The notes beneath the pieces were generated by a model, which saw only the letters and a list, made by a program, of their open reading frames with translations, had not been told where the DNA came from and made no database searches. Position numbers and translations under genes: made by a program. From Gigantopelta aegis (taxonomy: Eukaryota), in contig NC_054701.1 in assembly GCF_016097555.1 (NCBI RefSeq), positions 67,288,366 through 67,352,365 of the forward strand: DNA of 64,000 nt. The letters are read 5' to 3'. Positions 1 to 64,000 of this stretch are shown piece by piece. Every line of letters begins with the position of its first letter. The first letter of the stretch is position 1.

Positions 1-94
1 ACCATGTGGCCACATTCCAGCAACACACAGTCGATCGTGGCGTCCATACATATCTTACACAGATCATGCTCTTCAGAATGCAGCACGTGCGTTT
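1..94 (-). CDS. RING-finger exon of an RNF34/RFFL-type (CARP) E3 ubiquitin ligase. It is partial and continues beyond the window start. Reads (E)[31 protein letters not shown].
   Basis: Minus-strand translation reproduces the CARP RING start (human RNF34 [29 protein letters not shown]). Acceptor tttcAG is at plus 95-100. Phase 1 matches the donor of the upstream exon. Confidence 0.85.
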
Positions 95-372
95 CTGAAA
101 ATATATATAAAAAAGGGTTTGTTTAACAATACCACACTGATTAATAATAATCAACTATTGGATATTGAATATTTGGTCATTGTGATACGCAGTCAAAAGG
201 AAATCCACTACATGTTTCCATTAACAGAATAGGATCTTTTATATACACTTTCCCACAGACAGAACATCCCATACCATAGCCTTTGATATACTACTTATCA
301 GACACTGGCTGGGACGGAAAAGCCTTAGCTGTCATATTGACGATATTCCCGGGACAATACACAGCCAACAGT

Positions 373-703
373 TAAAGTTTGTTTTGTTTAACAACACCAC
401 TAGAGCATACTGATTTATTAATCATCGGCTACTGGATGTCAAACATTTGGTAATTCTGACATATAATCTTAGAGAGGAAACCTGCCACATTTTTCTATTA
501 GTAGCAAGGAATCTTTTATATGCACCATCCCACAGACAGGATAGCACATGCCATGGCCTTTGATATATAAGTCGTGGTGCATTGGCTGGAATGAGAAATA
601 ACCCAATGAGCCCACCGACATGGATTGATCCTAGAGTGACCACATATTAGGTCGAGCTCTTTACCACTGGGCTACGTCCTGTCCCTGTTCATGTCAAGAG
701 AGG
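373..703 (-). mobile_element. tRNA-derived SINE, family A (tRNA-like head, conserved core GGATAGCACATACCATGGCCTTTGATATACCAG, tail type A ending TTAAACAAAACAAAC)
   Basis: The head carries A-box-like TAGCCCAGTGGTAAAG and B-box-like GGATCAATCC. Many near-identical copies in the window. Confidence 0.85.
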
Positions 704-1454
704 AACCACTGCAGGTTTCAATTATGACATCACAAAATTGAAATCACACATTAAACGGCTGAACTAGGATTATTTTGCTTTAAGAAAAGAAAAAAAGTAG
801 ATAAATTAATTTGAAAACTTTCAACTAAAATAATATGATTTCTTATAAAAAGGCACTGTATTTTGTTTATGGCACAGATTTGATTACATAATTTCAAACA
901 GCATAGGTGTATGTTGATTCTGATGTACATGTATGTATAAGGGAGTAGGAATAATAATCAAAACATCTTACCAGGCAACGAAGAAACTTTATGAATTCTC
1001 TCAGCTGAAACAAACAAATCATTTGGTTAAATTTCGTTGTTAAAAACATTCGACTCTGTTGTAACCAACCCATATTTTAATGATAGATCTAGGTATGGAA
1101 TGGCACTTTACAGGTGTGTGGGTGTAAACTAGAATTGGCCCCGAACCTTTTAGGTTGCCCTTATCTTTGCACGTGCACTATGAGTAGCATAAATGAGCAT
1201 AAAGGTTGGAGAAAACAATCACATACATAGATGAAACCACTTATCGCACTATAAGCCGTCTCAAACATTTCACACCTTATATACCTATGATGACTGTCAT
1301 GCTACACTGCGTTAGACAGTAGGTAGTTATTAAAAAAAAAAAAAGGTAGTTTTTAATGTTTCACTGAAAAAAATAAAGAAAACATTTACAAGATATTATG
1401 CCTGAAAATTTTTAATGAATAGGCATGAATGTTGACTGATGTCCTTCTTCGCTC

Positions 1455-1800
1455 AGTCAGATGAGTACTCGCCTGAAGATCGAACCACCTCGGTGGATCC
1501 ATTCGACTGATTGGGGTTTTTCTCGTTCCAACCAGTGCACCACAACTGGTCAAAGGCTGTAATATGTGCTTTCCTGTTTGTGGGAAGGTGCATATAAAAG
1601 AACCCTTACTGCACTAGGAAAAATGTAGCAGGTTTCCTCTGATGACTACGAGTCAGAATTACTAAATGTATGACGTCCAATAGCCGATGATTAATTAATC
1701 AATGTGCTCTAGTGGTGTTGTTAAACAAAACAATTTCTTTACAATAGCTGAAGATTAATGAATCAATGTGCTCTAGTGGTGTCGTTAAACAAAACAAACT
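1455..1800 (+). mobile_element. SINE family A copy with a divergent head. Its 3' tail is locally duplicated across 1690-1800.
   Basis: Core and tail A sequence. The 60-bp tail segment TGATTAATTAATCAATGTGCTCTAGTGGTGT.GTTAAACAAAAC is repeated twice. Confidence 0.7.
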
Positions 1801-1917
1801 TTCCACCACTGCCATCAGAAAAGTAATACCTATATCTCACCTATTTAGTTTTTAAAGAAGAGACAATTTTTTTTTTTTTTAAATTGTTAGAAGGTCATAT
1901 GACAAGATAACAGGAAG

Positions 1918-2236
1918 GAAATGTTTTGTTTAACGATGCACTCAACACATTTTATTTACAGTTATATGGTGTCGGACATATGGCTAAAGACCACACAGAT
2001 ATTGAGAGAGGAAACCCGCTGTCGCCACTTCATGGGCTACTCTTTTCGATTAGCAGCAAGGGATCTTTTATATGCACCATCCCACAGACAGGATAGTACA
2101 TACCACGGTCTTTGTTACACCAGTTGTGGAGCACTGGCTGGAACGAAAAATAGCCCAATGGGTCCACCGACGGGGATCGATCCCACACCGACTGCGCATC
2201 AAGCAAGCGCTTTACCACTGGGCTACGTCTCGCCCC
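1918..2236 (-). mobile_element. SINE with tail type B (GTTAAATAAA..CATATGTCTGACGCCATATAACCGTAAATAAAATGTGTTGAGTGC)
   Basis: Full head, core and tail B. Ends 29 bp from the donor of the second SAP-like exon of the RNF34/RFFL-type gene. Confidence 0.85.
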
Positions 2237-2264
2237 TGACATATGACAAGATAACAGTCCCCAC

Positions 2265-2460
2265 CTTTTGCCTTGTTGTTCTGTTCTTCCTTCCAGAGCC
2301 GCTTCACCCGGTCCACGAGCTCGGCTTTCTCACAGCATCCCTTGTAGTCGACAAAGTTGTTAGCCAGAACTTCCTTCAGCTGGCGTGCGGTCAGGTTTCC
2401 TATATCATCGAGAGACGAAATCTTCTCAAGCTTCATGCGAGGAACTGGCTCACCATGAGT
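2265..2460 (-). CDS. Second SAP-like exon of the RNF34/RFFL-type gene: THGEPVPRMKLEKISSLDDIGNLTARQLKEVLANNFVDYKGCCEKAELVDRVKRLWKEEQNNKAK
   Basis: Strong match to RNF34 [56 protein letters not shown]. Minus-strand acceptor tttgtAG is at plus 2461-62. Donor GTgggg is at plus 2263-64. Length 196 nt, phase 0 to 1, linking in frame to the RING exon. Confidence 0.85.
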
Positions 2461-2620
2461 CTACAAATAAAAATGCACTAACTAACTAAATATTTTTAAA
2501 AGAGAAATATTCTCAAGCTTCATGCGAGGAACGAGTCAAAAAATAAAAATGCACTAACATCATTTAAAATAGAAATATTCTCAAGCTTCATGCGAGGAAC
2601 TGGCCTACCAAGAGTCTAAA
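2400..2620. repeat. Three tandem copies (70-90 bp) of a unit containing the acceptor site and start of the second SAP-like exon (..TTCTCAAGCTTCATGCGAGGAAC..)
   Basis: The motif recurs at 2417, 2508 and 2578. Only the copy at 2417 continues into the exon. Confidence 0.75.
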
Positions 2621-2713
2621 AATAAAAATGCACTAACCACATTTAAAATTTTAAAACAGACAAACACTCTACATATCTACAAATTGGCTAAACAAGCACA
2701 GTGACAGCAAGTA

Positions 2714-3090
2714 ACAGGGCTCACCCTGGATCAAAAATACCTGTAGCCAAAATATTAGCCAAATGGAATTTTCATTAGCCATATTGAAAATGCTTTAGCC
2801 AAATTTGTTTTACGCAGTACTGTATAGAGTATTTATATATGAATATGAAAATGTATCTTTTTCAGCTAATTGTGTACAAACTGGAATAAATAGGAATAAC
2901 AAAACCTTAATGGGGGTAGGGGCAGTTAATATATTACTTCGATTTTGTTTCAGCGGGGGTGGGGTTGGGATGGGGTTAAGCAATATCTTCAGAGTCTGAA
3001 GCCAGTACCCCATACACCCACCCCCACTTCTAAGGCCTATGACATTAAATTAACAAATGTACAGAAATATGGGTGGGTGGGTGGATGTTT
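2714..3090 (+). repeat. Dispersed repeat family of about 370 bp (GGCTCACCCTGGATCAAAAATACCTGTAGCCAAAATATTAGCCAAATGG...)
   Basis: A reverse-complement paralogue lies at 20300-20662, inserted in a SINE. Fragments at 4420-4500 and 8995-9070. Confidence 0.7.
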
Positions 3091-3151
3091 ATGGATGGTG
3101 TTTTTTCTTTCTTCCTTTTTTCCCCAAAGAAATATTTGAGAGCTTTTTTTT

Positions 3152-3157
<6 letters not shown>

Positions 3158-3225
<68 letters not shown>

Positions 3226-3226
3226 C
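3158..3226. repeat. (TA)n microsatellite of about 34 units, followed by a T-run at 3292-3322
   Basis: Read directly. Confidence 0.95.
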
Positions 3227-5699
3227 TCATTATTTCTTTAAATAGCAATCTTTATGTTACTTTGAATAACTTCTTTTAAAATTATTATTATTATTATTTT
3301 TTTTTTTTTTTTTTTTTTTTTAAGTGACCCATCAATTCCCCACCCCATGTATGTGCCATGTTGTTGCTGTTGATTTCAGCGTCGTGTTAAATGCTTGTTG
3401 TGATTTCTGCTTACAAAATACCTCAGCTAAGAATGCCGACTTCACCACAGTATACTCCATTTATTAAAAAACCCCAACAAAAAAACAAAAACAAAACCCC
3501 CAACAACAAATCCTTTCATAAAATAAAAATTTACAGTCTTTATAAAATCCAGCTAACTTATTAAATGTCACCTCACAGTCTTACAAATTTATATCTAAAA
3601 TTATCTAACAAATATGATTACTGTAAAATTTTATTCAGTGTACATTTAACTGCAATTTGTATAATTTAAATACTGCATGTTCATTTCCGGCGATCATGAT
3701 CTGCATGCGTGCTCTCGACCATGGGTACGAAACTAAAAAAGATAAAGGAATAAACAAAAACTGCAGTTAGGTATTCATTGATGTGAATAACTATTGTTTT
3801 TCTACAAATTTACATAAAGATTCATTTTTGCGTAATCGTATTGTTTAATGGCCGCAACGATGTCTCTTGACACGCGGGTATCAGCTGACTCTGAAGCGTG
3901 ACGTATGTTCGCGCCAAGAGCTGTCCTCAGTTCAGCCAACGAACGTTCTTCCTAACGTTCGCTAACTATTTGATTGGTGTTCGTCGTGTCCATTTGGTTT
4001 AACGTGAAGCGCACAAACCAGTCTAAACAACGTTTTGTTTTCGCTCGGTCTGGCTGAACTCAGACCTTGAGATGGCCTACATGTCTTTTGGCCCTGAACT
4101 GGCATGTGTAATTCAAATTGACACGCATTGTGGGTCTGTTTTTATTACTTTGGTTCATAGATTTTACAAAGTAAATAAACAAGTTACAGATCTTCCAGAC
4201 ATTGCTGTCATACATGTTGATGCATGCCTTTAAAATTAATAACCGTGATTATTAAAATAAGCATACATTATCAGGCCTACGCTGTATTCAGCATGGCACC
4301 GTTTCTCGTTACCGGTCGCGAGATCGCTATTACGCTAATTGAATATTTGGTAGTATTATTATGTTTGAGGTGTCGGATAGATTATGTAACCGTTTGTTCA
4401 CATCAGAAGACAGAAAATGGCTTAGCCAAAATTTTAGCCACTTGCAAATTTTATTAGCCATTTTTTGTAAAAATTAGCCCATGGCTAATTTGGCTACCGA
4501 CAGCGCGAGCCCTGAAGTAGACATTTGGAGGGGAGGGGAGGGGAGTTGACTGAGATCGAGGGCACAAAGCAAAGTTTCTAGTGGGTTTGGGGGCATGCTC
4601 CCCCATAAAATTTTGAAAATTAGATATCCTGAAATGCAATTTCCTGCATTCTGCAAGTAAAATTCATCTCTGCTGTAAGATTTACTACCAATAATATTTT
4701 TGATTCAGAATTATTTGGGGAGGGGGGGGATGGGCATGCCTGCTAATCCAAGTTTTTTCCCAGTGTAATCAATTCCAACAGACAATATTTTGGAGTGATA
4801 AGACAACATATAACAGGAACCAACAATCAGAACTTGTTCCGTCCAGTCATGATTTTCAGAAAGACAAGTTTTAACATTGAAAAAGATTTTTTGTTGGATT
4901 TTTTAAAGAAAAAAGCTATTTTATTTATTTATTCAAAATGTATGTCCCCTCCAACCCCCCCCCAAAAAAGCAGAAAAAATCCAAACTATATTTACAAACA
5001 AGAATTCCACAAGAGTAGTTGACAGAAGCTGACATCACTTCCCTCCCAAGCTAGAGTACTGGACGCGATGAAAACGAAACAAAATGGCTGCTTCTAGTTA
5101 GCAGGAATAATCATCTTTTTTTTATTCATAAGTGTACGAGACAGGGGGGCAGGCAACTGTGCCCCTAGTGCTGGAGCAAAATGTGCTAACCTGAGACCTT
5201 TTTACCATGTATTTTCATCATTCTACCCTTAAAATTAGGAGCATGTGCCCCCCTCTTTTCAGATATTTTGCTTTATATTTGCTTTATAATAGTGTAAAAG
5301 TGTGCACCCCCCCCCCCTTTTGGCACCTTCCTACGCCACTGCATATACGGTGCATATTTGAAGTGAGTGTCCCTTTAAACAACACACACCTCTGTTTCGT
5401 TGTCATGCAGTTCGTTAAACAAGCGAGTTTCTGCTTCTCTCATTTCCTGCTCTTGACGCTGACGAAGTCGATTCAAGTCACGCTGCCAAGTAAGACAATA
5501 AGTAATACTATAAGTAAGTAAGTAAGTAAGTAAGCAAATAAAATATTTCAAGTAAATTCGAAGAAGATGCAAGTCGCGCTGTCAAGTAAGACAATAAGTA
5601 ATACTATAAGTAACTAAATAAGTAACTAACTAAGTAAACAAGCAAGCAAGCAAAATATTCAAAGTAAATTAACTACATCATGCCCACCAGTAAAGTGTG

Positions 5700-5990
5700 T
5701 GATAGTCTATTAATACATTGTTTAATAACACCACTAGAGCACATCATCATCGGCTATTGGATATCAAACATTTGGTAAATCTGACATATAGTCTTAGAGA
5801 GGAAACCTGCTTATTTTTTCCATTAGTAGCAAGGAATCTTTTATATGCACCATCCCACAGACAGGACCGCACATACTACAGACTTTGATATACCAGTCGT
5901 GGAACACTGGCTGGAACAAGAGATAGCCCAATGGGGCCACTGACGGGGATTGCTCCTAGACCAACCATGCCTCAGGCAAGCACTTGAGGA
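5700..5990 (-). mobile_element. SINE family A. It forms a head-to-head inverted pair with the next copy.
   Basis: Tail A, core and partial head. Confidence 0.75.
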
Positions 5991-6262
5991 GTGCATTGTA
6001 TTGGTCTAGAATCGAACCCTCTCAGTGCACACATTCCCCGATTGTGTTTTCACCCATTCTAACCAGTGCCCCATGACTGGCATATTAAAAGATGTGGTAT
6101 ATCCTGTCCTGTCTGTGGGAAAGTGCATATAAAAGATCCCTTGCTTCTAATGGAACAATGTGGTAGACTATATGTCAGAATTACCAAATGTTTGACATTC
6201 AGTAGCTGATGATTAATAAATCAATGTGCTCTAGTGGTGTCATTAAACAAAACAAATTTTAT
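5990..6262 (+). mobile_element. SINE family A (partial head), inverted partner of the copy at 5700-5990
   Basis: Core and tail A ...GTGTCATTAAACAAAACAAA. Confidence 0.75.
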
Positions 6263-6424
6263 TTTATTTATTCAGTTAGATAGTGCTACAAAGTGTCACA
6301 TCAACTGAAGAAAGTAATATAATTAACATATTGTTTAACAATGGTATTTAAAAAAACTATTCTAAGTAATTATATCATGTTTAGTCTGCATTAAACAGTT
6401 ATAAAGGTGTGATGATGAAGAAGT

Positions 6425-6640
6425 TTGTTTTGTTTAATGACACCACTAGAGCATATTGATTTATTAATCATCAGTTATTGGATGTCAAACGTTTGGTCAT
6501 TTTGACATATAGTAGAAAAGAGGAAACCTGCTACATTTTTCCATTAGTAGCAAGGGCTCTTTTATATGCACCATCACAGACAGGATAGCACATACCACAG
6601 CCTTTGATATACCAGTCGTGTTGCACTAGCTGGTGTGTGA
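6425..6640 (-). mobile_element. SINE family A, 5'-truncated
   Basis: Tail A plus core. Confidence 0.7.
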
Positions 6641-7547
6641 TGATGAATGCAGGCCTGTAGGAACTGGGGTGGCACAGCCCCCTCCCCCCACACACTGAGG
6701 ATGAAAATGTGCATTCTTTGTCCTACTCTATATAAAAAAAATATAAACATTTGACTTGTGCCCTCTCCCCCCACCCCCCTACTAGAGGCTGTGACCGACT
6801 CACTAGAGATTGTGTCCCCAACTCCAGATATCATTCCTGTGGGCCTGTGGACATGTAACATAAACACAACCATACGGTACAAGCTCCTGTCACAATTATA
6901 GAGATTATTATACAAGCTTGTGTGTCGTACTGATTTTACAAAACGAATGTCAGGATTTTTGTATTGTCAGAGTGAGGATAATTCCAGAACCCCGACATGA
7001 CATGAGTTTTGTAAAATCAGTACGACTCACATTTCTTTCCTATTATTTTTTGGATTTTTTGTGGGTTTTTTTTAATGAATAACAAGAACCTCAAATTTTT
7101 CAACCACAAATAGGAGACGACGAAATGACGGCCATATTACACATGCACGGTCTGAACTAGGACTGGGTAAATGACATCATGTTATGATGTCACTTCCCAA
7201 AATTATGTCATTACATTTGTTATTACACAATGTGCTTTGTATGCTTTATATCAACTCGGTTGTGTTGAACCATAAGTATAATAAGTAAACAAAAGGACTG
7301 GAATGTGGAGACGACTGACAAAAGACGTTAAAAGATGGAAAGAGCTGTCAAGAATGAATTCAAAAGACACTGACCTCAAACAAGAGAAGTGTTAAGTGTT
7401 TTCTCTTTAATTAATACTTATCATGACCTCTGACCATGTGCATTCCCTCCCTTATCCACCTTACAGTCTGAACATTCAACAGCCGAATGGCTACGAAATC
7501 TTCCGATGTACACCTTCCTAAAGTCCGAACCAAATTGTTAACAACTA

Positions 7548-8137
7548 CAATAAATTACTCTCCTACCTTTAATTACCGTTACATTTCCCCAAAATTTTAT
7601 CCAGACACAAATTGTAAAAAACCCATTACAGTGACACAGATTCCACATATGAGACTGTAATGGTGTCGCCAGTACTGACTTCACTGAGATAGCACAGGCC
7701 AAAATACATGCAGTTTTCTGCCGTCTGCAATTTTGATTTTTTTTTATGGAATACACTTCATGAGGGGTCAAAGCCTCCAATGTATGTGACATAATTAATA
7801 TAAAATCAATGATCTCTAGTGGTATCATTAAAAAAAAAAAAAAAACCCAAAAAAACCCAATTAATATGACGTCATCATGTATGCTTTTATATCATAACAT
7901 GTTATGACGTTGCTAGATTAAGTCATATCCTTTCACCCCTCTTGGAGAATATTCCATATTCGAAATGGCAACCGGCACAAAATTACATGCTTTTTGCCCT
8001 ATGTGATCTTAGCGAAGTCGATATAGGTAACATCGTTATCATCTAGTATGTGGAATATGTGTCATTGTAATGGGTTTTTTCAAGATTTCTGTCTGGACAA
8101 AATGTGGGTAAAATCTAATGAAAAATAAAGGTAGGAG
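7548..8137. repeat. Large inverted repeat. Arms of about 150 bp (7548-7700 and 7985-8137) flank a 290-bp spacer.
   Basis: CTCCTACCTTTAATTACCGTTACATTTCCCCAAAATTTTATCCAGACA... is reverse-complementary to ...TGTCTGGACAAAATGTGGGTAAAATCTAATGAAAAATAAAGGTAGGAGAG. Confidence 0.7.
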
Positions 8138-9413
8138 AGCAATTTTTCGTAGTTGTTAATATTTTGGTTTGGACTTTAGTTCCGGTCACGTGACCTCAAC
8201 TTCCTTCTTTCTCCTTCGCTCTCATGGTTGAGGTGGGGAATACACAAGGTCAGAGGTCAGGATAGAGTATAAAGAAAAAATAAAACACATTTATGAGCTA
8301 CTCCTGTTACCGTATTTATTGCGGCTTCAGTTTGTTCTATTTCCTGTTCTTCATGCAGATGGTTTTCGGTGTCACCCATTCCTCTCGACTCCTGAGCATT
8401 TGACTGTCTCATACGTTGCTGTTAAAAAAATATTTTTGTTTCATTATTTGACAGATCTGGCTCCATTATCAACTGTTCAGTAAAGTTAATTTTTGAGTCT
8501 GATATTTCCATTCCAGGAGACAATATTTCAAAATGTTAGGTCACCTGAAGTCAGTTCATGTGAGTTTTACTTAGATAACCGATTGTTCGAGTACGTGAAT
8601 ATAGTTCTCGTAACCGACGATTTAGGCCTACCTAATCCTAAAAGACTTGAACTATGGTACAATGTTCTAATGTATTTAAAAACATAAACTGATTTTTACT
8701 TTCATTACTGATATATGGTACTTTTAATTTTAAAATGTAATTGCTCACCACATAATCGGATGGCGGTTCTCATGATTTTAAAGTTGCGTAACCAACAAGC
8801 GAACAGAACAACGGTTCTTGTGAAATATTGTTCCCTGCATTCAATACCAAATTAAAAATATATTATGTTTGCATGCATCCACACACACAAACAAAGTAAA
8901 AAATACCCATAAATTTATAAATTAGAAACATAATTTAATTTAATAACTTTTATATCTTGTTCAACATGAATTGATATCCACATTCATAGATGCAACTATA
9001 ACAGGGCTCACCTTGCACATAGACACTATAATTGCTAATTTTAATACATTTAGTATTTGGCTAATACAATTTTGTATATATTAAACACTTTTCAAAAATA
9101 CTCAAGAAAATACTCTATCTGAAAAGTAGTAACACAAAATTATGTTCAGGGTGAGTGGTGCTATGCCGATAAACCAAGTTTCACTGACCTAGGGTTTACA
9201 CTTTTTGAGAAAAAGACCTAAACACAAAAACGTAACAAGACAAAAACACTTGATAATACGTTGTTGCTTTTTGACCATATATTTTTTTTTTTTTAATATT
9301 TTACCTGGACTTTATAATATAATTCTTTTCTCTTGTTTTTACTTTGTTAAAAATAGACTACAGTAACATACTTTCCTCAATTTTTTTTTTCTTCAGTAAC
9401 AACAAATTAATGA

Positions 9414-9611
9414 TTATAATTTTATGTCAGTATAGTATGAACCCACAGCTAAATTTTCCACCATCCTTTCATGTTCTGACTGTTGCTGATTTTCAGGCAA
9501 CCGAGAGAAGTACTTGACGAGAAGGTCAACGAGGTCAATTTTCTCCCGACACATGCCTGTGGGAATGTTGTGGTGATCAAGAAAACATCTCATGTCCTTC
9601 ACCTTCCATTG
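9414..9611 (-). CDS. First SAP-like exon of the RNF34/RFFL-type gene: QWKVKDMRCFLDHHNIPTGMCREKIDLVDLLVKYFSRLPENQQQSEHE... The 3' (donor) boundary is not resolved.
   Basis: Matches RNF34 [38 protein letters not shown]. Minus-strand acceptor gttttcAG is at plus 9612-13. The open frame runs to a stop at plus 9414. The true donor probably lies within 9414-9460. Confidence 0.75.
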   Translation of the reverse strand, partial: QWKVKDMRCFLDHHNIPTGMCREKIDLVDLLVKYFSRLPENQQQSEHERMVENLAVGSYYTDIKL

Positions 9612-11039
9612 CTGAAAACATTCATAAAGAATATCCTATTATTGTTGCACTTACATAAATTATATACATGTAATTCAAGTTACTATAGTCCCGTCTTGGG
9701 ATTTTCGAAGCTAACTTAGCACTACAAAATCATAAAACGATCATCAGGGGTGGGAACTAGTGAACTGTAAAAAAGAGAAAATCTAGAGGGGTCCTGGAAA
9801 TTCTTAAAATCCTAGGTTAAAATCTGTGCCTCTAACACATTTTGGAGGAAAGAATGATTAAAAATGCGAAGAAATGCAATGTTCCATGAGAGGAAAACAG
9901 CTGATCCGAGGAGAATTCCCACCCCTGCATCATAGGCCATGACATCACTATAGTACATGCAATAGTGATGCCGTAGCTTAAGATGGTTTTATGATTTTGT
10001 AGAGGCAAGATAGCTTCGAAAATATGGGTCCAGTTCATTTCTTTAGAGTGAGTGAGTATTTTTAACATGCCCATATACCACTAAGGTTTCAGGCATGTCT
10101 GTCGCGGGCCAAGTCTCTGGATAGCCAGTGGCTTGGTCCAGAACAGAAATTCTTTAGAGCCTAATTTTTTCCCCTATTTTCTATAGTTATATTTAATTCC
10201 TATTTAATAGTAATACTTGTTTTCTTTACAAACACATGCAGGCTTACATACAAATATAACAGACCGTAAATGCCCCACTAGGTGGTTATGGGTTTTAAAT
10301 GTTTTGAAATTGGACACTGAATTTTATGTGCTTCAACAAATTTTAAACAGTAGTTCACTTACTATCTTCTATCTAAAACAGGGCTTCTATAATTTTTATA
10401 AAATCCACTAGCCATGGGATCAGTGATTAGTGAATATTTACTAGACACAATTAAAATTTCACTAGCACTACTTTACTTTAAAGTTAATTCAATTTTACTA
10501 ATAGTAATAATGTCGCATAAAGAGGGGGATAAGAGCTTTAAAAAAGTAAGATTGGGGGATGGGGGTGAGGGCAGGATATTCATCTTTACAAAAATATATT
10601 TCAATACAGCATTTGACAACGGTTATTGCACTAGATGTCAAGCATGGCAATAGTAGTTATTTACTAGCCCAACACTGAATATCACTAGCCATGGGATTGG
10701 GGCTACCATAATCTATAATCCCTGTCTAAAAAAAATAAAAATATATATCCATTAATTTTCAAGATTTTAGGGTACATAATTTTAACCCTGACATGAACAC
10801 AAACTCAAATACCAACAGTCTTCAAAATAATTCATCATCTATAGGTAAAAGGCAAAAGGTTCAGGCCCAAAAGAATTGAACAGGACTATAGTGTTAGTTA
10901 AAAGTAATAATAATACAGCAATGTTAAAAACTAAACTTACTATGCTGCAAAACACATAATATACTATGTAATAATATTCAGGACAGAATATCAGTTTAAC
11001 TCAAATAATTAAACTACAGCTACAAGTTGTCTCTAGCAA

Positions 11040-11145
11040 GGATGGTTTGACATTTGGTTGAGAGAGGGAGAGAGGGAGAGGGAGAGGGAGAGGGAGAGAG
11101 AGAGAGACAGAGACAGAGACAGACAGGGAGAATGTGAGATGGACG
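11040..11145. repeat. (GAGAGG)n/(GA)n/(GACAGA)n purine microsatellite
   Basis: Read directly. Confidence 0.9.
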
Positions 11146-11440
11146 AACCTGCTGTCGCCACACAGGTTACTAGTTAAACTGCTGCATATATTCAATAATA
11201 GAGATGTGTTTTCTGACACTTTAATATTAAGTGTTAATCTTAACAATAAAACTACAAACTTTAAGTGTTTTCATGTGAAACATTTACAAGCAGGTACTGT
11301 GCTTATAAAGCGTTTAGAGTCCTAGACTCAAGACTCTAACACAGTCTGAGACTTTAATGCCCTGGCAAAGCTATAAAAATGACATGCGTGTGACATCATT
11401 AGAGAGTTTTATAAGCACTGACACAGATCTGGACAAAACT

Positions 11441-11615
11441 CAGTGAAACCTCAAAACCAGACCCTCTGTAAACTGGAATTCCCTCAAAACCAGATGTTTT
11501 TCGCTGCCCCTTTTTAAATATCTGTACAAAAGAGAACCTCTCTAAACTGAATACTTCTTAAAAGCATACTTTTCACTTGGTCCCGAGGGTGTCCAGTTTA
11601 GAGGAGTTTCACAGT
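11441..11615. mobile_element. Diverged copy of the same MITE family
   Basis: CAGTGAAACCTCAAAACCAGA...CCAGTTTAGAGGAGTTTCAC. Confidence 0.65.
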
Positions 11616-11653
11616 ATAATGTTTTTAAAAAACAAATGCTATACTGTACATAT

Positions 11654-12650
11654 ATAGGGCAGTGACCCCAGTATTCGACCAGTGTATTTATTTAATTACC
11701 ATACTCGTTTAAACTGAATAGTATATAGATTTTCCCAATGTATTTTGAACATATGCGACAGGGTGAACATTCTTTCTTCCGGAAACACAATAGCAGACGA
11801 TAACCATGTGAATGAACGTAAGTATATATTCATCGACTATAGTGATAATATGAACGTCGGCCATTTTTATAGCATGCTATTACACCATCCAACATCCCGT
11901 GAACATTTGCAATACTTTTAATCCATTTGAAATCGTTGAAAATGTGTTTAATGTTTTTATTTATAAAATGGAGCTGGCAATGCAATGTAACCTCAGTCAT
12001 TATATAATTTCAATCATGTGACCACGTGATCAAATAATGACATATGATAGAGAGGGTTGCCTCAGTATTCGACCAACAGAAAACCTTGAGGATACTTTCC
12101 TAAAATAAATTCCCCAAAACCACAAATTTACTAATTTTATGTATTTTGGTGTTGTTTGTCAGGACTTACACAATTATGTTTTCTTTTATTTTCAGTCTAA
12201 TTTCATTATTTGTAAACTGAGATAGCACCAAAGAGACTGTTCACCAGAAAGTAATTATGCGTGTGTGAATGTGTTTATAAGCATGTGCGTGCGTGCGTGC
12301 GTAAATGCATGAATATGTGTTACAGTTGTTAAAATCAACACTTTTTGGATTTAGTTGTTTGATATATGCTGCATTTACTATAAAATAAACTTCAAAGTTT
12401 AGTTTTATTAGTTAATTAGAAAGTGGTCGAATACTGGGTCAGCTGTTCGAATATTGCATACTGTACCTTGCGGCACTCAAATCTACTCTAGTCGGCATAT
12501 ACCACATGAACAAAACTTGGGTCTATTCAATGAATAGCATTGCCAGTTAAGTATTTACAAAGAAAAACAGATATTAGCAAATGCCAAAAAAATTAACATG
12601 TTATAATCCTTTGTTTCTTAAGTGGTCGAATACTGGGGTCGTTGCCCTAT
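11654..12650. mobile_element. Non-coding TIR element of about 1 kb. TIRs are about 29 bp (ATAGGGCAGTGACCCCAGTATTCGACCAG). It contains a nested inner pair of the same TIRs at 12051-12443. Flanks are TA-rich, possibly a TA or TATA TSD.
   Basis: Left TIR at 11654. Right TIR at 12622-12650 (GTGGTCGAATACTGGGGTCGTTGCCCTAT). Inner TIR copies at 12051 (+) and 12422 (-). Confidence 0.65.
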
Positions 12651-12661
12651 TATATATTTAC

Positions 12662-12793
12662 CATTAGATCTTGACGAGAGAAGTTTCCCATCCCAAGAAT
12701 TCGGCACTTAGGGCATTTGCGGGGTTGAGGTAAAACTCCTTGCTTAGGGAGGCAGGTTGAGCAAAAGTAGCGAAGGCAGTCGTTACACAGTTT
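12662..12793 (-). CDS. FYVE-like zinc-finger exon of the RNF34/RFFL-type gene: KLCNDCLRYFCSTCLPKQGVLPQPRKCPKCRILGMGNFSRQDLM
   Basis: Cys spacing matches the CARP FYVE-like domain (RNF34 HVCCDCKKDFCSVCSVLQEN..RRCSTCHLL). Acceptor tattacAG is at plus 12794-95. Donor GTAAAT is at plus 12660-61. Length 132 nt, phase 0 to 0. Confidence 0.8.
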
Positions 12794-13424
12794 CTGTAAT
12801 ATAAAATGAGCAGAACTGAAAACATTAAGAATACAACAAATTAAATATCTCCAATTTAAGAAAAACGTTTCAAATGCACATAAAATGAAACACCTCAAAA
12901 GCAGACCATAAGCAAATGACCCATCTACAGCAACACATTACCTAGAGACCCTGCAAATTTTGCACACCATTATTAACCAGGTTAATACACTAAATTATCA
13001 CATGGGTTTACGACATGGATATCATGGGTAAGTTATGAGATAACAAGTTTTACTAACCTTTCTTTTGAAAAAGGTAAACGATATAGCACACGATTCACAG
13101 GCCATGTCTGTGATCACATGGATGTTGACTGTTTGGCTAATTGTTGCTTTATGGCCTTTGGCCACACCTGCGCCCATTGACAGGCAGTTATCACGCAGTC
13201 ATGAAGTATACAGGAACATGATTGATGAACCTTAAGACAATTCTTCTCTACAGTCAAAAATATGCTGTGATCTCTGTCAATGCACTCACTCTAACACCTG
13301 AAAATACAGTACATAATAAAATTCATGACTGGACATATTTTAATTGTACCTGTATCTTGATATACAGTCAAACCTCAAAGAAAAGAAAGACATAATTTAA
13401 GGATAGTTCAGTGTACATTGTACT

Positions 13425-13560
13425 GTTAACCTCTGGATACAGTAGTCTGTATTTCAGTACTAATTACCGTATATTGGATACAGTAGTCTGTATTTCAGTA
13501 CTAATTACTGTATATTGGATACAGTAGTCTGTATTTCAGTACTAATTACCGTATATTGGC
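13425..13560. repeat. Three tandem copies of a 45-bp unit (GATACAGTAGTCTGTATTTCAGTACTAATTACCGTATATTG)
   Basis: Read directly. Confidence 0.85.
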
Positions 13561-14094
13561 CCTTATAAGTTGAGTCCCTAATTTCAAGTATTGAAAACTT
13601 TTTTTTTTTTTTTAAATTGATCCGTTAAAGTTGACCTGTGACAAAATTACCTACATGTAGATAAATCTTAAAAAAGTATTTATTATTTTCAGCAAATGAG
13701 AATGTTCAATGATTCATGATAACAAAAACGTTTACTTTCCAGATCAAATAATGCAATTACTGTGCACATTTTACAATGTATCAAGAGGTCATGTGATATG
13801 CAGTACAAATAAGTGGGAGGTGGCCATTGGGTGTGTTCTCAATTGAGATAAAGAATGAACATTGTCAGTGACCCAGGAAGTTGATATGTGTTTAAGTGTA
13901 AAGGTACTAAGAGCATATATGCATGATGTACATGTGTATGTAAACATATTTGTTTAAGGTTGGTTACAGCAATCTAACAAAAATGCACAAAAGATTATTA
14001 AGGACATTAGTCAATATATTTTTTTCAGTGTATTACAGAATACACTCATGTCTGTTTTTCATTTCAATTTATTTCCGTGCAAATATCCAATTAC

Positions 14095-14335
14095 GGTTCA
14101 AGCATGCTGTGCTGGGCACACACCTCGGCTATCTGGGCTCTGTCCAGGATAGTGGGTTAGTTGTTAATAGTTAGTGGTTAGTGAGAGAGAAGACGGTGTA
14201 GTGGCCTTACACCTATCCACTGAGTCGTTAAAACTCACTCTGGGTGGGAGCCGGTACTGGGTTGCGAACCCTGTACTTATCAGCCTGTAGTCCGATGACT
14301 TAGCCATGACACCACTGAGGCTGGTTAATTTACTG
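14095..14335 (-). mobile_element. SINE family C (same tRNA-like head as family B, different body ..GTGGGTAGGTGTAAGGCCACTACACC..CTGTCCTGGACAGACAGCCCAGATAGC..)
   Basis: Homologous copies at 38466-38730, 42258-42520 and 30690-30835. Confidence 0.75.
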
Positions 14336-14579
14336 TCTGTTAATTTACCTGTAATTCTTATTGAGGCAACTACTCAATACTGGACAGGTATATTTAGATG
14401 AGGAATTCCAGGAAAATGCGTTTGTAAGATACGGTCACAAAAAACAATATCATAGGCTTCAGAAGGTGCTAGCAACTGGTGAGAGAAGGCAGTTGTATTA
14501 ATTCACCTATCAAGATGCCATATAATGCATACATTCCTGTAATTGTCTTGCTATTTTAACTATTAGCAGACGACAGGCG

Positions 14580-14950
14580 AGTAATATTTGTAGTTACCTA
14601 GTAATAGTAAGCAACACACCGCCATCCCAAGTTGTTCCAACATGTGAGGTTTGATGGTCCTGTATGCATCTGTATGCATCTGTATGCAAGATATGGCCCG
14701 GACAAGGATTTACTGTTATGTGCAGAAGACTGTGAAAAGTAGGTCACAGTGACCTAGTAATAGTACGCAACACACCACCATCCCAAGTTGTTCCTACATG
14801 TGGGGATTGATGGTCCTGTATGAATCTGTATGCAAGATATGGTCAGGACAAGGATTTACTGTTATGTGCAGTTGACCGTGAAAAGTAGGTCAAACTGACC
14901 TAGTAATAGCATACAACACACTGCCATCCCAAGTTGTTCGATTCCCAGTC
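14580..14950. repeat. Tandem repeat of about 2.3 copies, unit 140-160 bp (..CCTAGTAATAGTAAGCAACACACCGCCATCCCAAGTTGTTCC..)
   Basis: Units begin at 14597, 14758 and 14899. A partial copy lies at 16065-16135. Confidence 0.75.
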
Positions 14951-14961
14951 TGCAGCTTGAC

Positions 14962-15099
14962 GCGGTAAGACGTGTTTGTTTCGCTTGTGCACACTGCACA
15001 TGCTTTGGAACTGATTGAACGCTGGAACGCTTCTCGTTTCGACAGTCTACACCACCAGGTTGGATTCTTTTTTAGCGAGATTTCTTGCCTACACGTCAT
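14962..15099 (-). CDS. Putative first coding exon (with ATG) of the RNF34/RFFL-type gene: MTCRQEISLKKNPTWWCRLSKREAFQRSISSKACAVCTSETNTSYR
   Basis: ATG is at plus 15099. ..KACAVC..TNTSYR followed by KLCNDC in the next exon parallels RFFL [20 protein letters not shown]. The W/C-rich N-terminus resembles the palmitoylated MWATCC of CARPs. The donor GTcaag (plus 14960-61) is weak. Phase 0. Confidence 0.5.
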
Positions 15100-18000
15100 T
15101 TCTCCGTCTCTGACTATGTTGACTTGTTTTTTTCGTGACTCGTATGACGGCCATTCTGCAGAATGCCATGGTTGTTCGCATTTAGTCTCTACATGTACGA
15201 GCCTGTCCTAGCAGCACTGGAAGATTGACCGCCCCACTCTAAGACGAAATAGGAAGCGGGGTCGGCCCCTACTACTCTTTTCTAGACTTTACTTTGTTTT
15301 ATTGTGATACCATCTCGTCTCCTCCGGAGACAGGCCCATACGCATCACTATACCAACCCATGACGACTGGACTATACCCTAGTCTGATTACCTCTCTCTT
15401 TCAGACAGATCCGGCTTCTCAAGATCTGTATTTCAGCACAGCACTACACCTTCGACGTCTATTGACTGTCAATCTAGGGGTTTTCTTGACGGGATGCAAC
15501 CCATCTCATCCCTACAAGCTGTGCACCCTAATGGCCTTAACGAGGCCACTCACATGGACATATAGATCGGACTTTAAACTTTAGACCTTCGTTCAAAAGT
15601 TTTTAAAAATATTATTAAATAGTCTGATCCTCTCTTTTTTCGCTTATTTATTTTTGGACTGTCCTTCTAAAATGCTCCAAATTATATAAATATTCGACCG
15701 AGCAGTCAATAAAATAATTCTATTAACTTTTTTACTAATTGCTATTTTCAAAATTCTGCCCATTTTCAACTCTAGCCCCAAACCCTCCATCCCGATTCAG
15801 GCTACCAAATTTATCTAATTTCTTTTTGATCACCTGATCTAATCTAGTGACCGAATTTAATGAGTAGAATTTTCTTTACTAATTATATTAATTAGAGATG
15901 CGCATCAAAATTTTAAAGGCCCACTATTTAATTTTTGGATGTAAATTTCAAAATTGTCCGCTTAATTTTTTTTTGTCCCGGGACAAGCCCCTGGCTATCC
16001 AGAGACAGGCCCCGGGACGGACATGCTCGAAACTCTAGTGGTATATAAGCATGTAAAAATTATTCGCACTCGCATCCAAGTTGTTCCTACATGTAAGGTT
16101 TGATGTTCCTGTATACAAGATATGGTCTGGACAAAAAAAGGTTAACAGATGGACGGACGTATGTACATATACGTACAGACAACGCCATATCATAATACGA
16201 CCCATCATAAACAGGTGTATTAAAAAACACTTATTTCGCACCAAATTTGTCACATGATCAAAACGGTCAATCTGTCTTTTGTGTCCATTAACTCTTGTCT
16301 GATATTTTATCCCCAATTGCAGATTTAATTTGTCATAACTGATGAATTTTACTTACTGTCATTAGTTTATTCAGTAATTCTTTATAAAATATTTTAAACG
16401 TTTAATTGTAAAAAAAAAAAAATGTTTTTTTTGAGGGGTGAGATATCACTGCTTATAAAATAATTTATCTTGGGTGCCAAATAATATATACAGTGCCTAA
16501 ATTACAAAAACGAAACTACTTTTTATCACCTGGCAATATCAATGCAATCGATTCATTTGATGAAGATGGACATAAAACCCCAGAAAAATGTTATCCCACA
16601 GTTAAAATGGTTTAGCAAAATTAATACCTGTGAATATTGGACTGACAATATCTCAGTTTTAACTAACTACATTTTAACTAACAGTACATAAAAGATGAGG
16701 CAGCTTGCACATCGTACAAACATTTCAGTACCAGATACTGAGGGTCAAATTAAATAAGTGATAGGTATTTCCACAAAGTCGACTAACACACAGTAACCAA
16801 ACTCCCGCCCCCTTTTTTTAACTGGTATGGTGGGATGGGTGTGTGTATGTGTGTGTGTGTGTGTGCTACCGCCCTACTTTAATTTTGACCTAGCGAGAAC
16901 ACTGTATACAATTTAATGCCATCCATGGAACAATTTTCATGTTGTATTCACCAAAAACTAGGGGCAACTTCGTCTCAGAAACACCAGGTTCTGTTAAAAG
17001 TTCATTATTCCATTTATAATAAAATTATTTTTATATACAGGGAACATCATATCTGATATTGACAGTTTGTTTTATTGAGTGTTATTGTTTAGAACTAAAC
17101 AAATAATTCAAAATAAAATATGAACTTAGTAGGTATGTCTTAAATTTAAATATATAAGGATTGTCTGTTATTTATTTTACATTCATTGAGGTACTGGGTA
17201 TGAAGAAAAAAAATCATCTGCAAACTTATGAGAGAATGGTTTCGGTGATTCATACAGTTTGCAATGTTTTTGCAATGTAGGCAGTACCCCAATGAATGTA
17301 AACAAAATAACAAACAATCCTTAAATAAAACTGAAACCGAAACTGTAACTCTACTCTTTTTGGAAAACTGAAACCTAAGCCAAATTGCATAACTACAAAA
17401 TAAATGTGCTGTCATGTCAACAGTTATCACTGTGCAGTTTTGTTTTAAATGCCCCATTATAAAATGATAGGGATTTCCAATTTAAGTTGGACGGTTTTCA
17501 AGAACAATACTCACGCTTTGTTTTTAACTTAAACACAATCTGTGTATCATTATTATATTTATACAGATGATGCACCAGTTCCGGATCACCTGTAGTTCGA
17601 TCAGCCTGTCGATATATTAAATGTTTTGTCATTTCTAATATAAATTTCATTAAAAAAAATATTCTAACAAACAAATTATACATGTTTCTTGAAATTATAC
17701 GTAAAAAAACCCTGTAACATACTAACAATATAATCTTGGTTTTGTTTTGGATGCTGATACATAACCACTGTTAAAAATTTACACAAGCAGACGACATGAA
17801 AAAAGAAGACGTTTAAAAAGAGAGATAAACTTTTTTATGTTTTTCTTTTGACATCCTTTGCAATTTTATAGTACCTGTAGGGTAAACATATATAGATTAT
17901 GCATGACAAGTTTTATGAAACTTTTATGACAAACGACTTACTGTAACTCCTCAAAGGGAACACACTTGGTACGCCAGTTGCGGATCACTCACAAAACAGA

Positions 18001-18454
18001 AGTATTTACACTGTAATTGCCGCTAAATGGGGCAATGAATGCAAGACACAAAAATGTGGAACATAGTTTAATTTTTTTCTCCTTCTCCCCCCGTCGCAAC
18101 AATCAGATTGTTGCGACGGAGTGTCACGAAGCGTAGCTGAATGTGGGTGCTGTCGGGTTTCTTTCTGTAGTATGTGTATTATTGATTAATATGTGGATTT
18201 TTTTTTTATCACTTAACTCAAAAATGATTGATGTAAAGGTATTTGACGTCAAACATAGGATTGTTGTGGTATTAGAGCGGGACTCGTTGCCTACCGTTTG
18301 GTAGTCAGGAATTGCCAAAAAAAGACATAGGTTGGTCTCTGACTGTAATGAGAGCGTGTTTATGTCCAAATGTCCGTCTAGCTCTCTTACAGTCAGAGTA
18401 CTCGGGCTAGCATATGATATGCCGCACGGTCAGGTCCCTATATATGTGAATATA

Positions 18455-18590
18455 GGGTATAATATCCGCCCGGTCCCCTCCATTATTATTTTTAGTTAGG
18501 GTTAACGTTTAGGGTTAGGGTTAGGGTTGGGGTTGGGGATTTGGGGTTAGGGGAAGGGGGGACCGGGCGGATATTTTTCTGAATATAGGT
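18455..18590. repeat. Interstitial telomere-like repeat (TTAGGG)3 plus TTGGGG variants, enclosed by an 18-bp inverted repeat (ATATCCGCCCGGTCCCC)
   Basis: ..ATATCCGCCCGGTCCCCTCC..TTTAGGGTTAGGGTTAGGGTTGGGGTTGGGGATTTGGGGTTAGGGGAAGGGGGGACCGGGCGGATAT.. Confidence 0.8.
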
Positions 18591-19780
18591 TTACTGCACC
18601 ACAAATTAAAATTCTACGCGACAAGTCTGTGAGTCGTGTGACATCGGTGATCAATCATTCAATGACATCGAGCAATCACGAAATTATGATACTGTACCGT
18701 GGTGTACGGTATATAATTAATAAATTAAAAAGGATGACAATAAAGATCAACACCTACAAACCACGACATTTAAATTATATAAACAAATGTATGAGCTTTA
18801 TAATCGAAATAAGAACATAGATATTTACCGTTCTGAGAAAATGTGATAACAATTAACAAAAACGTCCCTTCTATTTCCTGTCATTAAGTGTAGTCTTGAT
18901 CACGTATAACTTTTAACCGAAACATTCCGGACAGAGCATTCGGGATAACTCGGCTGATTACGGATTTTAAGAATTCGTGCTTTTTCGGTGACGGTCTTGC
19001 TCGTTTTAGGTGACGTAACATTACATTTTCTTCTACAAGATGTAGTAGTACTTAAAACCTAGGACACGCATCAGCACATTATGGCCAATTTCTATATTTT
19101 AAATTTTGTAAGATGACATTGTCACTAGATAAAAAGATGTCCCAGTCTAGCAACGTGTATAAAGAACCGGTTTATACTACTCAAAACAAGTTACGGGTCA
19201 ATGTTTCCAAGTAGACAATTTTGTTTTAAATATGTATTCTACTTTGACAACAAAGCATTAATTTTACTAATCATTAATAGAGAATAATACATGAGTGGCC
19301 ATTTATCTCACAACCAAATGATACGTTTTATGTCACAGAGTTGTGAGATAAATGCATGGTTACTCATGGTATCAAACGGCCACTCACGTATTATTCAATT
19401 TCTTACATAGTCATACGGTATCCTCAAAAAACAGATTTTAATTTAAGCAAATTTTAACATCTTTTTTGATTAAACATTATTTACAGCCGTAGCTAGCTTA
19501 CCCATCACAGACACATGATTGTCAGGTTAACTGTATATCACAGTGTAATCAATTTCCATTGTTTTTAATTGGATGCATTGCACTGGTGACCAGGTGGCTG
19601 GTCATCACCTAGGAGCAATCAGTCGTATGTTTTGAAGTTGTTAACACATGTACGTGTGTTAACAACTGTGTTATCCAAAATAATGCATGGTGTTCTCACC
19701 AATGGGTGTGTAAGAAACATGAATATTGAGTATTGTTTGGAAAATGTCAGTGCTGATTTGCATGCATCTGTAACACTGAG

Positions 19781-20173
19781 ACCGGCCTCGGTGGTGTCGT
19801 GGTTAGGCCATCGGTCTACAGGCTGGTAGGTACTGGGTTCGGATCCCAGTCGAGGCATGGAATTTTTAATCCAGATACCGACTCCAAACCCTGAGTGAGT
19901 GCTCTACATGGCTCATTGGGTAGGTGTCAACCACTTGCACCGACCAGTGATCCATAACTGGTTCAACAAAGGCCATGGTTTGTGCTATCCTGCCTGTGGG
20001 AAGCGCAAATAAAAGATCCCTTGCTGCTAATCGGAAAGAGTAGCCCATGTAGTGACGACAGCGGGTTTCCTCTCAAAATCTGTGTGGTCCTTAACCATAT
20101 GTCTGACGCCATATAACCGTAAATAAAATGTGTTCAGTGCGTCGTTAAATAAAAACATTTCTTTCTTTCTTTC
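19781..20173 (+). mobile_element. SINE family B (head GGCCTCGGTGGTGTCGTGGTTAGGCCATCGGTCTACAGGCTGGTAGGTACTGGGTTCGGATCCCAGTCGAGGC, family-A-like core, tail B), flanked by an 11-bp TSD
   Basis: TSD tgtaacactga at 19768 and tgtaatactga at 20174. The paralogous duplicate at about 23930 is uninterrupted at this site. Confidence 0.85.
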
Positions 20174-20299
20174 TGTAATACTGAATTAACTGAACATTAT
20201 TGTACTCTAAAAGTTGTTTAGGGTGGGATGTAACCCAATGGTAAAGCACAGTCGTTCTAGGGTCGATTCCTGTAGCCCATTGGGCTATTTCTTATTCTA

Positions 20300-20662
20300 G
20301 CCAGTGCACCCACCCCCATATTTCTGTATGTTTGTTAATTTAATGTCATAGGCCTTAGAAGTGGGGATGGGTGTATGGGGTACTGGCTTCAGACTCTGAA
20401 GATATTGCTTAACCCCATCCCAACCCCACCCCCGCTGAAAAAACTCGAAGTAATATATTAACTGCCCCTACCCCCATCAAGGTTTTGTTATTCCTATTTA
20501 TTCCAGTTTGTACACAATTAGCTGAAAAAGATACATTTTCATATTCATATATAAATACTCTATACAGTACTGCTTAAAACAAATTTGGCTAAAGCATTTT
20601 CAATATGGCTAATAAAAATTCCATTTGGCTAATATTTTGGCTATAGGTATTTTTGATCCAGG
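20300..20662 (-). repeat. Second copy of the 370-bp dispersed repeat, inserted into a SINE family A copy
   Basis: Reverse complement of 2714-3090. Splits the SINE into 20225-20300 and 20662-20830. Confidence 0.7.
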
Positions 20663-21514
20663 GTGAGCCCTGACCACTACTGGTATATCAAAGGCCATAG
20701 TATGTGCTGTTCTGTCTGTGGGATGGTGCATATAAAAAATCCCTTTCTACTATTGGAAAAATATAGTGGGTTTTCTCTAGCCGATCGATGTGCAGTAGTG
20801 GTGTCATTAAAACAAACTTTAACTTTTTAAACTAAAGTTGTTATTACTATTTCAATTGTTCCAATTGCGAGCACTAAACTGGCTGCTGTGCAGCAAAGTT
20901 TGCCTAATAGATGTCAAGAAATGTAACCTGTATCAGCTACAAATATTAACTATGTAACCACAGTATTTTATCAAAACGTGTATACATGTAGAATGATATG
21001 TGTGTGTGGAGGAGGGTGGGGTGGGGTGGGGGCGCATGCACTACAGGGGCCTTTCAACTATTACGTAACCCTCTGTCATGGTGACAATGTTTAATGTAAG
21101 CATATACGTGCAATATATAATGGTTATAAATCAATTTGAAATGTGGGTATGTGCGTGTCTCCAAGCATTTTGTAATATTGGATGGGTGGGTTATGGTATA
21201 GCATTACGGGGGGAGGGAGGGTGTCTAAATTTGACAAAAATAGCATTACAACTTACATAACATTTGAACAGCCCCATAGTGGGAAGGATATAAGAAATTC
21301 ATTCATTACTTTAACTGAACTTTGGTGGCCATTTAGTTGACTGTTAATGACTTTACCAAAAAAATTACATCAAGAAGTCGGAACTGGTTGGATATAACAG
21401 AGATGAAATAACTAGTACAGGTATTTGGAATTCAAAATGTGCTTGAACATGTAATATTATATTTATAATTTACAGAGGAATTGACTGTATATATATGTGG
21501 ACTGCTACCATTAT

Positions 21515-22090
21515 TAATTCAACTTAAAGCTGGACAACACCTACCGGAGTCTTTGACATAGTAACCATGTGACACTTGGTTGAATGGAAAGTAACCAATG
21601 GGGAATTGTTAATCCCAACTTAAGGCTAGACAGCACCTACCAGAGTCTTTAACATAGTAACCATGTGACACTAGGTTGAATGGAAAGTAACCAAAGGGGA
21701 ATTATTAATCCCAAGTTAAAGCTGGACAGCGCCTACCAGAGTCTTTGACATAGTAACCATGTGACATTAGGTTGAATGGAAAATAACCAAAGGGGAATTA
21801 TTAATCCCACGTTAAAGCTGGACAGCACCTACCAGAGTCTTTGACATAGTAACCATGTGACATTAGGTTGAATGGAAAGTAACCAAAGGGGAATTATTAA
21901 TCCCAAGTTAAAGCTGGACAGCACCTACCAGAGTCTTTGACATAGTAACCATGTGACACTAGGTTGAATGGAAAGTAACCAAAGGGGAATTGTTAATTCC
22001 AACTTAAGGCTAGACAGCACCTACCAGTCAGATATTGCAACCATATAACATTAGATTAAATGGAAAATAACCAGAAGAGAATTAATAATC
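21515..22090. repeat. Tandem array, 96-bp unit, about 5.5 copies (AAAGCTGGACAGCACCTACCAGAGTCTTTGACATAGTAACCATGTGACATTAGGTTGAATGGAAAGTAACCAAAGGGGAATTATTAATCCC)
   Basis: Period is 96 bp, measured at 21561, 21657, 21753, 21849 and 21945. A split copy flanks the insertion at 26296-27824. Confidence 0.85.
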
Positions 22091-22739
22091 CCATAATCCA
22101 TCACACCTCAGTGCTGAGCTGAGTACTGCTTCAGTCATGGCTGTTTTATTGAATTTACACAATCACCACTTTGTTTTATGACAGGATGTGCAAACAACAT
22201 TTATGCAAATACATTATGTAATGTAATACATTAATACTATAATAACCAAGTTGTAAACAAAAGGGCTGTGGTAACACATGGTCTGTGCTTTGTCCTTTCT
22301 TTGAGTAACCAGATGACAGATATGTGTTTGTGTAGTTCAGTGATACACTTGTGTAAAGTTGATACTGTCTATGTTTATGTGTCGTTTTTACAAAATAAAA
22401 AGGTGAGATATATAGGTACAGGGTTTGAATTTGTTGGAGGCATCACAGACTGACTGAAACTTTTTTTACATGTCCATATACCACAAAGGTTTTGAACATG
22501 CCTGTCCCGGGCGTAACTTCTGACGTCGCCAGTGACCAAGTCCGGGCCAGCAGGGGGGTGGGAGGGGGAAGTAAGTTTGAGGTGGGTGGAATTTGGTATA
22601 AAAATTTAGAAGTTAGTCAGAAACCTAAGACCAAAAGCAGCTGATTCACTCACTCTATTTATGTCTTGAAAAACTTAAAGTCCAAACATAATTTTGAAAA
22701 AGCTTTGCCAAAAAGGTTTTAAGGGCCATGTATTATTCT

Positions 22740-25050
22740 ATTTCTTACATATCCACAAAAACCAGGTTTTAAGCAAATTTTAACATCTTTTTCGACTAAA
22801 TGTTATTTACAGCTGTAGTTAACTTACACGTCACAGACACATGATTGTCAGGTTAACTATATTTCACAAAAAAAGAAGAAAAGAAATGTTTTATTTAACG
22901 ACGCACTCAACACATTTTATTTACGGTTATATGGCGTCAGACATATGGTTAAGGACCACAGATTTTGAGAGGAAACCCGCTGTCACCACATAGGCTACTC
23001 TTTTATGACAGGCAGCAAGGGATCTTTTATTTGCGCTTCCCACAGGCAGGATAGCACAAACCATGGCCTTTGTTGAACCAGTTATGGATCACTGGTCGGT
23101 GCAAGTGGTTTACACCTACCCATTGAGCCTTGTGGAGCACTCACTCAGGGTTTGGAGTCGGTATCTGGATTAAAACCCCATGCCTCGACTGGGATCCGAA
23201 CCCAGTACCTACCAGCCTGTAGACCGATGGCTAACCACGACGCCACCGAGGCCGGTTTTGTATGTCACAATGTAATCTATTTCCACTGTGTTGTTTTTAA
23301 TTGGATGCATTGCACTGGTGACCTGGTCATCGCCTAGGAGCAATCAGTAGTATGTTTTGAAATTGTTAACACATGTTAACATGTACATGTGTTAACAACT
23401 ATGTGTTACCAAAAATAATGCATGGTGTTCTCACCAACGGGTGTGTAGGGTGTATACTACCAAATCAAATCCCATAGACGACAATAGTAACATATGCGGC
23501 TAAAACTCCTACCTGCAACGTATCAACCGACATAAACGCCACGGATATAAATACTACCACCCCTTACACTTAAAGTGAATCAGAAAAAAATGGGGGTCAA
23601 GCTGCTCGTTTCTGAGATAACGGGTAGCGTCTATGACTACACTAGTTTTACAGGTACCCCATACATGTTTCAAGCACAAGGCTACTTGACACATTGGTAC
23701 TAGATGAAATAAAATTGCACATTTATTTTACCCAGATGAAACTATTATTTTTTACAACCAACACACTCACATTTATAACCAATCACAGGACTTGTGGTGT
23801 TCACTTCTCTATCAAAAGTTCGGTGCACCTCGAACTTTGACCCAGTCGGAACTTATTTGGTATAGTACTACCTGTAAGAAACATGAATATTGAGTATTAT
23901 TTGGAAAATGTCGGTGCTGACTTGCATGCATCTGTAACACTGAATTAACCGAACATTATTGTACTCTAAAAGTTGTTTAGGGTGGGATGTAATCCAGTGT
24001 TAAAGCACTTGCTTGATGTACAGTCGGTCTGGGGTTGGGCTATTTCTCATTCTAGCCAGTGCACCACTACTGGTATATCAAAGGCCATGGTATGTGCTGT
24101 TCTGTCTGTGGGATGGTGCATATAAAAGATACCTTTCTACTATTGGAAAAATATAGTGGGTTTTCTCTAGCCGATCAATGTGCAGTAGTGGTGTCATTAA
24201 AACAAACTTTAACTTTTTAAACTAAAGTTGTTATTACTATTTAAATTCAAATTCAAATTCAAATTGTGAGCACTAAACTGGCTGCTATGCAGCAAAGTTT
24301 GCCTAATAGATGTCAAGAAATTTCAGGGGCATAGGCTGGGGATGTCCGGGGTGTTCGGACGAACACCCCGCTGAAGCAAATGGTCCGCTTTCAGTACTAA
24401 AACATACAGGTTTATAAATATGGAGTTTCGGGTAGTGCAAAAACAAAATAGAAAAAGGTCCACTTTGTTCATATTCGAACCCCCCCAGGTCCAGATCACG
24501 CTACGCCCTTGAATGTAACATGTATCAGCTAAAAATATTAACTATGTCACCTCAGTATTTTATCAGAACATATATACATGTAGAATGATATGTGTGTGGA
24601 GGAGGTGGGGGGGGGGGGGAGGTGCACATACTATAGGATCCATTCAAATATTACGTAACACTGTCATGGCGACAATGTTTAATGTAGACGTATACATGTA
24701 TGCAATATATAATGATTATAAATCGGGAAATTATGGTCTATCATTACAGGGGGGAGGGTAGGTGTCTAAATTTTACAAAAATAGCGTTACGTAAGATTTG
24801 AAGGGCCGCATAGTGGGAAGGATATATAAGAAATTCACTTGCTACTTTAACTGAACTTTGGTGACCATTTAGTGGACTGTTAATGACTTTACCAAAAATA
24901 TTATATCAAGAACCTTTTGGATATAACAGAGGAAATAACTAGTACAGGTATTTGAAATTCAAAATGAGCTTGAACATGTCATATAATTTACCGAGGTATT
25001 GGTTATGTACATATGGACTGCTTCCATTATTAATGCTTAACAACTTAAAG
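22740..25050. repeat. Segmental duplication, copy B. It carries extra insertions at 23446-23880 and 24320-24520.
   Basis: As above. Confidence 0.75.
22868..23256 (-). mobile_element. SINE family B
   Basis: Full-length reverse copy. It sits at a different position in duplicate B than the family-B copy in duplicate A. Confidence 0.85.
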
Positions 25051-37713: not shown

Positions 37714-38465
37714 GTAGATATACAGAGAATTATTACCCCAGCAGGCACTCATAACTGGAAAAATAAAAATCATTTGTTTAACGTACACTACTATTGGACG
37801 ACTTGAAGCCAACAAACCAATCACCTTGTCGGTACTAAATATGACATCATCACGATTTGGCAAAGCACACACAATGACATCACGTAGTTTAAAGCGTTTG
37901 TGTTTACGTCTTTCTGGTTTCAGTGTTAAACTTGTAATAAAATGGTAGTTTAATGCAATTCATTATAGATTTTTTTTTACAAAATATATAGAACTTTAGG
38001 TTTTGAAAATTATCTATGAACCGTGAATAAAATACAAAGTTAAAGCAATACCCAGAACAGTAAAGTAGTTTACGTTATTTCTATATACATGGATGTGTAA
38101 CCGATGTAGGCTATATCGAAAATAAAGGCTTTTAAAAAAATCCCCCAATAGCTGGAGTAATAAATAGAATAACAAACTCGGTACCAGTTATTATCAAATT
38201 TATGTCCCCCGTGAAATAATGTTCACTTGTCACTCGCTAAAGCTCGTTATCCTCTATTAGTCCCCTACCGGTCCAACTGGAGGGGACTACAGGTTTCATC
38301 TCAGTCCTTTTGTTTGCATGTCCCACATATAGCTTTCAGTAAACAAAAATGTATCACAATTTTATATATAGCTTTTATCATTTACTGTTGCAGATCAAGT
38401 TAGACTTTCATGGTGATTTACCCATTTTTCACAGAGTTATGGCCCTTGAACTTAAGGAGATATGA

Positions 38466-38730
38466 AGGGACATTCGGTGGTGTCGTGGTTAAGCCATCGG
38501 ACATAAGGCTGGTAGGTACAGGGTTTGCAGCCTAGTACCGGCTCCCACCCATAGCGAGTTTTAACGACTCAATGGGTAGGTGTAAGGCCACTACACCCTC
38601 TTCTCTCTCACTAACAACTAATCAACTAACAACTAACCCACTGTCCTGGACAGACAGCCCAGATAGCTGAGGTGTGTGCTCAGGACAGCGTGCTTAAACC
38701 TTGAGTAGATATAAGCACGAAAATAAGTTG
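38466..38730 (+). mobile_element. SINE family C (in ASL intron 4)
   Basis: tRNA-like head GGTGGTGTCGTGGTTAAGCCATCGGACATAAGGCTGGTAGGTACAGGGTTTG plus family-C body. Confidence 0.75.
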
Positions 38731-38830
38731 AAGGAAGGATGAAGGACACTGTCACATGAATAAAAAATAAGCAGCCCCCCCCAAAAAACACCCAACCCCA
38801 AAACTGTTGTATGTTGTTTTTTTCTTTTAG

Positions 38831-38985
38831 GAGCTTGTTGGTATATGTGGAGGAAAACTTCATACTGGTAGAAGTCGAAATGACCAGGTTGGGACGGACA
38901 TGCGTCTGTGGATTGTTAACGCTGAAGCATCTCTTCAGAACATTTTGTTAGCTTTTGTTGAAGTGATGCTAAAACGAGCGAAGGA
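38831..38985 (+). CDS. ASL: ASL exon: [52 protein letters not shown]
   Basis: Contains the lyase_1 family signature [18 protein letters not shown]. Acceptor tttcttttAG at 38829-30. Donor GTaagt at 38986. Confidence 0.92.
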
Positions 38986-39918
38986 GTAAGTAATTTGACA
39001 AAGCATTCATTTGTTGAAGTGCAAGCCTCATAAATTGGGGTGGGAGGGTGTCTTTAGGTATTTAGGTAAGGATGGATGCAATGCTCTTTTTAGAAAAAAC
39101 TTAAACCTAATTTCCTAGCATGTGCAGAACAAAAATGAAATATACAAGTATTTTAGGTAACAATTTTGGGCTTTAAAATTTATTTATTTTGGTTTTATGT
39201 CCATATTAAGATAAAGAAAGTGTATGTTATGATCTTCCTAAGTCCCCCTAAGTGTGTTAGTGTGTGTTTCTTGAAAGACTGACACAAGAAATTCAAACCA
39301 GGATTCCAGGCAGTAGCATCATGTTATACAAACAAGCAACTTAAAAGTTTGTTTTGTTTAACAACACCACTAGAGCACATTGCTTTATTAATCATCGGCT
39401 ATTGGATGTTAAACATTTGGTATTTTTTTTTAACTTTTATGTCTTAGAGAAAACCCACTCAGGGTTTCTGCCAGAAAGAAATTTTAGGGTATAGCGCTGT
39501 GGAATTGAATATTTACAATGTGTGTGCTGAATGCAACCACAGTCAACAGGGGGTATGGGTGGGTGGGTGGGGGGGGGGGGGGGGCGCCTCTCCCAGAAAG
39601 AAAGTATGTTAGGTTTAGGGTTAGGGTTAAGAAAATCATACAGTAATAATAAAGAGTAATTAATTTTGTTAAAATCTGCTAAAAATTGGGTATGGTATCC
39701 TTTTATATGCACTTTGCCACAGACACTGAGATAGGATAGCACATTCCATAGCCTTTGGAATACCAGTCATGCTGCACTGGTTAGTTAAAAGCAGACATTC
39801 TACACATGCATAATTTATTCCATTGCTGACAATATAGTGTCAAATAAGTGATTTTATTACCAGTATGTAGAAGAGTAAAGAACAAAGTCAATAATTACTG
39901 ATGTTAATTTGTGTTTCA

Positions 39919-39996
39919 GGGAGATTGATGTCTTGATGCCTGGATACACCCATCTCCAGAGAGCTCAGCCAATCCGATGGAGCCACTGGATTCTCA
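39919..39996 (+). CDS. ASL: ASL exon: (E)[25 protein letters not shown]
   Basis: [19 protein letters not shown] is nearly identical to vertebrate ASL. Acceptor tgtttcAG at 39917-18. Donor GTagag at 39997. Phases are consistent with the flanking exons. Confidence 0.92.
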
Positions 39997-40095
39997 GGTA
40001 GAGTCTAAAACAGTAGCTTGGATAAGGCTGGTAGATGGTGGGTTCCTATCGAAGAATAGGCTCCAATCCTGAGTCAGGTGGCTAATCCAATGTCT

Positions 40096-40184
40096 CAACT
40101 CAATCTTAGTCCCTCTCTCTGTCCCTGTTTCTGTCTGTGTGTGTGTGTGTGTGTGTGTGTCTCTGTCCGTCTCTTTCTCTCTTT

Positions 40185-40215
<31 letters not shown>

Positions 40216-40220
40216 TTCTA

Positions 40221-40285
<65 letters not shown>

Positions 40286-40313
40286 GTCTCTGTCTCTCTC
40301 TCTCTGTGTGTGT

Positions 40314-40348
<35 letters not shown>

Positions 40349-40390
40349 CTCTGTCTCTGTCCGTCTCTTTCTCTCTTTTCTCTCTGTCTG

Positions 40391-40447
<57 letters not shown>

Positions 40448-40654
40448 GTCTCTGTCCGTCTCTATCTCTCTTTCTCTCTTTTCTCTCTATCGAAGAATAG
40501 GCTCCAATCCTGAGTCAGGTGGCTAATCCAATGTCTCAACTCAATCTTAGTCCCTCTCTCTGTCTCTGTCTTTCTGTGTGTGTGTGTGTCTCTGTCTCTG
40601 TCCGTCTCTTTCTCTCTTTTCTCTCTGTGTGTCTCTGTCTCTGTCCGTCCGTCC

Positions 40655-40704
<50 letters not shown>

Positions 40705-40847
40705 GTCTGTCTCTCTTTTCTCTCTATCTGTGTGTCTCTCTCACTCTGTCTCTGTGTGTCTGTCTGTCTCTCTGTGTGTGTCTGTCTCTGTCCGTCTCTG
40801 TCTCTCTTTCTGTCTCTGTCCGTCTCTGTCTCTCTCTGTCCATCTCT

Positions 40848-40908
<61 letters not shown>

Positions 40909-41220
40909 GTCTCTGTCTCTGGCTCTTTCTTTCTCTCTTTTTTCTCTCTCTCACTCTCTCTGTGTCTCTGTCCCTCTTTTCTGTCTCTGTGTGTGTATCT
41001 CTGAACGTCTCTTTCTCTCTCTGTCTCTCTCTCTTACTCTCTCTCATACTCTCTCTCTCTGTGTCTGTCAGTCTGTCTGTCTGTCTCTCTCTGTGTGTGT
41101 CTGTCTCTGTCCATCTCTGTCTCTTTTCTGTCTCTATGTCTGTCTGTCTGTCTCTGTCTCTTTCTCTCTCTCTTCCTCTCTCTCCCTCTCTCTCTCTCTC
41201 TCCCCTCTCTCTCTCTCTCG
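40096..41220. repeat. Compound (CT)n/(CTGT)n/(CTCTGT)n microsatellite of about 1.1 kb in ASL intron 6. It contains a 441-bp direct duplication with junction motif ATCGAAGAATAGGCTCCAATCCTGAGTCAGGTGGCTAATCCAATGTCTCAACTCAATCTTAGTCCC.
   Basis: The junction motif occurs at 40048 and 40489. A pure pyrimidine strand runs for more than 1 kb. Confidence 0.9.
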
Positions 41221-41309
41221 CCTACTACTTTAGTTAGTGATATGTCTGAAATAGTATAAACATTATATTTCATAGTATATGTAAATAAAGTTTGTTTCTG
41301 ATTTTGTAG

Positions 41310-41387
41310 CTATGCCTGGATGATTCAAAGAGACTTGAAAAGGTTAACTGAAATAAGAGAAAGAGCCAGTTGTCTCCCTTTAGGCAG
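41310..41387 (+). CDS. ASL: ASL exon: SYAWMIQRDLKRLTEIRERASCLPLG
   Basis: Aligns to [28 protein letters not shown]. Acceptor ttttgtAG at 41308-09. Donor GTtagt at 41388. Lies about 90 bp downstream of the (CT)n block. Confidence 0.85.
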
Positions 41388-41765
41388 GTTAGTATATTCT
41401 TACCATCTACTCATTTCTCTTCATACCAGTCATTATAATTTAGAATCAATCTTTCTGATCATTTTTTACACAACCTATTGTAATTGCAAGTGCTATATTT
41501 TGCTGCAATTTATTTGTTAAACAACAAATTAATTGATTGATTTGTAATATTTGTATTATTAACTTGAGAATATTAAAATTATAAAATGCAGCCACTGGTT
41601 GTTTTCCCCAAGAATCCTTGGCTAAAAATAAAAAGTAACAGTGTTAAAAAAAAGTATCTCATGTTTTTTTCTGGCCGAATGCAGGGATGTGTTCAGTATC
41701 CATCTCCTAGGTAGTTAGACATCCATTTTTCATTGGAATTAACTACAAAGAATTATTGGGAAAAC

Positions 41766-42094
41766 CAGGGCTTTTAGATTATGGTAGCCCCACTCCAATG
41801 GCTAGTGATATTCAATGTTGGGATAGTAAATAACTACAATTGCCATGCCCGACGGCTAGTGAAATTTATTTTTTTCAAATGTTGCAGGTAAGTCTATTTT
41901 GTAATTATGAATATCCTGCCCCCACCCAAACCCCCAAATGTTAGTGTTTTTAAGCTCTATCGCCCTCTTTAGGTGATATATCAGATTATTACTCTTATTT
42001 AGTAAAGTAGGGCTAGTGAATGTTTAATCAGGACTGGTACATTTTTTAAATCAGTGGTCCCATGGCTAGTGGATTTTATAAAAATTCTAGAAAC
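41766..42094. mobile_element. Second copy of the 345-bp MITE (ASL intron 7)
   Basis: About 85% identical to 31781-32127. Confidence 0.7.
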
Positions 42095-42257
42095 ACTAGG
42101 AAAATTATGATGTTACACATCTTTTACATCTTTTTCCAATAATTTGTTTTTCTACTACATGAATTATTTCGTTGTAATTTTTAAAAACATAGATATGTAG
42201 TTGAAAGTATAATCTTTACATGTTAAAACAACAATAAATAAATACTTAATTTTGTAG

Positions 42258-42520
42258 AAAGCCACGGGCTTTGGTTGTGTAGTGGTTAAGCCATCAGACA
42301 TATGGCTGGTAAGTGCTGGGTTCGTATCCCGGTACCGGCTTTCACCCAGAGTGAGTTTAAAATACTCAGTGGGTAGGTGTAAGGCCACTACACCAACTTC
42401 TCTTTCACTAACAATTAACATTAACCCTCTGTCCTGGACAGACAGCCCAGATAGCTGAAGTGTGTGTCCAGGACAGTGTGCTTGAACCTTAATTTGATAT
42501 AAGCATGGAAATAAGTTAAA
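42258..42520 (+). mobile_element. SINE family C (in ASL intron 7)
   Basis: As above. Confidence 0.75.
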
Positions 42521-43310
42521 ATGAATTAATACAGTGGGAACCCACCATTAATCAAGTTTGATAGATCCCCTTTGATTTGTAATGTGTTTCTGTAGACCTC
42601 CATGAATCCACCGTCTCTTGTGAACCACAACATATTTTATAGGATATTAAACAAGCTTCAAAATTTCGTATCATGTTTATGTTCCGAGTGAAATAATTTT
42701 CAATTGTCATGTGCTTTAGCAAGGGACATAAACATTATACAAAATCGTAGCAAGTTTAATCTCCTCTTTATTACCCATAATTAATTTCAGTTTATATAAC
42801 TGTGCTCGTTTGATTAACGTTCAAGTAAGGTCGTAGTGCGCCAATAATATGACGTCGATGCGTTATGTCCCACATGATATTCTATATATGGGTAGTAATT
42901 TATTATTTTGTGAAAAGTTCACCTGTTGTTGATCTTAAAGGCATATTATCACAGACCACTGAACTATTGATTAGCCTAACAAAGTATTACCTGAAATATA
43001 TAAATTTGATTTGTCCCTAAATGTACTTTATTCAACCATCTACATGTACGTAGCCACCATATTCCACTTATTAATGATATTTCGTAAAAATAATTGAATT
43101 ATGGCAGTGGTCTATAATTCAAAAACTAATATTGGCAACAGGGTTGACATGGCTTTCACTCCATCGTGGTTCAGTTACGGTGATGTGATAGCTAGATTTG
43201 GTTTCCAAATATTAATGTAATTTTCATTCATTATCCATTTTTAGAGAAATAAGGTTCTTGAATCTGTGACAGTATGCCTTTAAAATGCTATGATTCTAAT
43301 TGAATTCCAG

Positions 43311-43363
43311 TGGAGCTCTGGCAGGCAACCCATTTGGAGTGGACAGAATAGCCCTAGCAAAAG
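43311..43363 (+). CDS. ASL: ASL exon: SGALAGNPFGVDRIALAK
   Basis: Aligns to [20 protein letters not shown]. Acceptor ttccAG at 43309-10. Donor GTtctt at 43364. Phase 2 in, phase 1 out, consistent with the neighbouring exons. Confidence 0.85.
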
Positions 43364-44056
43364 GTTCTTATTCTTCAGATTTTCGATGATCTTTCTCAGT
43401 ATGTTTAGAAAAGCATTTTCCGTTTCAGATTTTTCATTTTTCCGTTTCATAATGTTACAAATTCCGGTTTTTTCCTTTTCAGTATTAAACAAATTCTGTT
43501 TTTGTTTCACTCACACCACACACACACACACACACACACGCTCAGTGATGCATATGAGCACACACACACCAATAGCATATAACATGGCAATGTCGCAAAT
43601 GTTAAAAATTAATAAGCAAACATAACATAATATATCTTTCACTTGAGTAAATATCGGACAATTTTAGCTCACAATGCTCGGTTTTTCCCGTTAAATCGCC
43701 GGGAATAAGCAAAGAAAACACGACTGGTAAAATGTCTAGATACTCTACATTAAACATTTGGCGTAACATACAAAGGTACTAGTGTCGTAGCGTAGCACAG
43801 GCAGATGTCGGTGTCCATAGTTTCTAGTTCGAAAAATAAATTTTAATTAATAAAATGCGCTATTTAAAGTTAAATAATGTTTTGGAAAAAAATCGGGAAT
43901 TCCGTTTCAGATAGGTATTTCCGCGATTCCGCGATCGCGGAAAATCAGTGCCTCTAAGCATGTAGATGGGTTGTAACTTGCTTTTATCTCAATTACCATG
44001 GGATAAATATGGGTTTTGTTTTGTAATACAATCAAACCTGTATATAACAGGCAGGT

Positions 44057-44360
44057 GGGACGTAGCCCAGTGGTAAAGCACTCACATGATGCGCGGTCGG
44101 TCTGGGATCAATCCCCATCAGTGGGCTCTTTGGGCTATTTCTTGTTCCAGCCAGTGCACTATGACTGGTATATCAAAGGCCGTGGTATGTGCTCTCCTGT
44201 CTGTGGGATAGTGCATATAAAAGATCCCCTGCTACTAATGGAAAAAATGTAGCGGGTTTTCTCTCTATGACTGTGTCAAAATGACTATATGTTTGACATC
44301 TAATAGCCGATGGTTAATAAATCAATGTGCACTAGTGGTGTCGTTAAACAAAACAAACTT
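44057..44360 (+). mobile_element. SINE family A, full length (in ASL intron 8)
   Basis: Head GGGACGTAGCCCAGTGGTAAAGCAC..GGGATCAATCCCC, core, tail A. Confidence 0.85.
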
Positions 44361-44503
44361 TATTTGTATATACAAGCCACCCAAAACATACACAAAACAT
44401 TCCTTTTTATACCTGGATAGTGAAGGTAGAACAATGTTAAACAGTGTAGAAAATATGATTGTACTTCATTTAATCTACCAAATGGATGCCCAAAATAATG
44501 TTA

Positions 44504-44844
44504 TTAAAGGGACAGACCCTAGTTTCAACCTGTGAAAATTAACATCAAGTTTTACCTACAAACCTGTAACACATTTGGATAAAGTTACAATTGACTGAAA
44601 CATTAGTCTGTGACTTTGAAATGGTGAAATACCCTCTAAAAATAAACTAAAACTCCATAACTGTTACTTCTCAGATGCACATGTGTTTTTAAAAATATGA
44701 GAAATGCATTTTGCGATATTAAAAACACCAGGATGACCAAAAACACTTCGAATGTATGGAAATGGATAATCTATACAATAAAATGTAAGTAAAGTATGCC
44801 TTAATGTTTAAAAACTAGGGTATGTCCCTTTAATATGCTGTTAG
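44504..44844. mobile_element. TTAA-ended MITE, same family (ASL intron 8)
   Basis: TTAAAGGGACAGACCCTAGTTT ... AAACTAGGGTATGTCCCTTTAA. Confidence 0.7.
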
Positions 44845-45566
44845 TAGGTCATCTGTCCTATAGTCCGTCCCACAGAGAACGCCTTATTTTCATGCTATGG
44901 AATTTACTACAACTTACTTATTTCTGAGCCAAATGATTTGTAAATTGCACATAAAAATAATATTTTTTTGTTATTTCCAAACCACTTTTACTTTTCGTCT
45001 TACGTCAAACCAGACTGAAATTATTGACAAATTTTTTTTTCATAGAATGATGGGATGGACTAAAGATGTAGTAGTCTTAGAGCATATTTGAGAGAATATA
45101 TATATATATTTGTAGTTGTTAAGTGTTGATTGTGAAGTGCAGGGCTCAAAATAGCAACCTATGGAAACTGAAAACAGTTTAATTATATAGACCAAAAACC
45201 AGTCAATAAATCGCAGGCCATTTTTCCAGACACCCGATGTAAGTACGGTTATAATTTTATTTGCTATTTAGCTTATTATTCTGTTATGAGTTAATTCCAT
45301 AGTGCTCTAAAATATATACTGAGGTCCTAATTGTTTTTACACACGCCCTCCCCCCACCGCTGTCTTATTTCCAGCAGGCCATATTTTTTTTTCTTAGCAG
45401 CACATTTGTTTTGGCCTGCTATTTGAAAAAACAAAATAATAATTATGACATATTTTACTTCCTATTTTGAGCCCTGAAGTGTTGTATACATTCATGTTTT
45501 TATTTTTCATATCAACAATATTAAAGGGTAAACGTTTATCAATTACGAAAAGTTGTATTCAATATA

Positions 45567-46139
45567 CAGTGAAACCTCTCAAGACCGGACCCTCTGTAAA
45601 CTGGAATTCCCTCAATAGTGGACGTTTTACAGAGTCCCTTTTTAAAACCGGCCTCGGTGGCGTCGTGGCAGGCCATCGGTCTACAGGCTGGTAGGTACTG
45701 GGTTCGGATCCCAGTCGAGGCATGGGATTTTTAATCCAGATACCGACTCCAAACCCTGAGTGAGTGCTCTGCAAGGCTCAATGGGTAGGTGTAAACCACT
45801 TGCACAGACCAGTGATCCATAACTGGTTCAACAAAGGCCATGGTTTGTGCTATCCTGCCTGTGGGAAGCGCAAATAAAAGATCCCTTGCTGCTAATCGGA
45901 AGAGTAGCCCATGTAGTGGCGACAGCGGGTTTCCTCTTAGAATCTGTGTGGTCCTTAACCATATGTCTGACGCCATATAACCGTAAATAAAATGTGTTGA
46001 GTGCGTTGTTAAATAAAACATTTCTTTCTTTCCCTTTTTAAAAACCAGGATAGAACGTAACCGCTGTAAATTAGATCCCTCTTAAAAGCAGACATTTGTC
46101 TTGTTCCCAAGGGTGTCTGGTTTAGAGGGGTTTCACTGT
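45567..46139. mobile_element. MITE (TIR CAGTGAAACCTCTCAAGACCGGA...TCTGGTTTAGAGGGGTTTCACTG) interrupted by the SINE above
   Basis: TIRs at both ends. Intact about 180-bp paralogues elsewhere in the window. Confidence 0.8.
45648..46032 (+). mobile_element. SINE family B nested inside a 180-bp MITE, with a 10-bp TSD CTTTTTAAAA
   Basis: TSD at 45638-47 and 46033-42. The host MITE is reconstructed as contiguous in paralogues 62645-62822 and 11441-11615. Confidence 0.85.
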
Positions 46140-46228
46140 ATATTAAATGGTTATTTATTACCTATTTCTCTCAAATGTGACAAATAGCAGTAACAGTCCT
46201 CTACCATTTGTTAAATTTTACATTCCAG

Positions 46229-46291
46229 AGCTGGGCTTGAATGAGATATTTTGGAACAGTCTTGATGCTGTGAGTGATCGGGATTTCGTTG
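46229..46291 (+). CDS. ASL: ASL exon: ELGLNEIFWNSLDAVSDRDFV
   Basis: Aligns to [21 protein letters not shown]. Acceptor ttccAG at 46227-28. Donor GTgaga at 46292. Confidence 0.85.
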
Positions 46292-46871
46292 GTGAGACTC
46301 TGCTTAGTTAAACTTACAATTCAGTCCATACCATGTCCACTCCATGAATCCCAAAATAATGAAGAACCCCAGGGCTCATATTTACAAAATATATTGTATT
46401 TATTCATTCATCGAACCTGTGCAGCAAAAACAAAAATTGCCTCCACTCCCTTCTGTACTTGAAAAACCTCCCATAGAATATTTATATTGTTAACGATTTT
46501 TATTTAATCCTCAGACTCTTTAACGCAGAAATGACAATAAAGGCCAGATGATTGATTGCCTTGATAAATTCAGGTTCACCCCCCCCCCCCCATCAACAGT
46601 ACATCAAACGCTGTGGTATGTACTGTCTTGTTTATGAGAGAACACACAGATAAAAGATGCCTTGCTGCTTTTTTGTGGCAATCTCCATCTCTTGACCAGA
46701 TCGCTGTAGTTTAAAAATGTACTGAGGTGTCATTGAACAAACATTCCCTTTTCTTGAACGACGCCATATAACCGTAAATAAATGTGTTGAGTGCATCGTT
46801 AAATAAAATATTTCTTTTTCTTGAAATAATTATTTTATTACGAAAATATATGTATATTTTTTTCACTACAG

Positions 46872-46986
46872 TTGAATTCCTGTTTTGGGCTTCTCTGTTG
46901 AGTACTCACTTGAGTCGGTGGGCGGAGGACCTCATTCTCTACTGCACTAAAGAATTCAACTTTGTATCGCTCTCAGATGCTTACAG
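46872..46986 (+). CDS. ASL: ASL exon: [39 protein letters not shown]
   Basis: Near-identical to [42 protein letters not shown]. Acceptor cactacAG at 46870-71. Donor GTaggt at 46987. Confidence 0.92.
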
Positions 46987-47224
46987 GTAGGTGCATATTT
47001 GAGCCCAGGGGCGGATTATAGGGGGTTTCCCAGTTGCACGGACCCAACCCCCTCCCCCGGCTAAAGAAAACCCAACCCCACCACGTAGATCTAAATTGAT
47101 GTCCACGTAAAATTTATAATTTCAAATTATAAACATTTACATATTGTTTCGGAAACAGCCCCCCTTACCTAAAGCATAATCTGCCCCTGGAGCCCATATA
47201 GGTAATAAGTTTTAATAAAAGTAA

Positions 47225-47620
47225 AGTAAAGTTTGTTTTATTTAACGACGCCACTAGAGCACATTGATTTTTTATCTTATCATCGGCTATTGGACGTCAA
47301 ACATATGGTCATTCTGACACTGTTTTTAGAGGAAACCCGCTGTCGCCACATAGGCTACTCTTTTTACGACAGGCAGCAAGGGATCTTTTATTTGCACTTC
47401 CCACAGGCAGGATAGCACAAACCATGGCCTTTGTTGAACCAGTTATGGATCACTGGTCGGTGCAAGTGGTTTACACCTACCCATTGAGCCTTGCGGAGCA
47501 CTCACTCAGGGTTTGGAGTCGGTATCTGGATTAAAAATCCCATGCCTCGACTGGGATCCGAACCCAGTACCTACCAGCCTGTAGACCGATGGCTAACCAC
47601 GACGCCACCGAGGCTGGTAA
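47225..47620 (-). mobile_element. SINE family B (ASL intron 10)
   Basis: Full-length reverse copy. Confidence 0.85.
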
Positions 47621-47689
47621 AAAAGTTTTAATAAAGACTTCTTTCTGCTCATTACAAGGAGTAACCTGTGTGGTTTCCTACAACACTGT

Positions 47690-47880
47690 TTGAAGTGAGT
47701 TGTAGAGTTTGCCTACGGTGAGATGGGTTTTCCTCAGTGGACCCATCCCAACCAGTGCTCCACGACTGGTACATCAACTATCCCTTGCTATTAATAAATA
47801 AAATGTAGTGGGTTTCCTCTGAAGGCTACATGTCAGAATTACCCAATGTCTGACATTCAGTTGCCAATGATTAATTAAAG
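47690..47880 (+). mobile_element. SINE family A, degraded
   Basis: Partial head, core and tail. Confidence 0.55.
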
Positions 47881-48240
47881 GCACATAACCTAGTTCTCAC
47901 CTGTAAAAAATGACACTAAGTTTAGTTAATTTACAAACCTGTAACTCATTTGGATGAAGTTAAAATAGAGTGGAAGAAGTATCTGTGACATTAAAACATT
48001 AAAATAGACTAGAACTTGAATCAATAAACCTCTACTCAGATGCACGTGTGTTTTTAAAAATATGAAAAATGCTCTTTTTTTTATATCAGAAACACCAGGA
48101 TGACCAGAAACACTTCAGTTCTACGGAAATGGATAATCTAAAGAATAAAATATAAGTAATGTTTGATTTCAGTGATCATAGATGGCTCTAATGGTGAAAA
48201 ATATGCTGTAGTGTTTAAAAACTAGGGTCTGTCCCTTTAA
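47875..48240. mobile_element. TTAA-ended MITE, same family (ASL intron 10)
   Basis: TTAAAGGCACATAACCTAGTT ... AACTAGGGTCTGTCCCTTTAA. Confidence 0.7.
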
Positions 48241-48300
48241 TCAAAACAAACTTCCTTATGTAATATACAGTGTGTTAAATTCACTTCTTTCCTTGACTAA

Positions 48301-48420
<120 letters not shown>

Positions 48421-49796
48421 TAATTTGTTTTAACTAGGCCTGTAATTTTAAATATTTTTTTATCATGATACCTGGATTTTGTGTAGATTCTGATATCATT
48501 GTTTCGGCTCCGACATTGTAGTGTGTAGACTCATGCCATGTCATTAGGTACATGTCTGTAATATGTGGATTTAATTAAGTAATAGCTAGTGTGGATTAAT
48601 TTCATAGTGTGTAGATTCTAGTACATGTATTTAGAACGTGGACTTCATATTGTTTATCATTCCTGTAGATACTACTCCTAGATGACATATATGGAATATG
48701 TGTTACTATATTCTTATATCAAGTTTATATGTTTGGAATATTACATTAGAAATAAATGACATGATAAACATGCTTTCCAGGGGTGGGGAAAAGCCCTTTT
48801 TTCCCGGTCTGGGACCGATTCTCAATCTCTGAGACTGAAATTTTTTTTTTTAAACATGTGTTTGCGGTTCCACTTTTGTGGACCGGCCTGCCCAGACATC
48901 GGTATCTCAATGCATGATTTAAAATAATAAATAGTGGTCAATATGGCTAGTGTTTCAGATGTCTTAGATTTTAAAGTCTGCCTGAGTATATATTGCCAGT
49001 TGGATCTACAGTAGTGTCAATCCACATTTGTCAAAGTCGCTGAGCCGGTCAACAGATTAAACAGACGTTAACAATAACACCATTCTTGGTGAGAGAGCCA
49101 TCAAGGTATTACACTCCAATTAAAACAAAAGACTCAGAGTTTGTAACTGGTTACAATCAACACCTATCAACACCTATGTACGGAACTCTGTTGGGTCGAG
49201 AGTCCTAGTCCGAATCAAGAGGCTTTTGTGCAATACAAACTGCTTGAAATAGCATAAAATATACTGAAATAATCTATAAATGTATTTATTGTTGACATGT
49301 TTTCATGTTTATCGTTTTGCGTTCATGATTCAAGATAAAACTACAAACGTCGCTGATTTTAAAAAAAACTATTAGGCAAATATTGTCTTTTAAATATTAT
49401 TTTTTTATTTTTTACTGACATCAAGTGGGACCGATTGACAATTTTACTTTTCCCCATCCCTGATGCTTTCCTCAAAATATATATACTTTTTGTCTTTACT
49501 GATGGAAAGAAATAAGGGACAGTGGATATTGACTGCAACCGAAACCCATTTCATTAATGTCAAGAATTGAAACATTCTACTGACATTCAACCCCATATTA
49601 GTTACATTCAGTCCCACGTTATAGCTTTGTATTTTATACAGACCTAACTAAGCTAGTAATAAATTAAATTTGATCTAAAATATCATGTGTTTCCTAACTA
49701 CTTTCCTTCAGTATATATATATATATATATGTATATGTCACTTTTCCATTCTTAGTTACTGTATAGAGTATGGAGCATTAAGCTGTATCCTAACCG

Positions 49797-49948
49797 GATG
49801 CGAGTGATTAATTTAGAAATCATTGATTTTAATTTCCACATCCTAACTGCACGCGTGCGGCGCAAGCGATAAATATGTTGGGTTGCATGCGTGCAGTTTA
49901 ACGATACGGCAATTGAAATCAATAATTTCTAAAATAATTGCTCGCCTC
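49797..49948. repeat. Foldback or MITE-like inverted repeat. The 30-bp arms (GCGAGTGATTAATTAGAAATCATTGATTT) flank a GC-rich palindromic core.
   Basis: Arms at 49799-49830 and 49915-49948. Lies about 50 bp upstream of ASL exon 12. Confidence 0.6.
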
Positions 49949-49999
49949 GCTCACATCTAGTTAGTATACAGCTTTAGTTTCGTTTTCATTTCGTCACAG

Positions 50000-50059
50000 A
50001 TGGCTGGGTTCATGATGACTGTGAAAGGACTTCCAAGTACCTATAATAAAGACCTCCAG
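50000..50059 (+). CDS. ASL: ASL exon: MAGFMMTVKGLPSTYNKDLQ
   Basis: KGLPSTYNKDLQ is identical to vertebrate ASL. Acceptor cacAG at 49998-99. Donor GTattt at 50060. Length 60 nt. Confidence 0.9.
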
Positions 50060-50361
50060 GTATTTTTTGTAATGTTCTACTGAGGGAAGAATGATTTTTA
50101 ATTTTGAAGAATATATCAGTTACATTTCTAAATAAATTATTTATGTTGTTTTGTAATATTTTATCTGGGGTTGTAAACAAATAATTTATAATCTTATTGT
50201 TGTGATATTTACTGAACACTGTTTTTAAATGCTGATCATTTATGACCACATTTAAGAATGAAATTAAAAAAAGTCTTGAGTACATTTTGTCCTTTTGACA
50301 TAAGACTAACATCTGCTTGTAAATATGTTTCATATTTTTATATTTCAATCTTTTTTTCCCA

Positions 50362-50645
50362 GGAGATCGATCCCCATTGGTGGGCCCATTCGGCTATTTC
50401 TTGTTCCAGCCAGTGCACCATGACTGGTATATTAAAGGCTGTGGTGTGTACTACCCTGTCTGTGGGATGGTGCATATAAAAGATCCCTTGCTGCTAATCG
50501 AAAAGAGTAGCCCATGAAGTGGCGACTGCGGGTTTCCTCTCTCAATATCTGTGTGGTCCTTAACCATATGTCTGACACCATATAACTGTAAATACAATGT
50601 GTTGAGTGTGTCGTAAATAAAACATTTCTTTCTTTCTTTCTTTTT
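50362..50645 (+). mobile_element. SINE (5'-truncated, tail B). Its CT-rich 3' end abuts the T-run and AG acceptor of ASL exon 13.
   Basis: ...AAATAAAACATTTCTTTCTTTCTTTC tttttttttccAG|GAAGAC. Confidence 0.8.
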
Positions 50646-50653
50646 TTTTCCAG

Positions 50654-50737
50654 GAAGACAAAGAAGCCATGTTTGATACATTTGACACATTGTCAGGAAT
50701 TCTTCAAGTTGCTACAGGAGTTCTCTCTACGCTAAAG
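50654..50737 (+). CDS. ASL: ASL exon: [28 protein letters not shown]
   Basis: Aligns to [28 protein letters not shown]. Acceptor tttttttttccAG at 50652-53, directly abutting a SINE tail. Donor GTaaca at 50738. Confidence 0.9.
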
Positions 50738-50834
50738 GTAACACTAATTTGAAAACCATTCTGTTATAATCGATAATAAGATTATTATCATTTGACTTCT
50801 AGCATAGTAGATCTAAATATTGTCCTGATCGGAC

Positions 50835-51062
50835 AAATTCTCGTTCTAGCCAGTGCACCTTGACTGGTACATCGAAGGCTGTGGTATGTGCTGTCCTGTG
50901 TGGGATGGTGCATATAAAAGATCCCTGGCTACTAATGGACAAATGTAGCGGGTTTCCACTCTAAAACTATATGTCAAAATTACCAAATTAGTTAACATCC
51001 AATAGCCAATAATTAATAAATCAATGTGTTTTAGTGGTGTCATTAAACAAAACAAACTAACG
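50835..51062 (+). mobile_element. SINE family A, 5'-truncated (ASL intron 13)
   Basis: Core and tail A. Confidence 0.75.
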
Positions 51063-51223
51063 TTTTTGATCTGACAAAATGAAGAACCATTGAAGAGGGA
51101 AGTTATTTCACAACTGACACCTCAAACAGATGATTTCATGAGAAATATGTTTGTGTTGACGCCAGCATAGAAACGAGATATTAAAATTCTGTATCATTTT
51201 ACTTTTTGTTTTGTTTAATTTAG

Positions 51224-51304
51224 ATCAATCGAGAGTCGATGAAAGCAGCACTGAGCCCTGACATGTTGGCCACCGACATCGCATACTATCTGGTTAGGAA
51301 GGGG
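51224..51304 (+). CDS. ASL: ASL exon: [27 protein letters not shown]
   Basis: [18 protein letters not shown] is near-identical to ASL. Acceptor aatttAG at 51222-23. Donor GTgagt at 51305. Confidence 0.9.
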
Positions 51305-51996
51305 GTGAGTGCAGTAGTAACTTGACACTTTGGTATATATAGAAAATAGTACACGAGTGGTCATTAGATACCATTTATCTTACGAGTTGTTTCAAAATAT
51401 GCCAGTGACAGATCTAAGGGGTCCAACCCCCCTAAATTTTATAAACAGATATATATGTATATATATGTGAAGAGTTTCATTGCAAAAACACGATAAATGC
51501 GATGTTAAGAACCATTGTGCAAACACCACTCGGACACAGTTCACATGCAGACAAACACAAGTTCAAATTCAGTTTTCAGCAAAACGTGATATGATTGGCT
51601 GAGTATATATGGCAGATTGCAGAGAAACTGACGTAGTGTTTATGTTGGTTTGGAATAAAACGTGTTTAGGATTGGGTGTGTATAGTGGCGTTTATCGCTT
51701 TTTGCGATGAAACTTTTCGGATCATTTTTTACATTTGAGAATCCAAGGAATCACTTTGGGAATGTTTGTGGCCTTCAGCCACATGTCATTGTGATTTACT
51801 GGATCTGCCACTGTATACTGTAGATCCTGAAATTAATGCGTCCCTAAATTAATGCGAGTGATGGTGGGCAGACTAAAATGTGACATGAAATTAATGTGAG
51901 TGGCCTCCCTTTAAAATATTACTTTCCTATAAACACGTCTGTGTACCTTTTGGTTAAATCCGAGTTACAGGTCTCTTCATTGAGATCAACTCACTA

Positions 51997-52210
51997 AGGG
52001 GCCGTCCATAATTTTCAACATTTTTGCAAGTGTACAAAGAGTACACTTTTAACCACCCCCCTCCCCCCCCTTAAAAGTGTACATCCCCAAATTAAAAATG
52101 GTGATCGACATTTTTCATTTTCAAAAAAAGTGTATGCTGGCCCTTTAACCCCCTCCCCCACACATACGGTTTGTACGCTTGTAAAAATGTTGAAAATTAT
52201 GGATGGCCCC
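51997..52210. mobile_element. MITE of about 215 bp with 35-bp TIRs (GGGGCCATCCATAATTTTCAACATTTTTACAAG), in ASL intron 14
   Basis: The ends are reverse complements. C-rich centre. Confidence 0.65.
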
Positions 52211-53430
52211 TAACATGTCTGTGTACATGTCAGTTAACCTGTCTAGTCCCAAGTGTGTTTGGTGAGATCAACTCACTGCATATTTTTGCAGCATTCATTT
52301 ACGTAACGTGTATGGTTACCTAAATCTGGTTAAACATTAGCATATATGTACCATTACAACTATCTTCCAAAGAATGTAGACATATTTCAAAAGTCATAAT
52401 GAAAGAACAATTCACCCTGTGGTATGCTGACTAAGTTGCACTGAACTTGAACAGTGAAATCTAAGAAATGGTCAACCTCAGGTTTAGTGTGCTAAAACCC
52501 ATTCACGCGCGATGTATCATTTCGGCTTTTGACAGGATGGCCAAAGACCTTGCAATCGTCACACATGGCTGGCAGCTTGCTGGATTAGTGGACAATTAGT
52601 GTGTCTCGTCTGGTGAATTGTGCTCCATTTGTTTTATGAATGTATTTGAATTTTAATCTGTGTTTGTTTTTAAAGAGTGTGACACATAGCTTGCTGGACT
52701 ATTCGACAATTAAGCCCTAGTCAGACTTGCCTACAATGAATTGTTTTCCAGTTGTGTTATATGTTAGAACGTGGGACACATAAACAAAACAGAAATAAAT
52801 GCGTCACATTACTAATACAAATAACACAAGCTCACATTTTTGGCATTAATATTATGATCGCATTAATTTCAGGATCTACAGTATTTAATGAGCGAAAGCA
52901 AGTTCTATACATTTTTAAACAAGTTGTATGGTATCTAAGGGGCACGTGTAGTATTCTATTTCTTACATATCCTCATAAACCAGGTTAAAGTACAAATTTA
53001 ATGTCTTTTGTAACTAAAACGTATTGACAAAGCTTGTGCTTGCAGTTAACTTTGTGGCGAAGAGCAATTGGTTTCAGGTTAACTTATATGTCAAACGAGC
53101 GAACAATTTCAGTAGTGCTTATTTCAGTGGATGGTATGGCATTGCCATCTACATGTAGGTCATCATGAAATAGCCAATGAGATGTCTTGAAATTATTATC
53201 ACATGTACACTCACACAACAGGTGTGTACGAAAATTGAATTATGGCCATGAAGTCATAACCAAGAAAACAATTATTTAGTTATTTTTTAACTATTTAAAA
53301 TGTTTGCAAAATACACTTTAAATAGCATATACATTGTAGTAACCAGTGTTAGCTGAAGAAGAATGTAAACAGTTAGTTAATCTGTGTGATTGTGCCTTTA
53401 AATAAATGTTTCTTTTTCTGCATGTTACAG

Positions 53431-53537
53431 ATACCTTTCCGAGATGCCCACGGGCTGGCAGGAAACTGTGTAGCTTTGGCAGAAAAGAAAAACTGCAGTC
53501 TGTCGGAGTTATCTGTGGCTGATCTCAAAACTGTTAA
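53431..53537 (+). CDS. ASL: ASL exon: IPFRDAHGLAGNCVALAEKKNCSLSELSVADLKTV
   Basis: Aligns to [35 protein letters not shown]. Acceptor tgttacAG at 53429-30. Donor GTAAGT at 53538. Ends in phase 2. Confidence 0.88.
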
Positions 53538-54304
53538 GTAAGTGCTGTCCTGGGTTTAACACAGACTTTTAATATCTTGACATGGATTTTAAGCAATTTG
53601 ACAATAGATTGGGTGATATGATGCAAATATTGTTAGGATGTCTTAGGGAATTCAAATAAACTGACATGGACTTTAAACAACTTGATAACAGAGCAGATTA
53701 AGTAAGTAGTATCCAGGTTTTCACATTAGACTTTGATTAATTTGAAAATAATACACCCAAACATTCACTGGAACAAACATTCACCCACTTGTATGTAGGG
53801 CCTGTGCATGCACACAGATGGGTGTGATCCCCATTTAAAAAACCCCAACCTAAAATGATTAACATTTCAGATCAAATTCAGTCTACTTTGTAAAGATGCT
53901 TTTGCCAATCTTTAAAAAGCTAAAATCAGAACTAGAGACCTGAAAAAATGACATCCCTGAAACACACATTTGACAAATAATGTCTTTCACTGATGATTTT
54001 ATCTCTGTCATTCACTTTCACACTGAGATTTGTTCACATACTCATCAGTGGTGGATCCAGAAAATCCATTTGGGGGGGGGGGGGGGGGGACCACAATGAC
54101 ATGAGGCGGAATGCCAATGGAACTTTGGGGGCAGTTTGGAAGGGAATGTAAAAAATGTTTAAATTAATATATAATAAAATTATAACTGTCGCAAAATTTA
54201 GAGGGGGCCCAGGCCCCTGGGGTCCCCCTCCTGGATCTGCCTCTGCACATGCAAAAATCACACGTTGTGATGCAACAGTAATTTGATCTGTTATTTGTTT
54301 TCAG

Positions 54305-54452
54305 CCCCCTGTTTGAGGAGGATGTTCAGAAGCTGTGGCACTATGAGAACTCTGTAGATCAGTACAGCGCACAGGGTGGAACATCCAAGAAAAGTGTACA
54401 GGAACAAATACACATTCTGGAGAAATGGCTGGAAGACGTTAAAAAACATTAA
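54305..54452 (+). CDS. ASL: ASL terminal exon: (N)PLFEEDVQKLWHYENSVDQYSAQGGTSKKSVQEQIHILEKWLEDVKKH*
   Basis: Aligns to [39 protein letters not shown]. Acceptor ttttcAG at 54303-04. TAA stop at 54450-52. Confidence 0.88.
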
Positions 54453-56327
54453 CAGCATATACGCTTCATTCAGCAGACATATTTGTGCCATTTCGCTTCT
54501 GTTTTTTATTAATTTGTTTTTGCTGACAACATGGAATGTTGACAATGTGTATTTTTATTTGTTCCCATTTAAAATATCGTACTAGATGTGTCTATTGTTA
54601 TTCAGATTTGGGAAGTTTTTATAAATTTGGGCAAAAATCAGCCTGTCCAGCCCTACTAAAATGGCAGCTTTTGCTTTTTTATGTCCCAGATGGTATCAAA
54701 AATGTGGCTTGACAAAAGATATTGAGAATACTTCACGAATGGCCGTTAAGATACCATTTATCGTACAGTGATTTGTTTCAGAAGTTATTTAACGAGTAAA
54801 ACTAAGTTGGATTAGTTTTTAAACAATGAGTTGTAAGATATATGGACGTGAGCGAAATACATGGATTCCATTTCATACATATCCTCAAAGACCAGGCTTA
54901 AATTAAATTTATATGTCTGTTCAAACTCAAACCTCTGCATCCCAGAGCAATCAGCTTCAGGTTAACTTACATGTCATAAATCAATCAATTTTATTCTTGC
55001 TTATTTCATTGGATGATATGGGTTTGGTGTTCAGGTCATCACATTTTAATTTTTTGGTGTGGGTGGCAGGTGCATGTGCAGTGGGAGAGTTTGGGGGTCA
55101 AACCTCCTCGATCTGCTCAAACAAATTTCTTTTCTTTTTTTCAATATATTTTCTGGGGGAGCACAACTTGACCCCTTATAAACTTTGGTGGTCACAGTCA
55201 AGACCCCCTGGCAAAATTCCTGCACATACACCTGAGTGGCATAGTAAGGAAAGTTTTTTTTATAAACAGTTTATTAGCAACAGTGCTGATCAATATGATA
55301 ATTGAGACACAATTACTATTTAATGTTTTATATTTGTGTAGTGATCTCCGACATTTGCTGAGCAAATTGCTGTGCGACACTGAATCTCATGTTCCCTGGA
55401 TGGGGCAGCTACACTGTAATGTATTTAGAAGAGTGTTTCGATAAAAGAACATTGAGTTTTAAAGATTTGAAATCCTTCTTGAACTAGGCGAAGGGTGTCC
55501 ACTTCTCCACTGAATCTCATGTTAGGTTTTTATGTTCCTATACTATAAAATGAATGTGTTTTTTTTTAAAATTACACACCAGCACATTTTAAACTAGGGC
55601 TGGTGGATGACTTCAAATATGACATTAACAGGGGACAATATTTCAAAATCTTAGGTAGGGCCTAACCAGAAGTCGGTTCTCCTAACCGATGAGTTGGACC
55701 TACCTAATCCTAAAACACTTTAACTACGGTTCTGTGCTACATTGGTGGTTCAAGCACATAAACTAATTTTCACTTCCATTAATGATATATGGTACTTTTA
55801 ATTTTAGAATGTAATTGTTCAGCACATAACTGATTGGCGGTTTTCATGATTTTAAAGTTGCGTAACTGACACGCAAATAGAATGGTTCTCATGAAGTATT
55901 GTGCCCTGCATTAACACATGTCTAAGATATGACATTAACACGTCTAAGATATGACATTAACACGTCTTTGATATGACATCAACAATACATTACTTTTAAT
56001 ACCTTAAAAATAAAGTATTGTATTATTAAGGTCACTATTTTGATATTTTTACTTGTATTTGTTATCTGTCTTAACACTGACAGTGACATATCTCAACATA
56101 CATGTATGTCATTTGTAAGCTCACTGCCATTTTTTTTTATATGCATTATCCTACATTCAGAATAGCACATTGCATGTTGAAAATTGAGTGGAACATAAAA
56201 ATGTCAAATGTGTTTATTCACTAAATGTTATACGCAAACTCATAATGGTAAAGGGTCATGTGCAAATATAAAACAGGATTCTTACGCATACAGGAATGTC
56301 CTTGAATTTTGTGATTTTAAAATCCAG

Positions 56328-56433
56328 GGCCCCATTCCACGAAGCAATCTTAGCCCTAAGATTACCTTAGGCGCATAGCTACCCAATGCACCGAAGTTGA
56401 TCTTAGGGCTAAGATCGCTTCGTGGAATGGGAC
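56328..56433. repeat. Paralogous palindrome of about 105 bp (same family as 37347-37447)
   Basis: GGGCCCCATTCCACGAAGCAATCTTAGCCCTAAGAT...ATCTTAGGGCTAAGATCGCTTCGTGGAATGGGACCC. Confidence 0.7.
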
Positions 56434-57134
56434 CCAGGCCTGGAATGTTCTGGAAAATGCATTAAATTTTTATTGTGTCCAGGAAATGTACTGGAAATTT
56501 AGTCCAAAAATTTGGTGGTTTATTATTTTTGGCATCTTTACTTTTGTTGTTCTCATAACCTGTCTAAATTCAGACAACAATTTGTTATAAAAACATTGAT
56601 TGATTGAACATTTCATGTCCTGAAATTTTTTTTCAAATGTCCTGGAAATGTTCTTGAATTTTATGCTTTTTTCAAGTGTAAGAACCCTGTAAAAATTTAG
56701 TTATTCAAAAAGTAAGACTTGGTGCACTATGTGATTGTTGTTGTTTTGAAAATTAATTTCAATTATATTTTAAACAATGTGTGCAGGATCTATACATTTA
56801 TATATACTAAGTATTTGAATAATTTAATTTTTTCAATCACATGAAAGATTTATTGACTTTTCCTTAACTACTGCAAGCAGTGTCTTATATAGATACCGTA
56901 TTCAACTCCACTAAAAATACACCACCCATCCACCCATATTTTCAGTTATTGCATCGTACATGTGGGGTTGCTATAAAGCATACAATAACCCTCACCTTTG
57001 TATTAAAATGTTGTGTTATTTATTACCTACAAGAATACATCCGGTTATGAAAAATCAGTCAATTGTATTATTAATTCTTCTGTTATTATTATTAGACTTT
57101 ACACATCTGACCGATGTGTTTTCATTGAAGTTCG

Positions 57135-57461
57135 GGGGCGAGACGTAGCCCAGTGGTAAAACGCTTGCTTGATGCACTGTCGGTTTGGGATCAATCCACG
57201 TCAGTGGGCCCATTGGGCTATTTCTCGCTCCAGCCAGTGCACCACGACTGGTTCACCAAAGGCCGTGGTATGTGCTATCCTGTCTATGGGATGGTGCATA
57301 TAAAAGATCTCTTGCTGCTAATCGAAAAGAGTAGCCCATGAAGTGGCGATAGAGGGTTTCCTCCCTCAATATCTGTGTAGTCCTTAACCATATGTCCGAC
57401 GCCATGTAACCATAAATAAAATGTGTTGAGTGCGTTGTTAAATAAACCATTTCCTTCCTTC
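57135..57461 (+). mobile_element. SINE (tail B), full length, with an 11-bp TSD CATTGAAGTTC
   Basis: Flanks are ttCATTGAAGTTCggggg at 57121 and ccttCATTGAAGTTCagt at 57458. Confidence 0.85.
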
Positions 57462-57667
57462 ATTGAAGTTCAGTATATGCAGCTAGTTAATGAAAGTATG
57501 AACTAAACAGTATGGCACACACTCTACATGTCCGCATAGAAGTTCATTACAAGCATAAAAAATTACAGTGAGCTTCATTGAAAAAGTACCTGTCAGATTA
57601 TATAATATGTAGTTGTAAAATGAATATCAGAAGAAACTGTGTTACTTCTATCTGATTCAGAATAATT

Positions 57668-57985
57668 TGAAGGAAGGAAATGTTTTATTTGACAATGCAC
57701 TCATTTTATTTACGGTTTTATGGCATCAGACATACGGTTACGGATCAAGCAGATATCGAGAGAGGAAACCTGCTGTCACCATTTCATGAGCTACTCTTTT
57801 CGATTAGCAGCAAGGGATCTTTTATATGCACCATCCCACAGACAGGACAGTACATACCATGGCCTTTGTTACACCAGTTGTGGAGCACTGGCTGGAACAA
57901 AAAATAGCCAAATGGGTCCACCGATGGGGATCGATCCTAGACTGACCGTGCATCAAGCGAACCCTTTACCACTGGGCTACATCCC
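57668..57985 (-). mobile_element. SINE (tail B)
   Basis: Full-length reverse copy. Confidence 0.8.
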
Positions 57986-60389
57986 ACCCATCAGAATAAC
58001 TGGATGCATTCTAGTAGGCAATAAATAACCCCCAAATTGTATATACAAAGGTCAAGGGTCACTGTGTTTTTAATAGCAACTTTACACATGTGATAGCAGT
58101 ACAGGGTTCGTAGCGGTCTTTAAATTCCTTGCAAGTCTTTGAATTTGAAAAAATTATTTTTAGGTCTTTGAATTGTAATAAAGTCAAAGCAATGATGCTA
58201 TCTTTTACAGCTGAATGTACTTAATATTTTCCAGTTACAAGGTTTAATCAGTTATGATGCATGTAAAAAAAAAAAAAGTTAAATTTTTTGCCATGGACAG
58301 CAATGTAAACGTCTTTGAAAGTCTTTAAATTTGTTTGGTTTTTAAGGCAGTAACAACTGGAAATTAGGTGGTGTGTTTTCATTTGAGTTCAGTATAGGCC
58401 TACTTGTTCATTTTTATGAAGTTAAAGGTACATTCTCAAAGTTGCAAATGTCACATTTTGCTGTTTTACTTGTATTTATGATAAATTACTAAAAATTAAT
58501 TGATCCCACTTAATAATCTTTTGAGAATACCAAAGTCACTCAGCATAAACAGTGGGGTTGTTTTTTTGACAGTACATAAAAACAATTCAGCATTAATTCA
58601 TCAAAATAGCAGCCAGTTCTTTGTCAATATGGAGATGCAGTTTAAATTTTCAAACTGTGATGTCACGTTAACCTGTCAGTCACGGTTGTCGGAATATGCA
58701 ATAATATAAATTTATAAAATAGTATGGTTACCGTAGTAAATTAAATCATTTGGTTGTAATTTTTCAGTGACCATGCAATTCTAGGTATAATCCTTCCAAT
58801 TCATAAAAAATTAATAAATATTTTTGGTCATTAAAAAACTTTGAGACTGCCCCTTTAATTGCATAGGTTATTTGAATCCAAGAATGTTTCATTATATTAT
58901 TGCCTGCTTCTGTTCGAATTTTACGCTTGAATGCTTATTTTCATAATCACTGTATCAACTATCAAAATGCTATTAAACATTTATTGTGAATCAAAAGTAG
59001 TTTTATAATACTTACTTAGTTGTTTAGTAGTGTGGTGTGTTTTCATCATGGTGATTTTAGAGTTAATGTAATTCTGCTTTACACAATATGAATGGATGAA
59101 ACGTACTCCTGCCTCGTAGATACTCCTTGACATTAATAGTCAAGGGGGTCCCACAGACAGGATAGCACATACCATAGCCTTTGAGCTTGATATAAACGTC
59201 ATACAGATCTAGTTGTGTTGGCATGTTTTGATCTAGTGACCCATCACACATGAGACGAACACACTGATCCCTCCCACACTAGGACTGCACATGTTACAGT
59301 TTTGCACACAAAATAAAATTATGTCATATACTGCATTCATATAAAAGAACCCCCACCCACCAAAAAAAAAGACAAACAATAAAACAAAGAAACCGATAAA
59401 AAAACCCAAACAAGATTATAAGTCCACATTGGTTTTATTGTGAACTACCGGTCTGGATATAACAAGACATGTTACATTTTGAGTAGGTGACAACACTTGA
59501 CAATAAATATAACACAAATTGTTCAGCAGTTAATATTTAAGGCAGTAAATATTAATCATTATATATATAATAAAAATGTATTTCCAGTTTGGTTAATACA
59601 GTAAAGTACCTGTCCTCCTATAACGAACCGAATGGGACCATGGCAGTTCGTTTGTTATAGCAGTAGTTCATTGTACACATTTGCATAAGTTTGTTATTAA
59701 TGTATAGGGAGATAAAACGGGACTTTACAATCTATGCAGTAGTTCGTTCTAAGCATGTTTGTTGTAGTGTACTTTACTGTACTTACTTCCCTATAAAGCG
59801 ACATTCCTGAGTTTGCTGCATTGTAAGATGTTTCTGACTAATAAAATATTTCTATAATTAAACTTACAAATTAAATTTATTTTCTTGTTTAGAATATCAA
59901 TGTCTGTATATTCAATGTGTTTCTGGTCGTCTAAATATTTGTAAGAAGCCCAAACTGGATTTTGTCTTCAAATAATTTTGTACAAACGAAAAAATTATAT
60001 TGAGGAAATAAAATGAAATTTAACCTTGTACAGATATTAGAACGATCAGAAACACGTTTAATATACAGCCACTAATATTTTATATGTAATTACAATATTT
60101 AAAAAGTCTCTGTTAGTTGATAACATCTTAAAAATTGAAGCAAACTCAGGAATGTCCCTTTAACACCAGCAAATACATAACAAGTTTACAAAATTAATAC
60201 ATGCAATGTAAAAAACGATGCACTAGTTTAATAAATAATATCAAGCATTGGTTCAGCTAGAACTCCAGAAATATTTGTCAGAAGAAAGATGGAGGGACTT
60301 TTTTATTTTTAGAAAAATTATATATACTAGTCCATTCAATTTAAAAGTATTAGTAATTAAAAATTTAGAAAATAAATATATAATGAAAT

Positions 60390-61375
60390 AATTTAAAACT
60401 TTGTAAATTTAAAATAAAATGTCCATCCCTCTCTTCTGAAGCAATCACGACTTTGCCAGATATCGTTTTGACTGTTTTGTGCAGATGTGATTTTGATAAA
60501 TAATAATAAAAATAATTAAATATAATAGTTTAAAACTTTGTAAATTAAAAACAAAATTCCATTCCTTTCCATCCCTCTCTTCTGAAGCAATCACGACTTT
60601 GCCAGATATCGTTTTGACTGTTTTGTGCAGATGTGATTTTGATAAATAATAATAAAATAATTAAATATAATAGTTTAAAACTTTGTAAATTAAAAACAAA
60701 ATTCCATTCCTTTCCATCCCTCTCTTCTGAAGCAATCACGACTTTGCCAGATATCGTTTTGACTGTTTTGTGCAGATGTGATTTTGATAAATAATAATAA
60801 AAATAATTAAATATAATAGTTTAAAACTTTGTAAATTAAAAACAAAATTCCATTCCTTTCCATCCCTCTCTTCTGAAGCAATCACGACTTTGCCAGATAT
60901 CGTTTTGACTGTTTTGTGCAGATGTGATTTTGATAAATAATAATAAAAATAATTAAATATAATAGTTTAAAACTTTGTAAATTAAAACAAAATTCCATTC
61001 CTTTCCATCCCTCTCTTCTGAAGCAATCACGACTTTGCCAGATATCGTTTTGACTGTTTTGTGCAGATGTGATTTTGATAAATAATAATAAAAATAATTA
61101 AATATAATAGTTTAAAACTTTGTAAATTAAAAACAAAATTCCATTCCTTTCCATCCCTCTCTTCTGAAGCAATCACGACTTTGCCAGATATCGTTTTGAC
61201 TGTTTTGTGCAGATGTGATTTTGATAAATAATAATAAAAATAATTAAATATAATAGTTTAAAACTTTGTAAATTAAAAACAAAATTCCATTCCTTTCCAT
61301 CCCTCTCTTCCAAAGCAATCACGACTGTGCCAAACATCCTTTCGACTCTGCCTTGTGCAGAGATGCAAATTTGTT
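60390..61375. repeat. Satellite-like tandem array, 145-146-bp unit, about 7 copies. Units are near-identical. The last copy is degenerate.
   Basis: Motif CCATCCCTCTCTTCTGAAGCAATCACGACTTTGCCAGATATCG recurs at 60423, 60569, 60714, 60860, 61005, 61151 and 61297. Confidence 0.9.
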
Positions 61376-62644
61376 CATGGAATATAGTTTTTTGTCATTC
61401 AGATTTAATCTTTACCCATCCTCGGATTCTTTCTTCTTCTCTTTAATGGATTCCTTCTTCTTCTCTTTAATGGATTCCTTCTTGCTTTTTTCTCTCTTCT
61501 CTTTTCCACTTGCAATCACCCACCAAACCATATTGATTTGCATGCTTTACCCACTCTGGTCTCCATATAACCGTAATTAAATGTGTTGAGTGCATCGTTA
61601 AATAAATCATTTCCTTCATTTCCTATCTCCCATCTCAAGTACTGGCATATTACATATATTACAAGCATAATCATTATAGCTAGCATATGATTGATTTTAT
61701 ACAGGGGGCTATATATACATGTATATCACACTTTAAAAACATTTTTGTAAAGAATTTAATGTATGTTAGCCACAACCCCTGCTGGTTAGGAATGTAGTGC
61801 ATTCTTTTACAACAAAAGCTCTTGGGTTATTAAGCAGTATAAAATATTCCTTGCTACTACAGCTTTTTAAAAAAACACACCCCAAAACCCCATTACATTA
61901 AGCCTAAAAAACACATTGCATATTTCTGGGAACCCAACCCTACCTAAAAAAAAAAGAACAAACTCCAATGTAAAAAAAAAAAAAAAAAAAAAAAGGAGGG
62001 AGGGGGCATGTATTTGTTTTATTTATTTATTTATTTATTTATTAATATGTTGGTGAAAAGAATACATAGTATTTTATTTGAATCCATATGGTTAAAAATA
62101 GTAAAAAAATTAAAAAGCTGACTAATATATTTTAACATGTTCCCAGAAACATATATATATTTTTTATGCTCATTCAGTATAAAGACCATAGAGTTCCATT
62201 AAATTACTCATCCTGATGTTTGAAGTAGTGGCAAGTGTGTTTGATATGAAACGAAAACTTGGGTCTGCAGCTTTAATAAACTATAATCACTCAACACGCA
62301 TGGCTTAATATCTATCTGCTGGATATGTATTTTAGAAATCACAATGTAAACCTATAAACACAGACAAAATATACATGAGGTACATAGTTCAATATACTAT
62401 GTGTGTACTCCATAAAAATATAAGTCTTAATGCATATAAAACATAACAAAACAAGATACATGTACTTATTTAAGTGACTAAAGTCTTAACCAAAATGAAA
62501 CACCTAACTATTTTTTGCTTAATCAGCTTTAACTAAAAAGTATTTTAAAATATATCAACAGTATCTAACCTTTGAACTAACAATGGATCAAAACTGAACA
62601 TTCATGTCTATAATAAATATTATACATTCAAAGTACATACACAT

Positions 62645-62822
62645 ACAGTGAAACCTCTCAAGACCGGACTCTTTGTAAACCGGTATTCCCTCAAAACCGG
62701 ACGTTTTACAGAGTCCCTTTTTAAAAACCAGGACAGAACTTAACTTCTCTAAATCAGATCCCTCTTAAAACTGGACATATGTCTTGGGCCCAAGGGTGTC
62801 CGGTTTAGAGGGGTTTCACTGT
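62645..62822. mobile_element. Intact copy of the same about 180-bp MITE family
   Basis: CAGTGAAACCTCTCAAGACCGGA ... CCGGTTTAGAGGGGTTTCACTG. Confidence 0.8.
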
Positions 62823-64000
62823 ACAATGGAATCGGACATTGTCTGTGTTGCATACAATAATTATCAAAATGATATCTACCCAACATTATGTGCAATAAAA
62901 GTTTTAAAGACATGTACAATGACCAACATATTTATAAAATGATGAACACAATGAACAAACACAACAGCAGCTTCATATGTTTATAGAATAAAATATCACA
63001 GTTTAACAATTCAAAAAGGACTAAAATCCCCAAACTGGAGAAGGAATTAAATTTATAACGAGACTGTCCTGAGTTTGATGCCATTGTTAAGATGTTGCGA
63101 CTAACAGGGACTTTTAAAATGGTTCAGAATACCATTTTCTATATATCAATTATGTTTATTCTTGCCCTATTGTTTGTAGTCACTCAAACTTAAAAAATTT
63201 TTCAAGAAACAAATTGAATGAACATATTTATTACCCATATGGTTAAAAATATCTTGGTACATATCAAAGTGAGATAAGTGGTACAAAATAATAAATTAAG
63301 ATAAATTATGGGTAATAAATAGGATATTAAACTTGTTACCATTTTTTATCATGTTTATTTCCCTCATGAAATAATTTTTATTGTCACTTGCTAAAGCTCA
63401 CGACAATTGAAAATTCATTTCACTCTGGACATAAACATGATACAAAACAGTAGCCTTGCTCGTTTAATACCTTATAAATATAGACACTGATATTCTAAAC
63501 AAAAAAGTATATTTAATATGCAATTTTAGTCATTAAAAAGGCTCTGTTAGTCGGAAATACGTTACAGTGTCGGCAAACGCAGAAGTCTTTTAATGGCTTG
63601 GATTCAAACCCTGTATTACTTCTTCACTGGGTTACTTCCCTTTGAATACTATAATGGAAATGTAGAACAAGTTTACCAACAAAAAATAACAGTTTACAAT
63701 GATAATTATTACATGTATTGCAAGTTCTGTAGTATTCTAGAGCTGCTGACCCTGATAATGATAGGGCATTGTAAAAAGAACAAAAACCTAACATTTACGG
63801 CTTTTCAATATTGCAGCTTTTTTGTCACTAATTTATACAATATTTATGACATTTTGCTAAAAAAAATCAATTCTGACAGAGACAATGTTTTGGATCATCT
63901 TGGTTCATGATTGAAGATTTGTAGTAGTGCAAAATTAATTATATAAGAAACAAAAACAATATATCTCTAAAACTCAGGTCAGCAAAATAAATTAAAATTA

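What the first reader, a model, noticed from the sequence alone, without database searches (positions are those of the whole stretch)
373..57985. Modular SINE superfamily with one shared core, at least two tRNA-like heads and two alternative 3' tails
More than 20 copies share the core GGATAGCACATACCATGGCCTTTGATATACCAGTCGTG (variants ..GGTTTGTGCTATCCTGCCTGTGGGAAGCGCAAATAAAAGATCCC). They combine this core with different ends. Head 1 is GGGACGTAGCCCAGTGGTAAAG..GGGATCGATCCCC. Head 2 is GCCGGCCTCGGTGGTGTCGTGGTTAGGCCATCGG..GGGTTCGGATCCCAGTCGAGGC. Tail A ends ..CCGATGATTAATAAATCAATGTGCTCTAGTGGTGTCGTTAAACAAAACAAAC. Tail B ends ..CATATGTCTGACGCCATATAACCGTAAATAAAATGTGTTGAGTGCGTCGTTAAATAAA. Observed combinations are head 1 with tail A, head 1 with tail B, and head 2 with tail B. 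A third family (C) reuses head 2 with an unrelated body. Clear TSDs of 10-13 bp show recent activity, for example at 19768/20174, 45638/46033 and 57121/57458. This kind of module shuffling is what template switching during retrotransposition would produce.
Basis: seen in the sequence. Interest (0 to 1): 0.5.

Follow-up and report, generated by a model that had tools for sequence, protein, structure and literature searches.

The report
Mosaic tRNA-derived SINE families, snail genome
About a tenth of this snail genome window consists of short tRNA-derived retrotransposons (SINEs) that share one body but carry swapped heads and tails; this is a real but already well-documented way for mollusc SINEs to evolve.

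Summary
At least 26 pieces (6.4 kb, 10% of the window) belong to SINEs that share a roughly 120-nt body. Two unrelated tRNA-like heads occur with two tail types. Each combination is bounded by its own target-site duplication (TSD). Two insertions have matching empty sites, one in a paralogous repeat and one at the orthologous intron position in another species.

There are three corrections:
- Tails A and B are diverged homologues (about 55% identical over their whole length), not unrelated modules.
- Family 2 is itself a chimera: its first 160 nt resemble family C and its last 225 nt resemble family 1B.
- A further exchange point lies between the core and the tail.

The host is a gastropod whose only protein matches for one ORF are from Gigantopelta aegis. 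The same body and tail occur in a second species at about 93% consensus identity. That is higher than the 78-87% identity of the orthologous exons.

No partner LINE was found. Assignment to a named conserved-domain superfamily could not be tested. The pattern matches the reciprocal head/tail exchange published for Littorina SINEs Lsa_3 to Lsa_6, so these are new members of a known kind.

The parts
133..321 (-). Old family 1A-type fragment (body + degraded tail A)
   Evidence: 74.5% to the 1A query; sequence read
373..687 (-). Family 1A, full length: head 1 + body + tail A, lacking the 17-nt post-core block
1478..1802 (+). Family 1A, 5'-truncated
1912..2239 (-). Family 1B, full length: head 1 + body + post-core block + tail B. 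It lies 22 nt 3' of a splice donor of the RNF34-like gene.
   Evidence: 18-bp TSD CTGTTATCTTGTCATATG. The orthologous site in L011 is empty. Head scores 26.3 bits on the Rfam tRNA model.
5718..5985 (-). Family 1A copy
6057..6272 (+). Family 1A copy, 5'-truncated
6421..6633 (-). Family 1A copy, 5'-truncated
   Evidence: 13-bp TSD TTCATCATCACAC
19781..20169 (+). Family 2B, full length: head 2 + linker + body + tail B
   Evidence: 12-bp TSD with 1 mismatch; ARAGORN cloverleaf
20225..20310 (+). Head 1 + start of body. Probably the 5' part of an interrupted family 1 copy whose body continues at 20674-20778.
20674..20778 (+). Family 1 body fragment
   Evidence: 88% to the 1A query
22877..23256 (-). 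Family 2B, full length, with the alternative (q-type) post-core block CCTGTCAT..GCCTATGTGG
   Evidence: no TSD detected
23980..24210 (+). Family 1A copy
29654..29833 (+). Family 1A copy, truncated at both ends
36531..36624 (+). Tail B only: a strongly 5'-truncated insertion
   Evidence: 14-bp TSD CTTCATAT(C/T)TAAATG
39344..39780 (-). Family 1A copy split by an internal insertion of about 270 bp
44054..44365 (+). Family 1A, full length
   Evidence: 8-bp TSD
45647..46033 (+). Family 2B, full length, inserted into a MITE-like repeat
   Evidence: TSD CCCTTTTTAAAA. Paralogous empty site at 62640-62830. ARAGORN tRNA at 45651-45722. Rfam tRNA 21.1 bits.
46590..46817 (+). Old degraded body followed by tail B
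   Evidence: 11-bp TSD around the tail piece
47209..47618 (-). Family 2A, full length: head 2 + linker + body + tail A'. This is the fourth combination.
   Evidence: Head and body are 94-98% identical to 2B. The tail is 82-83% identical to 1A but 63-65% to 2B. A 13-bp TSD TTTATTAAAACTT flanks the whole element.
47780..47878 (+). Family 1A fragment
50365..50636 (+). Family 1B, 5'-truncated
   Evidence: 13-bp TSD
50838..51058 (+). Family 1A, 5'-truncated
   Evidence: 12-bp TSD
57132..57461 (+). Family 1B, full length
   Evidence: 13-bp TSD TTCATTGAAGTTC
57669..57989 (-). Family 1B, full length; forms an inverted pair with the preceding copy
   Evidence: 10-11-bp TSD; ARAGORN reads the head as tRNA-Ile(GAU)-like
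59149..59183 (-). Core fragment
61563..61623 (+). Tail B only
14058..14318 (-). Family C: head 2-like tRNA + shared linker + a different body and tail (..AATAAGTTGAAATGAA)
30645..31066 (-). Family C copy with an internal insertion
38473..38732 (+). Family C copy
42270..42525 (+). Family C copy
   Evidence: ARAGORN tRNA-like
62640..62830 (+). Uninterrupted paralogue of the MITE-like repeat that hosts the 2B insertion at 45647-46033; serves as the empty site

Best explanation
The window holds several related families of tRNA-derived SINEs, which are non-autonomous retrotransposons. Each element has four parts:
- a tRNA-like head with internal RNA polymerase III A and B boxes;
- a shared body of about 120 nt;
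- a post-core block of about 40 nt;
- a tail of 60-75 nt that forms a stem-loop and ends in a short tandem repeat: (TTTC)n or (TTCC)n for tail B, (CTTTA)n for tail A.

Inferred mechanism: the element is transcribed from its head. The reverse transcriptase of an unidentified partner LINE recognises the tail. The copy is made into a nicked target by target-primed reverse transcription. This leaves TSDs of variable length and many 5'-truncated copies.

The families are mosaics. Heads, core variants, post-core variants and tails occur in combinations that no simple branching history can give. The most likely cause is template switching of the reverse transcriptase between co-expressed SINE RNAs. 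Family 2 arose this way from a family 1B-like 3' part and a family C-like 5' part. Family 2 is the youngest family. Family 1A is the oldest and the most numerous here.
For: Shown:
- Copy number and shared sequence: about 24 core-bearing loci plus 3 tail-only copies.
- tRNA-likeness of head 2: the Rfam tRNA model gives 21.1 bits. ARAGORN folds all four head 2 copies into cloverleaves.
- tRNA-likeness of head 1: the Rfam tRNA model gives 26.3 bits.
- Promoter boxes: A box TAGCCCAGTGG and B box GGATCGATCC in head 1; B box GGTTCGGATC in head 2.
- TSDs of 8-18 bp around at least 12 copies, including full-length copies of all four combinations and the 5'-truncated tail-only copy at 36531-36624; a further tail-only piece, 46759-46817, lies inside the old copy 46590-46817 and also has one.
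- A paralogous empty site for the 2B copy at 45647 and an orthologous empty site in another species for the 1B copy at 1912.
- Mosaic structure, per-segment identities: the 2A head and body are 94-98% identical to 2B, while its tail is 82-83% identical to 1A and 63-65% to 2B. The 1B head is 76-84% identical to 1A, while its tail is 76-88% identical to 2B and 48-54% to 1A.
- Family 2 chimera: consensus positions 5-160 align to family C, and positions 163-387 align to family 1B at 89%.
- Core variant (1 or 2) combined with post-core variant (p or q) gives all four pairs when the window and related contigs are pooled.
- The 2A type is seen again on L001, L003 and L004.
- Tail stem: 6 bp closing the tail loop, 84.6% of cells paired against 17-76% for slid controls. 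G-C changes to A-U on both sides in 5 sequences at one pair.

Inferred: Pol III transcription, LINE dependence and template switching. These follow from the general biology of SINEs and from the same reasoning in PMC4758252 and PMC4824008.
Against: - No partner LINE with a matching 3' end was found in the window or in about 100 kb of related contigs. The one RT fragment seen (L004 9334-9876) ends in an unrelated sequence.
- Both heads score below the Rfam tRNA gathering threshold of 29 bits. ARAGORN folds head 1 in only 1 of 5 copies.
- The young family 2 carries an internal T5 run followed by AA at consensus position 82. That is a canonical Pol III terminator, so full-length Pol III transcripts would need read-through.
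- The compensatory changes in the tail stem are both CpG-type transitions and could have coincided by chance.
- In the window, the 2A type and the q-type 2B are each seen only once.
Confidence: 0.85

Rival explanations
1. The mosaics arose at the DNA level. Ectopic homologous recombination or gene conversion between dispersed SINE copies created a new chimeric master copy. RNA-level template switching was not involved.
For: Copies are dense (about one per 2.5 kb) and often adjacent or inverted, for example 57132-57461(+) with 57669-57989(-) and 5718-6633. The exchange points fall in stretches identical between families: CCAGTG, GATCCCTTGCTGC and GGGTTTCCTCT. Either mechanism would use such stretches. 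The q-type 2B copy at 22877-23256 has no detectable TSD.
Against: The chimeric 2A and 1B elements have their own TSDs and recur as families. So the chimera must at least have become a transcribed master copy. The sequence does not exclude a DNA-level origin of that master.
Confidence: 0.3
2. There was no shuffling. One lineage diverged gradually, and the shared states in different families are parallel changes or ancestral polymorphism.
For: Tails A and B are homologous over their whole length. Tail 'replacement' is therefore not required to explain how two tail types came to exist.
Against: The differences are multi-nucleotide blocks: two unrelated tRNA heads at 49-56% identity, a 14-nt indel plus about 45% substitutions in the tail, and a 17-nt block. 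All four head-by-tail pairs and all four core-by-post-core pairs occur. Parallel origin of such blocks is implausible.
Confidence: 0.04
3. The combinations are artefacts of nested insertions or truncation of unrelated repeats lying side by side.
For: Some loci really are nested or interrupted: 39344-39780, 20225-20778 and 30645-31066.
Against: Each full-length combination is collinear without extra sequence at the junctions and is flanked by a single TSD. Empty sites show single-step insertion of the whole element.
Confidence: 0.02

Closest known systems
Littorina saxatilis Snail-domain SINEs Lsa_3 to Lsa_6 (Matetovici et al. 2016, PMC4758252)
   Same: These are gastropod tRNA-derived SINEs in which two heads (each with its own linker of about 50 bp) and two 3' body/tail parts are reciprocally combined around a shared central domain. 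All four combinations are present. No partner LINE was found. Template switching was proposed.
   Different: The host lineage differs. Sequence relatedness to the Snail or Nin-DC domain could not be checked because no reference sequences are available in the tools. Here the two tails are homologous to each other, and a further exchange point exists between the core and the tail.
MetaSINE / MESC superfamily, including HalSINE1 of Haliotis and LitSINE1 (Nishihara et al. 2016, PMC4824008; Matetovici et al. 2016)
   Same: Mollusc SINEs with a tRNA head followed directly by a conserved central domain, variable tails and hybrid elements explained by inter-SINE template switching.
   Different: Haliotis MESC SINEs are described with an internal (CA)n microsatellite and (CACCT)n ends, and neither is seen here. 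Identity of the core with the 66-bp Meta domain or the 95-bp MESC domain was not testable.
RUDI / V-domain SINEs of molluscs (Luchetti et al. 2016, cited in PMC5804259) and bivalve HCD SINEs (Martelossi et al. 2024, PMC11481361)
   Same: SINEs whose whole body is strongly conserved between distant mollusc species. They show 'mosaic' sharing of LINE-derived tails between superfamilies, accumulate in introns and form tandem or palindromic arrangements.
   Different: Membership is therefore unproven.

Membership tests
tRNA-derived SINE (SINEBase-type definition) | 5' head derived from a tRNA, with internal Pol III A and B boxes | tested here: met
   Rfam tRNA model: head 1 scores 26.3 bits with E=0.0018; head 2 scores 21.1 bits. 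Both are below the gathering score of 29, as is usual for SINE heads. ARAGORN folds 4 of 4 head 2 copies and 1 of 5 head 1 copies. A and B boxes were found.
tRNA-derived SINE (SINEBase-type definition) | Short (under about 600 bp), non-coding, many dispersed copies in both orientations | tested here: met
   Full-length elements are 312-410 bp. There are 26 pieces, 16 on + and 10 on -. Sense-strand ORFs are absent. Antisense ORFs are not conserved between consensus sequences.
tRNA-derived SINE (SINEBase-type definition) | Insertion by target-primed reverse transcription: variable-length TSDs, 5' truncation, empty sites | tested here: met
   TSDs of 8-18 bp on at least 12 copies. Tail-only copies with TSDs. 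Paralogous and orthologous empty sites.
tRNA-derived SINE (SINEBase-type definition) | 3' tail shared with a partner LINE | tested here: inconclusive
   No LINE 3' end matching tail A or B was found in the window or in loci L001-L012. Eukaryotic genome or repeat libraries cannot be searched with these tools.
tRNA-derived SINE (SINEBase-type definition) | Transcription by RNA polymerase III | not testable with these tools
   Promoter boxes only. An internal T5 in family 2 is a possible obstacle.
Reciprocal 'jigsaw' SINE families (as Lsa_3 to Lsa_6) | Two 5' modules and two 3' modules joined to one central domain in all four combinations, each as a TSD-bounded element | tested here: met
   1A, 1B, 2B and 2A are all present. 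The TSDs are 8-bp TGTATATA (1A, 44054-44365), CTGTTATCTTGTCATATG (1B), CCCTTTTTAAAA (2B) and TTTATTAAAACTT (2A).
Named HCD superfamilies (V/RUDI, Meta/MESC, CORE, Deu, Nin-DC, Snail, Ceph) | Significant sequence similarity of the body to the superfamily's defining central domain | tested here: inconclusive
   None of the papers held gives a reference sequence as text. Meta, MESC, Snail and Nin-DC were not testable.
HCD-type behaviour (conservation across species beyond neutral expectation) | Body conserved between species whose unique DNA has diverged | tested here: met
   Comparing the window 1B consensus with the consensus from the host of ENA assembly ERZ25071447: 235/253 (92.9%) from GGACCCATTG to the 3' end, but 55/72 (76%) in the head. 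The eight orthologous exon blocks of the RNF34-like gene are 78-87.5% identical, and the SINE insertions are not orthologous. Only two species were compared.

The most novel reading that the evidence does not exclude
The body, post-core block and tail together (about 250 nt) would be an undescribed highly conserved SINE domain of neomphaline or vetigastropod snails. It would be held at about 93% identity between species whose orthologous coding exons are only 78-87% identical. Two causes are possible: unusually strong selection on master copies, for example a structured RNA that the partner reverse transcriptase must recognise along most of its length, or recent horizontal transfer between snail lineages.
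Probability: 0.2. Interest if true: 0.5.

Novelty: new member of a known kind. Interest (0 to 1): 0.3.

Why it matters
The window gives a clean example of SINE evolution by module exchange, with TSDs bounding each combination. It comes from a gastropod lineage related to the vent snail Gigantopelta, whose SINEs are not described in the genome papers I could read.

There are also practical consequences:
- The elements make up about 10% of this genic window.
- One copy sits 22 nt from a splice donor.
- The antisense strand is read as ORFs in thousands of entries of public protein collections (7,714 cluster representatives).
- A GTDB 'Spirochaetia' MAG carries host contigs full of these elements.

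A curated consensus library would improve repeat masking, gene prediction and decontamination for these genomes. The conceptual content, shared core with swapped heads and tails, was already published for Littorina and for bivalves.

Tried and rejected
- Rfam at gathering thresholds found nothing in the window.
- Exact-sequence searches of the paper library for six SINE motifs found no relevant paper.
- No supplementary sequence files are held for the three key SINE papers.
- The look-up of encoding contigs failed for the two Gigantopelta aegis proteins tried (P0001, P0002), so no G. aegis DNA could be fetched.
- The window has no long ORF other than a multi-copy proline-rich ORF without any Pfam domain, so no LINE was found.
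- Viral-contig scans with the tail and core patterns found nothing.
An eyeballed resemblance of the GGGAT..TGCAT..ATCCC hairpin to the V-domain hairpin of DANA is therefore not claimed.
- I tried to read organism names from the antisense-ORF hits. All ten sampled clusters were unnamed ENA ORFs.
- I considered that the antisense ORF might be a real coding sequence. I rejected this because the consensus sequences of the different families carry stops in every frame except one frame of one family.
- A DNA transposon or MITE is rejected: there are no terminal inverted repeats and the TSD length varies.

Full report
OBSERVATION

The quoted motifs are real and non-random. The core 38-mer, the head 1 22-mer and the head 2 34-mer give 3, 6 and 1 matches at up to 3 mismatches. 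Zero matches were expected in shuffles. The exact-pattern counts understate the family because the copies are diverged.

A self-BLAST of the window shows about 25 intervals hit by 14-20 other places. Mapping eight module queries and five full-length queries gives about 24 core-bearing loci plus three tail-only copies. Together they form 26 pieces and 6,432 bp, or 10.05% of the window, on both strands. Four further loci form 'family C'.

ANATOMY

A MAFFT alignment of nine full-length copies shows the layout.

- Head 1 is about 70 nt. Its A box is TAGCCCAGTGG and its B box is GGATCGATCC.
- Head 2 is about 75 nt. Its B box is GGTTCGGATC. It carries an extra linker of about 85 nt.
- The two heads are unrelated apart from general tRNA features (49-56% identity with about 70 gap columns).

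From CCAGTG onward all copies align to the 3' end, in this order:
- a body of about 90-120 nt that includes the hairpin GGGAT..TGCAT..ATCCC;
- a post-core block (AAAGAGTAGCCCATG.AGTGGCGACAGCGGGTTTCCTC), of which 17 nt are missing only in family 1A;
- the tail.

Tails A and B are not unrelated. They align over their whole length at about 55% identity. They differ by a 14-nt indel, by many substitutions and by the terminal repeat, which is (CTTTA)n for A and (TTTC)n, (TTCC)n or (TC)n for B. A third variant, A', occurs in the 2A element and in related contigs.

All tail variants keep a 6-bp stem (GACGYC or GACATC pairing with GRCGTC or GGTGTC) that closes the tail loop just before GTTAAAYAAAAC. 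Across 26 tails, 84.6% of cells are paired, against 17-76% when the partner is slid. One pair changes from G-C to A-U on both sides in five sequences. Those changes are CpG transitions, so this is suggestive rather than proof of a functional stem-loop.

tRNA-LIKENESS

The Rfam tRNA covariance model scores head 1 of the copy at 1912-2239 at 26.3 bits (E=0.0018 for the 361-nt stretch). It scores head 2 at 45651-45722 at 21.1 bits. Both are below the family's gathering score of 29, as expected for decayed tRNA derivatives.

ARAGORN folds all four head 2 copies into cloverleaves, but only one of five head 1 copies, which it reads as tRNA-Ile(GAU)-like. The source tRNAs are therefore not securely identified.

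MOBILITY

- A TSD search found direct repeats of 8-18 bp around at least 12 copies. These include full-length copies of each of the four combinations and the strongly 5'-truncated tail-only copy at 36531-36624. A second tail-only piece, 46759-46817, lies inside the old copy 46590-46817 and also has one.
- The 2B copy at 45647-46033 interrupts a MITE-like repeat. An intact paralogue of that repeat at 62640-62830 shows the empty site and the duplicated CCCTTTTTAAAA.
- The 1B copy at 1912-2239 lies 22 nt downstream of a splice donor of an RNF34/rififylin-like gene (Pfam RNF34L-like_3rd). At the orthologous position in another species (locus L011) the site is empty, and the target CTGTTA(T/G)CTTG... 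is present once.
- Variable TSD length, 5' truncation and simple-repeat ends are the signature of LINE-mediated target-primed reverse transcription.

MOSAIC STRUCTURE

Per-segment identities show discordant relationships.

- The element at 47209-47618 is 94-98% identical to 2B copies in head and body. Its tail is 82-83% identical to 1A tails and only 63-65% to 2B tails.
- 1B copies group with 1A in the head (76-84%). They group with 2B in the post-core block (82-95%) and in the tail (76-88%, against 48-54% to 1A).

All four head-by-tail combinations therefore exist, each inside a single TSD. The head 2 + tail A' type is not a one-off. It recurs on three metagenome contigs, L001, L003 and L004.

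There is also an exchange point between the core and the post-core block. Core variant 1 or 2 is found with either post-core variant: p (TAATCG.AAAGAGTAGCCCATG.AG) or q (CCT.TC.TAAAAGAGTAGCCTATG). This holds when the window copies and contig L004 are pooled.

Family 2 is itself a chimera. Consensus positions 5-160 align to the family C consensus (105 matches, with a 26-nt gap). Positions 163-387 align to the family 1B consensus at 89%.

The exchange points lie in short stretches identical between the partners. Both RT template switching and DNA recombination would use such stretches. The sequences cannot tell the two apart.

AGE

- Family 2 copies are 94-100% identical to each other in head and body.
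- Family 1B copies are about 80-97% identical to each other.
- Family 1A copies are about 74-87% identical to each other or to the 1A query.

Family 2 is therefore the youngest. Family 1A is the oldest and the most numerous in this window.

HOST AND CROSS-SPECIES EVIDENCE

The only long ORF, at 26833-27702(-), matches ten paralogous proteins, all from Gigantopelta aegis, at 69-91% identity. The window therefore comes from that snail or a relative.

A tail-pattern scan of public collections returned four metagenome contigs and five contigs of a 'Spirochaetia MAG'. The MAG contigs are host DNA. One carries a gelsolin-repeat exon that is identical to an ORF on a 412-kb contig of ENA assembly ERZ25071447.

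The same ENA assembly holds the orthologue of the window's RNF34-like gene. Eight collinear exon blocks are 78-87.5% identical at the nucleotide level. That second species is rich in 1B-like SINEs at non-orthologous positions.

Its 15-copy consensus was compared with the window's 1B consensus. Identity is 92.9% (235/253) from the end of the head to the 3' end, but only 76% (55/72) in the head. The body and tail are thus better conserved than the coding exons. This is the behaviour reported for highly conserved-domain SINEs of molluscs (PMC11481361 abstract; PMC5804259). Horizontal transfer is the alternative explanation.

WHAT COULD NOT BE SETTLED

No partner LINE was found. The window has no RT ORF. 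The one RT fragment in the related contigs (L004 9334-9876, RVT_1) ends in an unrelated sequence.

The tools hold no eukaryotic repeat library, and the SINE papers carry their sequences only in figures. Membership in V/RUDI, Meta/MESC, Snail, Nin-DC, CORE or Deu is therefore untested.

The young family 2 contains an internal T5 followed by AA. That is a canonical Pol III terminator and it is unexplained.

COMPARISON WITH KNOWN SYSTEMS AND VERDICT

Matetovici et al. (2016) described the same arrangement in another gastropod, Littorina saxatilis. Its families Lsa_3 to Lsa_6 have two heads with head-specific linkers and two 3' parts, joined reciprocally to a shared central domain. All four combinations were found, no partner LINE was identified, and template switching was proposed. 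Nishihara et al. (2016) and Martelossi et al. (2024) describe the same logic for MetaSINEs and for bivalve HCD SINEs.

The genome papers on Gigantopelta and Chrysomallon do not describe SINEs. These families are therefore probably undescribed, but they are new members of a known kind.

The finding is correct, and three details were refined here: the tails are homologous, a fourth combination exists, and family 2 is a chimera. Its interest is modest.

Noticed in passing
window 1-13188, minus strand: An RNF34/rififylin-like E3 ligase gene. Eight exon blocks are collinear with locus L011 (ENA ERZ25071447 ctg87267) at 78-87.5% nucleotide identity. Seven SINE copies lie in its introns, and one of them is 22 nt from a splice donor.
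   Followed up: partly
L005-L009 (CBDCGX010000004/12/18/35, 'MAG: Spirochaetia bacterium'): These contigs of a GTDB species-representative MAG are mollusc host DNA. They carry a gelsolin/supervillin exon and many SINE copies, so the MAG is contaminated with host sequence.
   Followed up: partly
window 1915-2238 (+), antisense to the 1B SINE: The antisense strand of the SINE is open for about 108 codons. A search of the 1.84-billion-protein library found 7,714 cluster representatives at E<=1e-3 and 1,523 at E<=1e-30. The ten sampled are unnamed ENA ORFs. These entries are spurious 'proteins' made from SINE copies.
   Followed up: partly
window 62640-62830, 45564-45647 + 46034-46140, 11441-11621: A MITE-like repeat of about 185 bp with terminal inverted repeats CAGTGAAACCTCTC / GAGGGGTTTCACTG. 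One copy hosts the 2B SINE insertion.
   Followed up: partly
window 26833-27702, minus strand: A 289-aa proline-rich ORF with ten paralogues (69-91% identity) annotated only in Gigantopelta aegis under unrelated names. It has no Pfam domain. It is probably part of an uncharacterised repeat.
   Followed up: partly
window 21510-22093; 22049-22191 and 27829-27976: A 96-bp-period tandem array. A 148-bp direct repeat (92.6% identical) lies 5.8 kb away and brackets the region that contains the proline-rich ORF and two SINE insertions.
   Followed up: no
window 40100-41219: A CT-rich low-complexity block of 1.1 kb with strong GC and AT skew. It produces long artefactual Leu/Ser/Cys ORFs.
   Followed up: no
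family 2 copies, e.g. window 45722-45740 (GGGATTTTTAATCC): An internal T5 run followed by AA, about 82 nt into the youngest SINE family. This is a canonical Pol III terminator inside an evidently mobile element.
   Followed up: no
L004 2185-4593 (+) and 9334-9876 (-): A metagenome contig from a related host carries an 802-aa integrase-core + OTU protease ORF (a eukaryotic transposon protein) and a LINE RT fragment. Neither is linked to the SINE tails.
   Followed up: partly
L009 3050-3480: A 38-nt tail B fragment with its flanks has been amplified as a tandem unit of about 135 bp, present in three copies.
   Followed up: no
window 57132-57461 (+) and 57669-57989 (-); 5718-6633: SINE copies cluster as inverted or alternating pairs within a few hundred bp. 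This is the tandem or palindromic arrangement reported for bivalve SINEs.
   Followed up: no

Follow-up and report, generated by a model that had tools for sequence, protein, structure and literature searches.

A sense SINE at the ASL exon 13 acceptor of Gigantopelta aegis and the likely rebuilding of that acceptor by target-site duplication

Did the SINE that abuts exon 13 of the argininosuccinate lyase gene (ASL) in the deep-sea vent snail Gigantopelta aegis land beside the splice acceptor, or inside it? The gene lies in an AT-rich stretch of 64 kb (GC about 0.36), referred to here as the window. A first-pass annotation of this DNA had described a 5'-truncated SINE directly beside the T-run and AG of exon 13, and on this point a re-reading of the sequence and an alignment to the family consensus agree. 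We consider it very likely that a sense SINE retrotransposed into the intron 12 acceptor, that duplication of the target site rebuilt the acceptor, that the SINE supplied its upstream pyrimidine tract and probably its branch region, and that a decoy splice site was left behind (Table 1).

Table 1. Features of the ASL locus, in window coordinates
Feature	Position	Strand	Description
SINE 3'-end fragment, intron 2	36531..36633	+	About 90 bp, 5'-truncated; duplication CTTCATAT(Y)TAAATG; 144 bp upstream of exon 3
SINE 3'-end fragment	46759..46828	+	Match to 46817 plus tail; about 65 bp; own duplication TTTTCTTGAA; 43 bp upstream of exon 10
ASL exon 12	50000..50059	+	Ends ...MAGFMMTVKGLPSTYNKDLQ; phase-0 donor CAG/gtattt; from tblastn, AG/GT boundaries and RefSeq identity
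gACTAAC	50305..50311	+	Best branch-site candidate before the insertion; 53 nt before the decoy exon start; putative function
Left (distal) duplication	50350..50364	+	CTTTTTTTCCCAG/GA; complete decoy 3' splice site, AG 50361-50362; preceded by CAAT
SINE body	50365..50624	+	Truncated at consensus position 55; without box A; starts inside box-B-like GGATCGATCCC
SINE 3' segment TCGTAAATAAAACA	50611..50624	+	Sole adenosines in the -30 to -43 window; presumed new branch-point region
SINE tail (TTTC)4	50625..50640	+	Upstream portion of the 27-nt pyrimidine tract
Right (proximal) duplication	50641..50655	+	TTTTTTTTTCCAG/GA; used acceptor AG 50652-50653 plus first two exon 13 bases
ASL exon 13	50654..50737	+	84 nt, phase 0/0; boundaries conserved in Haliotis, Pomacea and Pecten

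The ASL gene and the SINE family around it

ASL was located by tblastn, with the human ASL sequence serving as a probe only, followed by refinement of AG/GT boundaries. Over 36.2-54.5 kb of the + strand the search returned 15 collinear coding segments, and the refined model has 15 canonical AG/GT exons in a clean 461-aa frame. The identification as ASL is secured by two Pfam domains (Lyase_1, E 8e-97; ASL_C2, E 5e-26) and by 100% identity over the full 461 aa to RefSeq XP_041349400.1, titled 'argininosuccinate lyase-like isoform X2 [Gigantopelta aegis]'; identity to Haliotis ASL is 77%. RefSeq holds isoforms X1 and X2 only, and the difference between them is confined to the first coding exon. 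Candidate alternative first coding exons lie at 30124-30137 and 31687-31712. A canonical GT donor fits the X1 first exon (MITRMTCPV), and in the sole candidate for the X2 first exon (MSASE) the GT donor falls one base beyond the position demanded by the protein.

Intron 12 is now 594 nt long, and exon 13 opens with GAAGACAAAGAAGCCATG. Orthologous ASL loci were compared in Haliotis rufescens, Lottia, Patella, Pomacea and Pecten. Haliotis, Pomacea and Pecten keep both the 84-nt exon and the phase-0 intron ahead of EDK; the introns of these three loci are not alignable to those of G. aegis and contain no T9 tract, so they cannot reveal the state just before the insertion. None of the five loci contains a copy of the SINE consensus. 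Among patellogastropods, intron 12 is absent from ASL in both Lottia gigantea and Patella caerulea: the former encodes 465 aa within 1.86 kb and is nearly intronless, and the latter has a different intron within the exon-13 region, after ...DTLTG.

Elsewhere in the gene, a degenerate (TC)n array of about 1.05 kb (40132-41219, sense strand) follows a (TG)14 repeat in intron 6. It takes up most of that intron's 1312 nt, stopping about 90 nt short of exon 7, and accounts for the extreme GC and AT skew in the 40-42 kb bin. Intron 6 also contains two copies of a unit of about 440 bp, with starts near 40060 and 40501. Within a GC-rich island at 26-28 kb (GC 0.50), the minus strand carries a proline-rich ORF of 289 aa (26833-27702) that returned no Pfam match; it might be the remnant of a transposon or serve as an exon of an adjacent gene.

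The SINE belongs to a family with 26 blast matches in the 64 kb, on both strands, that together cover 6.2% of bases. Its 324-bp consensus, defined by three full-length copies, runs from a head with boxes A and B through a conserved core to a (TTYC)n tail. In individual copies the tail takes the form (TTTC)2-4 or (TTCC)2, with a repeat number that varies among copies, and 5'-truncated copies begin at consensus positions 55, 235, 263 and 268. Box A of the consensus, TAGCCCAGTGG, matches TRGCNNAGTGG, and its box-B-like segment agrees with box B, GGTTCGANNCC, at 10 of 11 positions; these promoter boxes suggest a tRNA-derived head. An Rfam search with a full-length copy gave no tRNA match at E<=1, and ARAGORN did not call the head of the 324-bp family a tRNA, calling only that of a second family (45651-45722). 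Weak Rfam snoRNA and miRNA matches over the exon-13 copy (E 0.26-0.5, far below gathering scores) were set aside as chance, and a bacterial promoter/terminator scan has no bearing on a eukaryotic locus.

Of the 10 copies in the window that bear a tail, 9 are bordered by abutting target-site duplications of 8-18 nt, each with its own sequence. These duplications flank full-length copies (CTGTTATCTTGTCATATG, TTCATTGAAGTTC and TTATTCTGA) and 5'-truncated copies alike, and are found as well around second-family copies and two short fragments.

The second family, about 385 bp long, is present at 45649-46032 (+), 19784-20170 (+) and 23254-22870 (-), each copy with its own 10-13 nt target-site duplication. 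It has a different tRNA-like head, the one called by ARAGORN, and its core and tail, roughly the final 225 bp, are common to it and the 324-bp family. Two families with different heads and one core and tail constitute module shuffling. Five other copies (491-678, 5816-5985, 23980-24150, 44059-44253 and 50838-50949) match the consensus only to about position 194-201 and then continue into a different 3' end; they probably represent a third family in which head and core, not tail, are common. The last of these lies 100 bp downstream of exon 13.

Beyond the window, translated SINE ORFs matched at least 847 proteins in a public protein collection. The top matches came from ENA assembly ERZ25071447, in which the same SINE occurs head-to-tail at about 85% identity. 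Contigs ctg87192 and ctg86442 of that assembly are dense in the SINE (8 matches in 6.3 kb), with adjacent head-to-tail copies around 2796-3556. Among 120 listed ERZ25071447 ORFs none matched the exon-13 copy, the best reaching 82%. A full-text literature search with strings from the SINE core returned irrelevant matches only.

A target-site duplication across the acceptor

The exon-13 copy is 276 nt long and lies in sense orientation. Its blast homology (50365-50632) corresponds to consensus positions 55-323 at 91.8% identity, a divergence of about 8% that is like that of other copies in the window. Just before its tail the copy reads ...GTCGTAAATAAAACA; it ends in ...AAATAAAACA plus (TTTC)4 and is followed by T9 (50641-50649), CC, the AG and the exon.

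Both edges of the SINE carry the same acceptor-like sequence. Immediately before the first SINE base stands CTTTTTTTCCCAGGA, and immediately after the tail stands (C)TTTTTTTTTCCAGGA (50640-50655); homology to the SINE consensus starts right after ...CCCAGGA. The two copies form a 14-nt match with 1 mismatch that abuts both boundaries, and since 9 of 10 copies carry duplications of 8-18 nt, the 14-16 nt at exon 13 is normal for the family. Because the T-run, the CAG and the exonic GA are duplicated at both edges, the integration site spans the acceptor. Judged by these flanks, the SINE integrated inside the exon 13 acceptor, 2 nt into the exon, and not beside it. The earlier caveat that the T9 could pre-date the insertion was therefore correct: the T-run is present in both duplication copies and so is older than the insertion. 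The copies have since come to differ as T7C3 and T9C2, equivalent to one substitution and one length change. With 276 nt of SINE and one 15-nt duplication copy, the event added 291 nt, which puts the pre-insertion intron at about 303 nt.

Could the upstream CTTTTTTTCCCAGGA instead be a chance acceptor-like T-run, with the true duplication decayed or very short and the SINE an old intronic insertion? AT-rich introns commonly contain T-runs with a YAG after them, part of the exon-13 duplication is low-complexity sequence, and its two copies differ. In an empirical null built from random boundary pairs in the window, a 14-nt match with <=1 mismatch abutting both boundaries occurred in 0.3-0.7% of pairs, a rate that is not vanishingly small, with most chance matches coming from microsatellites. 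However, the 13-mer TTTTTTTCCAGGA with <=1 mismatch has exactly two sites in 128 kb (both strands), 50352 and 50643, and these are the two SINE edges; the only site other than the acceptor thus falls exactly at the 5' boundary. The match also extends over CCAGGA, which is not repetitive, and has a length typical for this family; no alternative duplication is visible at the SINE boundaries. We regard a chance T-run as extremely improbable.

A second reading holds that the SINE landed beside a pre-existing T9 and left the splice site untouched, its tail being co-opted in a gene that recurrently recruits SINE tails. This was the direction taken by the first-pass annotation, which had proposed repeated recruitment of SINE tails at intron ends in ASL. 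The tail and T-run are indeed contiguous and make up the longest such tract in the gene, and two more tail fragments lie in introns 2 and 9. The fragment reported within about 50 bp of exon 10 is present, outside that acceptor's own pyrimidine tract. It lies within an older and more diverged SINE-like copy (46605-46669), which shares 75% identity with the consensus. A fragment described as 'near exon 2' also exists, although the wording was generous, as it lies about 195 bp downstream of that exon. On the sequences at their edges, both are independent, strongly 5'-truncated and otherwise ordinary intronic insertions with duplications of their own.

Their positions do not call for recruitment. 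ASL introns, with a median length of about 1 kb, contain nine SINE fragments, and intronic SINEs are abundant, indeed the norm, in molluscs (PMC11481361). Random placement of nine fragments of the observed lengths over the 16.8 kb of intron in ASL would put 1.0 of them within 50 bp of an exon, compared with 2 observed (P(>=2) = 0.26), and 0.28 within 13 bp, compared with 1 observed (P(>=1) = 0.25). The distances therefore match random placement (P about 0.25), and the claim of repeated recruitment finds no support. Orientation of the intronic copies in ASL showed no significant bias (7 sense versus 2 antisense, p = 0.18). Exon adjacency of the SINE is within chance; the flanking duplication is beyond it. 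With the T-run, CAG and GA repeated at the SINE 5' edge, and with the other two copies 43 and 144 bp from exons and outside pyrimidine tracts, insertion beside an untouched acceptor is very unlikely.

An allele that is private, heterozygous or specific to this assembly, and not fixed in the species, is also conceivable. The locus is known from a single assembly, and exact look-ups of three ORFs, among them the 79-aa ORF that spans the junction, returned no second copy from public assemblies; a degenerate exon-13 pattern likewise had no match in JGI metagenomes. The divergence of about 8% from the consensus and the two differences between duplication copies argue against a very recent event, a counterpoint limited by the fact that divergence may come from a diverged source copy. 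We think a private allele unlikely.

The working acceptor, its probable branch region and a decoy

The insertion within the acceptor leaves two candidate 3' splice sites, 291 nt apart. In both RefSeq isoforms the exon-proximal copy is the acceptor used, and exons 12 and 13 join normally; this assignment draws on the RefSeq models together with conservation. The pyrimidine run abutting its AG is 27 nt and uninterrupted (50625-50651), the longest among the 15 ASL acceptors, the other 14 having 0-12 nt. An earlier estimate of a continuous stretch of about 30 nt was right about the fusion of SINE tail and T-run and slightly long on the count.

Upstream of the working AG, native sequence is down to about 15 nt, and the pyrimidine tract beyond it is SINE-derived. 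The nearest upstream AG is at -47, and a scan between this AG and the working acceptor found no YTNAY motif. The branch point of the working acceptor is probably now SINE-derived as well, within the end GTAAATAAAACA, and weak. We infer that the exceptionally long tract offsets this weak branch point.

The distal site is an intact competitor on paper. It has a 12-nt pyrimidine run before its AG, and no AG intervenes between that AG and gACTAAC. Such a complete decoy upstream would be expected to compete with the proximal site. Splicing to it would insert the 291 nt as 97 codons; these include 6 stops, the first of which follows 38 codons. A fold of 50295-50665, run to look for RNA structure that could hide the decoy AG or loop the SINE out, was no better than shuffles (z = -0.64).

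Both acceptors might accordingly be in use, with splicing to the decoy (exon from 50363) giving a stop-carrying SINE transcript that is degraded or truncated, and with the insertion attenuating ASL at the level of splicing or being mildly deleterious. The decoy keeps CTAAC at -53, its 12-nt run and an AG-free interval, and the 291-nt insert carries 6 in-frame stops. Mammalian SINEs <100 bp from exons are found far more often in chimeric transcripts (PMC3088655), and in the merle allele described below splice choice depends on tract length (PMC7349775). On the other side, SINE sequence is absent from the annotated ASL proteins of both RefSeq isoforms, and the tract at the proximal site is far stronger, the exon set by this site being the normal one of 84 nt. 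We consider joint use somewhat unlikely; it is compatible with the origin of the insertion that we favour, and the retained decoy could make some ASL transcripts unproductive. The much stronger pyrimidine tract and the shorter exon suggest that the proximal site dominates. Exonization of a transposable element puts its sequence into the mature mRNA or protein; neither of the two annotated isoforms contains SINE sequence in this way, although minor isoforms might.

Insertion mechanism, precedents and significance

Insertion into the acceptor, as we propose it, would have begun when a LINE-mobilised SINE entered the 3' splice site of ASL intron 12, in sense, by target-primed reverse transcription. 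The pre-insertion site can be reconstructed as a single copy of CAAT-CTTTTTTT(T)CC(C)AG-GAAGAC. Two nicks staggered by about 15 nt, the first ahead of the T-run and the second 2 nt into exon 13, would have opened it, and an early stop of reverse transcription would have left a copy truncated at consensus position 55. Repair would then have duplicated CTTTTTTT(T)CC(C)AG/GA on either side of the SINE. The proximal duplicate would restore the acceptor without disturbing the reading frame, and with acceptor regenerated and frame intact the gene would have survived. The (TTTC)4 tail would supply the upstream 16 nt of the 27-nt tract, and the distal duplicate would persist, with the old ACTAAC candidate, as a decoy 3' splice site.

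Priming may have favoured such a target. The U-rich tail of the SINE RNA would pair with A-rich nicked target DNA, a pairing that would bias sense insertions to T-rich tracts, polypyrimidine tracts for example. With the exon-13 copy excluded, T occupies 28 of the 48 positions formed by the first 6 nt of the family's duplications (expected 0.32, p = 1.4e-4), a T-richness that may be overstated by 1-2 nt per copy, given the ambiguous boundary between duplication and TTYC tail; pyrimidines occupy 38 of 48 in this small sample. A broader claim would be that the family systematically targets and remodels polypyrimidine tracts genome-wide. If true, each insertion would be a portable cassette of A-rich branch region and pyrimidine tract, with the AG regenerated by duplication. 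Insertions would then survive at acceptors, replacing branch points and lengthening tracts across the genome, as a sense-orientation counterpart of the antisense-Alu effect. We hold this to be quite improbable.

Stringent-type LINE/SINE pairs, such as eel UnaL2/UnaSINE1 and others of CR1/L2 type, have 3' ends made of short tandem repeats. By analogy, the present family would resemble them in having a microsatellite tail and not poly(A), with variable repeat number. The ambiguous boundary between tail and target may be a further likeness, and would suggest priming by microhomology.

The exon 13 insertion adds a case to a kind of event already on record, and its mechanism is conventional. Its closest precedent is the dog merle allele of PMEL (SILV), where a SINEC_Cf sits at the intron 10/exon 11 boundary (PMC7349775; PMC6091007). 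There a 15-bp duplication carries the original acceptor, and the SINE tail serves as the pyrimidine tract and controls splice choice (PMC7349775). In both cases a SINE lies at an intron/exon boundary, a duplication contains the original acceptor, the SINE tail takes the position of the pyrimidine tract and the geometry from branch point to acceptor is altered, the last being a prediction for ASL. The two differ in orientation and tail: the merle SINE is antisense and contributes oligo(dT) from a poly(A) tail, whereas the ASL copy is sense and contributes (TTTC)4. The merle insertion is recent, pathogenic and unstable in length, whereas the ASL copy resides in an intact conserved housekeeping gene. 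A long merle tail leads to use of a cryptic acceptor inside the SINE; for ASL, no aberrant transcript is annotated.

Exonized antisense Alu elements, whose poly(U) serves as polypyrimidine tract, and disease-causing Alu insertions close to 3' splice sites offer a second likeness, in that the terminal repeat of a SINE gives a U-rich tract upstream of an AG (PMC3088655; PMC7349775). Alu, however, does so in antisense and makes new exons or causes exon skipping, whereas in ASL a U/C-rich tail in sense reinforces the regenerated acceptor of a constitutive exon.

Mollusc SINE superfamilies with tRNA-related heads and highly conserved cores include MESC, Meta, V, Nin-DC/Snail and CORE (PMC4758252). 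The family described here resembles them in its box A/B head, conserved core, shared tail, 5' truncation, duplications and abundance in introns (PMC4758252; PMC11481361). MESC has a 95-bp conserved central domain downstream of the head. Compared by description, MESC tails, which are (CA)n, (CAAA)n, (CACCT)n or (CACT)n, differ from the (TTYC)n of this family.

Insertions within 20-100 bp of acceptors form a hazardous class (PMC3088655; PMC7349775). Among intronic transposon insertions in mammals, those <20 bp from a splice acceptor are the most hazardous of all and are strongly depleted. In mammals SINEs are depleted <100 bp from exons, and those <20 bp from acceptors are judged very likely harmful (PMC3088655). 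In the light of this depletion, a retained insertion at distance zero from the acceptor is an uncommon survivor. The locus has modest practical value for work on splice-site competition, for which it comes with a ready-made decoy, and the insertion may provide a presence/absence marker within Peltospiridae. It is also a natural experiment in how few native nucleotides, here about 15, an acceptor needs. ASL exon 13 shows how an insertion at an acceptor can be tolerated in a mollusc housekeeping gene: the duplication rebuilds the acceptor, and the SINE tail replaces the upstream tract and probably the SINE the branch point too.
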